Part shown: positions 1 through 64,000 of the stretch, piece by piece
How positions within the stretch are numbered: position 1 is the first letter of the stretch
How the letters are laid out: every line of letters begins with the position of its first letter
NCBI GenBank assembly: GCA_965262915.1
Contig: OZ253564.1
Span: 3,392,001 to 3,456,000, forward strand
DNA length: 64,000 nucleotides
DNA from: Candidatus Spongiisociaceae bacterium
Lineage (GTDB): Bacteria > Actinomycetota > Acidimicrobiia > Spongiisociales > Spongiisociaceae
Direction of reading: 5' to 3'
Made by a program: the position numbers and the translations under genes
The notes under the pieces: generated by a model
Told to the model about the DNA's origin: nothing
The model's database searches: none
The model's input: only the letters and a program-made list of their open reading frames with translations

Positions 1-1
1 A

Positions 2-151
2 GCGCAGGCTACTCATGAGACACTCACCGCAGTCGACGTTGACCGCCACCCGAGAGGTACTGCCCTCACGAGCGACAGTAGGAGCGCCTATGTGGCCGTT
101 ATGGGATCCACCGACGCAGCTGTCATAGACCTGTCAGCCGAGAGAGGCTGA
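2..151 (+). CDS. 3' end of a YVTN/YncE-type beta-propeller protein (partial, enters from left edge)
   Basis: Manual translation AQATHETLTAVDVDRHPRGTALTSDSRSAYVAVMGSTDAAVIDLSAERG* resembles a YVTN repeat (V..G.HP.G.A...D...AYV......V.VID). Confidence 0.55.
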   Translation, partial: AQATHETLTAVDVDRHPRGTALTSDSRSAYVAVMGSTDAAVIDLSAERG

Positions 152-211
152 CCAGGATGCTCCTGGGGTGTCTATGTCTTCCAACAATCGTCGCATAGCT
201 GGTGCGGGTGG

Positions 212-2596
212 TTAGGCGAGGCCGAGAGCTCTCGCGAGGAATGTTGCCATCTGGGCTCGGGTCACTGGTTGGGTGGGGCAGTAGCGCAGCGGCTCCGTCT
301 GGCAGCCAACGGTGATTCCGGCTGCCGCAAGCGCGTCGATGGCGGCCTCGTGACGGTTGCCACGAGCGTCGCGGAATCCTGCTGACGGAGCGGGGTCGAG
401 GTCGAAGGAGCGCACCAGGAACGAGGCCATCTGGGCCCGTGTAACCGGACGGTCAGGGCAGAAGCGCAGCGGCTGGGTCGTGCATCCCTCGGTGATCTGC
501 AGTGCCGCAAGCCGCTCGACATGGAGCATCCACCACGCGTCGGTATCCACGTCATCGAACGTACCGCCGACCGCGGGGGGCTCTCGGCCGTCGAGTGCCC
601 GCACGAGCCACACCGCCACGGTCCATCGCTCGATCGCGGCGTCGGGACAGATACGTTCATCGGCACATTCGGTGTCATCCAGGATGCCTCTCCCGGCCAG
701 GGCCTCCAGGGATGCCATATGAGCGCTCCCCATCGTGTCGACGAACGAAGAGCAGATCCCCACACCCGCGCTCGACAAGTCGTCGAAGGGTGGCTCGGAG
801 GACCATGGCGCCCGGGGCACGCACAAGCCGGTTCCGGAGAGCCGCAGCTCTGCGAGCCTCGTCAAGTCGGAAATCCGCTCCGGCAGGCTGCCGCTCAGGT
901 CGTTGCCGGAGAGGTCAAGCCGGACGAGTTCGCTCAACTGGCCGATCTCCTCGGGAAGCGATCCAGTCAAACCGTTGCCGAACGGGCCGCTGAGGTCGAT
1001 CTCGGTTACCCGTCCGGCGGAGTCTGTTGTCACACCCTGCCATCGGCTCAGGGGCGCGTCGGACTTCCAGCCCCAGGTATTGAACCAGGCGCCTCCACCC
1101 GTGCTGTCGAACAGTGCCACGAGTGCCGCTCGGTCGCCCGTATGAGCAGGACCACCCGACGGGGCGGGACCGTACGTGTAGTTGGCGGCCGCGTTCAGAA
1201 CCGTCCTACGTAGCCGGTTGCAGCTCCCGAGGAGGATGATGCCGGGCTTGTTTGCGATCATCGCGAACGTGAGTGTCTCGCCGTTGGCCGCCACCGTTGT
1301 CCCGGCCACAGCGGTCACGTCGTTGAGTGTGCCCGTCTTGGCTCTCACGGTGTTGACCTTCTCCTGGCCGGCCGGAGACGGGACCGGGACGCAGTTCCGC
1401 AACGTCCCCGTTCTGCCTGGCACGGATAGGCCCTCCACCAGGAGGGAACCCGGCCCTGCCAGCACCAGCAATTCGGCCACAGCCGCGCAGGTGAGGCGGT
1501 TGTAGCTCGACAGGCCCGAGCCGTCGGCGATCACAAGTCCGTCCGCCGGCGGTCCCAGCTTCTGGTGCATGAGCCTCTGAACACTGGCCGCCGCAGAGGC
1601 GCGGTCCGAGCTCGCGGTCCGGCGGCCGATCTCCTTCAGGAGCATTTCTGCGATGGTGTTGTCGGAGTAGCTCAGCATACGAGTGAGGATCTCGGACAGC
1701 GGCGGTGACTCGACAGCACCAAGCAGTGTCCGCTCGCTCGGCTGGGGAGCCACGCCGGCCGCAGGTCTGCGCGTGATCACCATTCCCCGCGCCTCGAGGA
1801 GGTCGTCGAATACCGAAGCTGCGTGCTGTGCAGGGTTCGCCGCTCGCACATTCCTGCGTCGGCCCTCGCTCGACCGCGCCGAGGAGTACGACGAGTAGCC
1901 GCTGTTGAGAAGCAGCCCTGACAGCGGCCCGGCATTGTTCGAGGTCACGAAGGAGCGTTTCCACACGGGGTCGGAGCCTTCGGTCGGCACCTCCCGGGAG
2001 TAGTCGCGTTCCTTGTGGGGGAACCAGGACTCGTCTCCCACCAGCCGACCCTCAATCCTCGTGATGCCGCGGGCGGCGAGGGCCGCGAACACGCGGTCAG
2101 CCAGACCTGTTATGTCGGTGTGGGCGACAGGATCTCGATAGCGACTGACGTAGCGGGGGGTGGACAGTACGGGATCGCCCTGCCCGATGAGATATACGTC
2201 GCCCACCAGCACCCCGTCGGTGATCGACTCCATTGCGTCGGTACGAGCAAACACTTCTGTGGAAAAGACCTCGTCGGGGCGAATGACTTCGAGGGCGGCC
2301 GCGGCTGTGGCCAGCTTTACGAGAGACGCAGGAACGAGACTCGCGCCAGATCTCGACTCGAAGACCAACTCGTCGTCGAGTATCACTGAGAGACACATCG
2401 AGCCGGAGGCCTCCCGCAGGGAGAGCACGGCCGAGAACTCCGCTCCGAGACGATCCCTCGCCTCTTGGCCCGGCGGAGCCGACCCATTCGTAGACGCGCC
2501 GTACGCGGCCACAGGCGACAGCACCGACCCGCAGACCGCCACCAGCGCGAGCGCGAGCGCGGCCAGGCGCCTAGCCCACCGCCCCAGTCCAACCAT
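212..2596 (-). CDS. dacB: Secreted D-Ala-D-Ala carboxypeptidase/endopeptidase (PBP4, peptidase S13) fused to LRR and C-terminal SLH domains
   Basis: Signal-peptide-like N-terminus; SxxK (ASLVK), SxN (YSDN), KTG (AKTGT); LRR GLTGSLPEEIGQLSELVRLDLSGNDLSG; SLH repeats ..CP..PVTRAQMA.FL.R. Start uncertain (ORF open to 2662). Confidence 0.85.
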   Translation of the reverse strand: MVGLGRWARRLAALALALVAVCGSVLSPVAAYGASTNGSAPPGQEARDRLGAEFSAVLSLREASGSMCLSVILDDELVFESRSGASLVPASLVKLATAAAALEVIRPDEVFSTEVFARTDAMESITDGVLVGDVYLIGQGDPVLSTPRYVSRYRDPVAHTDITGLADRVFAALAARGITRIEGRLVGDESWFPHKERDYSREVPTEGSDPVWKRSFVTSNNAGPLSGLLLNSGYSSYSSARSSEGRRRNVRAANPAQHAASVFDDLLEARGMVITRRPAAGVAPQPSERTLLGAVESPPLSEILTRMLSYSDNTIAEMLLKEIGRRTASSDRASAAASVQRLMHQKLGPPADGLVIADGSGLSSYNRLTCAAVAELLVLAGPGSLLVEGLSVPGRTGTLRNCVPVPSPAGQEKVNTVRAKTGTLNDVTAVAGTTVAANGETLTFAMIANKPGIILLGSCNRLRRTVLNAAANYTYGPAPSGGPAHTGDRAALVALFDSTGGGAWFNTWGWKSDAPLSRWQGVTTDSAGRVTEIDLSGPFGNGLTGSLPEEIGQLSELVRLDLSGNDLSGSLPERISDLTRLAELRLSGTGLCVPRAPWSSEPPFDDLSSAGVGICSSFVDTMGSAHMASLEALAGRGILDDTECADERICPDAAIERWTVAVWLVRALDGREPPAVGGTFDDVDTDAWWMLHVERLAALQITEGCTTQPLRFCPDRPVTRAQMASFLVRSFDLDPAPSAGFRDARGNRHEAAIDALAAAGITVGCQTEPLRYCPTQPVTRAQMATFLARALGLA

Positions 2597-2938
2597 CGAC
2601 CTGCGACCCCGTAGCTGCCGGCCTCTCCCGATTCGTCGTCCCTTCGAGAACAGCAGCATCAAACTAGCCGTTCTGTGGGGAGAGCGACGAAATGGAGTTC
2701 CTCGCGGTAGCCGAACATTTCCGCAGTGAGGGGGCTGCGCGTCGGGCAGTGGGCGTGCAATCTACGACGAAGGCGCGGTTGGAAGGCGAATGGCCGGCAC
2801 ACAGCTTCTCGGATGAGCTCAAACGAGGAGGTCTGGAACGCTGAGCCGCTCGCTCCATACTTGGTGCCGGTCGGGCTTCCTCAACTCTCGGAGAAGATCT
2901 CGGGCGAGCCGCAGCGTGACGAGTGGCGTTCGTGCACT

Positions 2939-3600
2939 TCATCCAAGGTTGCTTCTTCGGTGGAGCAACGATCGAAGGCTACCGGGCCGCGAGGAGCGAA
3001 GCGACATCCGTGGGAAGGTATCGCCTCCCGCATCCTCGTCCTTGGGGCGGCTCACCTCGTCGATCACCATCGAAGCGGCCGATATGAGCAGTTGCGTGTA
3101 GGGGTGGGTGGACCGGTCGGATACTTCGCCTCCGGGACACTGCTCGACGGCGGTTCCCGCGGACATGACCACGATCCGGTCGGAGAGGTGGCGGACGACG
3201 GGGAGGGAGTGGCTGATGAACAGCATGGCCATGGACCGCTCGCGGATGATCTCGAGCAGCAGGTTGAGGATCTGAACCTGGACCGAGACGTCCAGCGCTG
3301 ACACCGGTTCGTCACACACGAGCAGGGAAGGTTCGAGCGCCAGGGCACGGGCGATGTTGACCCGCTGTGCCTGCCCGCCCGAGAGCTGGTGGGGGTACCG
3401 GTCGACGAGCGACCAGTCCAGATGGACGGCGATCATCAACTCGCCCACCCGCTCGGCCCGCCACCGGGAGTTTCCTCTACGGTGGATCACCAGCGGCTCG
3501 GCCACCAGCCATCTGACCCGTTGTGGCTGCCGAGAGCCTGGAACGGGTGCTGGAAGACCGCCTGGACGGCTTTGGTAGTAGCTGCCGGAGTCGAGACTCG
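2939..3600 (-). pseudogene. Remnant of oligopeptide ABC ATPase (DppF/OppF-like), N-terminus lost and frameshifted
   Basis: YPHQLSGGQAQRVNIARALALEP, VCDEPVSALD and FISH present; Q-loop-like VQAVFQHPFQAL lies upstream in another frame; no Walker A. Confidence 0.75.
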
Positions 3601-3692
3601 ATCAAGAGACACCTCGCCGTCACGGCTCGGTACCGGGGCTTAGCAAATGGTTGATCGTCGCCCTACTCACCCCTCTTGTCCGGTGGCCCATT

Positions 3693-3713
3693 ATTCCCGC
3701 AAGTTGTGGGAAT
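3693..3713. promoter_or_regulatory. Palindromic operator candidate ATTCCCGCAAGTTGTGGGAAT
   Basis: 21-bp near-perfect inverted repeat (1 mismatch) in the AT-richer divergent region upstream of the aminotransferase/ABC operon. Confidence 0.5.
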
Positions 3714-3865
3714 TCACGATGGTCAAGAGGGCGCAATATGTGCCGAATCCACAACACGCGGGTTGCACTCTGATCTAAGCTGAAGTTCGGCGGAGACATG
3801 GGCATAGCCGGTGCCCGGCCTAGGACCCCGACAACCGAGAGTCGCAGCTGCGACGATCAAACGGC

Positions 3866-4921
3866 GTGCAGCCCCTCATCCCAACAAGGTCGGAGGCCGC
3901 ACCGAAGTCCGCCACTTTCCCTACAAAAGGGCCCTGCAGGGTGATCTCCTACGTAAACGGCGATTACGTCACCAAGCCCGTAATCTCGGTCTTCGATCGG
4001 GGATTCGTGATCGGCGACGGGGTTTACGACTCGGCCCGCACGTTCGGAGGCCAGGTCTTCAAACTGGACGAGCATCTCCAGCGATTGGGCCGATCGATGC
4101 GTTACATCGAGATCGATGCGGATCGCTATGCCGCAGAGATCCGGCGCGCTACGGAAGAAGTGATTGCCCACAACATGGAGGACATTCTCTCGGTGGGCGA
4201 TGTGTGGGTGATTCAGATCATCACGCGGGGGTTGCTCGAGGATGCCGGGGAGTCCGGGTTCGGGCTCGAAGACGAGCCAGATATCCCATCCAAACCGACG
4301 ATCGTCGTCATCGTGAGGCCACTGAACTTCAAGGCCTTCGGGCTCTTATATCGCGATGGTGTCGACCTCGGCGTGTCGCTGTTGACCCGAGCCTTGACCG
4401 GGCCCCTCGATCCGCGCGCCAAGTCGACGGGCAAGCTCGCCTATTCGCGCGCCGAACGAAAGGCGGCTCGGATGAGCAGCGGCCATGCTCTGGGAGCGAA
4501 AGCATGGACGGTGCTGTTCCATGACGACGGCTCGATCGCGGAAGCGTCGGGAGCGAACGTCTGTGCCGTCGTCGGTGACCGCCTCGTGCGTCCACCCCGC
4601 CACTATGCGCTGGAAGGCATCAGTCTCGAGACGGTATGCGAGTTGGCGCAGGTCCAGGGATTATCGATCGAAGAGAGACCGATAACTCTCTACGACCTCG
4701 TAAACGCCGACGAGACGATGCTCACGTCGACGAGTTTCTGCGTACTTCCGATCGTCAGTATCGACGGGATTCCGCTTCCTGGAGGGGGCAGCGTCTATTC
4801 GAGAGTACTGGAGTTGTGGAAGGACATGGTCGGTTTCGACTTCGTGAAGCAGGCAGAAGAGGTAGCTCGAGGTGCCGCCCGGAGTACGGCGGGATCGAGC
4901 TTCGGCACTCGACATGAGTGA
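3866..4921 (+). CDS. Aminotransferase class IV (branched-chain/D-amino-acid aminotransferase family)
   Basis: ISVFDRGFVIGDGVYD, FKLDEHLQRL, putative PLP Lys in RAKST, IAEASGANV, ALEGIS; start may be GTG 3941. Confidence 0.85.
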   Translation: MQPLIPTRSEAAPKSATFPTKGPCRVISYVNGDYVTKPVISVFDRGFVIGDGVYDSARTFGGQVFKLDEHLQRLGRSMRYIEIDADRYAAEIRRATEEVIAHNMEDILSVGDVWVIQIITRGLLEDAGESGFGLEDEPDIPSKPTIVVIVRPLNFKAFGLLYRDGVDLGVSLLTRALTGPLDPRAKSTGKLAYSRAERKAARMSSGHALGAKAWTVLFHDDGSIAEASGANVCAVVGDRLVRPPRHYALEGISLETVCELAQVQGLSIEERPITLYDLVNADETMLTSTSFCVLPIVSIDGIPLPGGGSVYSRVLELWKDMVGFDFVKQAEEVARGAARSTAGSSFGTRHE

Positions 4922-4940
4922 CAACAACGGAGGAGCAGAG

Positions 4941-6650
4941 ATGCGGAAACAAAGAAGCCGCGGGTCATGGATCGGAGCGAAGAGCGTGGTGTGGCTCACC
5001 GCGGCGGCCCTGCTGTTCGCAGCCTGCGGGGGGGATGACGGCGAAGGCGCTACGACCACCCTCGCAGCTACGACACAAGCCCCCGAACCTACGCAACCCC
5101 CCGACACGACACAAGCCCCCGAGACGACGGAAGCGTCTATGGAGATGGAGCCGTTTGTCATCGTAGTTCCGGGAGACATCGAGAACCTGGACGGGATGGG
5201 AACGTACACGCAGTTCGCAGCTCAGGTCTGGTTCCACACCCACGGGCGGCTGATGCGCTTTGAGGAGTTCCCGTCACCCACGGCGCCCGGATCGATTGTG
5301 CTGGACAAGAACTCTCCCGAACCCGAGCTCGCCGAATCGTTGGTCACGGACGACTTCCAGACCTGGACCTTGACGCTGCGGCAGGGCCTCGTGTTCCCGA
5401 GCGGAAACCCTCTGACAACCGACGACGTCATCTATTCGTTCGATCGGGCGGTTTCTCTGGCCGGCTCTCCCGGGTTTCTCCTCAATACAGCCGGGATAAC
5501 GGACATCAGCCAGGTCGAAAAGATCGATGACACCCGGCTCACGATCACCGTGCCAAAGCCGAACAATCGGCTGCCGAGGATTCTCGCCTTGGTGGACGTG
5601 GTCATCATGGACTCAAAACTCCTCAGCGACAACGCTACCGATGACGACCCGTGGGCAACCGAGTGGGCAATCAGCAATCACGCGGGATACGGGCGCTACA
5701 TCGTGAAACAGTGGGAACCCGGTAGTCGGCTCGTACTCTCGCCGAATCCAGACTGGTACGAGGGCCCGCCGGAAACGGGTGATCTGATCTTCCAGGTAGT
5801 CCCGAACGAAGCTAGCCGGCTGCTCCTGCTCCAGAGCGGCGAGGCCGATGTTGCGACTTTCATGACACCGCGCACCGCCGTCGGCATCGACCCCGACGAC
5901 CCGGGCGTAGCCGTTGTGAAGTTCCCATCCGACTTCGTGAATACGGTGACGTTCAATCACAACGTCGAACCATTCGACAACGTACTCGTGCGTCGGGCTG
6001 TCGCATACGCCATCGACTATGAACAAATCAGGGAAGAGGGCTGGTTCGGACTGGCGACGCCCCCTTCGAGCCCGGTGATTCCGGGCTACGAGGGCCACGT
6101 AGCCGTGTGGGACTACTCCTACGACCCGGAGAAGGCAATGCAGTTGCTCTCCGAGGCGGGCTTTCCGGACGGATTCGAGACCAGAATGCTCTATTCACCG
6201 GAGGAGGACCCCAGCCACGAGGTCCTGGCGGTCATGATCCAGGGTCAGCTCGGGGACGTGGGTATCAAAGCGACACTCGAGCCGGTCACGGGCGGCCAGT
6301 TCTTCACCCGGTTCTACGGCGAGAGCGACTTCGAGCTTGCCCTCAAGTTCTGCGGCATCTGGGTCTCGGAATACTGGTACTCGAGCAACCTGATGTTGGC
6401 CACCAATGGCTTCTGCAGCGGGACATACAGCAATCCCGGTGTCGACGAAGCCATTGCGACACTCGAAACCGAGACCGACCCGGCGACGGCTCAGGCACTC
6501 GCAACCCGGGTACAGGAGCAGTTCGCAGAGGATGCGGGATACGTCCTCATCGGGCAGCCCGACTTCATCGTCATGACGAGAAAGGGCGTATCGGGCGTCA
6601 TCTATCCGGTGCAGGACGGTACCGCGATCTTCTGGGACCTCACCCGGTAG
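4941..6650 (+). CDS. ABC transporter substrate-binding lipoprotein, family 5 (DppA/OppA-like)
   Basis: RBS GGAGGAG; lipobox FAAC; Thr/Pro-rich linker; PELAES..WTLTLRQGLVFPSGNPLTTDDVIYSF; VRRAVAYAID. Confidence 0.9.
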   Translation: MRKQRSRGSWIGAKSVVWLTAAALLFAACGGDDGEGATTTLAATTQAPEPTQPPDTTQAPETTEASMEMEPFVIVVPGDIENLDGMGTYTQFAAQVWFHTHGRLMRFEEFPSPTAPGSIVLDKNSPEPELAESLVTDDFQTWTLTLRQGLVFPSGNPLTTDDVIYSFDRAVSLAGSPGFLLNTAGITDISQVEKIDDTRLTITVPKPNNRLPRILALVDVVIMDSKLLSDNATDDDPWATEWAISNHAGYGRYIVKQWEPGSRLVLSPNPDWYEGPPETGDLIFQVVPNEASRLLLLQSGEADVATFMTPRTAVGIDPDDPGVAVVKFPSDFVNTVTFNHNVEPFDNVLVRRAVAYAIDYEQIREEGWFGLATPPSSPVIPGYEGHVAVWDYSYDPEKAMQLLSEAGFPDGFETRMLYSPEEDPSHEVLAVMIQGQLGDVGIKATLEPVTGGQFFTRFYGESDFELALKFCGIWVSEYWYSSNLMLATNGFCSGTYSNPGVDEAIATLETETDPATAQALATRVQEQFAEDAGYVLIGQPDFIVMTRKGVSGVIYPVQDGTAIFWDLTR

Positions 6651-6675
6651 GTCTTCTGGGACCTCACCCGGTAGG
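6628..6675 (+). repeat. Exact 24-bp tandem duplication TCTTCTGGGACCTCACCCGGTAGG x2 spanning the SBP stop codon
   Basis: Read directly: 6628-6651 and 6652-6675. Confidence 0.95.
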
Positions 6676-6723
6676 TGTGATGTTGTACCGGTTGCCGGTT
6701 ATGCCGTCGGAACACCCGGCCAA

Positions 6724-7731
6724 GTGACCAGGTACATACTCAGGCGTGTCGTTGCCTCGCTGATACTGATCGTCGCCGTGACGACGGTCACCTTCGTGAT
6801 GCAACGCGTTCTCCCGATCGATCCTGTCGAATCGCTGGTCGGGCCGATACGGACCGAGGAGCGGCTACAGGCGTTGCGGGAGCAGCTCGGTCTCGACAAG
6901 CCGCTCATCCGGCAGTACGCGGACTACATGTCCGGGCTCGCCAGGGGCGACCTGGGGACCGCCTGGCATACCGGACAACCGGTGACATCGGACCTGGCGT
7001 CGCGGTTTGCCGCGTCGCTCGAGCTGGGGCTGGTCGCGCTGATCATCGGCGTGCCACTCGGGGTCGTGCTCGGGGTTGTGTCCGCCCGACGGAGGGACGA
7101 CGCCACGGACTATGCAGTCAGAGGCATCTCGCTCTCGTTCATCGCGCTTCCCGAGTTCCTGGTCGCCCTCTTGGCGGTATATGTCTTCTTCTATCTGTTC
7201 GGTATAGCCCCGCCCCCCATCGGTCGGCTCGGCGCGACCGTCCTACAGCCGAGCCAGGTCACAGGCCTCTACCTGTTGGACAGCGTCCTCGAGAGGAACT
7301 GGACGGCCCTTCGGTCTACGATGAGCCATCTCGTCCTTCCGGCGCTGACGCTGGCGATGGTGCTGATGGGCTATTTCGCACGGTTTACCCGCGCCTCGAT
7401 GTTGGAGGTCCTGAACTCCGACTTCGTGCTCGCGGCGCGATCGTTCGGGCTCCGCGAGCGGACCGTCGTCTATCGACACGCGCTGAAGACAGCGATGCTC
7501 CCCATCATCTCGGTTCTCGGGATCGCTATCGGGGCGGCATTGGGGGGCCTCGTCGTCATCGAACTGGTCTTCGCCTGGCCCGGTCTAGGCCGCTACGCGG
7601 TCGAGTCCGCCAAGCTCAACGACCTCGCGGCCGTGCAGGGATTCATGCTCCTCTCGGTGGCCGTTTACGCGGTGGTCAACCTAGCGGTGGACATCCTCCA
7701 AGCGGCCCTCGATCCGCGGATCCGGTACTAG
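6724..7731 (+). CDS. Peptide ABC permease (DppB-like)
   Basis: YILRR, LGLDKPL..QY, RASMLEVLNSDFVLAARSFGL, FAWPGLG, LDPRI. Confidence 0.92.
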   Translation: MTRYILRRVVASLILIVAVTTVTFVMQRVLPIDPVESLVGPIRTEERLQALREQLGLDKPLIRQYADYMSGLARGDLGTAWHTGQPVTSDLASRFAASLELGLVALIIGVPLGVVLGVVSARRRDDATDYAVRGISLSFIALPEFLVALLAVYVFFYLFGIAPPPIGRLGATVLQPSQVTGLYLLDSVLERNWTALRSTMSHLVLPALTLAMVLMGYFARFTRASMLEVLNSDFVLAARSFGLRERTVVYRHALKTAMLPIISVLGIAIGAALGGLVVIELVFAWPGLGRYAVESAKLNDLAAVQGFMLLSVAVYAVVNLAVDILQAALDPRIRY

Positions 7732-7897
7732 TCGCCGATATGCAAAATGATTCGCGGTGTCTCGGGTGCCATCGACACTTCTCGCTGCGTTCCGCTTTCT
7801 CGACTTGCGCTCCGGGTACGCATTCTTCGGCGGGCCTTGCGGGGAACGCCGCTGCCAGCGCATGCCATACCGCCATTTCACAGACAGACCACCGGCG

Positions 7898-8755
7898 ATG
7901 AGCCACCGGATCGGCGAATCGACGCAAGGGATCTCACCCGGGTTTCCTCGATGGAGACGGTTCCCCTCGCTCTACATCGGATCTGCTCTGGTCGGTGGCG
8001 TGGTGCTCGTGTCGGTCCTCGCCCCCGTGTTCATCGGTTACGGCGCGACCGAACGCGTCGGCGAGCTTCTGGGCAGCCCGAGCCTGGCCCACCCGTTCGG
8101 CACGGACGTGAACAGCATGGACGTGATGGCCCGCACTTTCCACGCCGGCCGGTACGACCTCGGCGTCGCCACGGCCGGCGCTGTGCTGGCAATGGCCATC
8201 GGAGTTGCTATAGGCGCAACGGCGGGCTTCGCAGGAGGCATCTTCGATGAGATCATCACCCGGATCGTCGAGGGTGTCCAGGCCTTCCCGCCCCTGGTGC
8301 TCGCTCTCGGGCTCGTCGCGGCCGTAGGGACTTCGACCCCGGTGCTCATCGGAGTGATCGCGGTGGTTCAGTCGGTGTACTACGTGCGAGTCATGCGAGC
8401 CCAGGTGCTCTCCATTCGAGAACGTGACTACGTGCGCGCGGCGCGCGCAATCGGATTGCCCCCCTGGCGAATCATCGCGTGGCATATCGTTCCGAACGGA
8501 ATCGGTCCGATCATCGTGCAGGTGAGCTTGAACATAGGTGTGGCTATCCTGCTCATCTCGGCGTTGAGCTTCATCGGACTCGGCGTTCCACCTCCGGCCC
8601 CGGAATGGGGGGCGATGGTGGCGGCCGGGCTAAAGGTCACGATCACGGGCGAGTGGTGGGTGTGGGCGTTTCCGGGTGCGATGCTATTCGCGACGGTGGT
8701 CGCCTTCAACATCCTGGGAGACGGACTCCGTGACATCCTGGATCCGAGGACTTGA
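7898..8755 (+). CDS. Peptide ABC permease (DppC-like)
   Basis: HPFGTD, RERDYVRAARAIG, LSFIGLG..PP.PEWG, NILGDGLRDILDPR; start uncertain. Confidence 0.92.
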   Translation: MSHRIGESTQGISPGFPRWRRFPSLYIGSALVGGVVLVSVLAPVFIGYGATERVGELLGSPSLAHPFGTDVNSMDVMARTFHAGRYDLGVATAGAVLAMAIGVAIGATAGFAGGIFDEIITRIVEGVQAFPPLVLALGLVAAVGTSTPVLIGVIAVVQSVYYVRVMRAQVLSIRERDYVRAARAIGLPPWRIIAWHIVPNGIGPIIVQVSLNIGVAILLISALSFIGLGVPPPAPEWGAMVAAGLKVTITGEWWVWAFPGAMLFATVVAFNILGDGLRDILDPRT

Positions 8756-9741
8756 TGGATTCAGGGCAGGCGCCGATCCTCAGCGTGCGTGATCTGAGAG
8801 TGAGCCTCTCGTACCGGGGTCGGGCCGGGCTACCGATCGCGGGTCTGGACCTCGAGGTTCTGCCCGGGGAGGTGGTGGGCCTTATCGGTGAGACCGGTGC
8901 AGGAAAGAGCCTCACGGCCCGGGCGATCATGATGCTACTCCCAAGAGGTGCACGCATCGTCGGGGGTGAGATCATCTTCGAGGGCCGGGACATTGTCGGA
9001 CTCGACGCCGAGCAAATGCGCCGGATACGAGGCAGCCGGATCGGGATGGTCTTCCAGAACCCCCGTGAGAGCCTGGTCCCCGTCCACACGATCGAGCGAC
9101 AGCTTGAGCTGGTGTTGAAAAAACCGGCCGCGAGCGACAGAGGAACTTCGCGATCATACAACGACGGCGTTGCCGAATACCGGCGGTTGCTGGGGGCGCT
9201 CGGCCTGCACGAGCCCGAGCGAATCCTGAAGAGCTTTCCGCATCAGCTCAGCGGCGGCATGGCGCAGCGAGTGTTCTTTGCGCTGGTCCTGGCAGGGGAT
9301 CCCGACCTCCTGATAGCAGACGAACCCGCAACCGGGCTGGACGCGGCAACCCAGGCGCAGCTGATGCTCGAGTTCGAGAAGCTGATCCGCGAACTGGGAA
9401 AGACGGCGATCATCATCACACACGACTTGAGTTCGATCATCGACATCTGCGATACCCTCGCTGTGATGTACGCGGGGAGAGTGGTGGAGCGCGGTACGGT
9501 CGGCAACGTCCTGCGCCATCCGCGCCATCCGTACACGACGGGTCTGCTGGCCTCCGCCAACCTGTCGGACGACTACGGGAGCACGGAGTACATCCCGGGC
9601 ACGCCTCCCAGCCCGTTCGTACCGATCGCAGGGTGTCCGTTTCACCCACGCTGCCCCGAAGTCTTCGAAAAATGCCGGGAGATCGACCCGCAGACCACAG
9701 ATGTCGACGGCCGGTCCGTGAGGTGCCACCTCTATGACTGA
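8752..9741 (+). CDS. Peptide ABC ATPase (DppD-like)
   Basis: GETGAGKS, FPHQLSGGMAQR, ADEP, C-terminal GCPFHPRC. Confidence 0.92.
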   Translation: MMDSGQAPILSVRDLRVSLSYRGRAGLPIAGLDLEVLPGEVVGLIGETGAGKSLTARAIMMLLPRGARIVGGEIIFEGRDIVGLDAEQMRRIRGSRIGMVFQNPRESLVPVHTIERQLELVLKKPAASDRGTSRSYNDGVAEYRRLLGALGLHEPERILKSFPHQLSGGMAQRVFFALVLAGDPDLLIADEPATGLDAATQAQLMLEFEKLIRELGKTAIIITHDLSSIIDICDTLAVMYAGRVVERGTVGNVLRHPRHPYTTGLLASANLSDDYGSTEYIPGTPPSPFVPIAGCPFHPRCPEVFEKCREIDPQTTDVDGRSVRCHLYD

Positions 9742-10750
9742 ACTCCTCAGCATCGAAGGACTGAGCAAGACGTTTGCCGGCGCGGGAACCTTCTGGGCTA
9801 AGGGTGGAGAGATCCCTGCAGTACGGAATGTTTCGCTCACGCTTTCTCATGGCGAGGTCTTGGCGATCGTGGGTGAGAGCGGCAGCGGCAAGACCACCCT
9901 GGGCCTTTGTGTCATGCGGCTCATTTCGCCGTCCTCCGGTGTGATCCGGTTCGAAGGGATCGACACCCTTGCGCTACGCGGTAGAGCACTGCGTGATTTC
10001 AGGCGTAGCGCTCAGATGGTGTTCCAGAACCCGCAGGCTTCACTCAACCCGCGCATGCGCGTCGCCTCGATCATCGGTGAGCCGGTGAAGTTCCATGATG
10101 GGCTGGAAGACAACGCTCTGAAGAACCGGGTTGTCGAATTGATGCACTCTGTCGGTCTGGACGAGGCGGAGGCGAAGAAGTATCCGCATGAGCTGAGCGG
10201 CGGGCAGCAGCAGCGCGTCTCCATTGCACGCGCCCTGGCCACGAGGCCGCGCCTCCTGGTCCTGGATGAACCGACATCCGCGCTCGACGCTTCCGTCCAA
10301 GGGCAGATCATCGCACTTCTCAACGAATTGAGGGAACGTCACGGCCTCGGCTACCTCCTCATCTCACACGACCTCCGTCTGGTGCGCGGGAACTCCGACC
10401 GGACGGCGGTCATGTATCAAGGAAAGTTCACCGAGGTGGGTCCCACAGAGCAGATGTTCCGGAAGCCGATGCACCCCTACATGCGCCTACTCCGCCATAC
10501 CATGCCCTCGGCTGCCGGATCACGACTCCGCCGAATCGCATCCGAGTACCTTGTCAAGGAGGCAGAGCCGGTGTCTGTGGGGTGTGTATTCCGGGGTCGC
10601 TGCCCGACGGCTCGGCCGCGATGTGCCGACCCCCAGGTGCTGGACCCGAGCCTCGCGCACGCAGCAGCGTGCTGGCGGGCCGGGACCCCCGACTTCGAGG
10701 GCGAATGGCGCCTATTGATGAATCCGGTCAGCAACGTCCGAGCCGAGTGA
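9734..10750 (+). CDS. Peptide ABC ATPase (DppF-like)
   Basis: GESGSGKT, YPHELSGGQQQR, LDEPTSALD, GCVFRGRC. Confidence 0.92.
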   Translation: MTELLSIEGLSKTFAGAGTFWAKGGEIPAVRNVSLTLSHGEVLAIVGESGSGKTTLGLCVMRLISPSSGVIRFEGIDTLALRGRALRDFRRSAQMVFQNPQASLNPRMRVASIIGEPVKFHDGLEDNALKNRVVELMHSVGLDEAEAKKYPHELSGGQQQRVSIARALATRPRLLVLDEPTSALDASVQGQIIALLNELRERHGLGYLLISHDLRLVRGNSDRTAVMYQGKFTEVGPTEQMFRKPMHPYMRLLRHTMPSAAGSRLRRIASEYLVKEAEPVSVGCVFRGRCPTARPRCADPQVLDPSLAHAAACWRAGTPDFEGEWRLLMNPVSNVRAE

Positions 10751-10770
10751 CACCGAAGGAGGAGTAGCCC

Positions 10771-11127
10771 GTGGAGGGATTCGCGATCGTTACGCCCATC
10801 ACCACAGAGGAATACGAGGATATGCCGCTCGAAGGCCATATCGTGTCAGGCGACCCGAAGGCCAAGATCCACTGGATCCGTAGAGAAGGCTCCGGTGTGG
10901 GCATGTTGCAAACCGGCCTCTTCATCGCTCAGCCCTCGGTCTGCCGTTGGGTGTTCGAGGGTGACGAGACGATCTACGTCATCGAGGGCGAGGTTCGCAT
11001 AGATTTCGTCGAGTCCGGCGAGAGCGTCGAGCTCATCGCCGGCGATATCGCGTCCTTCCCGAAGGGGGTGGATGCGATCTGGACGTTTAGGAAGCAGTTC
11101 AAGGAATTCTTCGTGCTCAGCGGTTGA
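10771..11127 (+). CDS. Cupin domain protein (Cupin_3/EutQ/DUF861-like)
   Basis: G.P.A, DETIYVIEGEV, GDIASFPKG...W; RBS AGGAGG. Confidence 0.8.
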   Translation: MEGFAIVTPITTEEYEDMPLEGHIVSGDPKAKIHWIRREGSGVGMLQTGLFIAQPSVCRWVFEGDETIYVIEGEVRIDFVESGESVELIAGDIASFPKGVDAIWTFRKQFKEFFVLSG

Positions 11128-11196
11128 GCACGGGCCGCGTCCGGACGCACCGATCTTCGGTGTCCGCGACCGGCGAGTGAGAGAGGAAGGACGCTC

Positions 11197-12270
11197 ATGC
11201 AAGGACAGGCAATGACCGTGCTCGGTCCGGTTTCGCCCGAGGACCTGGGACCGACGGTGACACACGAGCACCTCCTGGTCGATCTGACGTGTTACTGGAA
11301 ACGGCCGGATGATCCGAGCCGCGCAGCCCTGGCGGAGGCGCCTTTCGAGATGAGCATGATCGGGATCGTCAAGCGGGATCCGTTCTTTTCTCTCGACAAC
11401 AACCGGCTCACCGATGTAGCCGCCGCCGCCGAAGAAGCGCTGGAGTTCAAGAAGCTGGGCGGGGGCACCATCGTCGATGTCACACTGGCCGATATCGGTC
11501 GGGATCCGCTCGCCCTGCAGACCATCGCCAGATCGACAGGGCTCAACATCGTTGCCGGAAGCGGTCATTACGTCCACCTGGCGCACCCCCCCGGCTTGGA
11601 CGACGAGCCAACCGACCAGATCGCGCAGCGAATCATCGAGGAGCTCACCGAGGGCATCGGCGCTACCGGGGTACGAGCCGGCGTGATCGGAGAGATCGGC
11701 ACCAGCGCCCCGCTCCACCCACGTGAAGACAAGGTCCTTCGAGCTGCTGCCCGGGCACAGCAAGCGACCGGCTACCCGATATCGGTCCACGTTGCCCCGT
11801 CGGCGCGGCAAGGCCACGACGTGCTGGACATTCTCGAGCGGGAGGGCACCGATCTCGGGCGCGTGGTGATGGGGCATCTCGACCTCACCCTGGGTCACAT
11901 CGACGCCGAGTTCGAGGAAATCGTGGGATACCACTCCTCGCTCGCCGAGCGCGGCTGCTACATCCAATACGACACATGCGGCGTCGAACTCTACGTACCG
12001 TCGGGTGGCCTCGGGCCGCCCTTCTGGCTTCCGTCCGACCTCACCCGGCTGCGGGCCATCGCCCGGCTGCTGGAGATGGGCCACGGCGATCGGCTGCTCC
12101 TCAGCCAGGACGTTTGCACAAAGAAGGACCTGGTCCGCTACGGGGGCTTCGGGTACGGTCACATCTTGCGTCACTTCGTCTACAACCTCGAGGATGTGGG
12201 AGTCACGCGGGCGGAGATCGACCGAATGCTCATCGACAACCCGAAACGCATGCTGGCACGGCTCGGGTGA
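11197..12270 (+). CDS. Phosphotriesterase-family (PHP-like) metallohydrolase
   Basis: THEHL, GGGTIVD, GVIGEIG (Glu where PTE has the carboxylated Lys), ISVH, MGHLD, LSQDV, YGGFGY. Confidence 0.88.
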   Translation: MQGQAMTVLGPVSPEDLGPTVTHEHLLVDLTCYWKRPDDPSRAALAEAPFEMSMIGIVKRDPFFSLDNNRLTDVAAAAEEALEFKKLGGGTIVDVTLADIGRDPLALQTIARSTGLNIVAGSGHYVHLAHPPGLDDEPTDQIAQRIIEELTEGIGATGVRAGVIGEIGTSAPLHPREDKVLRAAARAQQATGYPISVHVAPSARQGHDVLDILEREGTDLGRVVMGHLDLTLGHIDAEFEEIVGYHSSLAERGCYIQYDTCGVELYVPSGGLGPPFWLPSDLTRLRAIARLLEMGHGDRLLLSQDVCTKKDLVRYGGFGYGHILRHFVYNLEDVGVTRAEIDRMLIDNPKRMLARLG

Positions 12271-12297
12271 CCTAGCGATGCGTGATCGGCGGGTGCC

Positions 12298-12411
12298 CTA
12301 ATCCGACTTGAAGTTCCTCCTACGCACAGACCAGACACCAAGTAACATGACCGCGAAGACAACGGCCATGAAGATCCCCAGCAGGATCCAGTACACCACC
12401 GCAACCGTCAC
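12298..12411 (-). CDS. 37-aa single-TM peptide (unit 1)
   Basis: GTG start after GAGGA; MTVAVVYWILLGIFMAVVFAVMLLGVWSVRRRNFKSD*; homologous to 13257-13364. Confidence 0.6.
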   Translation of the reverse strand: MTVAVVYWILLGIFMAVVFAVMLLGVWSVRRRNFKSD

Positions 12412-12702
12412 GAGCCCGTCCTCACGTCAACCAACGCAGTTCGTCATTGACAGAGGGAGAGAGGCCGGTTACTGCAACTGTCGGCGGGCGGTGATCATCT
12501 TCGGGTCTGGCCGGGGGTCGTCGCCGCCCGCACCGTGACCAGGGCTACAGGGCTGTCAGCAGTCCCCCACCGGTACGGAGCCCGGCGCGCTCGGACGAGA
12601 TCCGATCCACAGGTGGTGGCGGCGGGGGATGGGCCCGAGCCGTAGGCCCGTTCCGGGCAGGTTTTCGCGACCTCGGTCGTGGCAGGTGGCTGGAGAAGCC
12701 CG

Positions 12703-12959
12703 TCAGGCGGGCAGATCGGGGCTGATCACCTCGGCGGTCACGCTCTCCACCTTCCAGGCCTCCCTCGCATGGAGAACTGCCACCAGCTGTTCTCGTAGTT
12801 CTGCTCCACGAAGCGCACGAAGGCGTCGGGGGCGTTCCGCACCACCAGTTCGGTGTCGTCGTTCTTCAACTCCAGCAGGTCTTCCAGCGGTTTACTCGGG
12901 TATTCGAGACCCGGGATGCGGAAGCCGTTGATCCGCACGATCTTTATCTTCCTACCCAT
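12703..12959 (-). pseudogene. Small hypothetical protein, probably frameshifted near 12790
   Basis: RBS GGAGG; MGRKIKIVRINGFRIPGLEYPSK...EQNYE, then plausible coding continues in another frame as QLVAVLHAREAWKVESVTAEVISPDLPA*. Confidence 0.4.
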
Positions 12960-13256
12960 ATTGCCCTCCCCCGGTAGGTCTTCGGCACGTCACCGTAGCC
13001 CCAACCAGGCGATTCCAGGCACAGTCGGTGAAAACACACGTCGACCATCACGGACCAGTAGACCTGTACAGCAGGAAGCCGCTGTGATAGCGGATCGGTT
13101 CGAAGCGCCGTACCGCCTTTAGCAGACCGTTGTCGAGCGGCCCCCGGGCCCCTTCTCGGTGTCGGCTTCCGGATGGATGGACCACGGTCCGGACCGCCGA
13201 GCCGCGAAACGCCCGCCTCGTTGTGAACGCTCCGCCTTCGATCGGCAATCAGCGCC

Positions 13257-13364
13257 TCACTTGCCGCGCCATTTTTGGATAATTGACCATGCGCCCAGCA
13301 AAATGACCGCGCACATAACCGCTATAAACAGCACCATCAGGATCGTCAACACCCATGCGATCAC
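13257..13364 (-). CDS. 35-aa single-TM peptide (unit 2)
   Basis: GTG start after GGGAGGGG; MIAWVLTILMVLFIAVMCAVILLGAWSIIQKWRGK*. Confidence 0.6.
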   Translation of the reverse strand: MIAWVLTILMVLFIAVMCAVILLGAWSIIQKWRGK

Positions 13365-13645
13365 AGTCCGGTCCCCTCCCCGACCAACCCGGGATGGCCT
13401 CGAGCGAGAGCAGCCAGCCAGGCTGCACTCCAGTAGTGGGAAACGTCGAACACGAGGCGGACCTTACTTCGCTGTGCTTGGCCCAGCGATACGCGATCCA
13501 TATCATCCGTCGTTGACGTGAGCCTGGCCTTCATCCAGGCAACTATCGCGGGGGCGGGATCTATTCATCCAGTCGGCGTTAGTCAAGGTGAACATACAAG
13601 TCCCATATTCTCCTACAGGGCGGGACCACCAGCGAGGAGGACTCA

Positions 13646-14181
13646 ATGAAACGGTACGAGGTGACGCCGCTGCCGGGGTACAACCTCGTGATCGGACGCT
13701 GGCTGTGGGCCATGCAGCAAACGTGGAAGCGAAGGTTGCGCCTGGTCAAGGACTTGGACCAGGACCTCCTCGATTGGGAGGGGCCGGATGGTCGGGAGAA
13801 CGCAATCGGAACCCTCCTCTACCACATCGCCGGGGTCGAAATGGGATGGCTCTGGTGGGAGTTGAAGGGTCACTCTGGAATGCCGCCGGAGATAGAAGAG
13901 GACTTCCCATCCGAAGCGGCCGACCCGGAGACAGGATGGCTCACACGTGTACGGGGCATCCCGCTCGCCGAACACGTCCGCCGCCTGGAGAGGAACCGGG
14001 AAGTGTTCCTGGCTGAAGTCAAGAGCCTCTCCCTGAGCGACTGGCGAACCCCGCGACTGGACCGGAGCACGGAGCCTACGAGGCCACTCCGGAGTGGATG
14101 CTGTTTCACCTCATCGCACACGAGGCTGAACACAACGAGCAGATCTCCTCGCTCAAGAGTAGGAAACCAACGGGCTGTTGA
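13646..14181 (+). pseudogene. DinB/YfiT-family protein, frameshifted at ~14060
   Basis: NAIGTLLYHIAGVE in the first frame; C-terminal His motif TPEWMLFHLIAHEAEHNEQI in another frame, ending TGA 14181. Confidence 0.8.
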
Positions 14182-14338
14182 GCTGGGACTCGGAGTGGTG
14201 GTCGTCACTCAGGTGCCCGCAGTCTCGCAGAAACCGAGGTAGGCAGACTCGTGTAGCGGCGGGAAGTCGTATTGGGGAACCCGTGATGGCTCTTCCGTAA
14301 CCCTCGGAAACGAGCTGCTCGCGACCATGATCGATGGC

Positions 14339-14447
14339 CGAAGAGGACGGCCGTGAAGATCCCCACCAGGACCGGAACACCACCGCCCCGAACCAGGCCT
14401 CACGTCAACCAACCCGGCTCGGCGCTGACCGAGGGAGAGGCTGGCTA
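14339..14447 (-). repeat. Degenerate third copy of the small-peptide unit and its leader
   Basis: Aligns by eye with 12354-12471 (GAAGATCCCCA.CAGGA..., CTCACGTCAACCAAC, GAGGGAGA); reading frame broken. Confidence 0.8.
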
Positions 14448-14448
14448 G

Positions 14449-14547
14449 GAGGGTGGTCCAAAACGGTAGGGAGCAGCGGCCCGTCTTCCTCTGAACAGGC
14501 ATTATGTCATCGGTCGACGGGCCGTGAAGGGGTTTCACACCACCCTC
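14449..14547. mobile_element. 99-bp MITE-like element, family A
   Basis: TIRs GAGGGTGGTCCAAAAC / GTTTCACACCACCCTC; CTAG on both sides (14445-48, 14548-51). Confidence 0.75.
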
Positions 14548-14634
14548 CTAGAACCCCGATAGGTCGAGTGAGCATGTCCGAACTCGATTGTCAACCGAAG
14601 TTGCGCGAGCACCGATCACAGGCACTCCGGCCGG

Positions 14635-15873
14635 CTATCCGGAAAGAGCACTCCGCAGCCTTGGAACAGAGACCACCAGAAGGACAATGAGCAGCATGGG
14701 ACCTGCCGCCACCAGATTGAGCAGGCTGTACCCGATCCCGCTCATCAGCATTCCCGCTCCCACGCTGCCGATCATCACCATCGTCCAGATCGCCGAGTCC
14801 GCCCATCCCTCCACCACTTGACGGACATCGGCAGGCGCCGCCGCGAACAACATGGAGCTGCCGGCCACGAAACAAAAACTCCATCCCAGTCCCAGCGTGA
14901 ACAGACCAACCGCCAAGGCAAGATAGCCGTCAGCGGGGGCCGTTCCCGACAGGAGCAGCGCCACCAGGGTCACACCCATCCCCATCCCTACCATCGGCAG
15001 ATGGCCCAACCGGTCCACCAGCTTCCCCACCAGGGGGGCAAATGCGAACATGCCCACCGCATGTACCGAAATCACAAGTCCCACTATGTTCAACTCATAC
15101 CCTGCATCCTCGATACGGAGGGGCGTGGTGGTCATCACCAGTACCATTGCCCCTTGCGCGGTCAGCAACGCCAATATGGCGAGCTGGACCTCAGAAAGGC
15201 GCAGCGCGGCGCCGACTGAGCCTCTCATCGCCGGTCTGGATAGGGCAGCCACCGCCACCTGGGAAGGGTCGGGGCGAAGCGCCGCCCAGAAGGTCAACCA
15301 GGAGAGAAGAAAGGCGACCACAGCCAGTAGAAAGGCGCCGCCGTAGGGCGTACCCAGCCGTTCTTCCACCAGCCCGCCCACCCCGTCCACCAAATTGGCC
15401 CCCACCAGAGAACCGACAGTTCCCGCCCAGACCAGCATCCCCACCGCCCATCCTCGTCTCCGCTCGTCGACCAACTCGGCGGCCGCGAACCGGGCCAGAT
15501 GGATGGCGCCGATCCCCCCACCAACGAACACCGCTCCGCCCACCAGAAGCCAGTACCAACCGAGCACCACTCCCAAGAGTTCTGCCGTTGCCCCGAAGGC
15601 GGACAGCGGCGGGCCCAACAACATGATGAACCTTCGTCCATAGCGAGCGCTCAGCCTCCCGAACAGGTTGGTGCCCACTGCCTGGCCGAAAGCGCCGGCG
15701 GCGAGCGGAAGGCCGGCGATCATGGTGGACCCGCTCAGCGAACGTGCCGCTATCGTCGCCACGGTGAGCGTAGCCACGAACGCGACCCACCCTAGAGCCG
15801 AACCGGCGAACAGCACATACACCAAACGGCGACGAAGGATGGAGAGATCGGGTTGGGTAACCTGACGCGTCAC
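14635..15873 (-). CDS. MFS transporter
   Basis: About 12 hydrophobic segments; GRLSARYGRR and GKLVDRLGH motif A; RFAAAEL. Confidence 0.88.
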   Translation of the reverse strand: MTRQVTQPDLSILRRRLVYVLFAGSALGWVAFVATLTVATIAARSLSGSTMIAGLPLAAGAFGQAVGTNLFGRLSARYGRRFIMLLGPPLSAFGATAELLGVVLGWYWLLVGGAVFVGGGIGAIHLARFAAAELVDERRRGWAVGMLVWAGTVGSLVGANLVDGVGGLVEERLGTPYGGAFLLAVVAFLLSWLTFWAALRPDPSQVAVAALSRPAMRGSVGAALRLSEVQLAILALLTAQGAMVLVMTTTPLRIEDAGYELNIVGLVISVHAVGMFAFAPLVGKLVDRLGHLPMVGMGMGVTLVALLLSGTAPADGYLALAVGLFTLGLGWSFCFVAGSSMLFAAAPADVRQVVEGWADSAIWTMVMIGSVGAGMLMSGIGYSLLNLVAAGPMLLIVLLVVSVPRLRSALSG

Positions 15874-16104
15874 TCCTCTTGATTGTATTAGCCACGCCGC
15901 CCGCCGAACCGTGGCAACTCCTTCGGTCGTCAGCGAGGCGTACCTGCCGGGTCTCAGCGATGCTGGACCGGAAGGTTCGGGGTGGTGATTCGTTCCCCAC
16001 CCTCCGGCAGGCAGGCAGCCCGTAGTGAGATCTTCTCGTTATTACATATGATCTAGCGATACGTAGGGGTTAACTTTGTCACAGTGCCATGGTACAAATA
16101 GATC

Positions 16105-17394
16105 ATGCACCACGAACTCTTGTTCGCTCACTTCAATGACGGCACCGGCACCAGTGCCACGACCGAACTGGCATCCGACGAGTCAGGCAATGGCGCCGCC
16201 GAGAGGATCCGCGCCGCGCTCGAGGAGTTGAACCACGTCCGGATAGGTCCCATGTCCCGGACCGAGGCAAATCACACACTCGGGTTGCTGGGTCAGGCTC
16301 AATCGGTGGTCACTTCATTGATGTGCGACGTAGGCCGCCAAGTCGCCGCGACGGAGCCCGACACCGATGCTGCCGAGGTGCTCCGGCAGGGAGCGCGACT
16401 GCCGAGCCGGGAGTCCAAACGGATGGCGAAGGTGGCCCGGCAGCTGTCGGAAATGCCCAAAGTCCGGGAACGCTTCTCGACCGGTGACATCACCCCGACC
16501 CATGTCAACGCGCTGGCCAACGCCGCCCAGAAAGTCGGACCCCAAGCAGTGGAAGCCGACGACAGCCTGATCGAGGCCGCCGACCAGATGTTGCCCGACA
16601 GCTTCGACCGGCACGTTCGGAAGTGGGCCGACCGCAAACTCATCAAGCAGGGTCTCGATCCGCTCGAGCGGCAGCGCCGAGCCCGCGAAGCCAAGCTATG
16701 GGTGGAGAAGGAAACCGGGCTCGGGGTGCTCATGGCGAAGCTCCCTCGAACCCAGTTCGAACGCCTCCGCCAAGCCATCGACAGCCACTACATGTATCTT
16801 CTGCGCCAGGACGGCGTCGGCGGTCTCGATCCCGATGACGTGCGCACACCTAAGCAGCGTCTCGCCGACGTCATGTACGAACTGGTGACCAGCCGCCACG
16901 CGGTCACCGGCGAGTTCATTACCGAGACCGTTGGGATCAAGGCCAAGGCCTCCACCCAGCTCATCCTCGTTGCACCGGTAGGAGTTGTGGACGGCACGAA
17001 CCCCGACGCGCACGTTGAGATGATCGGGGTCGGTCCCCTACCCCGCCACATCCTGAGATCACTCTCCCCGGACACCGTGTTGGCCGGCATGATCTTCGAC
17101 CGTGCCGGCCGCCCCCTCTGGCTGGGCCGCAACCAGCGCCTCGGCAACGCAGCCCAACGCCTCGCAATAGCCGTACGGGACGGGGGATGCTTCGAATGCG
17201 GCGCCCCGATGCACCGATGCGCGCTACACCACATCCACGAATGGCATCGCGACGGCGGGCGAACGGACATCAACAACTTGATCGCCGTCTGCCGCCGCCA
17301 CCATAGATGGCTCGAAACCAACAACCTCGTGGTCCGGCGGACCGCCAGCGGCTACCAGATGCGGCCCCGAGCCGGACCAAGCCCGCCGGGCTGA
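16105..17394 (+). CDS. DUF222 domain / HNH endonuclease
   Basis: RDGGCFECG, ALHHIHEW..GGRTDINNLIAVCRRHH; PLWLGR..R. Confidence 0.85.
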   Translation: MHHELLFAHFNDGTGTSATTELASDESGNGAAERIRAALEELNHVRIGPMSRTEANHTLGLLGQAQSVVTSLMCDVGRQVAATEPDTDAAEVLRQGARLPSRESKRMAKVARQLSEMPKVRERFSTGDITPTHVNALANAAQKVGPQAVEADDSLIEAADQMLPDSFDRHVRKWADRKLIKQGLDPLERQRRAREAKLWVEKETGLGVLMAKLPRTQFERLRQAIDSHYMYLLRQDGVGGLDPDDVRTPKQRLADVMYELVTSRHAVTGEFITETVGIKAKASTQLILVAPVGVVDGTNPDAHVEMIGVGPLPRHILRSLSPDTVLAGMIFDRAGRPLWLGRNQRLGNAAQRLAIAVRDGGCFECGAPMHRCALHHIHEWHRDGGRTDINNLIAVCRRHHRWLETNNLVVRRTASGYQMRPRAGPSPPG

Positions 17395-18119
17395 CCTCCT
17401 ACCCCACGCCCAACGCGAAGATCCGACCATCTCACCTCGAACATCCCGGGCTCAACCTGGGCGGATACATGAACGTTTCCCCTATGGATCAGGGGAGCGG
17501 AGGGTTCCAGTCCGCACATATTCCCTCAGCCGAACCGGGGAACGCGCTATCCCCCCGGTCGCCCGGGAGTATTTCTCCAGAGACCCTGTTCGGAGGGAGG
17601 GGATGGCGTCATGGACGACGAACCAATCGACATGCGCTGCGAGGCACCTCCAGGTGGCATCCGGGAGCCGATCCTGGTGAACGAGGCAAACCACCGGACC
17701 ACCTACCCAGGTGGCAACGAGCTGACATTGGAACCGAAGACCTCATCGCGTCTATCTCGACGAGCGTGACCAAGCAGATCTTCTCTTGCTGAGCATTCGG
17801 GCAGCGATGGTTCCGACCCCCTTGAGGCTTGGCGGTCCTATCTCCGAGCAGGCGGGTCACCAAACCAATATCATTTCGGTGATCACCGGCCCAGCAGATT
17901 ACGTCCTCGCTCACAGCGCAGAATCGATGCCCGCTCGAACAACTCCGGCGCAGCGGTACGACTAGCCTGACCGGCGTTGGAGCCCCGGATCGGCGTGACC
18001 TCCTGGTCATCGCTAGTCGAGGGGCCCGGGCCCAAAAACGTCCGCCAGCTTGTGCTAAAAATACGTTCTACCAGGAGAGGCCCTGCTAAGCCGGGGATTG
18101 AGGAGTGAGCGGATCGGCA

Positions 18120-19523
18120 ATGTCTAGCTATGACTATGACTTGGTGGTAATCGGGTCGGGCCCGGCTGGCCAGCGGGCAGCGATCCAGGCCTCGAAGCTG
18201 GGGAAACACGTCGTCGTCGTCGAGAAGGAACCGCACGTCGGCGGTATCAACGTCACCGCAGGGACCGTAAGCAAGACCATGCGCGATGCCGCCCTCTACC
18301 TGACGGGCTACCGGGAACGCAACATCTACGGCGAGGCTTACGCCGTCAAGGACAACATCACGATGGGCGACCTGATGGTGAGGACCCGCTACGTGATGCA
18401 GCAGCAGGCGGACATACTGCGCAGCCATCTCGCCAAGAACCGGGTGGAGGTGATCACGGCCGAGGGGTCGTTCGTCGACCGCCACACTATCAACCTCTCC
18501 TCGCACGACGGGAGGTCCAACCGCACGATCACCACTGACAAGGTGATCATCGCGGTGGGGACCTACTCCGCGACTCCGCCCGTGGTGTACGCGGACGGGA
18601 AGATGATCTTCGTCAGCGACTACGTCCTCAGCCTGAACAACCTGCCTCGTACTTTGAGCATCGTCGGCGCCGGCGCGATCGGCTTGGAGTACTGCAGCAC
18701 CTTCGCCGCGCTGGGTATCCGGGTCACCCTGGTCGACCGGAATGACCGCCTGCTGATTTTCGCGGACGAGGAACTGGCCGATGCGCTCGCTTACCACCTT
18801 CGCCAGAAGGGAGTAACCCTGCGCCTACGCGAGCTGGTCTTCGACATCGAGTACTTCTCAGACCAGCGGGGCCCTCGGGTGCGGGTCAAGCTCGACAGCG
18901 GAAAGCAGATCATCAGCGACGCGGTGATGTATTGCGTGGGGCGAACGGGCTCCACGGACATGCTGAACCTTGCGGCTATCGGTCTGGAGCCCGACGAGAG
19001 GGGCCGGATGAAGGTGGACGAGAACTGCCAGACCAGCGTGGAGGGTGTGTACGCAGCGGGAGGCGTGGTCGGCTTTCCGGACCTCGTATCGACATCTCGG
19101 ATGCAGGGTCGCCTAGCCGCTCGCCATGCCTTCGACGCCCCGCCGGACACGTACCAGAACCTGCTGCCATACACGATCAAGACTATTCCCGAAGTGGCGA
19201 TGGTCGGCAAGACCGAAGCCCAACTCACGGATGAGGCTATCCCTTACGAGATCGGCAAGGCTTTGTATCGTGACACGGAGAGCAGCATGGTCAAGGGTGA
19301 CGACACCGGCTTCCTGAAGCTGCTGTTCCATCTCGAGACGAAGGAGCTACTGGGAGTCCACATAATCGGGGACGAGGCCGCCGAGTTGATCCACATCGGT
19401 CAGGCTGTCATCGCCCACGGTGGAACGATCGACTACTTCGTCGAGGCCGTGATCGGCTACCCCACCCTGGCGGAGTGCTACACCACCGCGGCCCTTGATG
19501 GCATGACCCGTCTAGGACTCTGA
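18120..19523 (+). CDS. sthA: Soluble pyridine nucleotide transhydrogenase
   Basis: YDYDLVVIGSGPAGQRAAIQASKLGK, GAGAIGLEY, LLGVHIIGDEAAELIHIGQAVI..GGTIDYFV...YPTLAECY. Confidence 0.85.
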   Translation: MSSYDYDLVVIGSGPAGQRAAIQASKLGKHVVVVEKEPHVGGINVTAGTVSKTMRDAALYLTGYRERNIYGEAYAVKDNITMGDLMVRTRYVMQQQADILRSHLAKNRVEVITAEGSFVDRHTINLSSHDGRSNRTITTDKVIIAVGTYSATPPVVYADGKMIFVSDYVLSLNNLPRTLSIVGAGAIGLEYCSTFAALGIRVTLVDRNDRLLIFADEELADALAYHLRQKGVTLRLRELVFDIEYFSDQRGPRVRVKLDSGKQIISDAVMYCVGRTGSTDMLNLAAIGLEPDERGRMKVDENCQTSVEGVYAAGGVVGFPDLVSTSRMQGRLAARHAFDAPPDTYQNLLPYTIKTIPEVAMVGKTEAQLTDEAIPYEIGKALYRDTESSMVKGDDTGFLKLLFHLETKELLGVHIIGDEAAELIHIGQAVIAHGGTIDYFVEAVIGYPTLAECYTTAALDGMTRLGL

Positions 19524-19601
19524 ACACCGTCCGACATCCAACGATCGATCCGGCCCACCTCCGGTCACGGTAGGACCCACACGACAAGCAGATCGTGTCG
19601 G

Positions 19602-20405
19602 TCAGTTCTTCTTGGCTACTCGCGTGTAGCGACGGACTGACAGCGGGGCGAAGATGGCGATGATGATCCCAGCCCAGATGATCGTGTAGAGGATCGGGTG
19701 CTGGAGTGGCCAAGCGGTGGGATCGGGGGTTCCCGGCGGGAGGTTGCCGAACAGGGTCCGAGTCGCGTGGGCGAGGGAAGACACCGGATTCCACTCTGCG
19801 AACGCTCTGAGCACGGTAGGGAGGTTCTCCGCGGGCACGAACGTGTTGGCGATGAAGGTGATCGGGAAGATCACAATGAAGGAGGCGTTATTGAGCACCT
19901 CCACGCTGGGCACCATCAGCCCGACCAGGGCCATCATCCACGAGATGGCGTAGGAGAACAACAAGAGCAGACCGAACCCGAGCAGGGTTTCGAAGATGCT
20001 TCCGTGGACCCGCCACCCCACTACCAGACCGGTCAACGCCATGATCAGCAGCGATAGGACGTTGTAGACCACGTCGCTGGCGGTGCGTCCCATCACCACC
20101 GCAGCCCGGGACATCGGCAGCGAACGGAAGCGATCGATGATCCCCTTCTGCATGTCATCAGCCAGGCCGGCACCGGTGAACGTGGCCCCGAACACCACGG
20201 TCTGGGCGAAGATCCCGGCCATGAGGAATTCCCGGTAGGAACCTCCAGGTATGTTGATGGCGCTGCCGAACACGTAGGCGAACAGCAGCACGAACATGAT
20301 CGGTGAGATCAGGACGAACACCAGCACGTCCGGCACCCGCTTGATCTTGATGAGGTTCCGGCGGGCGATCACCAGGCCGTCGTTGATGGCATACAAGGCG
20401 TTCAC
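19602..20405 (-). CDS. ABC-2 exporter permease (DrrB-like)
   Basis: DMQKGIIDRFRSLPMSR, FAEWNPVS, six TM segments. Confidence 0.88.
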   Translation of the reverse strand: MNALYAINDGLVIARRNLIKIKRVPDVLVFVLISPIMFVLLFAYVFGSAINIPGGSYREFLMAGIFAQTVVFGATFTGAGLADDMQKGIIDRFRSLPMSRAAVVMGRTASDVVYNVLSLLIMALTGLVVGWRVHGSIFETLLGFGLLLLFSYAISWMMALVGLMVPSVEVLNNASFIVIFPITFIANTFVPAENLPTVLRAFAEWNPVSSLAHATRTLFGNLPPGTPDPTAWPLQHPILYTIIWAGIIIAIFAPLSVRRYTRVAKKN

Positions 20406-21397
20406 GCCGCCCCCCTTCTCTTCGAGGCAACCGGCTGCTTGGTCTCGCCGTCTTCGGGCTCGGCAGCTTGGCCGGTGAGGGCCAGGAAAACATCGTCCAG
20501 GGTCGGACGGCGGAGAACCACATCGGTCAGTTCGATACCTTCCGCGTCGAGATCCGCAAGGACCCGGGCCAGCACCGACGCACCACCGGACACCGGGGCT
20601 ACTACCACCCTGGACCGCTCGTCGCCCTGTAGTTCACCCACCGCTACCCGGCCCAGCACATCGCGGACGTCGGAGAGTGCTTCGCGGACGGCCACCCTGA
20701 CCTCGATACGCTCGCCACCGACCAGGTCCTTCAACTCATCTGAGGTTCCTTGGGCGATGGCCCGACCGTGATCGATGACCAGAACGTCGTCAGCCAGCCG
20801 ATCCGCCTCCTCCAGGTACTGGGTCGTAAGCAGCAGGGTCGCGCCCCGCTCCACGAGGTCACGGATGAGGCTCCACAGTTCCCTCCGGCTGGGCAGGTCC
20901 AACCCGGTCGTCGGTTCGTCGAGGAATAGCACCGGGGATTCGGCGACTAGCGCCCCCGCCACGTCCAGCCGGCGGCGCATGCCGCCCGAGTAGGTCTTGA
21001 CGGGCCGGTCGCCGGCGTCGGTCAGGTCGAAGCGTTCGAGTAGTGCTCGGGCTCTGGCCTTGGCGTTCTTGCGACCCAACCGGTAGAGGCGGCCGATCAT
21101 GTCCAGGTTCTCGAAGCCGGTCAGGTGCTCGTCGACCGCTGCGTACTGGCCTGACAGGCCTATCAGCTTGCGGACCTCCGCCGGGTCGCGCAGCACGTCC
21201 ACTCCGGCCACCGTTGCGGACCCCTCGTCGGGTTCGATGAGCGTGGTGAGAATCGAGACTGCAGTGGTCTTGCCCGCCCCGTTGGGACCGAGCAAGGCCA
21301 CGATGGTCCCCTCGCGAACCGACAGGTCCAACCCGTCCAGAGCAACCACATCGCCGTATCGCTTGACGAGGCCCGTCGCCTCAATGATGTTTTCCAT
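20402..21397 (-). CDS. ABC exporter ATPase (DrrA-like)
   Basis: GPNGAGKTT, YSGGMRRRLD, FLDEPTTGLD, LLTTQYLEEAD, PTLDDVFL. Confidence 0.9.
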   Translation of the reverse strand: MENIIEATGLVKRYGDVVALDGLDLSVREGTIVALLGPNGAGKTTAVSILTTLIEPDEGSATVAGVDVLRDPAEVRKLIGLSGQYAAVDEHLTGFENLDMIGRLYRLGRKNAKARARALLERFDLTDAGDRPVKTYSGGMRRRLDVAGALVAESPVLFLDEPTTGLDLPSRRELWSLIRDLVERGATLLLTTQYLEEADRLADDVLVIDHGRAIAQGTSDELKDLVGGERIEVRVAVREALSDVRDVLGRVAVGELQGDERSRVVVAPVSGGASVLARVLADLDAEGIELTDVVLRRPTLDDVFLALTGQAAEPEDGETKQPVASKRRGAA

Positions 21398-21598
21398 GGT
21401 CAACCAACCCCACCGGCTATACGCGCGGCTTATCCTCCGTAGCTTCCACTGTGGCCCTGGACATAGAACCCGGGCACCCTGATGACCCAACCGACCCGTC
21501 GATGATAACTGCCGGCCGGCTCTAGTCCATCTCGGCGTGAGTCGGAAGGCCTTCCTCTCCAGGGAAAGGGCGCGACCGGGGCTGCCTGCCACTGTTTA

Positions 21599-21636
21599 TT
21601 AGGCTGTCCGAACGTGATCGTTTAGGGTGGTATAAC
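21599..21636 (+). promoter_or_regulatory. Weak DtxR/IdeR-like site (TTAGGCTGTCCGAA) and -10 TATAAC upstream of the iron ABC ATPase
   Basis: Resembles the palindrome at 23447; TATAAC at 21631-36. Confidence 0.4.
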
Positions 21637-21691
21637 TGGTGGAGGATAGCCACGGCGAAGCCCAAGAGACGGGACCCCTTCGGAGCTAGGG

Positions 21692-22726
21692 ATGCCATAC
21701 CTGCAGGCAGACGACATCACCAAACGCTTCAACGGTACTACCGCGCTCGCCGGTGTGGACCTCACTGTCGAGCAAGGTGAGTCCCTGGCCTTGTTGGGGC
21801 CGAGTGGTTGCGGTAAGACGACATTGCTGCGGATCCTGGCCGGTCTAGAGGTTCCGGACCGCGGCAGCGTCACGATCGAGGGCACCACCCTCACCCATCC
21901 GGCGAGGTTCGTGCCGCCCGAAAAGAGGCGAATTGGGATGGTCTTTCAGGATTGGGCCCTGTTCCCCCACCTGACGGTGGCCAAGAACGTCGCCTTCGGG
22001 TTGGACAAGGCGGAGATCAAGCACGGCCGGGTCTCCGAGACGCTCGATTTGGTCGGCCTGTCTCATCTGGCGGACCGTTACCCCGACGAATTGTCCGGAG
22101 GGCAGGCGCAGCGTGTGGCTGTGGCCAGGGCTCTGGCCCCCCGCCCGCGCGTGCTCCTCTTCGACGAGCCCTTCTCGAACCTGGACACCGGTCTGCGGAC
22201 CCGGGTCCGGGCCGATGTGTCGTCCCTGATGCGCGAGGTGGGAATGACCTCGATCTTCGTAACCCATGATCAGGAGGAGTCCTTCGTGGTCGCCGACCGG
22301 GTGGCGGTCATGAGCGAGGGCAGGATCGTGCAGGTCGGTCGGCCCTCCGAGGTCTACCAGTATCCGGTGTCACCATGGGTGGCGAGCTTCCTTGGAGAAG
22401 CCAACATGCTGAACGGCGTAGCGACCAACGGCCACGCCTCCACTCCGGTTGGAGTTGTGCCCCTCGCCGATCCCGTGCAGGGACCGTGTCAGGTGGTGAT
22501 ACGTCCCGAGCACCTGACTGTGGCCCGCGGTGACCAAGGCATTGTCTCGTCAGTCGAGTTCTACGGGCACGACACGTCCTACGAGTTGGCCGTCAACGGT
22601 ACGACCCTGTTGGCTCGAGTGATCGCGGCCCCGCACCTTGCACCAGGTGACCACGTGGACGTGGCCTACTCAGGACCTCCCGCCGTGGCCTTTGGCGAAA
22701 CCGCCGATGTCCTTACTCCTCGGTAG
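21692..22726 (+). CDS. Fe3+ ABC transporter ATPase (FbpC-like)
   Basis: GPSGCGKTT, VPPEKRRIGMVFQDWALFPHL, LSGGQAQR, TOBE-like C-terminus. Confidence 0.85.
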   Translation: MPYLQADDITKRFNGTTALAGVDLTVEQGESLALLGPSGCGKTTLLRILAGLEVPDRGSVTIEGTTLTHPARFVPPEKRRIGMVFQDWALFPHLTVAKNVAFGLDKAEIKHGRVSETLDLVGLSHLADRYPDELSGGQAQRVAVARALAPRPRVLLFDEPFSNLDTGLRTRVRADVSSLMREVGMTSIFVTHDQEESFVVADRVAVMSEGRIVQVGRPSEVYQYPVSPWVASFLGEANMLNGVATNGHASTPVGVVPLADPVQGPCQVVIRPEHLTVARGDQGIVSSVEFYGHDTSYELAVNGTTLLARVIAAPHLAPGDHVDVAYSGPPAVAFGETADVLTPR

Positions 22727-23213
22727 GACGGGACGCGAGTTCGTGTTCGATCAACGCCAATCCGACTTCGTTGCCTTCCACACGGCGCAGCCGCTGACAG
22801 ATACTCCCGACCACGGACTCCTCCTCCACCTGCTCGGCTAGGAAGCCCTGAAGGAAAGGCAGGCTTTCCAGGTCATCGATGTCGGTAGCCAGCTGATACA
22901 GAGTTCGGATACTGTCGGTGATACTGCGCTCATGACGCAGGGCCTCTTCGAAGACATGCACCGGACTGTCGAACTTGCTCACCGGCGCCGGAATCTCGCC
23001 GATCTCGACCCGACCGTCCCGCGCCAGGACGAAGTCGATGAACATCTTGGCATGGGCAGCCTCTTCCTGGGACTGGCTGCTCATCCATGTAGCCATGCCG
23101 GGACGATCATCCCCTTCCAGGTAGGCCGCCATCTGTAGATATGTGAGCGACGCCCCCAACTCACCGGTGATCTGGTCGTTGAGTGCGCTTTCCATCTGCT
23201 CGCTCAGGGCCAT
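22713..23213 (-). CDS. ftn: Non-heme ferritin
   Basis: LNDQITGE, YLQMA, QSQEEAAHA, HERSIT, FLAEQVEEE ferroxidase motifs. Confidence 0.88.
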   Translation of the reverse strand: MALSEQMESALNDQITGELGASLTYLQMAAYLEGDDRPGMATWMSSQSQEEAAHAKMFIDFVLARDGRVEIGEIPAPVSKFDSPVHVFEEALRHERSITDSIRTLYQLATDIDDLESLPFLQGFLAEQVEEESVVGSICQRLRRVEGNEVGLALIEHELASRPTEE

Positions 23214-23446
23214 TGATGTGTGCTCCTGTTCGGATCTATGACATCAATGCGATTCTACCGGCCGGGCAGGTGTAGCGAACCTATACATGTGCCTACCAGC
23301 GCGAATACCAGAGCCAAGAGGTTCGGCGACGCATGTCCGGAGCCCCAGCCGGGGCGTTCAATCTGTGACCCCACCGATCTGGACTCTGCGACGAGATCCA
23401 GCAGGCATCCTCCACGCCACTGCGCTTTCTGGCCGCTTCGAGAGAG

Positions 23447-23460
23447 TTAGGGTACCCTAA
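23447..23460. promoter_or_regulatory. DtxR/IdeR-like iron box TTAGGGTACCCTAA
   Basis: Perfect 14-bp palindrome; 13/19 match to consensus TTAGGTTAGCCTAACCTAA; lies between the divergent ferritin and iron SBP genes. Confidence 0.65.
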
Positions 23461-23583
23461 TAATATGTACATGGGTGTGGTGACATCTTCCATATTGGTT
23501 GCCTACCCTGCCTATTGAGAGGCAGGTGAGCCATACCGCCACCGAGGACTGACAGAAGCACAAAGGCATAGAGGGGACCCGAC

Positions 23584-24585
23584 GTGAAGCGAGCAGCGAT
23601 CGTGGCCATGGCGATGGTGCTCGGCCTGGGGGGAGCATCGTGCACCGGTGAGGAACCGGCGATAACGGTGTATTCGGGCCGTACGGAGAACCTGATCGGG
23701 CCGATCCTCGAGAACTTCACCCAGGCCACGGGAATCCCCGTCGAGGTTCGCTACGGGCAGTCGGCCGACCTGGCGTTGCTCATCGACCAGGAAGGAGACC
23801 GCAGCCCGGCGGACGTGTTCATCTCCCAAAGCCCGGGGGCCATGGGGTTCCTGGCGGGCGCGGGAAGGCTCCGGCCCATCGGCGAGGAGGTCCTCTCCCT
23901 GGTCCCGAAAGGCTTCCGCAATGCCGGCGGGCTCTGGGTAGGGATGTCGGGTCGCGTGCGGGTGATCGTCTACAATCGCAATCTGGTCGACCCGTCCGAG
24001 CTTCCACAATCGGTGTTCGCATTGACCGAGGAGCGGTTCCGGGACCGGGTGGCTGTTGCGCCGGCCAACGGCTCGTTCCAGGACTTCGTCACCGCGATGA
24101 GAGAAACCCACGGTGACGAGGTCACCCTTGCCTGGCTGGAGGGGCTGGTGGCCAACGACGCCCGCGCCTACGCCAACAACACGTCGATAGTCCAGGCAGT
24201 GGGCCGCGGTGACGTACCGATGGGCCTGGTCAACCACTACTACAACCAACGCGCCAAGGCGGAGGATCCGGACGTGGCTTCGGAGAACTACTTCTTCCCG
24301 GACCGCAACATCGGCTCGTTGATGATCGTCACGGTGATCGGCGTGCTCTCCACCAGTGACGTCCCCAATATGGCCGATCAACTGGTGGAGTTCATGCTCA
24401 GCGAGCCGGCACAGCGCTTCTACAGCGAAAAGACCTTCGAGTACCCACTTGCCGCCGACGTTGAACCTTCGGGACTGCCCCCTCTCGCCGGCATAGGCGT
24501 AGCCACCTACGATTTCGATCGGCTCGGAGGCGGGCTGGAGCGGACCAAGGAACTGATCGATGAAAGCGGGCTTGAGGACTCCTGA
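23584..24585 (+). CDS. Fe3+ ABC substrate-binding lipoprotein (FbpA/FutA-like)
   Basis: TVYSGR, EGDRSPADVF, GRVRVIVYN, LVNHYY (Fe-binding YY), FEYPL. Confidence 0.9.
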   Translation: MKRAAIVAMAMVLGLGGASCTGEEPAITVYSGRTENLIGPILENFTQATGIPVEVRYGQSADLALLIDQEGDRSPADVFISQSPGAMGFLAGAGRLRPIGEEVLSLVPKGFRNAGGLWVGMSGRVRVIVYNRNLVDPSELPQSVFALTEERFRDRVAVAPANGSFQDFVTAMRETHGDEVTLAWLEGLVANDARAYANNTSIVQAVGRGDVPMGLVNHYYNQRAKAEDPDVASENYFFPDRNIGSLMIVTVIGVLSTSDVPNMADQLVEFMLSEPAQRFYSEKTFEYPLAADVEPSGLPPLAGIGVATYDFDRLGGGLERTKELIDESGLEDS

Positions 24586-26167
24586 CGTCGCGGGTGTCAC
24601 CACCACCTGGCGTCAAGGACAGCATCGCGGCCTGCTGGTCACCGCAGCGGCGCTTGGCCTCCTCTTCCTCTTGCCGATCGGTTACCTGGCCTGGGGAACC
24701 CTGAGCCTCGGAGGGGACTTCTGGGCGACCCTCACGAGCCCGAGGACGCTGCGTCCCCTACGTAACTCGCTGCTGATCGCGGCCGCCACCGCTGCGTCCT
24801 GCATGGTCCTCGGCACCACCCTTGCTTGGCTCGTCGCCCGGACCGACCTCGCCGGGAAACGCCTCTGGCGGGTGGTTCTGCCCTTGCCGCTGGTCATCCC
24901 TTCCTTCGTTGGGGCCACGGCTCTACTCTCGGCGTTCGGCCGGGGTGGACTGGTGCCCTTCCTTCCCCGGATCGAGGGTTTTTGGGGCGCCTTCATCGTC
25001 ATGACCCTGCTCAGCTATCCCTACGTCTACCTCCCGGTTCTCGCCCGGCTCTCGACCACCGTCCCGACCCTGGAGGAGACAGCCCGGCTGCTCGGGACCC
25101 GCCCCGGGCGTACCCTGACCAGGGTGGTCTTACCGCAGATACGCGACACCGTCGCCGCCGGAACGATGCTGGTGTTCCTCTACGGCCTGAGCGATTTCGG
25201 CGCCGTCGCGGTGATGCGCTACGACACCATCACCCGCGCCATATTCTCTTCTCGCCTCTTCGACCGGGTCACGTCCCTCACCCTCGGCCTGGTCCTTGCC
25301 GTGCTAGCCCTCAGCGTGGTCGTGGTCGAGCGGACCGCCATACCGGACCGCCGACCGGGAAAGGGCATCGGGAAACAGCAGGTGCAGTACCCGCTACGGC
25401 GAGGCTCGGTCCCCGGTGTGGCATTGGCGGCCGGGGTAGTGAGCCTGGCCTTGGTGGCCCCCTTGGGAGTCTTCCTCGTCTGGGTGATCCGGGGCTCCTC
25501 AACTGTCGGCGTCGGCTATTCGGGTATCGGGGACGACCTTGCCTTCCTAGTCCGCCCCTCGCTCAACTCGGCTATCGCGTCGATCGCAACCGGTGTGTGC
25601 GCCGTTGCCATCACCCTTCCGGTGGCCTACGCGGCGGCCAGATACCGGAACCGGGTATCCGTCGCAGCCGCTGCTTCGGTGACCTCCGTCTTCGCCCTAC
25701 CCGGATTGGTCGTGGCCTTGGCAGTGGTGTTCTGGGCAATCCGGGCGCCCGGTCCGTTGGCGGCTGTCTACCAGACCTTTCCTCTGCTGGTACTGGCCTA
25801 CGTGCTCCACTTCGGTGCCCAGTCGATGAGAGCGTCCCAGGCGGCCATCGTCGACGTACCCAAGCGCTACGACGACGCCGCCCGCACGCTGGGAGTACCC
25901 GCCCGTCGTAGGTTCATCGCCATCGAACTTCCGCTGGTGATGCCGGGCCTGATCACCGGAGGAGGTCTGGTGCTCATGTCCACGCTCAAGGAACTACCGG
26001 CCACACTGCTGCTCGCTCCGATCGGATTCGAGACACTGGCCACCAGGATATGGAACGCAGCCGAGGACGGGTTCTTCGCCGAGGTCGGAATCGCCTCGCT
26101 GGTACTCATCCTCCTCTCGGGGGTCCTCACCTGGGTCCTGATACTCCGTCGCGAGCTGAAGGTGTGA
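24560..26167 (+). CDS. Fe3+ ABC permease (FbpB-like)
   Basis: Duplicated permease: LEETARLLG, LSDFGAV, DAARTLG, LKELPATLLLAP. Confidence 0.9.
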   Translation: MKAGLRTPDVAGVTTTWRQGQHRGLLVTAAALGLLFLLPIGYLAWGTLSLGGDFWATLTSPRTLRPLRNSLLIAAATAASCMVLGTTLAWLVARTDLAGKRLWRVVLPLPLVIPSFVGATALLSAFGRGGLVPFLPRIEGFWGAFIVMTLLSYPYVYLPVLARLSTTVPTLEETARLLGTRPGRTLTRVVLPQIRDTVAAGTMLVFLYGLSDFGAVAVMRYDTITRAIFSSRLFDRVTSLTLGLVLAVLALSVVVVERTAIPDRRPGKGIGKQQVQYPLRRGSVPGVALAAGVVSLALVAPLGVFLVWVIRGSSTVGVGYSGIGDDLAFLVRPSLNSAIASIATGVCAVAITLPVAYAAARYRNRVSVAAAASVTSVFALPGLVVALAVVFWAIRAPGPLAAVYQTFPLLVLAYVLHFGAQSMRASQAAIVDVPKRYDDAARTLGVPARRRFIAIELPLVMPGLITGGGLVLMSTLKELPATLLLAPIGFETLATRIWNAAEDGFFAEVGIASLVLILLSGVLTWVLILRRELKV

Positions 26168-26297
26168 CGATCGGGCTTCGGTAGAGAGCCGTCCTGGTGG
26201 GGTTTCTACGCCGGTCTCGGCATCACTCCGGCAGAGGTAGGCAAACTCTGATGGCGCCTTACCGCGCAAGATGGGTGAGGGGGGTACCGGCTCTCTT

Positions 26298-29066
26298 TCA
26301 GTTCTCTCGGGTCTGCGCTTCCCTGGCCTGGGCGGAAGCCGATGGAGGGACCGGCGCGAAGTAACCGACGATGAGGAGGAGCACACCCACCCCGAGGAAG
26401 GACACCACCCGAGCCACCGTCCCGGTGTTGCTGAGGTCGAACACGAAAAGCTTGACGACTACTACCGCCATCAGCGACGCACCGCCGACCCATACGGTGC
26501 GTCGTGCCAAGCGCACGCCGACCACCATTCCGGAGAGCCCCGCCAGGCCCCAGACAATGGAGAGCGACGCATGCAGGGTCGTGGAGTCGATCATTGCAGC
26601 CAGTTCGAACGGAACCCCTAGCCAGTGGTGGACCGTTCGGGCCACAGCCATGGTAGAGAAAACCACGCCTATGACCGTCATTCCAGGGGCCCAGGATCTG
26701 CCGACGAAGTCTTCGAGTTCATGGTCCTCCTCGGCCTCAACCAGTCTCTTCCAAGTCAGCACCACCAGGACCACGAGGGCTGTCAGGATTTCCAGCGGGT
26801 TGAGCAGCGGGAGGTAGGTCAGCGGCGGTGCATCGCCGGCCGACGTGAGGTTGATCGAGAGAACCGTCAGCGCCAGCACGAGGATCGCCGGACCTGCGCA
26901 CGCTGTGAGGTAGGTTCGCCAGTGGGCACCCAGCGGCCAGTCCACCTCCTCCCGCGCTAGCAACGTGGTGGCCACCACTGCCAGGACCGTTCCCAGAGCC
27001 GCGGTGATCGGCCACACTCCAGAGGCGGCTCGATCGATCTGCCAGTAGACCTCCGTCCCGAGCAGAACAGCGAGGATCCAGTAACCGGCCGCGTGCATCG
27101 TTGCCATGAGCCGAGGAAAGGCGCTCTCCCGCAGACGCAGAACCGCGTAGTACATCCCCAACCCAACGATCCAAGCCGCCCAGCCGTTCATCTCGAACGG
27201 ATGGTCCTGGACGGCCAGTGTCCGAATCGATGCCAATACCAGGGAGGGCAGCAGAAACGCACCCGTAATCGCCAGCCGCGGCCAGCGCACCGCCGGCGCC
27301 GCCAACGCCATCCCTCCGAGCGAGACCATGACGAACACGATCGACGAACTCAACTGATCATCTGCCCGAATCTGGCCCGTGATCTCCATGAGTCCGGCCC
27401 CGAGCCACCAGCCGACCCCCCAGAACAGCGCGACCCAAGGGAGGACCTTGAAAATCCTCAGTAGATCTTCCTTCGGTTCGACTAACCGGCTTGTGAACAG
27501 CCCGGCGGCTGCCAGTGCAACTGCTCCCAGGAAGAACCCGTTGATCAGGGGCGTTGTACCGTCTGGATAAGGAAGATACTCGACGAGATAAACTACGAAT
27601 GCTATCCCGGCGAGACTCTGCAGAAGACTGCCGCCCAAGATAGCGAGTAAACGTGCTTGCCGGACGCCGACCCAGACCAGAAAAGCGCCCTGCAGCACCC
27701 AAGCTATGGAAATGTATTGGACATCGAACGCCAGCGGTACCGCAATGGCGAGAAAGGTCATCCCCAGCGCTGAATAGGCATCTCGAAGAGGACGAGATTC
27801 CTCACCGAACCGGTGAGCTGTCACTGCGAACAATCCATGGATCACGGCCAGCACCAGAGCACTGATCGCGGGTCCGTACTCGAAGTGATCGGTCAGGATC
27901 GATTGGAACCCCAGACCGACGAACGGAAGACCGAACAAGAGCGGCATGGTCATCCAGTCTCTTATATCCAGGCGTTGCCGAACGGCGAACAGGAGCGGGA
28001 TCGTCATATACATGAATACCAGCAGAGCGATCAGCGGCTGGGTAGTCGCCCAGTCTTGCTCCTCATACCTGTTGAATAGCCAGAATACGGAAGCCCCTAG
28101 CGTGAACCCAAGACCCAACAGATTCAGCTCCGGCCAGATCTTGAACCAGGCAACAGCAACGATGGCGGCGCTCAGGATCACATAGAAGCCGAAAACGAGA
28201 ACATGATCCTCGGCATCGGAGTACGCCAGGATCGGAGCTAGGAAACCACCGATTATGCCGAGCACCGCCAAGGATCGGGAGTCCTGAGCAACAGCCAGTA
28301 CACCGGCGCCGACGGTGACAACTATGACCGATACGGCGGCGACCGGAGCCGGCAGGAGGTCGTACACCGCGTGCGCCACGTACGTGGTCAGGTAGAGGAC
28401 GGCGATCCCACCTCCCTGGAGGCTCAACCCGTAGATCGCGTTGCGGTCGCGCACGCGCCACCCCACCACCAGCAACAGCACACCGAACAGCGCAACCAGA
28501 ATGTGGCGCACCTCGATGGTAAGGGTGATCCACCCCTGTTCGAGAGCCACGCCGAGCAGGAACCCCAACCCGATGAGTGAGAGCAGCACCCCCACCTTGA
28601 CGGGAACGTTGCCGGTGGTGGCCCAGGTCTTGATCAGATCGAACACTCGGGCCCCGACACTGAACGAAGGGCCTTGATAGGCGACGGGCACACGCATAGC
28701 GTCCTGCACCTCGGCGCCCGGCGCAGCAGCACCTTCGACCGCCCGGGGTAGCACCGGAGGGAGCGGTTCGGGCTCGAACGGAGCCGACGTGACATCGGAC
28801 ACGGGCACGGGCAGAGGAGGTGACGGCGGCCGCTCCTCGGCAACCTCGGGAGGCACCGCCGGCTTGTCCAAACGGGCGCCTGCTCCCGCTGTCGCCTGAG
28901 ACTGCTCCACCTCTTGGACCCGGTGTCCGACCTCTTGGACCCGGCGTCGAAGCTTCACTACTTCAGCGACCAGGAACCCCGTGAGACCACCGAACAAGAA
29001 GCCGCCACCGCCATCCAGTAGCCAAGCCCCGAATCCGATACCGATGATGATGAAGACGGCAGTCAT
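26298..29066 (-). CDS. DUF2339 multi-pass membrane protein
   Basis: TGNVPVKVG, LQGGGIAVLYLT, LGIIGGFLAP, VVKLFVFDLS...RVVSFLGVG.LL...GYFAP.PP. Confidence 0.82.
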   Translation of the reverse strand: MTAVFIIIGIGFGAWLLDGGGGFLFGGLTGFLVAEVVKLRRRVQEVGHRVQEVEQSQATAGAGARLDKPAVPPEVAEERPPSPPLPVPVSDVTSAPFEPEPLPPVLPRAVEGAAAPGAEVQDAMRVPVAYQGPSFSVGARVFDLIKTWATTGNVPVKVGVLLSLIGLGFLLGVALEQGWITLTIEVRHILVALFGVLLLVVGWRVRDRNAIYGLSLQGGGIAVLYLTTYVAHAVYDLLPAPVAAVSVIVVTVGAGVLAVAQDSRSLAVLGIIGGFLAPILAYSDAEDHVLVFGFYVILSAAIVAVAWFKIWPELNLLGLGFTLGASVFWLFNRYEEQDWATTQPLIALLVFMYMTIPLLFAVRQRLDIRDWMTMPLLFGLPFVGLGFQSILTDHFEYGPAISALVLAVIHGLFAVTAHRFGEESRPLRDAYSALGMTFLAIAVPLAFDVQYISIAWVLQGAFLVWVGVRQARLLAILGGSLLQSLAGIAFVVYLVEYLPYPDGTTPLINGFFLGAVALAAAGLFTSRLVEPKEDLLRIFKVLPWVALFWGVGWWLGAGLMEITGQIRADDQLSSSIVFVMVSLGGMALAAPAVRWPRLAITGAFLLPSLVLASIRTLAVQDHPFEMNGWAAWIVGLGMYYAVLRLRESAFPRLMATMHAAGYWILAVLLGTEVYWQIDRAASGVWPITAALGTVLAVVATTLLAREEVDWPLGAHWRTYLTACAGPAILVLALTVLSINLTSAGDAPPLTYLPLLNPLEILTALVVLVVLTWKRLVEAEEDHELEDFVGRSWAPGMTVIGVVFSTMAVARTVHHWLGVPFELAAMIDSTTLHASLSIVWGLAGLSGMVVGVRLARRTVWVGGASLMAVVVVKLFVFDLSNTGTVARVVSFLGVGVLLLIVGYFAPVPPSASAQAREAQTREN

Positions 29067-29329
29067 GCCCTTTGTCCCCGCACTGACCGATACGGTAGCA
29101 GTGGGGTCTTGCAGGCTCGTAGCCGAAAAGCGGTCGGGCCAAGGGGCGCGGACCCACATGCCGGCAAGGTGGCCGGGCCACGGACCGCAACCGGCCCTTC
29201 CCTCTCCCCTCGCCTCAGTCGGGCAGGATGATCGATCCATGTCGGAGGACCCTCACCCCGTTCGTACCTGGTGGGGGATAGCTTTGACACGACCGGAGCG
29301 GCGTGCCACCCTCCCTTCCGAACAACGCG

Positions 29330-29455
29330 CTTATCAAGAGTGGTGGAGGGACAGGCCCTGCGAAACCACGGCAACCGATGCGTTCGGTGCCAATGCCTGA
29401 TCGATGAGTCGAACCAACGGCGGACCTCCGCTGTCGGTGCTCACGTAGAGCGCGT
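29330..29455 (+). promoter_or_regulatory. SAM riboswitch, SAM-I clan, P4-less (SAM-I/IV-like)
   Basis: CTTATCAAGAG..GGTGGAGGGACAGGCCC..GAAACC..GGCAACC..GGTGCCAA.GCCTG..GATGAG; P1 CTTATC/GATGAG; CAGGC/GCCTG pseudoknot; 3' hairpin 29413-38; possible L3 pairing with 29448-55. Confidence 0.88.
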
Positions 29456-29482
29456 AACGACAAAGAGGAGGAAACGCCGGCC

Positions 29483-29602
29483 ATGATCCTGTACGGAGCC
29501 CCCTACTCCCACACCGCACGCAACGCCCTGCGCACCTCCTGTAGAAGGGCGTGTTCGTGCTCTCGGGTGAATAGCCCGGGACAACGTGGGTTGTCCCCCT
29601 GA
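29483..29602 (+). CDS. Putative 39-aa leader peptide/uORF (3 Cys)
   Basis: RBS AAAGAGGAGG; MILYGAPYSHTARNALRTSCRRACSCSRVNSPGQRGLSP*. Confidence 0.35.
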   Translation: MILYGAPYSHTARNALRTSCRRACSCSRVNSPGQRGLSP

Positions 29603-29696
29603 TCGCCGCCATCCGAGAGCCCAACCAGGCGCAACCAACCAACCCGGTCCGCAACCGCTGCGCGCCCGGACGGGTACATCAACGAAAGGACCAGCA

Positions 29697-30218
29697 ATGA
29701 CAACCGTGGCCGAACAGAAACTCAACGACGTGGACCTCGAAGCAGTCGGCGCTCTGGTCGCCGCCGTGAAAGAGGACCCGGAGCAAGGCCAGACCGAGTG
29801 GCAGGCGACCGTGACCTGGAAGGGCGCGTTCCGGTCCGAGGTCTCCATCCGGGACTTCGATCCCATCCCCTCCGACGAACCTCCGGGCCTAGGCGGCACC
29901 GACACGGCGCCCAACCCGGCGGAGCAGGTGCTGGGAGCGCTGGGTAACTGCCTGGCCGTGGGGTATGCGGCCAACGCCTCGGCGCAGGGCGTGGAGATCA
30001 ACGATCTCAGGATCGAACTCAGCGGGGATCTCGATATCCAGACCTTCCTCGGACTGAAACCCGGCCACGCTGGCTATGGCGGCCTGTCGGTGAAGGTCCA
30101 TCTCGACTCCGACGCCACCGAGGAGCAACTGTCGACCCTCCACCAGACGGTCGTCAACGGCTCGCCGATCGGTCACACGCTCAGCAACCCGGTGCCCCTC
30201 AGCATCGAACTGGCCTGA
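29697..30218 (+). CDS. OsmC-family protein (single Cys)
   Basis: SDEPPGLGGTDTAPNPAEQVLGALGNC; second Cys position is Ser (GSPIG); RBS AAAGGA. Confidence 0.85.
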   Translation: MTTVAEQKLNDVDLEAVGALVAAVKEDPEQGQTEWQATVTWKGAFRSEVSIRDFDPIPSDEPPGLGGTDTAPNPAEQVLGALGNCLAVGYAANASAQGVEINDLRIELSGDLDIQTFLGLKPGHAGYGGLSVKVHLDSDATEEQLSTLHQTVVNGSPIGHTLSNPVPLSIELA

Positions 30219-30352
30219 TCGACGTATCCGCTCACCGCGGACCTGTCCCGGCTTACCAGGCACCCAGCAGCATGGCACAGCCTGCCTAGCCGGGGCGGTC
30301 CGTAGAAACCAAGTGGTGCCTTGCGGCGTGTCGAAGGGGGCGTCAGGACGGT

Positions 30353-30706
30353 CTACGACTCGATAGCCTGGGGATGTTTGGGCTCGTAGATCATGACTTC
30401 GACGCCACCGGGGAGCACCGCCGTGGTACCGATCCCCCACCCCATGTCGACCGGGGGCCCATGGAACCTGAGACCCTTGGCGCTCAGATCCGCAATGGTG
30501 GAGTCCATGTCATCGCACATGAATGAGATCGCGTGGTTCGTTGCGCCCTCGGAAGGGTGGACACCGAGTTCGGCGGACGGAAGGCGGAATATCAGCCATC
30601 CGTCCCCGCTGTCGATGTTGTCGAAACCGAAGGCGTGCGCCAGGATCGAGCGTGCCTCATCCGCTTGAGGGGTATAGATGAGCAGATGGGTCCCGATGAT
30701 CGCCAT
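30353..30706 (-). CDS. VOC/glyoxalase family protein
   Basis: IIGTHLLIY, GWLIFRLP..ELGVHP, SFMCDD, DMGWG, IYEPKHP. Confidence 0.8.
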   Translation of the reverse strand: MAIIGTHLLIYTPQADEARSILAHAFGFDNIDSGDGWLIFRLPSAELGVHPSEGATNHAISFMCDDMDSTIADLSAKGLRFHGPPVDMGWGIGTTAVLPGGVEVMIYEPKHPQAIES

Positions 30707-30871
30707 CCCTATCCCCTTCCTTCGATCACCAGACCGTTGGCGGTCGCTGAGGACCATGATATGGGACCGCGGTCCATCTCATCGGCGGCTCAGGTGACCC
30801 CCGGGTCGTTGGGCTAGGCTGATCCAACAGGACTGCACCGGCGCCTGCTCGAGTTCGGTCGGAGGGAGTTC

Positions 30872-31924
30872 ATGCCGCATGTGATGACGGTGCGTGGCCC
30901 GATCAACCCGTCCGAGTTGGGCCCCACGATGACACACGAGCACATCTTCCTGGATGTCCGCCACGCCTGGAGTCCTTCCGCAGAGATTCTCGACACCGAG
31001 GCGGGCACCCGGCCCTTCGAAACCCGGCTGGCGGGTGTTAGTCGCTGGAACCAGTCGGCCTACCGGAGCAACCTCGTGCAGAGTCCCGAGGACGACTACG
31101 AGCTCATCTCCGAGGAGGTCGCCGAGTACGTGCACGCCGGCGGTGGCGCCATCGTCGAGTTGACCGTGATCGGCCTCAACCCGGAACCCGAGGCACTGGC
31201 GCGGCTCTCGGAAGACCTGGGTGTGCATATCGTCGCTGGTACCGGGTTCTATGTGAGCGCCCTCCACCCCCCGTGGGTGCAAGGGATGAGCGTCTCCCAA
31301 CTGACCGAGTTTCTCCGCAAGGAAGTCACCGAGGGCATGGGGGGCACCTCGGTCCGGCCCGGCATCATAGGTGAGATAGGCACGTCCGAGACGCTGTTCG
31401 AAGTGGAGGAACGTGTGCTACGGGCATCCGCTCGCGTAGCGGTCGAGACCGATACCCCGATCAACGTCCATTGCCATCCTCCGGCTCTCGAAGTCGTCCA
31501 GCGCATCCTCGACATCCTCGAAGGCGAAGGCCATCCCCTGGGTCGCACCTCCCTCTCACATCTCGACGAGATCACCGACCTCGACTACCACCGCTCGGTC
31601 CTCGAACGGGGCCCGCTGGTCGGGTTCGACAGCTTCGGACAGGACGGCTACTTCGAACCGACATGGAAGTCGAAGAGTGACCAGGCCAAGCTGGAGACCA
31701 TGCTCGCGCTGGTCGAGGCCGGGTTCGAAGATCAGCTGCTGATGTCCCAGGACATGCACAAGAAGCACTACCTGCTCCGCTACGGAGGTCTCGGTTACAA
31801 CCACGTCCTCGCCCGGGTCGTTCCCCGGATGAAGGCCACGTACGGCGCCGGCGCCGGGCTGATCGACAAGTTGCTGGTCACCAACCCGGCGAGGTTGCTG
31901 ACCAGGAATTCCGAGGCCGCATAG
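30872..31924 (+). CDS. Phosphotriesterase-family (PHP-like) metallohydrolase
   Basis: THEHI, GIIGEIG, NVH, SHLD, MSQDM, YGGLGY. Confidence 0.88.
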   Translation: MPHVMTVRGPINPSELGPTMTHEHIFLDVRHAWSPSAEILDTEAGTRPFETRLAGVSRWNQSAYRSNLVQSPEDDYELISEEVAEYVHAGGGAIVELTVIGLNPEPEALARLSEDLGVHIVAGTGFYVSALHPPWVQGMSVSQLTEFLRKEVTEGMGGTSVRPGIIGEIGTSETLFEVEERVLRASARVAVETDTPINVHCHPPALEVVQRILDILEGEGHPLGRTSLSHLDEITDLDYHRSVLERGPLVGFDSFGQDGYFEPTWKSKSDQAKLETMLALVEAGFEDQLLMSQDMHKKHYLLRYGGLGYNHVLARVVPRMKATYGAGAGLIDKLLVTNPARLLTRNSEAA

Positions 31925-32017
31925 AAATCCTATGCCGTTCTGCGGGTATCGGGCGGTGCGCCCCGCGCATAATGGAACCGGTGGGTTTTGCCGCCTAATC
32001 GGGAACCGTGGAGGTTG

Positions 32018-33607
32018 ATGGTGCTGGTCGGATACGTAAGCGACGAGTTCTACGTGGCGATCCCGAATGTCGAGATCGAGTTCACTAGTGGAACGGCCTC
32101 GCTCCGGGTCCGTTCCCGAGCATCCGGGTCGGTTCATGCTGACCTGGAACCGGGCACCTACCGCGTCTATCTGACCCGTCGGGGGTATACCCCCAAATGG
32201 GTCGACATGGAGGTGCTGGAGGGGCAAGTCCACCACTTCCGGCTGCTCTCGGACAACCTGAGCGGGTACGTGTGGCCGAAATGGACCAGGTCTGGCGAGA
32301 TCGGCCAGGTGCGGCTCCATTCGCCGCACGACTCGGTGGTGACCCTCTGGCGATATGGTTGGGAGCGTGAGTTCATCGCCAAGCTGGGTCACTTCAGCGA
32401 CGAACCGCGCGGGGCATACGCCCAGATCCTTCCGGACGGGGACGTCACCCAGTCGGGGGTGAGGTGGAGCGACCATGGTTACTCGTACGCTGAGGTCGAC
32501 CCGAGGGTATACGTCGAGGCGCCTGCCCGTTCCGGGCTCTACTACTTCCACGCCAGGGACGCAACCGGTGCCTTCTTCTCTTTTCCATGGATAGTCGCGC
32601 CCCGGCAGCGGCGCCACCGGCTTGCCGTCCTGGCGTCCAACATCAACTGGAACTGCTACAACCACTACGGCGGACGCAGCAACTACGTGTCCGCGATCAC
32701 CCTCCCCCTTCGACCCCACTTCAACTTCCGGCAGGAGGAGGTCTACTACACCGATCCGGCTCTGCAGCCGTGGATCGCGGACGAGTACGACCCGCTGTCG
32801 TTCGACCGTCCCGAACCGCTCAACATGACGGAGGAGAACGGAAAGATCACCGACCCGATGGAACGCCGTGGCGAAGAACACGTTGCGCCGGCCGAATGGC
32901 GCCTGCTCGGATGGCTAGAGCGGGAAGGCTTCGATTACGACTACCACGCCGAAACCCAACTCCACTTCGACGAGATCTCCCTCGAGGACTACGAGGTGCT
33001 GATCATCAGCACCCACCCCGAGTACTGGTCACGCAAGATGTATTACCAGGTCAAGTCGTGGGTGTTCGACGGCGGCGGCAAGCTAATGGTGCTGGGAGGC
33101 AACAGCCTCAACTGCGAGGTGGAGTTCCTGGACGGGACGACGATCACCGTGCGTAACAACGACCACCGCAAGCGCCCCCCCGGCTACGAAAGCCGGTTCG
33201 GGACGCGGCACGAATCAGAGGCCCACCTAACCGGAGTGGTAACCACCCACACCGGCTACGAGACCGGCGCCCCCTACCGGGTGATCGACCCTGCGCACTG
33301 GGCTTTGGCGGGAACCGGCTTGGCCGAGGGTGACTTCTTCGGCACGGAATCACTCGACCGGCGGGCTCCGGGCGGCGCCTCGGGGCACGAGACCGACAAG
33401 CTCACTCCCTCGTCCCCGCCGGGAACCAGACTCATCGCCAAGGGCACCAACCCCGACGAGGGCGGCGCCGAGATGGTCCATCACCGGACCCCGAGCGGCG
33501 GTGAGGTGTTCTCGGTCGGTTCCATCTCCTACACCTGCTCGATAGCGGTCGATGACCACATCTCGACGGTAACCCGGAACGTTCTCGAACGGTTCCTGGG
33601 CTCGTGA
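32018..33607 (+). CDS. N,N-dimethylformamidase large(beta)-subunit-family protein with N-terminal carboxypeptidase-regulatory-like domain
   Basis: RSGLY, NWNCYNHYGGRSNY, LSFDRP, WLEREG, STHPEYWS, GGNS, GHETD, GGEVFSVGSI. Confidence 0.78.
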   Translation: MVLVGYVSDEFYVAIPNVEIEFTSGTASLRVRSRASGSVHADLEPGTYRVYLTRRGYTPKWVDMEVLEGQVHHFRLLSDNLSGYVWPKWTRSGEIGQVRLHSPHDSVVTLWRYGWEREFIAKLGHFSDEPRGAYAQILPDGDVTQSGVRWSDHGYSYAEVDPRVYVEAPARSGLYYFHARDATGAFFSFPWIVAPRQRRHRLAVLASNINWNCYNHYGGRSNYVSAITLPLRPHFNFRQEEVYYTDPALQPWIADEYDPLSFDRPEPLNMTEENGKITDPMERRGEEHVAPAEWRLLGWLEREGFDYDYHAETQLHFDEISLEDYEVLIISTHPEYWSRKMYYQVKSWVFDGGGKLMVLGGNSLNCEVEFLDGTTITVRNNDHRKRPPGYESRFGTRHESEAHLTGVVTTHTGYETGAPYRVIDPAHWALAGTGLAEGDFFGTESLDRRAPGGASGHETDKLTPSSPPGTRLIAKGTNPDEGGAEMVHHRTPSGGEVFSVGSISYTCSIAVDDHISTVTRNVLERFLGS

Positions 33608-33638
33608 CCCCGCTCCCCCGCACCCTTCGGGCCGACGC

Positions 33639-35657
33639 ATGACCCGGGTTCTGCTGTTCGGGATCGATCAGATGATCCTGCCCCTGACCGAACACCTGAT
33701 GCAGCAGCGCACCTACCCGAACCTGGAACGGGTACTGCACGGCGAAGGAGCGGTCTCGGAGGCCATTCCATGCTGGCCGGCTTGGACACCCACCAACTGG
33801 GCGACGATCGCCACCGGAGCGGATCCCGGAGCGCACGGGGTGATCAGCTGGGAGGTGTCACTGCCCGATGGCCGGTGGCTCACCAGCTTCCATTCCTCGG
33901 CGTTGCGTACCGAAACCCTCTGGGAGGCGGCCGACCAGGCTGGGTTGAAGGTCGGGCTGGTGCACTACCCGGCGTCGTGGCCGTCCCGCCTGCAGAACGG
34001 GTTCGTGATCGACGGGTGTGCCCTGCCGGACTACGGTCAGACTCCTTTCGAACTGGCATCGGGCCGGGGATACTGCACCGACGCGGACCTTCCCATCTCC
34101 GACCGGGTCGCCTTCGATTCTGAGTCCCGATGGGCGGGCCTCGGCAGCGGGGTGGAACCTCGATCCGGAACGCTGGAAATGGTTGCCAAAGTGGATGGTG
34201 CTGTTACCCCCGTCCCGTTCGCGGTCACCGGCGACAACGGCTACGAGCGCATCGTCCTCAGCCTCACCCGAGACGGCAACGACGTGCTGGCCACCGCATC
34301 GGTCGGTGAATGGAGCGACTGGTTCGTGGTCAGGGTCGGTTCGATCGAAGGGCACACCCGGATCCGGCTGATCAGCTGCGACGCGCGGACCGGCGACTTC
34401 CATCTGTGGCGCAGCCAGATCCTTCCCGTCAACGGTCCCTCTGAACCCGGCTGGATCCTCGAGGACCTGACCCGACGGCTCGGTCCCTACCAGGAACACG
34501 TCAGCGAGATCGCTGCGCTCGGGGGCGCTGCCGACTACGAGACGGTTGCCGACGAGGCCCGCTACCAGATCCGCTGGTTCGCTCACGCCATGCTCGAGAT
34601 GCTGGACCGTTACGGATGCTCGCTGGTCGGGTTCCATTGGCACTGGCTCGACTGGGTCAACCATCTGCATCTCGGGCATGTGGACCCCGACTGGTCCCAG
34701 TACCGAGCAGATGCCGTGGACGAACACCTGGAGGTGATCCACGACGCCGTGGACATGATCGACGAGGCCCTTGGCATCGTCCTTGACGGCCTACGGGACG
34801 ATGACCTTCTCATCCTGGTGGCCGATCACGGGAACCTGCCCGTGGACCGGATGATCAACTTCCGGCGCTACTTCGTGGAAACCGGTCGGACGTTCCTCGT
34901 CGACCCGGACGGTTCCATCGACGAGGCCAATACGGATTGGGAGCGGACCCAGATCTACGTTCCCGACCGCCTGAACGCTCCCGAGATACGCCTGAACCCG
35001 CGGCTGGACCGTGACCGGGCCCGGTCGGTGATGGCTGAGGTGATACATGACCTGCGTACGCTTGTCGATCCAGTGACCGGCATGACGCCGATCGCGCTAG
35101 CCCTGCCCAAACAGGAGGCCGCTCTGCTCGGATGGTACGGTCCGGACGCGGGCGACATCCTGGTGATCCTGGAGGCCGGATACGTGTGGGATACCGAAGC
35201 CCATATCGACGCCGAGATCATCGACGCGGCTGTCAAAAGCGACGTAGCGCCGCACTGGCACGGCGCCATACCGTCTCCGGTGTTCTCGGACCATCCCCCA
35301 CCCGAGACAGCCGCCCATGGCCACGTCCTCCCGACCGCCGCGACATCATTGTCGTCGAATATGGCCATCCTGGCCATGATCGGAGGACCCGCGAGCACTG
35401 GCTACCGCCGCGATCCTGAGCAGCTAGGTCCCGTATGGCTCAAGGACGTAGCGCCGACCATTGCCCACGTGCTTGGAATCGAGGCACCCCTCCACAGCTC
35501 GGGCGGGGTTCTGTACGACTTCCTGGGTCGGGATCCCGGAACCATGGAGCGGGATGGGGACCCACCGTCGCACTACCAGATACCGAGGGATGTCAAGGAC
35601 GCTCAGGTCGGGATGTACGACTTCTCCATTCTCGACTCGCCATCCGCTGATCGTTGA
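33639..35657 (+). CDS. Alkaline phosphatase superfamily, nucleotide pyrophosphatase/phosphodiesterase-like
   Basis: LFGID, WTPTNWATIATG..PG.HGV (Thr nucleophile), DWVNH, VADHG, DVAPTI. Confidence 0.8.
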   Translation: MTRVLLFGIDQMILPLTEHLMQQRTYPNLERVLHGEGAVSEAIPCWPAWTPTNWATIATGADPGAHGVISWEVSLPDGRWLTSFHSSALRTETLWEAADQAGLKVGLVHYPASWPSRLQNGFVIDGCALPDYGQTPFELASGRGYCTDADLPISDRVAFDSESRWAGLGSGVEPRSGTLEMVAKVDGAVTPVPFAVTGDNGYERIVLSLTRDGNDVLATASVGEWSDWFVVRVGSIEGHTRIRLISCDARTGDFHLWRSQILPVNGPSEPGWILEDLTRRLGPYQEHVSEIAALGGAADYETVADEARYQIRWFAHAMLEMLDRYGCSLVGFHWHWLDWVNHLHLGHVDPDWSQYRADAVDEHLEVIHDAVDMIDEALGIVLDGLRDDDLLILVADHGNLPVDRMINFRRYFVETGRTFLVDPDGSIDEANTDWERTQIYVPDRLNAPEIRLNPRLDRDRARSVMAEVIHDLRTLVDPVTGMTPIALALPKQEAALLGWYGPDAGDILVILEAGYVWDTEAHIDAEIIDAAVKSDVAPHWHGAIPSPVFSDHPPPETAAHGHVLPTAATSLSSNMAILAMIGGPASTGYRRDPEQLGPVWLKDVAPTIAHVLGIEAPLHSSGGVLYDFLGRDPGTMERDGDPPSHYQIPRDVKDAQVGMYDFSILDSPSADR

Positions 35658-35675
35658 ACGACGCCAACGGTTGGC

Positions 35676-36566
35676 TCACTGCCAATCGGGGAAGGGCTGC
35701 TTCCAGTTCTCGTAAATGATCGCGTCCTGTATCTCCTTGGGAATGGTCGGGAGCCTCGTACCTTCCACGATATCGTTGATACGCCTGAGGCCGTTGATCA
35801 CGTTGGTGATCGTCCCCGACGGGTAGTCGGAGGCCAGCAACAGCTTGTGGTCGACCCCGTACTCCATGGCCGTGACCATCGCCTGCCAGTAGCGCCATGG
35901 CCGGTAATGCACAGCCGATATGTCCGCATACATGTTCGGTGACTTGCGGATCAGGGCGATGAGATCCTCCTCCCAGGGATGTCCCAAGTGGGCGATGATC
36001 ATCCTCAGGTCGGGAAACTCCATGGCCACATCCTCCAGCAGGAGAGGCAGAGCCCAGCGCAGCCGGGCACGGCTGGGGAACGTAGTGCCCTGATGCCAGA
36101 TGGTCGGGATGCCGTATCCGGCACACCTGCGGAAGAATTCCCAATAGCTACGGTCGGTCGGATCGAAGTGCTGGTACGTAGGACCGAGCTTCAGACCGCT
36201 GAGCCCTAGATCCTCCACACAGTGGGTGAGTTGGTCGATCGCGTCCGAAGCCGTGGGGTTCACCGACGCCCATCCGATCAGCTTGTCCGGATGGGTCGCC
36301 ACGTACTCGGCTATCAGGTGGTTGGGAACCACGATGCCCGTGGGCTCCGCCTGTATCCCGAACACCACAACCTTGTCCGCCGGCGCCGAAGCCTCCCAAT
36401 GGTCCTCAGGCCGCGAATCGTACGAGTGGAGGTCGAGATGAGCGCTGTGCACCTCGCCCCCGGAGTGCCTCATCTTGACCAGCTTGGACGCCAGGGCTTC
36501 CTGGGCCGCCTCCTCGGACCAGTGATCCGGGTACCAACCTATGTGGGTGTGGACATCGACGATCAC
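35676..36566 (-). CDS. Amidohydrolase family (Amidohydro_2)
   Basis: IVDVHTH, GLKLGPTYQ, WHQG, IAHLGHPW, YADISA, LLASDYP. Confidence 0.88.
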   Translation of the reverse strand: MIVDVHTHIGWYPDHWSEEAAQEALASKLVKMRHSGGEVHSAHLDLHSYDSRPEDHWEASAPADKVVVFGIQAEPTGIVVPNHLIAEYVATHPDKLIGWASVNPTASDAIDQLTHCVEDLGLSGLKLGPTYQHFDPTDRSYWEFFRRCAGYGIPTIWHQGTTFPSRARLRWALPLLLEDVAMEFPDLRMIIAHLGHPWEEDLIALIRKSPNMYADISAVHYRPWRYWQAMVTAMEYGVDHKLLLASDYPSGTITNVINGLRRINDIVEGTRLPTIPKEIQDAIIYENWKQPFPDWQ

Positions 36567-36630
36567 GGCTGCGGTTCCTCCCTCGACAGACACCGGTTCG
36601 TCCTGTAGACCGGGTGGAGTAGGAGTGAGA

Positions 36631-37417
36631 TCATGGCGCGATCACCCCGTCGGGATACCGGTCGAAGACCTTCACGTCGTGGATCGGGACGATATGCCGG
36701 GCCGTCGCCCGGACCCTCGCGTAGCAGTCGAGCGCCTCGTACATGTTCTCGCACAACCCCAGCATCTCGCCGTCCTCCACATTCTCGTAGAAGAAGTACG
36801 AGTCGGAGATGGCGACCGTCCCGACCGCGGTGTCCACCTCCACGACGATCGACTCCCGGTGATGCGCCCCCGACCACCAGGTACGGAGTCCCGGAGCGAT
36901 CTCGTCCTCGTCTTCCAGCAGTCGCACCCGATCCCAGCTGTCGGTCACGAGATCGACCAGGGTGTCCTTGGGGATGGACCGCCAGCGGTCGTCGTGCGGA
37001 TGGTCGTGGGTGGTGTGGAAATGGACCCAGCCTCGCTTGGCGATGCAGATCTGGGCGGATCGGAACTTGTGGAGCGTTCCGGTGGTGTACAGCTCCAGCG
37101 GGGTAAGTAACACGTGGGTGATGTCATCGGGCGTCAGGCCAACCGTTTCCAGTGCACCGGTCATGTAGTGGTCCGGTTGCCTCTTCAAGTCGCCCTTTGG
37201 CGCGTCGTGGAGGTACCGCATCTTCGGGCCAGCCTTCCTCGACCATGGTGGTGTCATCCGGAGGGGAGGTGTTGACGAGAGCCGTTAACCCTCCCCCTCG
37301 AATCAGAGTCACGTTGAACCCGAGCGGATATACCTTGTCCCAGTGGCTCATCCAGAAGACCTCGGGTCCTGAGATCAGCGATTCGCCCACGCTCAGGACT
37401 CTCACAGAATACTCCAT
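36631..37417 (-). pseudogene. MBL-fold (AHL-lactonase-like) protein, +1 frameshift at ~37227; paralog of 57458-58243
   Basis: ORFs 37124-37417 and 36631-37257 together match the intact copy; TGG CCC GAA GAT here vs TGG CCA CGG ATG in the paralog. Confidence 0.85.
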
Positions 37418-37444
37418 AACACTGCTCCTTTCGGAGACGACCGT

Positions 37445-38440
37445 TCATCGAGAGAGGTCCACCGGCTCGCCGCTCCGGGCCGACTCATCCAACGCCAGCG
37501 CGACCTGCAGTGCCGCCCGGGCGTCCTCCAGGGACACCGGCCAATCGCGCCTGCCCCGTACCCAGCCCAGGAAATGGCGGTCCTCGATCGCCACCGAGCC
37601 CGCCATCGTGCCTCCCACGTCGAACACTCCATGCGTCCCGAGCCATCTGTTCTCCCCGAGCGAGTAGACCCTGGTTACCGGGTCGCGCATCTCGACGTAT
37701 CCGGCGCCTTGGGTACCGAAAACCGCTAGGCGGTAGTCCCCCGCCAGTCCCGACCGGCTGTTCATGACCCAGTTGAACTCCACCAACCCAACCGCTCCGC
37801 TCGTAAAGCGCAGGGTTGCGACGACCGCATCCACCGCACCCTCCCCTAGCGACGACGTGGACGCGGGCATGGCTTGTACCCGAGCGATGTCCCCCGCCAG
37901 CCAGCGGAGCAGGTCGATGTCATGGACGCCCACCTCTACGGGCAGGGTCGTCCGGTGTGCCAGCAGGCGTCCCTCGAACGCCGGAACGTTCCGGCGGGCG
38001 CTCACGCTGACCAGAGCACCGATGTCCCCTGCCTTCACGCTCCTGGCCAGGGCCACGTAGTCGGGCTCGAAGCGCATCGTATGTCCTACCGCTAGGCGAC
38101 CTCCCGTTTGGCGGGTAATTCCAATGATCGCATCGGCGTCGTCCAGGTCATGGGCGATCGGCTTCTCGCAGAACACCGGCAGGCCGGCCTCGAGGCAGCG
38201 GGCCACGACCGGAAGGTGGTGCTCCTGGGGGGTGCAGACGAAGACCGCCTCGACCATTTCGGTGGCTAGCAGCCGGTCCAGATCGACGAAGAAGCGCACA
38301 CCGGAGGGCAACCTACTCGCCACATCGGAATCCAGGTCGCTACATGCGACCAGGTGCGCTTCGGGAAGAGCGTCCAGGACCTGGACATGGACCGAACCCA
38401 TCATGCCGACACCGACCACCGCACACCGGACGGGCTCCAC
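37445..38440 (-). CDS. Gfo/Idh/MocA oxidoreductase
   Basis: VVGVGMMG, FCEKP, GHTMRF, GVHDID. Confidence 0.9.
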   Translation of the reverse strand: MEPVRCAVVGVGMMGSVHVQVLDALPEAHLVACSDLDSDVASRLPSGVRFFVDLDRLLATEMVEAVFVCTPQEHHLPVVARCLEAGLPVFCEKPIAHDLDDADAIIGITRQTGGRLAVGHTMRFEPDYVALARSVKAGDIGALVSVSARRNVPAFEGRLLAHRTTLPVEVGVHDIDLLRWLAGDIARVQAMPASTSSLGEGAVDAVVATLRFTSGAVGLVEFNWVMNSRSGLAGDYRLAVFGTQGAGYVEMRDPVTRVYSLGENRWLGTHGVFDVGGTMAGSVAIEDRHFLGWVRGRRDWPVSLEDARAALQVALALDESARSGEPVDLSR

Positions 38441-38522
38441 TCGTACCTCCTTCCGGTGCCGTCATTTGCACACAGCACGCTATCGACTGTTCGGGACCGG
38501 TGCTCGGCTGGCCGGCTCCCGG

Positions 38523-38551
38523 TTGACGCCACCAGACAATTATCCAATAAT
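38523..38551 (+). promoter_or_regulatory. Candidate promoter TTGACG-N17-AATAAT overlapped by palindrome ATTAT-CCA-ATAAT
   Basis: Only AT-rich patch in the divergent intergenic region 38440-38600. Confidence 0.5.
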
Positions 38552-38600
38552 CATGCCACGCAACGCCGTTGCGATGTGCGCAACGCACGGGGAGGGTTGG

Positions 38601-39524
38601 ATGAAGATACGAGAAGCGCTCCGCCGGCAGGGACTTCCACCCGCCGGCACCCCGGCGGACAGCAGCAGCCATTTCCTCGACGGCGCCGAGTTCCGGATCG
38701 AGATCCCGAGCGTCGAGGGTCCCAGAGTGCTTGCGGCAGTCCTGGAACAGGCCGCTCACTATGACCTCACGGTGAACCGCGTTTCGCAGGGCAGCGGCGG
38801 GATGCTGCTCGAGGGCGCCGAACTCCGCGAAATGGCTGCGATAGGAGCTGAGGCGGGGCTCGAGGTGTGCCTGTTCACCGGCCCGAAAGCCGGTTACGAC
38901 ATCGGAGCGTTCAGCCGGTCGGCGGATGGGCGTAGCCAGTTCGCCCAGATCAGGGGTATGCGCCAGCTTCGCTACGCGGTGGCGGACATCGCCAGGGCCA
39001 CCGAAGCCGGGATCCGCAGCTTTCTCGTGGGCGACCTCGGCCTGCTCGCAGTCCTCACCCGGATGCAGGATGACGGCGACCTACCGAGCGAGACGGTATG
39101 GAAGATATCGGCCTACATGGGGGTATCGAATCCCGCCTCCATCCGGCTACTGGAGAGGATGGGCGCCGGATCGGTCAATATCCCGGCCGACGTGACGCTG
39201 GAGCAACTCTGGGAGATCCGGTCGGCCGCATCGACGCCGGTGGACCTCTACCTGGAAACACCCGACAGCATGGGCCCGATTGTCCGGGGCCACGAGATAG
39301 CCGACTTCGTGGCGGTCGGGGCGCCGCTGTACGCCAAAATGGGTCTGGCGAACGCAGGTGGCGTCTACCCTTCCGGAGGCCAGACCGTGGGCACAGCCAT
39401 CGCCAACGCCCGTGAGAAGGTGCGCCGGGCCGCCATCGCTCTGGAGTGGCTGCAGCGGGAGAGACCCGCTTCGGTCCAGTCGAAGCCCCATGCGGCCGGG
39501 CTCGGCATCCCCGTCGTATCTTGA
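38601..39524 (+). CDS. Conserved hypothetical, U32-peptidase-like TIM-barrel protein
   Basis: RIEIPSVEGP, RVSQGSG, GIRSFLVGDLGLL, SNPAS, DLYLE.PD; family recalled from memory, function unknown. Confidence 0.55.
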   Translation: MKIREALRRQGLPPAGTPADSSSHFLDGAEFRIEIPSVEGPRVLAAVLEQAAHYDLTVNRVSQGSGGMLLEGAELREMAAIGAEAGLEVCLFTGPKAGYDIGAFSRSADGRSQFAQIRGMRQLRYAVADIARATEAGIRSFLVGDLGLLAVLTRMQDDGDLPSETVWKISAYMGVSNPASIRLLERMGAGSVNIPADVTLEQLWEIRSAASTPVDLYLETPDSMGPIVRGHEIADFVAVGAPLYAKMGLANAGGVYPSGGQTVGTAIANAREKVRRAAIALEWLQRERPASVQSKPHAAGLGIPVVS

Positions 39525-39621
39525 GAGGCGATCCGTGTTACGGAGACGTTGGGCGGTCCCTTCCGGAGTCCCCCGGATCATACGGTCACGATCGTCTAGT
39601 TCGGAAGCTGAGGGTTCGTAG

Positions 39622-40413
39622 GTGAGGCTGCTCTTCGCCGAGTTGACTCGTGAGGAATCCCGGACGATCGCCCGGGACGGATTGCTGGTTCTGCCCGTAG
39701 GCGCGACCGAACAGCACGGACCTCACCTGCCGGTCGGGACAGACTCCATGGGCGCCGAACACGTGTCCCGGTCCGCGGCTGCGACCGTCGCGAACCGGTT
39801 CCCGGTAGCGGTCGCCCCCACCCTGTGGTACGGATCTTCCCCCCACCACATTCCGTTCGGGGGCACCATGTCGCTGACCGCCGCAACGTTCCTGTCTGTC
39901 CTAATGGACATCGGGCGATCGATCGCCCGCGCTTCCTTCCGCCGACTCTTCATCGTCAACGGCCACGGCGGGAACCACGAGTTGATAGGCCTCGCCGCCC
40001 GTGACCTCGCTCTGGAGGAAGGCATCGAAGTGGCGGCATGCTCCTGGTGGCACTTGGCGGCCCACGGGCTGGCGGCCGCAGGCGCCCGTGAGATCGGTCG
40101 ACTCCCTGGCCACGCGGGCGCGTTCGAAACGTCGCTGGTTCTGGCTCTGGACGGATCCCTGGTACGGACTCCCCGCCCCCACCGGCCTGCGTGGAGGGGC
40201 TCGATCGGCTCCATAGACGTGCCGGTGAGGATCGAGCGACCGGGAAGCTGGCAGGCCACCGAAGGATTCACCGACAGTCCGGCCGCCGGATCCGCCGAGT
40301 TGGGCCACACCTTCCTGAAGATCGGAATCGACGCGGTGGCGGCGGCCATGATCGAGTTCTACGAGGGTTCACCGAGCGCGCATGGCGCTCCGGGCGAAAA
40401 GGAGAGGACATGA
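39622..40413 (+). CDS. Creatininase-family amidohydrolase
   Basis: PVGATEQHGPHLPVGTD, S.HH..FGGT, VNGHGGN, GHAGAFETS. Confidence 0.9.
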   Translation: MRLLFAELTREESRTIARDGLLVLPVGATEQHGPHLPVGTDSMGAEHVSRSAAATVANRFPVAVAPTLWYGSSPHHIPFGGTMSLTAATFLSVLMDIGRSIARASFRRLFIVNGHGGNHELIGLAARDLALEEGIEVAACSWWHLAAHGLAAAGAREIGRLPGHAGAFETSLVLALDGSLVRTPRPHRPAWRGSIGSIDVPVRIERPGSWQATEGFTDSPAAGSAELGHTFLKIGIDAVAAAMIEFYEGSPSAHGAPGEKERT

Positions 40414-41582
40414 GCAACTTGTTCGAACGGGCGACCGCGGCCATCGATGCTCGCCGGGTGGTGGACCTGACTCGGGCCTTGTGCGGCGTCTCGTCGGATG
40501 ATCCCCGCGCGGAGGGCCCCCGTGCAGAGATCATCGCCGAGGCTCTGGAACGCGCCGGAGTGGATGTCCACATAGCGGATGTCGTCGAAGGACGACCCAA
40601 CGTGATCGCAAGGGTGAAGGGCGACGGCAGGCGGGCACCGCTTGTCCTGCAGGGTCACATCGACGCCGGCGTGTACCCCTTGGACTGGACGCACGACCCG
40701 CATGATCCGTGGGAGGAGGGGGACCGGCTTTACGGCGGTGGCATCAGCGACATGCTCGGGGGTGTCGCGGCAATGGTGGCGGCTATGGAAGCGGCCCCCG
40801 AATTCGGACCCCTGCCGGGTGATCTCGTGCTTCATGCGACCATGTATCACGACGGCATTGGGCTCGGCTCGAAGTACGCGCTGATGACCGAAGGTCCCAC
40901 CGAGGGCTATGGGATCTGCGGGGAACCGTCGGACTTGAACATCCATACTGGCAACGGTGGGGCTTTCAAGTTCGAGATCACCCTCACCGGCTCCCCGGCA
41001 CACGTGTCACGGATGGAGTCGGCCGTCGATACTCTCCGCCCCGCGGTGGCGGTATACGACAAGCTCGTGGACCACGAGTTCGCGCACCGGCCCGAACCCC
41101 GCCTCCCTGACCTGCCGCGGCTGTTGATCGGGGAACTCCAGGCCGGTAGCTCACCGGCCGCGGTGGCGGAGTCGGCGACCATCCGCGGTGATCTCCGGTA
41201 CGTACCCGGTATGGACCGGACCACGGTCAGGCAGGAGATCGTGAAGATCGTCGACAGCGTGGTGCCGGACGACGTGGGCAGTAGGGTGCGTGTCATCGGC
41301 GTCCACCAACCCTTCCTGGGGGCTACCTCAGGTCCCCTGGTCGACGCCATAACGGCCGCGCAGACCGCAATCGTCGGCCAAGCTCCGCGAGTGACGAACG
41401 AGTTACCCGGCCAAGCCTTCGTAACCGACGCGGCCGACCTGGTAGCCGCGGGTTTGGAGACGGTCGTCTACGGGGTGGGCGCCTGGTACTACGGTCCCGA
41501 CGAGTGGGTGTGGATCGACCACCTGGCCGGATCAGCGCGCGTGTACCTGGCCGTGGCGGCCATGCTGGGCGCCGACTCGTGA
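40410..41582 (+). CDS. M20 (ArgE/DapE-like) metallo-hydrolase with atypical ligands
   Basis: GRPNVIA, GHID, DMLGG, GEPS, AHVS; EE motif reads HD, terminal His reads Y. Confidence 0.75.
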   Translation: MSNLFERATAAIDARRVVDLTRALCGVSSDDPRAEGPRAEIIAEALERAGVDVHIADVVEGRPNVIARVKGDGRRAPLVLQGHIDAGVYPLDWTHDPHDPWEEGDRLYGGGISDMLGGVAAMVAAMEAAPEFGPLPGDLVLHATMYHDGIGLGSKYALMTEGPTEGYGICGEPSDLNIHTGNGGAFKFEITLTGSPAHVSRMESAVDTLRPAVAVYDKLVDHEFAHRPEPRLPDLPRLLIGELQAGSSPAAVAESATIRGDLRYVPGMDRTTVRQEIVKIVDSVVPDDVGSRVRVIGVHQPFLGATSGPLVDAITAAQTAIVGQAPRVTNELPGQAFVTDAADLVAAGLETVVYGVGAWYYGPDEWVWIDHLAGSARVYLAVAAMLGADS

Positions 41583-41620
41583 CCGCACACAGCACGTCCG
41601 TGGCCTGAGGCTTGGTCGCG

Positions 41621-42460
41621 ATGATCGTCGACGCCCATACCCATGTAGGTTCCCGTGCGCATTTCAGTCCCAAGTTCGTGGCCGAGATGGTCCGTGCCTG
41701 GGGCGAGATGCGGTGGCCGGAGGACGATCTGGCTGCGCACCGTAAGGCGATGGAACAGGTCGACCGGGCGATAGTGGTGGCGATGGACGCCCCGGCGGTC
41801 GGGATGGTGGTGCCCAACGACTACGTGAGCGAGTACGTCTCGTCCCATCCGGGGAAGCTGATCGGGTTCGCCAGCGTCGATCCCAGCCGGCCCGACGCTC
41901 TGGAGCGGCTCACCTTCGCGGCCGAGGAACTAGGTCTCATGGGCCTCAAGGTGGGGCCCATCTACCAGCACTTCGATCCGACCTCCCCCCAGGCCATCGC
42001 CTTGTTCCGGCGCGCCGAGAAGCTCGGGTTGCCCGTGCTCTGCCACCAGGGCACCACCTTCCTCTCGGACGCTCCGCTGCGCTGGGCCAGGCCGTTCCTG
42101 ATAGATGACGTCGCCCGTGCCTGCCCGGACCTGCGGTTGTTCATCGCCCACCTGGGACATCCGTGGTGCGAGGAGACAATGGCGGTGATACGCAAGCACC
42201 CCAACCTGTACGCGGATGTCTCCGCCCTGCACACCAGGCCGGTCCAGCTGTACATGGCGCTGCGGTCGGCGATGGAATACCGAGTCACAGACAAGCTCCT
42301 GTTCGGTAGCGACTTCCCTTTCGCCACGCCTTCCGGCACCGCGGAAGCGTTGCGCACGGTGAACGACTCGGTAGGCAAGGGCTGGCCGCCGATACCGGCC
42401 AACGTCATCGAGCAGATCATCCTGCGCCCGACACTGCAGTTGCTGGGCCTAGAAGGTTAG
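41621..42460 (+). CDS. Amidohydrolase family (Amidohydro_2), paralog of 35676-36566
   Basis: IVDAHTH, GLKVGPIYQ, HQG, AHLGHPW, YADVSA, FGSDFP. Confidence 0.88.
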   Translation: MIVDAHTHVGSRAHFSPKFVAEMVRAWGEMRWPEDDLAAHRKAMEQVDRAIVVAMDAPAVGMVVPNDYVSEYVSSHPGKLIGFASVDPSRPDALERLTFAAEELGLMGLKVGPIYQHFDPTSPQAIALFRRAEKLGLPVLCHQGTTFLSDAPLRWARPFLIDDVARACPDLRLFIAHLGHPWCEETMAVIRKHPNLYADVSALHTRPVQLYMALRSAMEYRVTDKLLFGSDFPFATPSGTAEALRTVNDSVGKGWPPIPANVIEQIILRPTLQLLGLEG

Positions 42461-42468
42461 GAGTCTTT

Positions 42469-43587
42469 ATGAGAATCGAGCGGATACGCACCACGGCGGT
42501 GGCCGTGCCGATGATCGAGGAACGCATCATCGCCGGAGCCAGGGGAACCCACAGCCTCTCTCCCTTCTTGATCGTCGAGGTGGATACCGACGAGGGTCTG
42601 GTCGGCCTCGGCGAAGTGTCCTGCACTCCTCTCTGGAGCGGCGAGGACTCCTCCACCGCTCGCCACGTGATCAGCTCCTACATAGAACCGGCGGTCGTCG
42701 GGTCTGATCCCCGGTCGCCCGAGAGGCTCTATCCGATGATCGACGGCGCCATCGCCGGTCATTACTTCACCAAGGCCGGAGTGGAGATGGCGATGTGGGA
42801 CATTGCCGGGAAGGCAGCCGGGCTTCCGGTTCATCGGCTACTGGGTGGACCGGTCAGGTCTCGCATCCCGACCAAGTTCTCGGTAACGGGTCGAGAGCCG
42901 GCCCACGCCGCCGACGTCGCCTCTTGGGCGGTTGGCCGAGGTTTCCGGGCCATGAAGGTCAAAGTGGGTAGGGGCGGCGTAGCGGCCGACGTCGCGCGGG
43001 TGGCGGCGGTGCGGGCCGCTATCGGTGACGACGTGATCCTCGGCGTGGATGCGAACGGTGGATGGAACCGCGGTGAAGCGATCCAGGCCGGTGGGCAGAT
43101 CGCCTCCTTGGGGGTTTCGTTCATGGAACAGCCGGTACCAGCCCGGGACCTGGCTGGTATGGCCGAAGTACGGCGGCAGGTCAGGATGCCGGTGGTCGCA
43201 GACGAGTCCGCCGGCACACCAGAGGACGCGGCCCAACTGGCCGTGAACGAGTCGTGTGACATCCTGTCCATCTACGTCGGTATGGCCGGCGGAATAGCCG
43301 CCGCACGACGGGTGGCGGCGGTGGCCACCTCCTTCGGTCTCGGGTGGACCATCGGTTCCAACCTGGAACTTGGCATCGCGCTGGCGGCGCATATCCACAT
43401 CGCAGCCTCGACCCCCGGCTTCGATCGACGCGTCCCGGCCGACATCCTCAGCCCCTTCTACTACGAGGGAGACGTGATCGCCGAGCCTCTTGACGTGAGG
43501 GCAGGCGAAGCCGTCGCGCCCGAAGGGCCGGGCCTCGGAGTGCGTCTCGATCGGGAGGCGCTGGAACGCTACCGGAACGCGCGTTGA
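42469..43587 (+). CDS. Enolase superfamily, muconate-lactonizing-enzyme subgroup
   Basis: KVKVG, VDANG, MEQP, VADES, GPGLG. Confidence 0.88.
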   Translation: MRIERIRTTAVAVPMIEERIIAGARGTHSLSPFLIVEVDTDEGLVGLGEVSCTPLWSGEDSSTARHVISSYIEPAVVGSDPRSPERLYPMIDGAIAGHYFTKAGVEMAMWDIAGKAAGLPVHRLLGGPVRSRIPTKFSVTGREPAHAADVASWAVGRGFRAMKVKVGRGGVAADVARVAAVRAAIGDDVILGVDANGGWNRGEAIQAGGQIASLGVSFMEQPVPARDLAGMAEVRRQVRMPVVADESAGTPEDAAQLAVNESCDILSIYVGMAGGIAAARRVAAVATSFGLGWTIGSNLELGIALAAHIHIAASTPGFDRRVPADILSPFYYEGDVIAEPLDVRAGEAVAPEGPGLGVRLDREALERYRNAR

Positions 43588-43618
43588 TGCCGCTTCGACG
43601 CGGCATCGGAACCGTACC

Positions 43619-44743
43619 TTGCGCATAACCGGCATCACGGCCACACCTGTCGAGGTTCCCCGGCTGGCCCGTTTCCTCCCGAAGACCGCGCACGGGGCAG
43701 TTCGGGCCAGCCGCTACGTCGTGCTCGAGATCGAATGCAGCCCCGGAAGGAGGGGGCTCGGCGAGATCACCTGTGATCCTCTGTGGAACGGGGAGGAAGC
43801 CCTCGAAACGTCCCAGCTCCTGAAAGGTCCTCTGGGAGACGCCCTGCTCGGCGCCGATCCTCTCCAGTGGGCCGATGTATCCGCCCGGATCGACGCGACG
43901 GTCAGCAACCGGCCATTCCTACGGGCGGCCGTCGAGATGGCCTGCCTGGATGTAGCCGGCCGGCACCTCGGGGTACCGGCCCATGCCTTCCTAGGCGGCG
44001 CGTACCGCACGCAGATCGCCACCAAGCTGGTGCTCCCCGCCCGGGATGTCGAGACGGTAAGGGCCATGGCTGCCGACGCGGTCAGCCTGGGGGCCACCAC
44101 CCTTAAGGTAAAGGTCGGGCTGGGAGTCGAAGAGGACCTTGCCCGTGTTGCCGCGGTCCGCTGCGTTGCCGGGCCGAACGTCCGGATCACCGTCGACGCC
44201 AACGAGGGCTGGACGCCCGAGGAGGCAGGAACGGCGTTCGAGCGACTTGCGGCCCTCGGCGTGGTGGCGGTCGAGCAGCCCCTACCGAGAGAAGCCGCCG
44301 GAGCGTCCGCGGCGCTCCTCGCGGCAAACTCGATGGCTGTGATGGGCGACGAGTCGATATGGACGGAGCGGGATGTGGTCGCAGCGGCCCGAAACCGCTC
44401 CTTCGACACGGTCAATCTCTATCCCGGCAAGTGCGGAGGACTTAGGCGAACGATCCAGATGGCGAGTCTGGCCCGGGCCCTCGGGTTGGCCGTCTCCTTC
44501 GGTTCCAACCTCGAACTCGGCGTCGGGGCAGCAGCGATGGCCCAAACTGCGGCGGCGACGAAGGTCCTTAGCCCGATCGTGCCGTCCGACCTCATCGGTC
44601 CGCTCTACTTCGAAGCAACGATGGTCGAGGACGCGGGGTTCGTGGGGTGGCGATCTGCCGTGGTTCCCCCCGGCGCCGGTCTAGGGATCCGGCTCGACCG
44701 TGACGCGCTGGACTCCTACCGGATCCGCGACGAAGCGGACTGA
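43619..44743 (+). CDS. Enolase superfamily, muconate-lactonizing-enzyme subgroup
   Basis: KVKVG, VDANE, VEQP, MGDES, GAGLG; TTG start. Confidence 0.86.
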   Translation: MRITGITATPVEVPRLARFLPKTAHGAVRASRYVVLEIECSPGRRGLGEITCDPLWNGEEALETSQLLKGPLGDALLGADPLQWADVSARIDATVSNRPFLRAAVEMACLDVAGRHLGVPAHAFLGGAYRTQIATKLVLPARDVETVRAMAADAVSLGATTLKVKVGLGVEEDLARVAAVRCVAGPNVRITVDANEGWTPEEAGTAFERLAALGVVAVEQPLPREAAGASAALLAANSMAVMGDESIWTERDVVAAARNRSFDTVNLYPGKCGGLRRTIQMASLARALGLAVSFGSNLELGVGAAAMAQTAAATKVLSPIVPSDLIGPLYFEATMVEDAGFVGWRSAVVPPGAGLGIRLDRDALDSYRIRDEAD

Positions 44744-44809
44744 CCCGTATCGAACGCCTATGCTTCAGGATGGGTGCTTTGTGATCACTTGATACGTTCG
44801 AGAGACGGG
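44744..44809. terminator. Inverted repeat after the second enolase-family gene (possible terminator/processing stem)
   Basis: CCCGT.TCGAACG ... CGTTCGA...ACGGG; long loop, no U-tract. Confidence 0.3.
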
Positions 44810-44895
44810 CACCACAATATCCCAACGCAAACGGCTGCGCTGAGCGCAGCCAAATTGACCATGTGGAGATACGACCCTTCACGGAGGAGGACTCG

Positions 44896-46122
44896 ATGAC
44901 GATTCGAGGACGCTTAGTTACCACGCTCTTGGCCCTCGCGCTAGTGGTGGCCGCATGCGGCGAGGACGAGCCGGCACCGACGACGGCAGCTGCCACCACG
45001 GCAGCGCCCACGACGACACCTGCAACGACAGCGGCACCTGCAACGACAGCGGCACCTGCAACGACGGCGATGGCCGAAGCGATGAGCGTATGTGAAGGGG
45101 CAACCCTGAGCTTCATCGGGCTTGACGGAGAAGCCGGTGAGACCGAACTCGAGGCATGGAGAGCGGAAAACGGCGTCGCGCTCGAGACCAACTGGCCGGG
45201 CAGCTGGCCGCAGTTCGTCGCAGCGATCAAGATCGGTGACGTGTACGACCTAGCCACAATCGCCTACCACGTCGGTCCCCGGCACATCGAGGCAGGCCTA
45301 TTCCAGCCGATCGACACTTCCAGGCTGGAGAACTGGGACAAGATGTTCCCCGGACTCAGGGAGAACTCGTCGCTACGGGGTGCGGACGGTCAGGTGTACG
45401 GTGTGCCGATAGCCTGGGGCGACGGGCCTTTCATCTACCATCCCGGGCGGGTACCCAATCCTCCCACCTCGATTAAGGAACTGATGGAGCCCGAGTGGGA
45501 GGGCCGCTTCACGATTTTCGACTCTCCGACCCTGGTGTTCTCGATGCTGGCAGTCGCGAACGGGTTCGATGACGGTATGGGTGATCGTACCAACATCACC
45601 GGTGAGCAGCTCGAGGTTGTGAAGGGACAGGCACTGCAGATCGTTCGTAACGCCTCCGCTTTCGCCAATGGCTACCGCGACGCGACCGATGTCATGGTGG
45701 CGGGCGACTCCGACCTGAATGTCAACGGCTGGGAGGCCATGCTGACATGGGCAGAGGAGCAGGGCGAAACCCTGGACTTCGCCTTCTTCGAGGAGTCCGG
45801 CGGTGGTGGTTGGTGGGACGGGCTCGCCATTCCCGTTACAGCCGACGATGTGGACTGTGCCTACGAGTACATCGACCTGATGATCTCCGATGAGATCAAC
45901 GCCCAGGTGGGCGAGAACCTGGTGTCCGGTGTGGTCAATGCCAACTCGGCAGACATCGCCGGTCCGGGGGCACAGATATACGACTACGACCTGGTGCGGA
46001 CCGACACCTCGGCCGTTTCCTTCCGCAACGCTCAGCCACCTGAGGACGACGAGGCGCCCGAGGGCATCTCCACGATCTCCGACTGGCTGGACGCCTGGGA
46101 GGAGATCAAAGCCGAGGCGTAG
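44896..46122 (+). CDS. Polyamine-type ABC substrate-binding lipoprotein (PotD/PotF-like)
   Basis: Lipobox VAAC; TTAAP repeats; YGVPIAWG, WWDGLAIP, AYEYID. Confidence 0.82.
   Translation: MTIRGRLVTTLLALALVVAACGEDEPAPTTAAATTAAPTTTPATTAAPATTAAPATTAMAEAMSVCEGATLSFIGLDGEAGETELEAWRAENGVALETNWPGSWPQFVAAIKIGDVYDLATIAYHVGPRHIEAGLFQPIDTSRLENWDKMFPGLRENSSLRGADGQVYGVPIAWGDGPFIYHPGRVPNPPTSIKELMEPEWEGRFTIFDSPTLVFSMLAVANGFDDGMGDRTNITGEQLEVVKGQALQIVRNASAFANGYRDATDVMVAGDSDLNVNGWEAMLTWAEEQGETLDFAFFEESGGGGWWDGLAIPVTADDVDCAYEYIDLMISDEINAQVGENLVSGVVNANSADIAGPGAQIYDYDLVRTDTSAVSFRNAQPPEDDEAPEGISTISDWLDAWEEIKAEA
45019..45066 (+). repeat. 18-bp tandem repeat (CCTGCAACGACAGCGGCA) encoding PATTAA linker
   Basis: Read directly, about 2.6 copies. 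Confidence 0.85.
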
Positions 46123-46157
46123 GGACTGCGCCTAATGGTGTCACCCCTCGGCGTAGG

Positions 46158-47087
46158 ATGACCGACAGCATCTCAACAAAGCGAGGGCCTCGCAGGTGGC
46201 GTTCCCGATCGGGAGCACCCGGCGAGGTCCTCGCCGCGATCGATCGCCGCCGGAGGCTGGCTGCTTGGCTGCAGCTGTTTCCCGGCTCCGCGTATTTCAC
46301 GCTGCTGTTCCTCGTGCCGCTAGGCGGTCTGCTGGCGATGAGCTTCTTCAGGTTGGTGGACTTCGATCCCGTTCCTGCCTTCGTTCTCTCGAACTACGTA
46401 GAGGTGCTGACAACCTCGATTCACGCCCGGCTCGGACTGCGGACCATCCAGGTGGCCGCAGTCCTTACCGTCATCGTTCTGCTGATCAGTTTCCCTTGCG
46501 CCTATGTCCTCAACTTCGTGTTCAGGGCCAAGCGCCAGCTTCTCTACTTTCTGATCCTTGTCAGCCTGTTCGGCGGTTACATCGTCCGGATCTACGCGTG
46601 GCGGAGCATTCTCGGTCGCCAGGGGGTCATCAACCAGACGCTCATGGGGATGGGCTTCATCGAGGAACCGATCCGGTACCTACTCAACAGCATGTTCGCA
46701 GTGGGGGCTTCCCTGGTGAACTTCCTCGTCCCGCTGGGAGTGCTCCCGATCTATGCCGCCATGCAGAACGTGTCTCCTCACGTGATCGAGGCGGCTCGGG
46801 ATCTCGGAGCATCAAGAATCCGGGCAGCGCGCCAGATCGTCCTCCCGCTCTCCATGCGGGGAGTTCGCGCTGCGACAGCGTTCGTGTTCATAGCGACGCT
46901 CGGTGAGTGGGTAACCCCGCGACTCCTTGGTGGAACCAATGACCTTCTGATCGGTAACCGGATCGAGTTCTACTTCGGCCAGAGCCTGGAATGGCCCCAG
47001 GGAGCGGCCCTGGCCATGACCCTGATGGTGGCGATGGGTATCTTCGCGTTCATCATCATCTCGCTGATGAAACGGTTGACGCGATGA
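46158..47087 (+). CDS. ABC permease (PotB-like)
   Basis: IVRIYAW, LPIYAAM, EAARDLGAS, TPRLLGG. Confidence 0.88.
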   Translation: MTDSISTKRGPRRWRSRSGAPGEVLAAIDRRRRLAAWLQLFPGSAYFTLLFLVPLGGLLAMSFFRLVDFDPVPAFVLSNYVEVLTTSIHARLGLRTIQVAAVLTVIVLLISFPCAYVLNFVFRAKRQLLYFLILVSLFGGYIVRIYAWRSILGRQGVINQTLMGMGFIEEPIRYLLNSMFAVGASLVNFLVPLGVLPIYAAMQNVSPHVIEAARDLGASRIRAARQIVLPLSMRGVRAATAFVFIATLGEWVTPRLLGGTNDLLIGNRIEFYFGQSLEWPQGAALAMTLMVAMGIFAFIIISLMKRLTR

Positions 47088-47896
47088 CGGCGTTGGGTTG
47101 GCGCCGAACAGTGGTGGGCCTGCGGCGTCGACCCCTAGGATCGGCTGCCTTCATTGTACTAGTGTTCGCTTTCCTGTTCGCGCCCCTGGTAGTCATGGTC
47201 GCGTTCTCCTTCAACTCGTCTCCCCGTCTCAGCTTTCCCTTCGCGGGGGTGTCGATCCGTTGGTATCAGGAGATCTTCACCGACACTCTGGTATTACGGG
47301 CCTTCCGGCGCAGCATCCAAGCCGCGGTGGTCACTGCGGGCATTACCGGCTTCCTCGGACTCCCTGCTGCCTTGGGGATACTGAAAGTCGCAGCCCGGTG
47401 GAGGACGGTCTTTCTGACCACTGCCCTGGGTCCGCTCACCATCCCGGGGCTCCTCTACGCGATCGGGCTGGCGGTCTTCTACCGGCAGATCGGCGTGGGA
47501 CGTTCGATATGGAGCGCCAATCTCGGACATGCTCTCGTGGCACTGCCTTTCGTCTTCTTGATACTCGGGGCCTCTCTCGAACGGTTCCGGTTCGGTCTTC
47601 TGGAGGCAGCGCAGGACCTGGGAGCGACACGCTGGCACGCGTTCAGGACCATCACCCTTCCCCTGATCCTGCCGGCCGTCATAGGGGCCATGCTTCTGGC
47701 GGCGGCGATCTCGGTGGATGACTTCGTCATTGCCTTTTTCACGGCGGGGCAGGACAAGACGCTACCGCTCGTGATGTACGGGAGGGTCCTGAAGGGTATC
47801 GATCCGACCCTGAACGCGATAGGTACAGTGATGCTCATACTCACGACGAGCCTGGCATTCATGGCTGCCAGCAGAACCACGATCGGTGAACGATGA
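47084..47896 (+). CDS. ABC permease (PotC-like)
   Basis: FSFN, SIRWY, LLEAAQDLGA, SVDDFVIAFF, TLPL. Confidence 0.88.
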   Translation: MTALGWRRTVVGLRRRPLGSAAFIVLVFAFLFAPLVVMVAFSFNSSPRLSFPFAGVSIRWYQEIFTDTLVLRAFRRSIQAAVVTAGITGFLGLPAALGILKVAARWRTVFLTTALGPLTIPGLLYAIGLAVFYRQIGVGRSIWSANLGHALVALPFVFLILGASLERFRFGLLEAAQDLGATRWHAFRTITLPLILPAVIGAMLLAAAISVDDFVIAFFTAGQDKTLPLVMYGRVLKGIDPTLNAIGTVMLILTTSLAFMAASRTTIGER

Positions 47897-49035
47897 CCAG
47901 CGGTTCGGGACAATCCGCACAACCTGCGATCTTCCTGGAAGGGGTTACGAAGCGTTTCGGCAACGTTGTTGCCGTCGACAACGTAACCTTGGCCGTGGAT
48001 GAGGGCGAGTTCTTCTCCCTCCTGGGACCGAGCGGTTGCGGGAAGACCACCCTTCTTAGAATGCTGGCCGGGTTCGAGACGCCGGACGAAGGTTCGGTAT
48101 ACCTCCGCGGAGAGGACGTGACCCTGGTCCAGCCCAACAAGCGGGCCACCAACATGGTCTTCCAGAACTACGAGTTGTTCCCACATATGACCGTGTTCAA
48201 CAACGTCGCCTACGGCCTGAAGCTGAAGCGAACTCCCAAGAACGAGATCGAGCGGCGGGTGGACGAGATGCTGGAGGTAGTGGGAGTCGGTGGTCTGGGC
48301 GCCCGGGCGGCTGACCAACTATCCGGAGGGCAGCAGCAACGCGTGGCCCTGGCGAGGGCCCTCATCAACCGGCCGGCGGTGCTGCTCCTCGACGAACCGC
48401 TCAGCGCGCTGGACGTAAAGCTTCGTAAGCGTATGCAACTCGAACTCAAGTCCATCCAGCACTCCCTCGGGACCACCTTCGTCTACGTGACCCATGACCA
48501 GGAGGAAGCCCTGTTGATGTCGGATCGGGTGGGGATTATGGACCGCGGACGCTTGTTGCAGATCGACGCTCCGCGCGCCATCTACGAACATCCGAGAAAC
48601 GAGTTCGTGGCGGACTTCGTGGGAACCCTTAATGCCTTCGTCATCACCGTGACCCGCTCAGACGGCACCTTCGCAGTGGCAGAGCACGACAATGGCGACC
48701 GGATCGTCGTGATGGCGGGTGACCTTCATGGACCGGGAGACACCCTGCGGGTAGCGGTAAGGCCCGAGCGGATCGTCGTGTCGCCTGTCGGTGAGGGTTG
48801 TGACTCCCAGAAGTTCGACAACAGGGTCTCCGGCCGGGTGCAGGACGTGATCTACATGGGGCCGATCACCCAATACCTGGTTGATACCGGCATGCTGGGT
48901 CGCGTCGTCAGCCAGAGGGTCAGCAACGAGGAGGCCACCTCCATCACGCCCGGTTTGAAAGTAGTCGTGACCTGGGGGGTCGATGCTGCGTTCCCGCTCA
49001 GCGACCGCGACCCCGTCAATTCCCCTGACACCTAG
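47893..49035 (+). CDS. ABC ATPase (PotA-like)
   Basis: GPSGCGKTT, LSGGQQQRVALARAL, LDEPLSALD, VTHDQEEAL, FVADFVG. Confidence 0.92.
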   Translation: MTSGSGQSAQPAIFLEGVTKRFGNVVAVDNVTLAVDEGEFFSLLGPSGCGKTTLLRMLAGFETPDEGSVYLRGEDVTLVQPNKRATNMVFQNYELFPHMTVFNNVAYGLKLKRTPKNEIERRVDEMLEVVGVGGLGARAADQLSGGQQQRVALARALINRPAVLLLDEPLSALDVKLRKRMQLELKSIQHSLGTTFVYVTHDQEEALLMSDRVGIMDRGRLLQIDAPRAIYEHPRNEFVADFVGTLNAFVITVTRSDGTFAVAEHDNGDRIVVMAGDLHGPGDTLRVAVRPERIVVSPVGEGCDSQKFDNRVSGRVQDVIYMGPITQYLVDTGMLGRVVSQRVSNEEATSITPGLKVVVTWGVDAAFPLSDRDPVNSPDT

Positions 49036-49044
49036 CCAGATACG

Positions 49045-49950
49045 ATGCTCCGCATCACCCGTGACATCGTTTCCTATTTCTACGAAGTCTCGGATTCTCC
49101 TCGGCTCGCTGTCTCGCCCGGTGAAACGGTGGTGTTCGAAACGTGGGACGCCAGGGCAGGTGCATTGCTCGACCGCCCACCGAGCATCCCTTTCGAGCTA
49201 CCCCTACCGACTCCCGGCCGCGGCAACCCTCTGACCGGGCCGCTCGCCGTACGGGGAGCCGATCCGGGTGACGCCCTTGTGGTTCGCATCGAACGTATCG
49301 AGTGCCGATCCCCAGGTTGGTGCGGCGGTCACGCCCATGTCGGACCGTTCCCCATGGGTCGGGTTCCCCGTCCGGTGGGCCGCGTATGCAGGATCGAAGG
49401 CAGTTTGGTTCGGTACTCGGACGATGTGCTTCTGCCGCTCCAACCGATGGTCGGCTGTATCGGCACCGCCGTCCCGGGCGACGCTCCCCAAGCCGGCATT
49501 CCCGGACGACACGGTGGCAATCTCGACCATCCGGTGGTTGCCGAGGGGACCACCGTCATCCTCCCGGTCTTTGCACACAGCGGTCTGCTCTACATTGGCG
49601 ATGTCCACGCTGCGCAGGGTGACGGGGAGTTGTCCGGTGTGGCCGTGGAGATCCCGGCCGAAGTGACCGTGAGCATCGACCTGCTGAAAGGGGTCGGGTT
49701 CCGGTGGCCTTGGGCCGTCACGGCTGGCGCGGTCATGGTCATGACTGCTGATCTCGAGTTCGGGCGGGCCCGCGAGGAAGCGGTAGAAGCAATGATGCGG
49801 GTGCTTGAGTCGCAACTGGGGTTGGAGCCGGCGGATGCCTTGGCGCTGATCTCGGTGGCCGGAAACCTCAGGATCGGGCAAGCCTTCGGAGGGATGGAAA
49901 TGACGCTGCGGCTCGAGATGCCGCGTTCGCTAGGGATCTCTCCGGCCTAG
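49045..49950 (+). CDS. Acetamidase/formamidase (FmdA/AmdA) family protein
   Basis: NPLTGP...GA.PGD, PMVGCIG, HGGNLD, GDVHAAQGDGE. Confidence 0.88.
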   Translation: MLRITRDIVSYFYEVSDSPRLAVSPGETVVFETWDARAGALLDRPPSIPFELPLPTPGRGNPLTGPLAVRGADPGDALVVRIERIECRSPGWCGGHAHVGPFPMGRVPRPVGRVCRIEGSLVRYSDDVLLPLQPMVGCIGTAVPGDAPQAGIPGRHGGNLDHPVVAEGTTVILPVFAHSGLLYIGDVHAAQGDGELSGVAVEIPAEVTVSIDLLKGVGFRWPWAVTAGAVMVMTADLEFGRAREEAVEAMMRVLESQLGLEPADALALISVAGNLRIGQAFGGMEMTLRLEMPRSLGISPA

Positions 49951-50060
49951 GAGGGTGCTGAGAAACCCTGTGCAAAGGGGTTCGCGCGCTAGCCCCCAGC
50001 GCCCTGAGCAGGTAGTTTGCCAACCGGCCAACCCCGCTAGATTCGTTATCGAGCACCCTC
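49951..50060. mobile_element. 110-bp MITE-like element, family A
   Basis: TIRs GAGGGTGCTGAGAAAC / GTTATCGAGCACCCTC; flanked by CTAG (the stop codon) and CTAA. Confidence 0.72.
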
Positions 50061-50574
50061 CTAATGTCGCGAATCTTTAGTTCGCTGTATGCCAGGACCC
50101 GCGTCAGTCGGTAGTCGTACTGGTACCTGGTGTCCCGAGTCCTTGGTTCGCTACGGTGGGAGACCGACGTCCTCCCACGAAGGGCACGCCCGCCCGCTTA
50201 GATCACTCCCGCGGGGACCGAGCGCGTCGCCACAAGAGGGTTCAGGGTGTCACAGTGCCGTTACCGGTCCGTCTTGCGGTACCGACCGGACCGGGCAGGG
50301 ATCATGTTGCCGGAGCCGACCCCTCATAAGGGATGGCGGGACGCGTTCAGGAACCGAGGAAGTGTTGCTGAACATCAGATCTCCAGTGGTTATGTTATTT
50401 TTGGGTTGGTTGTTACACCGTGTGGTTAACGTAGTAGAGGTTTCGGACGACCGGGGCCGGAGGACGGGACCATGACTCCTGTCAACAATGTCGTGAGCAA
50501 AGGTGACGGTTGCCGGCGGTGCGCTCATCACCGGATGGGCCAGAGCCGCCATCGCTCGTGTAGGGGTGGAGTCG

Positions 50575-51165
50575 ATCAAAGACCCCGATGGAACCATATC
50601 CCGGCTCATGTGGGCTAGCCGGATGGCATCGGACTCGGACACCGCACCCGGATGGATCTTGTAGGCTCGGAATCCGTTATCGACAGCCTCTGCCACCTGC
50701 TCGACCACCAACTCCGTCTGCGTGTGAACAGGAGGAGAGGTGGCGACGACGGGAATCTCCCGGTTGTGTCCCCCTAGCAAGGCGTAGACGGGCACCCCTC
50801 TCGCTTTGGCGACTGCATCCCACAGGGCGATGTCGACGGCCGCCATGGCAGGTTGGAGAGGGAATCCGTGACCGGCCCAGCCGTCCAGTAGGGCCCCAGA
50901 TCTGATCCAGGTCGCTGAGCCGGCAGTCGAGCAGGCGGGGCTTGATCACCTCGGTGACTTGTACCAGACAAGGAGCTAGCTCATCGTCGATCGGACCGAG
51001 CAGGCCGGTAGCTTCAACATCCATGTCGGTCCGCATACGCACCACCCCGTGGTGGATTCGGCCACCGATATGACCACGGTCATCGGCCACCGGAATCGTC
51101 GTGACATCCCACTCGACTATGTCCACTACTAGGTCAAGGATCCGCACCTGCTCCCCCTGGATCAC
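50575..51165 (-). pseudogene. Mandelate racemase/MLE family remnant (frameshifted ~50870, 3' truncated)
   Basis: N-terminal strand/RTD motif in one frame; AAVDIALWDAVAKARGVPVYALLGG...GFRAYKIH in another; no metal-ligand half. Confidence 0.8.
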
Positions 51166-51212
51166 TCGCTAGCGCGGATCCGCCTCTGACAGACATCCGG
51201 CTTCCCGCTTTC

Positions 51213-51716
51213 GTGGTCGGCATCGTGAACCAGGGAGTGCTACTGCACGTAGCTGCGCCCCGCACCATCTACAAACAACCCGCCGACGACTTCGTTGCAG
51301 ACTTCGTCGGGACATTGAACGAACTCACTATCCGTATCGAGAGCGTCGACGGAGAAAGGGGCCTGGTGACCTCCGGAGACCAGGAGAGGATCTGGATAGA
51401 CCTGCCCGGCGGCGGGACCGTCGGAGACATCGTCCGGCTCGCGGTCCGCCCCGAAGCGCTACAGCTCACGCTCGACGGCGAATGGGATAGGACCACCGAC
51501 CTCAGCTACACCAGCGGCACGGTCTCCGATGTCATCTACCTGGGCCCGTTCACGCAATTCCTGATCGAGAGCGATCGGCTGGGACGTCTTGTCAGCCAGC
51601 GGATTAGCGATGCGTCTGCGGCTGCGGTTCGGCCGGGCATGGGGGTCGTCGTCAGCTGGCATCCCGATACCGCATTCATGCTGAGCGGTCCCGCGGCTGC
51701 CGGCGATGATCGCTAG
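51213..51716 (+). pseudogene. C-terminal fragment of a PotA-like ATPase (paralog of 47893-49035)
   Basis: PRTIYKQPADDFVADFVGTLN, LAVRPE, DVIYLGP; no Walker A/B. Confidence 0.82.
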
Positions 51717-52632
51717 GAGCGGCGCCCTCCCGACCCTCCGCCGTGACGTCGTCGGCTACAGCTACACCGCCGAACAAACCCCCCGACTGACCGTGGAGGC
51801 GGGCGCGACTGTCCGGTTCGAGACGTGGGACGCGCGTGCCGGCGCCCTTCTCGACCGTGCTCCCGGCTCTCCCTTCGAACTGCCATTACCCACGCCCGGA
51901 CGCGGCAACCCCCTCACGGAGCCCCTTGCAATAAGGGGCGCCGCGCCGGGCGACACCCTTCTGGTCAGAATCGACGACATTTCCTGCATGTCACCGGGCT
52001 GGTGCGGAGGTCATGCCCACGTCGGGCCGCTACCCCCGGGCCGAATACCCCACCCCTTGGGACGCGTCTGCCCCCACGACGGCGACATCGTCCACTACTC
52101 GGATGACGTGAAGCTGCCTCTCTCCCCCATGATCGGCTGCATGGGGACGGCGGTGGCCGATGATCCACCCAACTCGGGACTTCCGGGTATGCATGGGGGG
52201 AACCTGGATCATCCTGTCGTCACGACGGGAGCCGTGGTCCACCTGCCGGTCTTTGTCGATCGGGGACTCCTATACATAGGTGATGTTCACGCTGCGCAGG
52301 GCGACGGCGAGCTTTCCGGGGTCGGCCTCGAGATCCCCGCCGACGTGACAGTGACCGTCGACATCGACCGTGGCCGTCATCTACGGTGGCCGTGGGTAGT
52401 CAACCAGGATCGGGTGATCGTGATGACCTCGGCAACGGAATTCGCGGATGCCAGACAGGAAGCCGTCGAGCAAGCGGTTCGAGTCCTTGAGACACAACTC
52501 GGCTACGAGCCCGCAGATGCTCTCGCCCTCATCTCCGTCGCCTGCGACCTACGCATCGGCCAGGCATTCGGCGGCATGGAGATGACGTTGCGACTCGAGA
52601 TGCCGAGATCACTGGGAATAGTTCCCGGATAG
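51706..52632 (+). CDS. Acetamidase/formamidase family protein, paralog of 49045-49950
   Basis: Shared FETWDARAGALLDR, PGWCGGHAHVGP, GDVHAAQGDGELSG, GQAFGGMEMTLRLEMPRSLG. Confidence 0.88.
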   Translation: MIARSGALPTLRRDVVGYSYTAEQTPRLTVEAGATVRFETWDARAGALLDRAPGSPFELPLPTPGRGNPLTEPLAIRGAAPGDTLLVRIDDISCMSPGWCGGHAHVGPLPPGRIPHPLGRVCPHDGDIVHYSDDVKLPLSPMIGCMGTAVADDPPNSGLPGMHGGNLDHPVVTTGAVVHLPVFVDRGLLYIGDVHAAQGDGELSGVGLEIPADVTVTVDIDRGRHLRWPWVVNQDRVIVMTSATEFADARQEAVEQAVRVLETQLGYEPADALALISVACDLRIGQAFGGMEMTLRLEMPRSLGIVPG

Positions 52633-52901
52633 GCCGGACCTCCCGGGTCGAACCCCCCGACTCTCGACCTCCTCCGCCTCCACGATAAAATGGGCCACAA
52701 GGGCTGTCATTCGGAATGAGCCTGCCCCATTGGCTCGCAATCTCAATGCCTGAGGGGTCGATGACTTCTCCGCCAATCCCCCGCTCGAAGAAGTCGCCGA
52801 CCGGATCGGCGCGAACGGGGGTTCCGGGACCGGACGATAGGATGGTCTCGGGATACGAGACACCCCCCTCCACTGCCTGCAGACAAACTAGGAGGCTTTC
52901 A

Positions 52902-53294
52902 ATGCCTACTGCTCGTGGACCTTTTGACGTCACTATCGAGGCCGAGCCTCCTTTCCTGGAGCAGGACGGCATCAAGCTGAACCGCAACATGGTCCGCAAG
53001 CAATTCTGCGGAGACATGGTCGGCAGGTCTGAGGCCCAGATGGTCGCGGCTTACACGGCCACCCCGGGCTCGGCCGGATACGTAGCCATCGAGCACTTCA
53101 CCGGCTCGGTCGCCGGCAGGTCGGGCTCGTTCGTCCTCCAGCACCACGGTTTGATGGAGGATGGCGAGGCCCAACTGATGGTCACGATGGTTCCGGACTC
53201 CGGCACCGGTGAGTTGGCCCGGATCTCGGGCAGCCTCGAGATCCACAACGACGACGGAAAGCACTCCTACATCCTCGAGTACGAGCATCGATGA
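52902..53294 (+). CDS. DUF3224 family protein
   Basis: RBS AGGAGG; SAGYVAIEHFTG...GRSGSFVLQH, VPDSGTGEL..ISG. Confidence 0.82.
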   Translation: MPTARGPFDVTIEAEPPFLEQDGIKLNRNMVRKQFCGDMVGRSEAQMVAAYTATPGSAGYVAIEHFTGSVAGRSGSFVLQHHGLMEDGEAQLMVTMVPDSGTGELARISGSLEIHNDDGKHSYILEYEHR

Positions 53295-53827
53295 CCGGAC
53301 GCTATCTGGTGATGCCGCGGGGTATCAACGTCGGGACCCGCAATCGGGTACCGATGGCGGGGCTCAGGTCGAAGCTGGCCGACGAGGGCTACTCCGACGT
53401 GGCGACCGTCCTGGCGAGCGGGAACGTGATCGTTTCGGCCGAATCGGATCGTCCCGACGAGGTCGCCGACGCCATAGAACGGTTGCTCAGCGACCACTTC
53501 GACGTAAACGTTCCCTGCGTCGTCCGAACGGCGAACCAGGTTCGGGGGATACTCGACCGCAATCCGCTGCACGAGGTCGTGTCCGACCCGTCGCGCTACT
53601 TGGTGAACTTCCTCTCGGAGGAGCCCGATCCCGAAGTGGTAGCGGCGCTGCTGGAGGAGGACCACAGCCCCGAGGCCATCGCGATCGAAGGCACCGAGGC
53701 ATACGTGTGGACTCCAGATGGTGTCAAGGCGATGACCCTCTCGCACGCGTACCTCGAGAAGCGGTTCGGCGTCGTCGCCACGGCGCGCAACTGGAACACC
53801 ATGACGAAGATCGCCGCCAAGTTCTGA
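53291..53827 (+). CDS. DUF1697 family protein
   Basis: RGINVG..NRVPMA.L, VATVLASGNV, TARNWNT. Confidence 0.85.
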   Translation: MTGRYLVMPRGINVGTRNRVPMAGLRSKLADEGYSDVATVLASGNVIVSAESDRPDEVADAIERLLSDHFDVNVPCVVRTANQVRGILDRNPLHEVVSDPSRYLVNFLSEEPDPEVVAALLEEDHSPEAIAIEGTEAYVWTPDGVKAMTLSHAYLEKRFGVVATARNWNTMTKIAAKF

Positions 53828-53833
53828 CTTGCA

Positions 53834-54880
53834 TCACCCGCGATGCTCTCGCCTCTCCACGCACCGCGCTACGACGGCGATGTGTTGGCCCTGCTGCACC
53901 GGCGCACGCCAGGCCGCGGCGATCAGGTAGCCGTCCACCCCGGCGCGCACCCGCCAGGGATCCTCGTCGATACGGTGAAAGTCGTGGAGCAAGCCGACCA
54001 CCTGGCCGACGACGACATGCGACCCGCGCTCGAGGAGCGGCTCGTAGTGTCCTGGCCACGGCGCCCGAACGTAGCAAGCCGGGTCGACCGCCTCGACCAA
54101 CCGTTGGGTTCGGGCCGCATGATGGGCTACAGGCTCCACATCGACGTTCATCTGACCGGAGAGAACAGCGGCCGCGATCACACCGTGGCGGGCGTAGCGG
54201 ACACCATCGGGACTCAGCGCACCTCCCCAGCCGAACTCGCCGCCCACCGAGATCTTTCCATCTCTCTCGGCGTCGCTGGTGAGCAATCTGGGGGTCAGGT
54301 CCTGATAAGTGAGAATGAATGGCACGCCGAACCACCGGGCCATCTCGAGCATCGCCGCAGCCTGCCGCTCATCGGGGACCCGATGAAAGCTCGTCAGCGG
54401 TGCGAACCGGGCCACATCGCCTCCGGCGTGGAGGTCGATGACAACGTGGACGTGGGGCCAGATGCTCGTTCGCACGAAGTCGGCTATGCGATGGGTGATC
54501 CCTGAGACGCCCGCGAGGCGACCGGCTCCGTCGACGAAGGCTCGGTTGAGGTTGACACCGTCGGCGTCGACGCTCTCCCTCCGGCCCGCCCGGAAGGCCG
54601 GGGGACTCAGAACCGGAACCAGCACAACCCTTCCGGTCACTGTGGCTTCGTCGATCTCCCGGAGAAGGTGCTTGAGGGCTACCGGGCCCTCGTACTCGTC
54701 ACCATGGGTGGATCCGAAGGCCACCAAGCCCTGTCCATCCCGGGCATCGGACCCGACCCAGACCGTGAGCGGTACCAGCCATTCACCCCAGATGGAGTCA
54801 TGCGGAAGGCCCACCCAATAGTCACGGCGTCCGGGCGATTCAAGGTCCAAGCCGCCGGGGGTGACCATCTGCCTAGCCAT
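53834..54880 (-). CDS. Succinylglutamate desuccinylase/aspartoacylase (AstE/AspA, M14) family
   Basis: STHGDEYEG, NLNRAF, IDLHAGG, GEFG. Confidence 0.88.
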   Translation of the reverse strand: MARQMVTPGGLDLESPGRRDYWVGLPHDSIWGEWLVPLTVWVGSDARDGQGLVAFGSTHGDEYEGPVALKHLLREIDEATVTGRVVLVPVLSPPAFRAGRRESVDADGVNLNRAFVDGAGRLAGVSGITHRIADFVRTSIWPHVHVVIDLHAGGDVARFAPLTSFHRVPDERQAAAMLEMARWFGVPFILTYQDLTPRLLTSDAERDGKISVGGEFGWGGALSPDGVRYARHGVIAAAVLSGQMNVDVEPVAHHAARTQRLVEAVDPACYVRAPWPGHYEPLLERGSHVVVGQVVGLLHDFHRIDEDPWRVRAGVDGYLIAAAWRAPVQQGQHIAVVARCVERREHRG

Positions 54881-54955
54881 ACACCCTCCGGGACTGCCGA
54901 ATCGAACAACTTCGTGATCGCCCTATCGTCGAACACCTGTCGGCCGGCCCGCTAG

Positions 54956-55181
54956 ACGAGTAGTTCCAAGGGATCGGATCGGCAATGATGCTTGTACTAT
55001 CGGTAGCCAACGACATACAACACATCCTGTGACTCCTTTTGGCGCGGGGTCCCGATTCATTCCCGATCTCGAAGGCGCCTCGGCGCGACCCGGAACTCGG
55101 ATACCGCTACGGAGGCCGGAAAGCAACGCAATCTACCGCTAACTCAAGACTGTTTGCTCCGGACCCCTTGGAACTAACCAT
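54956..55181. mobile_element. 226-bp MITE-like element, family B
   Basis: TIRs ACGAGTAGTTCCAAGGGATCGGA / TCCGGACCCCTTGGAACTAACCAT; CTAG on both sides (54952-55, 55182-85). Confidence 0.8.
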
Positions 55182-56354
55182 CTAGTTGACACGGTGGTGC
55201 TCCACGAACTCGATATCCACGGCCACACCGAGCCCCGGCGCGTCCGGTACCGACAGCGTGCCATCTGCGTTCAGAGACATCGCCCCGCAGGTCACACCGC
55301 GGCTCAGCCGACTCTGCGCGGCGTTGAACTCCACGTAACGCCCACCGGACAGGGTCGACATGAAGTGAACGCTGTAGGCATGCAGGAGATCGGAGATCCA
55401 CGAGTGGGTGATCACATCGACATCACGCTCGGCAGCCAACGCGGCGACACGGGTTGCGACCGTGAGACCTCCGCAGCGGGTGAGATCCGGCTGCAGGATA
55501 TCGACGCAGCCGCCATCCAGGTATCGCTCGAAATCCCAAATCGTGGTGAGTTGCTCGCCGGCAGCGACCAGCACGGGGCTGTGCTCCCGAACGTAGGCGT
55601 AGTCCAGCAGGTACTCGGGATGTATGAAGTCCTCCACCCAAACAGGGTTGAACGGGGCAACCCGCTCGCACAACTCCAGGTTCTCCCGGCGAGTTCGGAA
55701 GCGAAGGCCGTCCGACCATCCGATGCCGTACCATCCGGGGTCGATCATGAGATCCCTGCCGGGCCCCAGAGCCTCCCGGATCGCTGCGAGGATCTCGACA
55801 TCGCGACCCGGGTCCTCGCCGAAAGGACCCCAACCGAACTTCGCCGCCGGGTAGCCGGCTTCGACGAATCTGCGGGCTGCCCGGTGGTTGTCCTCGGGGT
55901 CGTCCCAGAAGAGGCTCGAAGCGTAAGCCCGCAGCGACTCTTGCTTGCGACCACCGAGCAGTTCGGACAGCGGCAGGGAGGCGGCTTGGGCCTTGATCGA
56001 CCAGAGGCAGTTGTCCACCGCCGATATGCAATGGAGCGCGATCCCCCTCCGTCCGTAGTAGGTGGTGCCCACGAACATCTTGTTCCAGAGCCGTTCGGTG
56101 TCCGACGGATCCTCGCCCAGGAGGAGGTCTCTGAGGGTGTGGAAACCCATCGGGCCCATGCTCACACCCTGCACTATCGAGGGCACCGCCGTGGTGAGCG
56201 TCTCCACCTCGGACCATCCCACGAGGCCTTCGTCCGTGTCGACACGTATCAGCGCCAGCCAGTCACCCTGGTCGGTCGCGTCGGTTTCACACTTGCGCGT
56301 GCCGTAGGTCTCGTCGCCGCGCAGGAGGATACATTCGACGTCAGTGATGCGCAC
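55182..56354 (-). CDS. Enolase superfamily, mandelate racemase subgroup (acid-sugar dehydratase-like)
   Basis: VDTDEGLVG, ISAVDNCLW, MIDPG, WVED, AAGEQ, LQPD, ITHSW, PGLGV. Confidence 0.86.
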   Translation of the reverse strand: MRITDVECILLRGDETYGTRKCETDATDQGDWLALIRVDTDEGLVGWSEVETLTTAVPSIVQGVSMGPMGFHTLRDLLLGEDPSDTERLWNKMFVGTTYYGRRGIALHCISAVDNCLWSIKAQAASLPLSELLGGRKQESLRAYASSLFWDDPEDNHRAARRFVEAGYPAAKFGWGPFGEDPGRDVEILAAIREALGPGRDLMIDPGWYGIGWSDGLRFRTRRENLELCERVAPFNPVWVEDFIHPEYLLDYAYVREHSPVLVAAGEQLTTIWDFERYLDGGCVDILQPDLTRCGGLTVATRVAALAAERDVDVITHSWISDLLHAYSVHFMSTLSGGRYVEFNAAQSRLSRGVTCGAMSLNADGTLSVPDAPGLGVAVDIEFVEHHRVN

Positions 56355-56436
56355 CGGTCGGCCGCCTTTCCTTCGCGCGCTGGTTACCGGACCGATTCTC
56401 TCATACGGCAGGCGCCGGGGACCCCCTGCCCAGCCC

Positions 56437-57426
56437 TCAGGCCTGGCCGATGGCCATCGAGGGCGTCGGTGAGCAGTCGACGGCGGATTGGAGCAGGTCG
56501 AAGAGGCGGTCCACCTCGGCGGTCGTCTCCGGGTCGAGCCGGAAACCAACCGGACCCCGGACACGGGTGTTCTCGAATACGCCCTGCCTGACAAGGAGGT
56601 GTTTCTCGACGGCGATGAAGCCGTCGAGTCCGGACTGCATCGACACGAGCGCAGTAAGCGGTCCGTTGATGGCGTTGATGCGAGCCTCATCACCAGCCTC
56701 CAAGGCATCCCACAGGGCAACGATCGCCCAGCAGACCTCCGCTCCCGGCATCGTCCCGACGATCCCCCGCTTGTAGCTATCGACCAAGGCGATGCCGCCC
56801 GATCCCTCGAACACCCGGGCCGCCCCTCCCGTCGCATCGCGCAGTTCAGTGAGTCTGGGTCCTATGGGGACCGCCTCCGGCTTGAACAGGACCCGCCCTC
56901 CGTACTCGTCGAGTAATCGAGCCTGGAGGCCGATGGACATGGGCCGGCCCACATAGCCGCTGGCGTCCTGAATGACCAGGGGAACTTCGGTGGCGTCGAG
57001 CAACGACCGGTAGTAACCGGCGAGCTGATCATCAAGGCAGGGCACGGTCGTCGGTGGTATCGCCATTAGGGCGGACGCTCCGATGCTCTGGGCGTGGAGC
57101 GCGTATTCGACGGCTACCTTTGTGCTCTCCGCCCCAACGCTGACGATCACCGGTCCGTGGGCCAGACCGGTATCACATGCCATTTCGGCCAACAGGCGGC
57201 GCTCCTCGCCCGACAGCCGCAGGGTCTCGGACACCATCGCCATGACGATGCCATCGACTCCGTGTCCGTACATCCATCGAATCTCGTGCTCCAGCACGTC
57301 CCGATCGATGGAGTCGTCGTCACAGAACGGCGTCTGGAACACGGGGAAGACCCCGGATAGGGTCTCTGATCGCTCGGCTGACTCCGATCCGGCGCCCCGG
57401 CCGCTCATCGGCGGCAGGCTTCGCAT
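56437..57426 (-). CDS. Dihydrodipicolinate synthase/N-acetylneuraminate lyase family (non-DapA)
   Basis: GVFPVFQTPF, AMVSE (in place of GTTGE), VIQD, Schiff-base Lys in LFKPE, GTMPG. Confidence 0.82.
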   Translation of the reverse strand: MRSLPPMSGRGAGSESAERSETLSGVFPVFQTPFCDDDSIDRDVLEHEIRWMYGHGVDGIVMAMVSETLRLSGEERRLLAEMACDTGLAHGPVIVSVGAESTKVAVEYALHAQSIGASALMAIPPTTVPCLDDQLAGYYRSLLDATEVPLVIQDASGYVGRPMSIGLQARLLDEYGGRVLFKPEAVPIGPRLTELRDATGGAARVFEGSGGIALVDSYKRGIVGTMPGAEVCWAIVALWDALEAGDEARINAINGPLTALVSMQSGLDGFIAVEKHLLVRQGVFENTRVRGPVGFRLDPETTAEVDRLFDLLQSAVDCSPTPSMAIGQA

Positions 57427-57457
57427 GTCGGGCAGGCGGAGGCCGTTGTATCAGAGG

Positions 57458-58243
57458 TCACGGCGCGATCACCCCGTCCGGATAGCGGTCGAAGACCTTC
57501 ACGTCGTGGATGGGCACGATGTGCTGGGCGGTGTTCCGCACCCTCTCGTAGCACTCCAAGGCTTCGTACATGTTCTCGCAGAGTCCGAGCATCTCACCGT
57601 CCTCCACGTTCTCGTAGAAGAAGTAGGAGTCCGAGATCGCCACCACACCGACCGCGGTATCGACCTCGACCACGATCGACTCGCGATGGTGAGCGCCCGA
57701 CCACCAGGTGCGCAGTCCTGGCGCAATCTCGTCCTCGTCCTCCAGCAGGCGAACCCTATCCCAGCTGTCCGTGACGAGATCAACCAGGGTGTCCTTCGGC
57801 ATCGACCGCCACCGATCGTCGTGAGGATGGTCGTGGGTGGTGTGGAAGTGGATCCAGCCCCGTTTGGCGATGCAAACCTGCGCAGTCCTGAACAGGTGGA
57901 GGGTTCCGGTGGTGTAGAGCTCCAACGGAGTCAGCAAGATATGGGTGATATCGTCGGGAGTGAGGCCGACGGTCTCCAGCGCGCCGGTCATGTAGTGCTC
58001 CGGACGTCTCGTGAGGTCACCTTTCGGAGCGTCGTGGAGGTAGCGCATCCGTGGCCAGCCCTCTTCGACCATCGTGGTGTCGTCGGGAGGAGAAGCGTTT
58101 ACCAGAGCGGTTATGCCACCTCCCCGTATCAGGGTGACGTTGAACGCCAAGGGGTAGACCTCGTCCCAACGACTCATCCAGAAGACCTCGGGCCCCGCGA
58201 TCAGCGATTCGCCCACGCTCAGAACTCGCACCGAATACTGCAT
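57458..58243 (-). CDS. MBL-fold (AHL-lactonase-like) protein lacking HxHxDH
   Basis: GLTPDDITHILLTPLELYTTG, EIAPGL, GAHH, ISDS, VPIHD. Confidence 0.75.
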   Translation of the reverse strand: MQYSVRVLSVGESLIAGPEVFWMSRWDEVYPLAFNVTLIRGGGITALVNASPPDDTTMVEEGWPRMRYLHDAPKGDLTRRPEHYMTGALETVGLTPDDITHILLTPLELYTTGTLHLFRTAQVCIAKRGWIHFHTTHDHPHDDRWRSMPKDTLVDLVTDSWDRVRLLEDEDEIAPGLRTWWSGAHHRESIVVEVDTAVGVVAISDSYFFYENVEDGEMLGLCENMYEALECYERVRNTAQHIVPIHDVKVFDRYPDGVIAP

Positions 58244-58327
58244 GCGTCTCCTCCTCTCCTATGAGTCGCTTTTCGCCGATCGCCTCTCCCGACTCCGCGG
58301 CTCGTGCCGGTGCTCACGATAAGCAGG

Positions 58328-59311
58328 TCAGTGGCCCGGACAGCCAGATTCACGGTCCTGTCCACCGATCACTTCAGAATGCCCCGGCGACACTCCCAAG
58401 GTCCAACCTTCACCGGCCTGGTGGATGACTCCCCCGTAGACATCCGACATGTTCCCCAACTCTTCCTCGTCGATCCCGGCGCTGATACTCGGCCCGATAT
58501 GGGTCAGCACCAGTGCGCCGACATCGGCGGCCCGGGCCATCCTGGCGGCGCCCAGCGTGCCCGTCTGGCCGGGAGCCTCTCCGCTGGCCACCATCGCCGC
58601 TTCCGTGTCCCAGCACATGGACACCAGCACATCGGCGTCTCTGGCAAGTTCGACAACCTCGTCGCACGGTTCGGTATCGCCCGTGTAGACGACAGAACTC
58701 GAACCCACCCTGATCCGGTACGCATTGCAGTCGAGAAAGGGCTGGACGTGGCGGGCCAGACCGGCACTGAACTCGATATCGCCAATGACGAAGTCTTGTC
58801 CAGGATCGACCTCCCGTACCAAGGGGTCGGGAGGGAGGCGCGGCAACTCGCCGCCTCGGTTGAGGTATACGGCGTGGCTGGGCGGCGCCTCCATCCGCGC
58901 ATTCAGATCGGGCCAGAAGACGCCTGATCCGGCACCGAACAACTTCTCGACGAAGTCGCTGGTCGGTGAAGGCCCGTATATCGACAGCTCATCGATGAGC
59001 CCGGCGCCCTGATCCCATCTGCTCAGAAAGAATCCGGGGAAGCCGGCGGTGTGATCGAAGTGATGATGGGTCAGAACGACGGCATCCACATCCGTCGGTT
59101 CGAAGCCCGATCCGACGAGACGGCGGGTGACTCCGGGGCCTGTGTCGAGCAGAACCGCGGTCGTGCGGCTCCGGACCAGGATCGCGGTTCCCCACCTCGC
59201 CGGAGTGGGCGTCGGGGTACCGGCCAACAGAACCGTGACTTCCATCTCGGACGCCGACTCCTCGCCGCCCGTTCCGACAACACCTGCAGGGCGGGGCCGG
59301 GGGATGGCCAT
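58328..59311 (-). CDS. MBL-fold hydrolase, RNase Z/arylsulfatase-like
   Basis: LAGTPTP, LLDTGPG, THHHFDHT, VYTGDT, LVLTH; start may be 59245. Confidence 0.82.
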   Translation of the reverse strand: MAIPRPRPAGVVGTGGEESASEMEVTVLLAGTPTPTPARWGTAILVRSRTTAVLLDTGPGVTRRLVGSGFEPTDVDAVVLTHHHFDHTAGFPGFFLSRWDQGAGLIDELSIYGPSPTSDFVEKLFGAGSGVFWPDLNARMEAPPSHAVYLNRGGELPRLPPDPLVREVDPGQDFVIGDIEFSAGLARHVQPFLDCNAYRIRVGSSSVVYTGDTEPCDEVVELARDADVLVSMCWDTEAAMVASGEAPGQTGTLGAARMARAADVGALVLTHIGPSISAGIDEEELGNMSDVYGGVIHQAGEGWTLGVSPGHSEVIGGQDRESGCPGH

Positions 59312-59471
59312 CTACACCCTCCTTTGGTTTTGGTTTCGATCAGAGATCCCCACGGTCGGAACCCTGCCCGTCGTGGAACCCGCCGGGTTCACCGTCGCAA
59401 TGCCAGACCGGGCCACGCCTAGGTACACATCGGGACTCCGTTGGTCACCGGCGGATACGACCAACGTGGGG

Positions 59472-60473
59472 TCAGCTATCGAATTCGGCAAGGGAAACAG
59501 GACGGCCTTGCTCGATGGATCTGTCCATGGCCAGAGCGGCCACCAAAGCCGCCCGTGCATCATGAAGGCTCAAGGGCCACTCCCGACCGTCGCGTACCCG
59601 GCTGAGAAAGAAAGCGTCCTCGGAGGGTAGCGCCCCGTAGGGTATGCCGTTCGGGTACGAGTAATACCCGGTATGGATGTGCTCCAGGCCGTCAACGCTG
59701 AACACCACCGCAGGCGAGTCGCGCGTCTCCACATACGCGCTCCCCCGAGTTCCGAAGACAGCCAGACGGTGGTCGCTGCGGAGTCCGGAATCGAAGGGCA
59801 GGATCCAGTTGTGGTCGAGAGCGCCGACAGCCCCTGAGGTAAACCGCACGGTGGCCACCGCCGCATCTGGCCCGGGCCCGACAACCGCGTGTTGCGCGGC
59901 CTCCGCATATACTCGCTCGATATCTCCCGCGAGCCACCTCATCACATCGAGGTCGTGAATCGCCATCTCCTGCGGTACGGTCGTACGTCCCGAGATGATC
60001 CTGCCCTCGTAGTCGGGCGCATTCCATCGAGCCGACACATGTACGACTTCACCGAGCCTTCCCTCTGCCGCCGCCTGATGGACCGCTACATAGTTGGGAT
60101 CGAAGCGAAGGGTGTGACCTATGACCAGGCTCCCGGGGGTCGACCCGTCAAGCTCCATCATCCGGTCGGCGTCACCGAGCGAAGAGGCAAACGGCTTCTC
60201 GCAGAAGACATGCAACCCGCGGATCATCCCCGCCTCGACCACCGGCAGGTGCATCTGTTGGGGTGTGCAAACCCAGAGAGCGTCGAGACCTTCTGTGTCA
60301 AGTGCTTCATCGAGGTCAGCTGTGAAGCGGGTCCCTGCAGGTACTCCAGAAGCCGCTGCCGGATCGGTGTCGCAGACCACGGCGAGATCGGCTATCGGGT
60401 TCGCAGCCAGAATTCTGGCGTGTTCACGACCGATCATCCCGTGACCGACGAGTGCGCATCGGACTGGTTGCAT
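59472..60473 (-). CDS. Gfo/Idh/MocA oxidoreductase, paralog of 37445-38440
   Basis: VGHGMIG, FCEKP, GHTLRF, AIHDLD. Confidence 0.9.
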   Translation of the reverse strand: MQPVRCALVGHGMIGREHARILAANPIADLAVVCDTDPAAASGVPAGTRFTADLDEALDTEGLDALWVCTPQQMHLPVVEAGMIRGLHVFCEKPFASSLGDADRMMELDGSTPGSLVIGHTLRFDPNYVAVHQAAAEGRLGEVVHVSARWNAPDYEGRIISGRTTVPQEMAIHDLDVMRWLAGDIERVYAEAAQHAVVGPGPDAAVATVRFTSGAVGALDHNWILPFDSGLRSDHRLAVFGTRGSAYVETRDSPAVVFSVDGLEHIHTGYYSYPNGIPYGALPSEDAFFLSRVRDGREWPLSLHDARAALVAALAMDRSIEQGRPVSLAEFDS

Positions 60474-60789
60474 GGTCGTCCCCTTCCGTCGCCCTAAGCA
60501 GAGGCCGCAATAAAGGCGGGGCGAATTGCTCCGCAAGCGATCCGCTAGCACGGGCCTCGCCGGACCACTGGATCGGTAGCCGCTGATTGTAGTGGCGAAC
60601 GCGTATGCGATAGCCACCAAGAGCATCCGGAGCGCTGCCCTCCGCGCGAGCCGGCCCGTGGCGGCATGGCCTCGGAAGCCCACGCAGCGCGGTAATTCGA
60701 CCCGACGGTCGTCTCGTCAGGAGCCCTTGCGCCACCTCCTACCGGGGATTAGCTTTGAGGTCGATCCGAGTTGCGAGGACAGAGGACAC

Positions 60790-61839
60790 ATGACCGAAAC
60801 ACAGACCGAGCCCGGTACCGTATGGCCCGACCGGGCGAGCATCCGAGCGATGCCAAAGGCCGAGGTGCATGTTCATCTCGAGGGTTGTTTCGAAGTCGTG
60901 GATGTCATCGAGTTGGCAGGCGCGGCGAAGGAACCTCTCCCCCGACCGCCCGAACGCCTCTTTGATTTCGGGGGGTTCGACCACTTCCTCGACTTCCTCG
61001 GCTGGATGGGCGGTCTTGTCCGGACCCCGGAACAAGCCGCTCGTGTCGCTTACCGCTTCGCCGCACGGGAAGCCGCTTCGGGGGTGCGATATGCGGACGT
61101 GGTGATCAACCTGACTCACTGGCCCGCGTGGCGGGACCGGCGTGATCAGTTCATCGACGCGTTGGACGCCGGCTTCCGTGGAGCTGAGGAGGACGGCCTG
61201 ACGAAGGTCGGTGTGTGCCTCAGCGTGATGAGGCAGCAGACCGCGCGGGAGGCCGTGGAACTGGCCGAGTGGATGGTCGATCGCCGGCACCCTCGCGTCG
61301 TTGCGCTGTCAATCGACGGTAACGAGGCCGCCATAGGCAGAACGAGCCCAAGGTTCGCAGAGGCGTTCCGGATCGCGGGAGAGGGCGGACTGAAGCGAGC
61401 GGTCCATGCCGGTGAGTCCTCAGGCCCGGAAGGCGTGCGTGATGCGATAGACATCCTCGGTGCCGACCGCGTCGACCACGGTGTGCGCGCGGTCGAGGAC
61501 AAGACCTTGGTTCGGGAACTCGCCGACCGCCAGGTCCCGCTTTGCGTCTGCGTGGGGTCGAACGTGATCATCGGTCTGGCTCCGGATCGTCGATCTCATC
61601 CCGCGGATGAGTTACGTCGAGCCGGGGTGAAGATCTCCCTGAATACCGACGATCCGGCCTACTACGAGACATCCCTCGAAGACGAGTATCTGGAGGTGAC
61701 CAAGGCGTACTCCTGGACTCCGGAGATACTGAGGTCGGTGGCGCGTAACGCCGTCGAAACTGCCTTCTGCGATGACGGTACTCGGGCCGAGCTGCTGGCC
61801 GACCTGGCGTCGTGGGATCAGATTGCGGCTACGGGATAG
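60790..61839 (+). CDS. add: Adenosine/adenine deaminase family
   Basis: MPKAEVHVHLEG, VHAGE, RVDHGV, LNTDDP. Confidence 0.85.
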   Translation: MTETQTEPGTVWPDRASIRAMPKAEVHVHLEGCFEVVDVIELAGAAKEPLPRPPERLFDFGGFDHFLDFLGWMGGLVRTPEQAARVAYRFAAREAASGVRYADVVINLTHWPAWRDRRDQFIDALDAGFRGAEEDGLTKVGVCLSVMRQQTAREAVELAEWMVDRRHPRVVALSIDGNEAAIGRTSPRFAEAFRIAGEGGLKRAVHAGESSGPEGVRDAIDILGADRVDHGVRAVEDKTLVRELADRQVPLCVCVGSNVIIGLAPDRRSHPADELRRAGVKISLNTDDPAYYETSLEDEYLEVTKAYSWTPEILRSVARNAVETAFCDDGTRAELLADLASWDQIAATG

Positions 61840-61863
61840 GATGACACGGATGGGTTCTGGCCG

Positions 61864-62715
61864 GTGAAACCCCCTCGGTTCAGGTACGCACGCCCGAACT
61901 CGGTGGACGAAGCTGTCTATCTGATCGCCACGGGTGATCCCCACGTCCAGTTGCTCGCGGGCGGGCAAAGCTTGATCCCACTCCTGAACTTCCGTCTCGC
62001 CCACCCTGCCCTGCTGGTCGATCTCAACTTCCTTGACCAGCTGACACGTATCACGGAGGACGACGGGTGGCTGGTCCTCGGATCGATGGTCCGGCTCAGA
62101 GCGGCCGAGACCTCCGAAGTCGTAGCGTCGGCCTGCCCGCTCCTGACCGCGGCTCTGCGTCACGTCGGGCACCTTCAGATCAGGAACCGTGGGACCATTG
62201 GGGGGAGCATCGCCCATGCCGATCCGGCTGCGGAGTTGCCTGCACTGGCCGTCGGTCTCGGCGGGCAAATCGTCGCGCAGAGCGTCCGCGGGCTTCGGGT
62301 GATAGAGGCGCCGGACTTCTTCTTGGATCCGTTCCTCACTTCCCTCGCGGATGACGAACTGATAGTCGAGGTCAGGCTTCCGAAGTTCCCAGGCGAGAGA
62401 ACAGCCTTCGCTGAGTTCTCACGCCGAGCCGGAGACTTCGCTCTTGCCGGAGTGGGAGTCTCGATCTCGTATGATCTCGGGTATGTCACCAAAGCTCGTC
62501 TGGGCGCGCTGGGTGTCGGTTCGACGCCGGTGAGGCTCAGGGAGGCAGAAGCAGCACTCCTCGATAGACCCCTGTCCGATGAGGTGATCAGGGACGCTTC
62601 TATCGTCGCCAGTCGCGAAGTGGAACCGCTTGAGGACATACATGGTGATAGCCAGTATCGAAGGGAGATACTTGCCGTACTCCTCTCACGTTCGCTTCAG
62701 GAGGTGGGGGCATGA
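61864..62715 (+). CDS. Molybdenum hydroxylase FAD-binding subunit (CoxM/CutM-like)
   Basis: MKP..F.Y.RP, LAGGQSL, IRNRGTIGGSIAHADPAAE, GDFA. Confidence 0.9.
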   Translation: MKPPRFRYARPNSVDEAVYLIATGDPHVQLLAGGQSLIPLLNFRLAHPALLVDLNFLDQLTRITEDDGWLVLGSMVRLRAAETSEVVASACPLLTAALRHVGHLQIRNRGTIGGSIAHADPAAELPALAVGLGGQIVAQSVRGLRVIEAPDFFLDPFLTSLADDELIVEVRLPKFPGERTAFAEFSRRAGDFALAGVGVSISYDLGYVTKARLGALGVGSTPVRLREAEAALLDRPLSDEVIRDASIVASREVEPLEDIHGDSQYRREILAVLLSRSLQEVGA

Positions 62716-63209
62716 CCTCCCAACCTGTTCACGAGGGGCTCCACGGGGTCGAAGAACTCGACATCACGTTGGTTGTGAACGGCGATGAGGTTTGTGCCAC
62801 TGTGCCGGTGCGAATGCTGCTATCCGATTTTCTTCGCGATGAGCTACGTCTACGAGGTGTCCGTATCGGATGCGAGCACGGAGTCTGTGGAGCTTGCACC
62901 GTTGTGTTGAATGGTGCGGCCGTCCGCTCATGTATTCTGCTGGCTGTACAATCGGACGGCGCCGCCATAACCACTATTGAAGGGCTGACACCGGAGACCG
63001 GTCTGGGTCTTCTCCAAGAAGCGTTCAGGGATCATGACGGCCTGCAGTGTGGATTCTGTACATCCGGTTTTATCGTCACCCTTTCATCCCTCGATCCGGA
63101 TGACTTTCCGGGTGATGACGGGATACGGGAAGCCATATCGGGCAACCTATGTCGATGTACCGGCTACCGAGGCATAGTTGACGCCGTTCGGTCTGCTTGG
63201 GGGAGGTAG
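62712..63209 (+). CDS. Molybdenum hydroxylase 2Fe-2S subunit (CoxS-like)
   Basis: GCEHGVCGACT, RSC, QCGFCT, GNLCRCTGY. Confidence 0.92.
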   Translation: MTSQPVHEGLHGVEELDITLVVNGDEVCATVPVRMLLSDFLRDELRLRGVRIGCEHGVCGACTVVLNGAAVRSCILLAVQSDGAAITTIEGLTPETGLGLLQEAFRDHDGLQCGFCTSGFIVTLSSLDPDDFPGDDGIREAISGNLCRCTGYRGIVDAVRSAWGR

Positions 63210-63307
63210 GCACCTCCTCACCCCTCCGCCGGCCTGCGTGATAAGCTCCAGCCGGTATCGGCCACCGGTCCATCCGGCACATGGGGTCGATTCAAGAGGG
63301 AGGAATC

Positions 63308-64000
63308 ATGCGAAAGCGTCGCATCTGGCAACTGCTCACCCTATTCGCGAGCTTCATGCTCGTGGCGGCGGCCTGTGGCGATGACGGTGAAGCCGGAACT
63401 ACCACCGCCGCGCCCACGACCGCGGCCCCCACCACGACGGCTGCCCCTACGACTACGGAGGCCTCGGAGCCGCTCAAAGTCGCCTTCATACTGCTGGGAA
63501 GCCCATCCGATGGCGGGTGGAATCTAGGTCACGACCTCGGCAGGCAGGCAGTAGAAGCAGCCTTCGGTGACCGGGTCGAGACGACGGTGAAGGAGAGCGT
63601 CCCCGAGTCTCCCCAGGTCGTTCAGGTCATCGACGATCTGGTTGCCGATGGCTACAACATGATCTTCGGAACATCGTTCGGCTACATGGACTTCATGCTC
63701 GAGGCCGCCGAGAAGTATCCAGACGTCATCTTCGAGCATGCTACGGGGTACAAGACGGCGCCGAACATGGCCAACTACACGGGAGCCCAGGAAGACGCGA
63801 AGTACCTGGCGGGTATGGCAGCGGGCGCCGCATCCGAGACCGGCAAGCTCGGCTACGTGGCCCCATTCCCGATTCCCTTGATAATCAAGGCCGTCAATGC
63901 GTGGGCCCTCGGAGCTCAGGCTGTGAATCCGGACACCACGGTCGAGGTCGTATGGCTCAACTCCTGGTTCGATCCCGCGGCGGAGCGTCAGGCGGCCGAG
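63308..64000 (+). CDS. BMP-family (purine nucleoside) ABC substrate-binding lipoprotein, runs off the right edge
   Basis: Manual translation: VAAAC lipobox, TTAAP linker, DGGWN..HD.GR, IFGTSFGYMD, YLAGMAAG, SWFDP. Confidence 0.88.
   Translation, partial: MRKRRIWQLLTLFASFMLVAAACGDDGEAGTTTAAPTTAAPTTTAAPTTTEASEPLKVAFILLGSPSDGGWNLGHDLGRQAVEAAFGDRVETTVKESVPESPQVVQVIDDLVADGYNMIFGTSFGYMDFMLEAAEKYPDVIFEHATGYKTAPNMANYTGAQEDAKYLAGMAAGAASETGKLGYVAPFPIPLIIKAVNAWALGAQAVNPDTTVEVVWLNSWFDPAAERQAAE

Follow-up and report, generated by a model that had tools for sequence, protein, structure and literature searches.

A gene cluster conserved in Acidimicrobiia and related Actinomycetota, probably for import and breakdown of a nitrogen-containing compound, beside gene debris and a separate sugar-acid-type operon

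The window analyzed here is a 64,000-nucleotide stretch of a Candidatus Spongiisociaceae bacterium contig, in which positions 30,872-60,473 had been described in an earlier note as a single catabolic island built around a dimethylformamidase (DMFase)-like enzyme. Based on Pfam and NCBIfam searches, every gene family named in that note is present at or near the position given for it. The first two-thirds or so of the region (30,872-49,950, hereafter the core) is a gene cluster kept in related Actinomycetota, and the remaining third consists of gene debris and a separate sugar-acid-type operon. The core comprises three transcription-unit-like blocks, with tight spacing or overlaps among the genes from 38601 to 49950; instead of the three operon-like blocks reported previously for the whole region, there are four such blocks and a debris zone. 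The GC content of the window is flat (0.61-0.67) and no tRNA was found in it; in composition the region is not an island. No regulator was identified among the window ORFs scanned with Pfam, although relatives of the cluster carry IclR or GntR. None of the enzymes of the region reaches an NCBIfam equivalog cut-off; therefore, "formamidase", "creatininase" and "DMFase" are used as family labels only. Conservation was evaluated by tblastn (E<=1e-10, query coverage >=50%) of 27 window proteins against 80 loci encoding a DMFase-like relative, compared out to +10 kb at most, and the taxon labels of MAG relatives were taken as given with their records. The nine closest loci are referred to as L001-L009.

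The left edge of the conserved cluster is a + strand gene (30872-31924) for a PTER-type (phosphotriesterase-related) binuclear-metal amidohydrolase (Pfam PTE, E 4.6e-62), with best PDB matches to 9efa (E 6.6e-57) and 3k2g (E 8e-53). The next gene on the same strand (32018-33607; its ORF opens at 31988) encodes a short-form DMFase/beta-aminoacylase-like protein with CarboxypepD_reg and DMFA2_C domains (Pfam), a putative mononuclear-iron amidase. Its residues Y224, Y267, H343 and E345 align to Y399, Y440, H519 and E521 of DMFase, and none of them varies across the 16 sequences; the Fe ligands and the essential His of DMFase are kept. To this extent the DMFase-like label holds, but the protein, at 539 aa versus 775 in DMFase, is missing the first ~350 residues of the large subunit, its gene has no small-subunit ORF next to it, and it is closer to N-acetyl-beta-phenylalanine acylase (PDB 8huy/8i5a; E 1.8e-11 with a single sequence, 5e-24 with a profile) than to DMFase (6lvb; E 1.4e-19). 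The family is large and widespread, MAGs of many phyla encoding at least 3503 homologs with 56-60% identity. The third + strand gene (33639-35657) encodes an NPP/alkaline-phosphatase-superfamily protein (Pfam Phosphodiest, E 4.6e-27) and has homologs in 2 of the 80 loci (L001 and L002); L003, L004 and L006 show a gap of 0.4-0.6 kb in its place. The gene is a lineage-specific insert.

Three - strand genes follow. The first (35676-36593) encodes an Amidohydro_2 protein (Pfam, E 2.5e-30), 46% identical to a second Amidohydro_2 protein of the core, with orthologs in L001-L004 and L006-L008; in L034, a 68% identical homolog adjoins the DMFase-like gene. The second (36631-37417) is a divergent metallo-beta-lactamase (MBL)-fold gene, 89% identical at the nucleotide level to an intact in-cluster gene of L001 and 82% to an intact paralog at 57458-58243. 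Relative to this paralog it carries a net +1 nt near 37223-37226, and it may be either a pseudogene or the product of an assembly error. The MBL-fold assignment of both paralogs, neither of which has a Pfam match, comes from weak PDB matches (E ~1e-7) and an atlas search (17 of 30 matches). The third (37445-38440) encodes a Gfo/Idh/MocA oxidoreductase (Pfam) with orthologs in L001-L006 and L009, which in NCBIfam comes closest to inositol 2-dehydrogenase (155 bits; cut-off 355).

The remainder of the core is a long + strand unit, which starts with a U32-like TIM-barrel protein (38601-39524). Its Pfam match to Peptidase_U32 is weak, covering 77 of the 233 positions of the profile with 24.4 bits; U32 clusters made up 28 of 30 matches in the atlas search. 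The protein has 3080 homologs, no invariant Cys, and an AlphaFold model (pLDDT 88) whose Foldseek matches are confined to generic structures of the TIM-barrel or class II aldolase kind (TM 0.45-0.5). A creatininase-family hydrolase (39622-40413; Pfam, E 1.7e-57) falls below all NCBIfam cut-offs (119.8/172 bits for MftE, 94.2/235 for creatininase and 64/245 for IolN). The ATG of the next gene, at 40410, overlaps its stop codon; this gene (40410-41582; Pfam) encodes an M20 ArgE/DapE-type deacylase scoring 130.8 bits against a DapE-ArgE subfamily cut-off of 217.6. The second Amidohydro_2 protein (41612-42460; Pfam, E 9.5e-33) has the uncharacterised BB4693 (3irs, E 5e-8) as its sole PDB match.

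Two enolase-superfamily proteins of the MLE subgroup (42469-43587, Pfam MR_MLE, and 43619-44743; 38% identical to each other) come next. Both keep the KxK motif and the D/E/D metal ligands (K163, K165, D194, E220 and D245 in the first). In the alignment, Leu or Ile occupies the site of the second D-x-D Asp of epimerases. According to a preprint (bioRxiv 10.1101/2022.03.03.481873), a sixth-strand catalytic Lys defines the MLE subgroup; in both proteins and all their cluster orthologs this second catalytic Lys is replaced by Tyr (K268 of YkfB corresponds to Y269 of the first protein, and the motif of the second is L-Y-P-G-K). Genes of this Tyr type also lie beside the DMFase-like gene in L021, L023, L031, L045, L047, L048, L063, L072 and L080. 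The core pair belongs to the MLE (racemase/cycloisomerase) subgroup, has an atypical Tyr and does not represent acid-sugar dehydratases.

The unit continues with a Pot-type importer. The lipoprotein substrate-binding protein (SBP; 44863-46122, Pfam SBP_bac_6 and SBP_bac_1) has a PotD/PotF/YdcS fold, a lipobox in its alignment consensus and just 69 homologs at E<=1e-10; its top Foldseek matches are YdcS, PotD, PotF and SpuD/E, with proteins that bind GABA and opines ranking next. A PotB-like permease (46158-47087; 158.9 bits, PotB cut-off 348 in NCBIfam) and a PotC-like permease (47084-47896; Pfam, NCBIfam) precede a PotA-type ABC ATPase (47893-49035), which passes NCBIfam TIGR01187 (383.2 bits, cut-off 355.6). 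No obvious genes for handling a released polyamine were seen. The final gene (49045-49950) encodes an acetamidase/formamidase-family protein (Pfam FmdA_AmdA, E 3.9e-25).

The interval from 50.0 to 53.8 kb holds what decay has left of a paralogous transporter operon, together with unrelated DUF genes. The broken enolase-superfamily gene noticed earlier is indeed a fragment (50646-50891, - strand; Pfam MR_MLE_N tail only), covering by blastx only residues ~90-167 of the protein encoded at 42469. On the + strand, the C-terminal remnant of a second PotA-type ATPase (51216-51686; TOBE_2 domain only by Pfam) corresponds by blastx to PotA residues 213-370 (45% identity) and is directly followed by a second acetamidase/formamidase-family gene (51706-52632; 70% aa and 69% nt identity to 49045-49950). 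The two formamidases of the earlier description are members of the FmdA_AmdA family, but they score 51.6 (49045-49950) and 48.8 bits against an equivalog cut-off of 500, and the proposed deformylation finds no specific support. The + strand DUF3224 and DUF1697 genes (52716-53827; Pfam), present in 0 of the 80 loci, lie outside the cluster.

The separate sugar-acid-type operon (53.8-60.5 kb, - strand) encodes an AstE/AspA-family deacylase-like protein (53834-54880; Pfam; 166 bits with the DoeB model, cut-off 402.7), an enolase-superfamily protein (55182-56354; best NCBIfam match galactonate dehydratase, 155.8 bits, cut-off 311), a DHDPS-family putative aldolase (56437-57426; Pfam, E 9.7e-20), the intact MBL-like paralog (57458-58243), a canonical RNase Z-like MBL-fold hydrolase (58328-59311; Pfam Lactamase_B and Lactamase_B_2) and a second Gfo/Idh/MocA oxidoreductase (59472-60473; Pfam), 49% identical to the first. 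The three MBL-fold proteins counted previously therefore include one, at 58328-59311, that is recognized by Pfam, whereas the other two are the weakly matched paralogs, one of them frameshifted. Acid-sugar-type dehydration is likewise retained in part: judging from the sequence, the protein at 55182-56354 alone looks like an acid-sugar dehydratase, but the core enolase pair does not belong to that type.

The core recurs in 9 of the 9 closest loci, where PTE-like, DMFase-like, Amidohydro_2, Gfo, U32-like, creatininase-like, M20, two enolase-superfamily, Pot-type importer and formamidase-family genes are kept together. The importer and the formamidase-family gene were checkable only in L007 and L008, because the sequences of L001-L006 run no further than the MLE genes; that of L003 reaches the start of the SBP gene, and in L005 and L009 an SBP gene of 41-42% identity lies on the opposite strand. 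Matches were found in 9 loci each for PTE, M20 and Gfo, 8 for creatininase and 7 for U32-like; all are confined to L001-L009, except for a 33% identical creatininase in L047. The window gene order is matched by L001-L006, save for L005. In L005 and L009, a compact + strand run downstream of GntR reads U32-like, creatininase, M20, Amidohydro_2, MLE, MLE, Gfo, MBL-like, DMFase-like, PTE, RraA-like and Gfo. L007 and L008 show a third order: PTE (-), EamA, DMFase-like (+), then on the - strand Amidohydro_2, FmdA, PotA, PotC, PotB, SBP, IclR, MLE, Amidohydro_2 and M20, with the formamidase-family gene again adjoining PotA. Flanks also differ (TenA, HyuA, HyuB and alcohol dehydrogenases in L001/L002; a restriction-modification system in L004/L006), L003 having the left flank of the window. 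The nine loci amount to about three independent arrangements rather than nine.

Co-clustering across three gene orders with differing flanks points to a catabolic gene cluster with coupled functions at 30,872-49,950, belonging to Acidimicrobiia and related Actinomycetota, to which we assign a probability of about 0.6; it probably serves the import and breakdown of a nitrogen-containing compound. Besides the importer, one Gfo-type dehydrogenase, the U32-like barrel and the enolase-type pair, it encodes several metal-dependent hydrolases, namely the PTER-type, short-form DMFase-like, M20, creatininase-family, formamidase-family, Amidohydro_2 and divergent MBL-fold proteins. The data show to which families the proteins belong, which catalytic residues they keep, that the genes co-cluster and that pseudogenes occur; the type of substrate, the sequence of reactions and a role of the 53.8-60.5 kb block are inferred. 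For the substrate, a sugar-like compound that bears an amine and is N-acylated is our best guess. The PotD/YdcS-type lipoprotein-anchored ABC importer would take up this amine-bearing, N-acylated polyol- or sugar-like compound, which would be N-deacylated and then oxidized by the Gfo enzyme; lactone or lactam rings would be opened, and the enolase-type pair would abstract the carboxylate alpha-proton, leading to epimerisation or beta-elimination. Cleavage by an aldolase would follow; other genomes have an RraA-like or DHDPS-like one, and 56437-57426 is a possible candidate here. The earlier statement that these families hydrolyse C-N bonds was too broad, since lactonases also occur among the Amidohydro_2, PTE and MBL-fold families, and the overall pathway reading is supported in part. 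As to the surroundings of the DMFase-like gene in other phyla, 40 of 79 loci have an MLE, RraA-like, DHDPS, KDPG-aldolase or GD_AH-dehydratase gene within 7 kb.

That the whole of 30,872-60,473 is one pathway, with import and amide/ring hydrolysis in the upper part and dehydration and aldol cleavage at 53.8-60.5 kb, we regard as unlikely. Only two paralog families connect the distal block with the core, and they alone, the Gfo (61-62% identical to the second Gfo ending the L005/L009 operon) and the MBL-like gene (82-83% nt identity to in-cluster copies; 75-76% aa identity to the L005/L009 in-operon gene), have orthologs inside that compact operon; the MBL-like paralog is intact here and broken in the core. 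Genes for AstE homologs (59-61% identity) occur at a distance of 1-4 kb from that for the DMFase-like protein in L021, L052, L057, L062 and L075, about two lineages, and an RraA-like or DHDPS-family aldolase accompanies the cluster in L005, L008 and L009, the sole candidate of the window being 56437-57426. However, this protein has no match among 1069 ORFs of the 80 loci, cluster-adjacent DHDPS genes elsewhere show no blastp similarity to it (E<=1e-5), the MBL gene at 58328-59311 is found in 0 of 80 loci, the dehydratase-like enolase is matched in 7 of 80 at no more than 24-30% identity, and 3.9 kb of debris and DUF genes separate the two parts. The earlier note would have been refuted by homologs failing to co-cluster in other genomes, which is not the case for 30.9-49.9 kb; with the NPP insert, the debris and a distal block mostly devoid of orthologs, the 30 kb do not form a single unit. 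The distal operon may supply lower-pathway steps, but because the aldolase, the canonical MBL and the dehydratase-like enolase lack orthologs near the cluster elsewhere, this role is conjectural.

Rather improbable is a patchwork of unrelated hydrolase and oxidoreductase operons, adjacent by descent and sharing no substrate even within 30.9-49.9 kb. The three strand switches, the missing regulator, the variable NPP and MBL-like gene content of close relatives, the many paralog pairs of the region and the 71 loci from other phyla whose DMFase-like gene lacks most genes of the region as neighbours agree with it; nevertheless, co-clustering persists at ~60% identity in L005 and L007-L009, in two rearranged orders with unrelated flanks, and ten families run co-directionally in L005/L009. 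We give still less credence to salvage of peptides or N-acyl/D-amino acids, modelled on murein-peptide recycling or the N-succinyl-amino-acid racemase route, in which the MLE pair would epimerise dipeptides or N-succinyl-amino acids before deacylation by M20 or AstE. Both enzymes are present, and the best PDB relatives of the MLE proteins are L-Ala-D/L-Glu epimerase 1jpm and the 2p88 protein (the best matches of 42469-43587) and dipeptide epimerase 3jva, but the Tyr and Leu/Ile substitutions argue against such activity, the importer is of polyamine rather than Dpp/Opp type, and the Gfo, Amidohydro_2 and MBL-like genes are left unexplained. Xenobiotic dimethylformamide/formamide degradation by DMFase and then formamidases, suggested by Pfam names (DMFA2_C, FmdA_AmdA) and the conserved Fe site, is extremely unlikely, given the short form lacking a small-subunit ORF, the better-scoring acylase, the abundance of the family across phyla, the low formamidase scores and the lack of methylamine-utilisation genes seen in the window.

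Regarding the preferred reading, a coupled catabolic cluster at 30,872-49,950, no described pathway fitting the gene set was found in the literature searched, in agreement with the earlier note. Comparison with PTER, whose family performs amide hydrolysis, shows that its metal ligands and Tyr131 are kept in the PTE-like protein (conserved H22, H24, E168, H200, H230, D294 and Y127), whereas A205 and E233 occupy the places of its sulfonate-binding Arg209 and Arg238, with loss of the anion-binding arginines. In L005 and L007-L009, Gly or Cys takes the position of the PTER proton-donor His (H296).

The genes at 30,872-49,950 very probably form a functionally coupled cluster. To compare them with other genomes, the DMFase-like protein (32018-33607) was aligned with 15 homologs, and the resulting profile (A1) was run against one genome for each GTDB species. 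This yielded 603 candidate stretches, 582 of them confirmed; the 80 best loci (L001-L080) were retained with up to 10 kb on each side. Twenty-seven window proteins were compared with these loci by local tblastn (E≤1e-10, coverage of at least 50%). The loci nearest to the window show 87-89% identity. Among the nine closest loci, L001, L002, L004 and L006-L008 are labelled as Acidimicrobiia MAGs, L005 as a Streptosporangiaceae MAG, L009 as an Actinomycetota MAG and L003 as 'bacterium'. L010-L080, at 53-58% identity, are labelled as MAGs of Poribacteria, Latescibacterota, Planctomycetota, Bryobacterales/Acidobacteriota, Gemmatimonadota, Anaerolineae and Opitutales.

Besides the DMFase-like protein (80/80 loci), the most frequent matches were those to the two enolase-superfamily MLE proteins, MLE_42469 (42469-43587; 26/80) and MLE_43619 (43619-44743; 20/80), followed by each Amidohydro_2 protein (12/80), the PTE-like (30872-31924), M20 and each Gfo protein (9/80), the creatininase-family protein (8/80), the U32-like and AstE proteins (7/80 each), the dehydratase-like enolase (7/80, at 24-30% identity only), PotA (6/80), the SBP (44863-46122), each FmdA-family (acetamidase/formamidase-family) protein and the MBL-like protein (4/80), and NPP, PotB and PotC (2/80). 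Matches to the PTE, M20, Gfo and U32-like proteins were confined to L001-L009, as were those to the creatininase-family protein with one exception. The earlier note had proposed a catabolic island of approximately 30 kb at 30872-60473; the co-clustering across genomes that this implies was borne out for the core families, which occur together in L001-L009 in three gene orders, and not for the DHDPS and MBL_58328 genes, which, like DUF3224 and DUF1697, had matches in 0/80 loci.

The gene order of the window is repeated in L001-L004 and L006. In L005 and L009, a single strand carries GntR, U32-like, creatininase, M20, Amidohydro_2, MLE, MLE, Gfo, MBL-like and DMFase-like genes, followed by PTE, an RraA-like aldolase and a second Gfo. 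L007 and L008 start with (DHDPS), PTE(-), EamA(-) and DMFase-like(+), and have a minus-strand run of Amidohydro_2, FmdA, PotA, PotC, PotB, SBP, IclR, MLE, (MLE), Amidohydro_2 and M20; no IclR homolog was found in the window. The left flank of L003 is that of the window (SBP, permease, DUF2339, glyoxalase), L001/L002 are flanked by TenA, HyuA, HyuB, a luciferase-like gene and three alcohol dehydrogenases, and L004/L006 by a restriction-modification system; in every flank comparison, the left edge is the PTE gene. NPP is confined to the window, L001 and L002, and the MBL-like gene is missing from L003, L004 and L006. The nine loci represent approximately three independent arrangements, and since L001-L006 stop at the MLE genes, the importer and FmdA genes can be checked only in L007/L008, together with the start of the SBP gene in L003. 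Megablast of 30800-49950 against plasmids gave no match.

The region was re-annotated by ORF prediction followed by Pfam and NCBIfam searches, with refined start codons. All the families listed in the earlier note were recovered; the enzyme names used there, such as 'formamidase' and 'creatininase', hold as family labels only, below the NCBIfam cut-offs. The PotA ATPase is the sole gene of the region above such a cut-off (TIGR01187, 383.2 vs 355.6 bits). The FmdA-family genes reached 51.6 and 48.8 bits against the formamidase equivalog NF045496 (cut-off 500), and the creatininase-family gene fell below every equivalog of its family: creatininase (94.2/235), MftE (119.8/172) and IolN (64.2/245). 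The term 'island' could not be sustained in the sense of a horizontally acquired unit: the GC content (0.61-0.67) is flat inside the region and over the whole window, no tRNA was found in the window, and no integrase was present among the ORFs scanned, so neither a deviant composition nor a tRNA or integrase border sets the region apart.

Self-comparison and an all-against-all comparison showed that the region is rich in paralogs, with amino acid identities of 70% between the two FmdA-family genes, 49% between the two Gfo genes, 46% between the two Amidohydro_2 genes and 38% between the two MLE genes. The segments 36627-37417 and 57454-58243, which contain the divergent MBL-fold (MBL-like) genes 36631-37417 and 57458-58243, are 82% identical in nucleotide sequence. 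The copy at 36.6 kb has a net gain of 1 nt near 37223-37226, and its frame is lost after approximately 65 codons. It is 89% identical, at the nucleotide level, to the intact in-cluster gene of L001/L002, of which, by that identity, it is the ortholog; the copy at 57458, 82-83% identical to the in-cluster copies, is an older paralog. Between 49,950 and 53,830, the second FmdA paralog and genes for DUF3224 and DUF1697 lie with an enolase fragment (residues ~90-167 only) and a second PotA reduced to its 158 C-terminal residues. This segment is the debris of a paralogous transporter operon, outside any pathway design.

Several features elsewhere in the window were also recorded. A search of the window with Rfam found no riboswitch inside the cluster; outside it, the only match, a SAM riboswitch (RF00162, 69.5 bits vs a gathering score of 44.4), lies at 29328-29410 (+), preceding ORF 29586-30218, whose C-terminal half is OsmC-like, an unusual gene behind an S-box. 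Directly to the right of the region, 60592-64000 (+) holds a purine module with an adenosine deaminase that passes TIGR01430, a Bmp/PnrA nucleoside-type SBP, and the FAD and 2Fe-2S subunits of a xanthine/CO-dehydrogenase-type enzyme. In the left half, a DUF222 + HNH endonuclease gene (16105-17394, +), of a type common in Actinomycetota, may mark a mobile or selfish element. A direct repeat of ~105 nt (12354-12461 and 14339-14439, 78% identical) brackets a DinB-family gene (13646-14242). A large S13 D-Ala-D-Ala carboxypeptidase-family protein with an SLH domain and weak leucine-rich-repeat matches is encoded at 212-2662 (-), and the 188-aa ORF at 2939-3505 (-), which matches ABC_tran profile positions 81-136 only (the last third), is possibly another truncated ATPase gene or has a mis-set start. 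A second operon-like run, 3866-12270 (+), contains a class IV aminotransferase, a family-5 SBP, two Dpp-type permeases, two ATPases, an EutQ-like cupin and a second PTE-family gene (11197-12270).

The DMFase-like protein carries the DMFA2_C catalytic domain (Pfam PF20254, E 2.7e-54, residues 174-520). Among solved structures in the PDB, a single-sequence search returned only entries for an N-acetyl-(R)-beta-phenylalanine acylase (E 1.8e-11), and a profile search returned the acylase (E 5e-24) and the DMFase large subunit (E 1.4e-19). According to PMC7686228, Fe(III) in Paracoccus DMFase is coordinated by Y399, Y440 and E521, and H519 is essential. Counted along the profile alignment to 6lvb, these residues correspond to Y224, Y267, E345 and H343 of the window protein, which are invariant in 16/16 sequences of A1. 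The window protein and the Paracoccus large subunit (6lvb) therefore have in common DMFA2_C, the 2-Tyr-1-Glu iron ligands and the essential His, but the window protein is shorter (539 vs 775 aa), aligns from chain residue ~357 and has a CarboxypepD_reg-like N-terminus in place of domains I and II. The gene's neighbours belong to sugar or amine catabolism rather than to C1 metabolism. Its flanking gaps, 31 nt on the downstream side and 64 or 94 nt on the upstream side, according to which start codon is used, hold no ORF; by this ORF inspection alone, made without a subunit query sequence, no small-subunit gene was seen beside it. Dimethylformamide degradation was set aside as a reading of the cluster.

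The best solved relative by sequence is the acylase (8huy/8i59/8i5a, as named in the deposition), for which the search table lists no small-subunit chain under that name. Only the C-terminal ~350 of its 772 residues align to the window protein, and its substrate is a synthetic-chemistry target. Our literature searches returned nothing relevant for beta-phenylalanine acylase, including Burkholderia, and only papers on DMF degraders for PF20254/DMFA2.

The DMFase-like family is large, with at least 3503 homologs at E≤1e-10 among 8000 scored. To describe its context in other phyla, the 1069 ORFs of the 80 loci were clustered, and representatives were annotated. The neighbours comprised MLE (24 loci), RraA-like aldolase (16), Gfo (14), SDR (12), sulfatases (12 and 8), Amidohydro_2 (10 and 8), MFS (9), PhyH (8 and 6), DHDPS (6), GD_AH dehydratase (5) and hydantoinase A/B (4-5). 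Within 7 kb, 40/79 loci have an MLE, RraA, DHDPS, KDPG-aldolase or GD_AH gene; since eight Poribacteria and seven Latescibacterota loci are syntenic among themselves, the number of independent lineages is nearer ten. Typical strings are DMFase-like-MFS-MLE(Tyr) or DMFase-like-MFS-DHDPS in Bryobacterales and Planctomycetota, and sulfatase-RraA-Gfo-DMFase-like-PhyH-AKR-nitrilase in Poribacteria; L034 has HyuB-HyuA-x-DMFase-like-Amidohydro_2-DHDPS. The Poribacteria run (L010-L019, ~6000-16000) is conserved and co-directional, proceeds from the sulfatase through the RraA-like, Gfo, DMFase-like, PhyH dioxygenase and aldo-keto reductase genes, and ends with a nitrilase-superfamily hydrolase and a 259-aa protein with no assigned family; in it, this amidase family belongs to a different candidate pathway. 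Plasmids yielded 4 records in a tblastn search with the DMFase-like protein, and the neighbourhoods of the Microvirga (49.5%) and Haloferax (44.9%) homologs are unrelated to the cluster. The latter, an archaeal homolog on Haloferax gibbonsii plasmid pHGLR3 (L082, 4338-22784), lies beside IclR, two TPP enzymes, a class IV aminotransferase, a family-5 SBP ABC system, an M81 peptidase and an aldehyde dehydrogenase.

The best solved relatives of the PTE-like protein are 9efa and 9efb, 'Phosphotriesterase-related protein' (PTER; E 6.6e-57, full length), and also 3k2g. We take 9efa to be the structure described in a preprint (PMC12873775) whose text does not give that code. PTER is described as an N-acetyltaurine hydrolase (PMC11374699); N-acetyl-beta-alanine is a further substrate, whereas the alpha and gamma analogues are not cleaved (PMC13311154). 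In the preprint, the metal ligands are H27, H29, E174, H206, H235 and D303, Tyr131 is the oxyanion residue, His305 is the proton donor, and Arg209, Arg238 and Tyr268 bind the sulfonate (PMC12873775). With a +2 numbering offset applied in the comparison, the window protein carries H22, H24, E168, H200, H230, D294 and Y127, which are kept in the cluster orthologs; the window protein thus shares with PTER the oxyanion Tyr and the six metal ligands, among them a bridging Glu rather than a carboxylated Lys. The two proteins differ in the pocket, where Arg209 and Arg238 are replaced by A205 and E233. Position 205 is A, T, E or Q among orthologs and never Arg, and position 233 is Glu throughout, in the window protein as in the nine cluster orthologs. 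H296, the equivalent of His305, is present in the window, L001-L004 and L006, and gives way to Gly or Cys in L005 and L007-L009. The window protein would be a PTER-type amide hydrolase acting on a substrate with a non-anionic leaving group. Use of N-acetyltaurine itself was rejected, with the Arg residues missing and no taurine genes seen. The second PTE-family protein (11197-12270) is 37% identical to that at 30872-31924, keeps the metal ligands, and has Leu and Cys at the E233 and H296 positions.

The closest solved relatives of both MLE proteins are MLE-subgroup racemases/epimerases (1jpm, 2p88, 3jva), with which they share the fold, KxK and three metal ligands (best PDB matches E 8e-52 and 1e-49). 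In both, strand 2 ends in KxK and the metal ligands are kept (K163, K165, D194, E220, D245). The D-x-D motif of dipeptide epimerases, which binds the dipeptide ammonium group, is not kept: D321-F-D323 of YkfB corresponds to D-I-L in the 42469 protein and D-L-I in the 43619 protein. The subgroup is defined, in bioRxiv 10.1101/2022.03.03.481873, by catalytic lysines ending strands 2 and 6. The strand-6 Lys is replaced here, Y269 aligning to K268 of YkfB. Tyr is found at this position in 12/12 cluster MLE orthologs examined (L003-L007, L009) and also in MLE-like genes adjoining the DMFase-like gene in L021, L023, L031, L045, L047, L048, L063, L072 and L080; the MLE-like neighbour in L028 has Asn, and the Latescibacterota-type loci L052, L062, L075 and L079 have ordinary Lys-type neighbours. 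When a Tyr-type profile was searched against 1.84 billion representatives, the best 150, which were scored, comprised 64 with Tyr, 75 with Lys and 11 with other residues or gaps, Tyr dominating the top 40. Judged from these alignments, the Tyr type is a real branch of the MLE subgroup. Beyond the subgroup definition, we found no paper on this branch in a search that mostly excluded subscription journals.

The SBP has a lipobox and belongs to a small family (69 homologs at E≤1e-10). The nearest folds to its model (pLDDT 85) are YdcS, PotD, PotF and SpuD/E, and lower-ranked matches are binders of GABA, mannopine/DFG and agropinic acid; its identity to solved binders is 13-22%, and it reached neither the PotD (47.8/582 bits) nor the PotF (29.3/636) model cut-off. 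Opine or Amadori compound catabolism, prompted solely by the low-ranked fold matches MotA and AgtB, was rejected. The U32-like protein belongs to a large family (3080 homologs) and matches Pfam U32 weakly (24.4 bits, cut-off 22.4, profile positions 7-83 of 233). The U32 Fe-S hydroxylases UbiU/UbiV require conserved Cys, and no Cys is invariant in 26 sequences of the U32-like protein; Foldseek gave generic TIM-barrel matches only (TM 0.45-0.5), from which no function could be derived. For the second Amidohydro_2 protein (b), the sole solved relative is uncharacterised.

The distal genes at 53834-60473 lie on one strand and encode Gfo, MBL, MBL-like, DHDPS, dehydratase-like enolase and AstE proteins. 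A link to the core is favoured by Gfo_59472 and the MBL-like gene, whose best matches lie inside the L005/L009 operon (61-62% and 75-76%, respectively), and by AstE homologs (59-61%) near the DMFase-like gene in five loci, or approximately two lineages. DHDPS_56437 and MBL_58328, with no match among the 1069 ORFs of the 80 loci, and the distal enolase, with distant matches only, count against it. In tblastn searches against plasmids, the dehydratase-like and DHDPS proteins had identities of at most 39% and no syntenic counterpart; the best DHDPS locus, on a Streptomyces plasmid, showed no synteny.

The observed families, catalytic residues, clustering and gene decay can be read as a catabolic pathway. 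An N-acylated cationic or zwitterionic compound would be bound by the PotD-type lipoprotein and imported. Its amide bonds may then be cut by the PTER-type, DMFase-type, M20, creatininase-family and FmdA-family enzymes, and carbinols oxidized by Gfo, with the Amidohydro_2 and MBL-like proteins opening ring esters or amides. A carboxylate would be the substrate of the Tyr-type enolase pair, with an aldolase as the probable last step. To this explanation as a whole, namely a coupled catabolic cluster, an N-acylated, amine-bearing substrate and the proposed steps, we assign a probability of about 0.6; taken by itself, the specific substrate class is tentative.

A narrower reading, which we consider rather improbable, is that the short-form DMFase-type iron amidase and the Tyr-for-Lys enolase form an undescribed two-step module, which in Acidimicrobiia would be part of a 17-gene pathway (16 intact genes and one frameshifted; 18 with the NPP insert) for an N-acylated amine outside the described pathways. 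N-deacylation would be followed by metal-assisted alpha-proton abstraction with beta-elimination; this second step would amount to a PLP-independent deamination/dehydration of an amino-acid-like or amino-sugar-acid intermediate. The module would recur beside aldolases and sugar-acid genes in Actinomycetota, Planctomycetota and Bryobacterales/Acidobacteriota.

For the preferred explanation, a coupled cluster acting on an N-acylated, amine-bearing compound, the significance lies in the meeting of three large enzyme groups, for none of which we found an assigned natural function: the ~530-aa DMFase-like family (at least 3503 homologs), bacterial PTER-type amidohydrolases with a pocket charge opposite to that of PTER, and the Tyr-type MLE branch (at least 64 clusters at 50% identity). 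Here they share a setting that includes a dedicated, ligand-screenable binding protein of a small family. Were the substrate identified, thousands of genes would gain an annotation in uncultivated Actinomycetota, Planctomycetota, Poribacteria and Latescibacterota, and an unrecognised route of organic-nitrogen turnover and new amide-cleaving catalysts could come to light; if it proved to be an acetylated polyamine or an ordinary N-acetyl amino sugar, the outcome would be a useful but routine annotation.

All parts of the cluster come from known superfamilies, and a catabolic operon is a known kind of system. The claim that no described pathway matches agrees with our literature search, in which the gene combination was not found in print; no match was found either for the short-form DMFase-type enzyme, the charge-reversed PTER pocket or the Tyr-type MLE pair. 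Searches for a gene cluster of enolase superfamily, creatininase and amidohydrolase, and for creatininase in connection with Acidimicrobiia and sponges, returned nothing relevant. Among known pathways, the lower part of protocatechuate 4,5-cleavage, with the family assignments that we assume for LigC, LigI, LigJ and LigK, resembles the L005/L009 operon at the family level (Gfo, Amidohydro_2, RraA-like aldolase) and serves as a lead only; no ring-cleavage dioxygenase was seen, and this pathway leaves the many amidases and the amine-type importer unplaced. The Thermotoga-type inositol route, which uses Gfo and the creatininase-family IolN, was dismissed on the IolN score of just 64/245. The importer has the order SBP-permease-permease-ATPase in common with PotABCD and YdcSTUV, the resemblance of the SBP being one of fold only. 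Non-phosphorylative sugar-acid routes (e.g. PMC6336799) combine a dehydrogenase, a lactonase, an enolase-type dehydratase and a DHDPS-type aldolase. The distal block differs from them in that no equivalog cut-off is reached (galactonate dehydratase 155.8/311, DapA 62/206) and the lactonase candidates are of the MBL fold, but it holds one member of each family type of the non-phosphorylative sugar and sugar-acid pathways on one strand.
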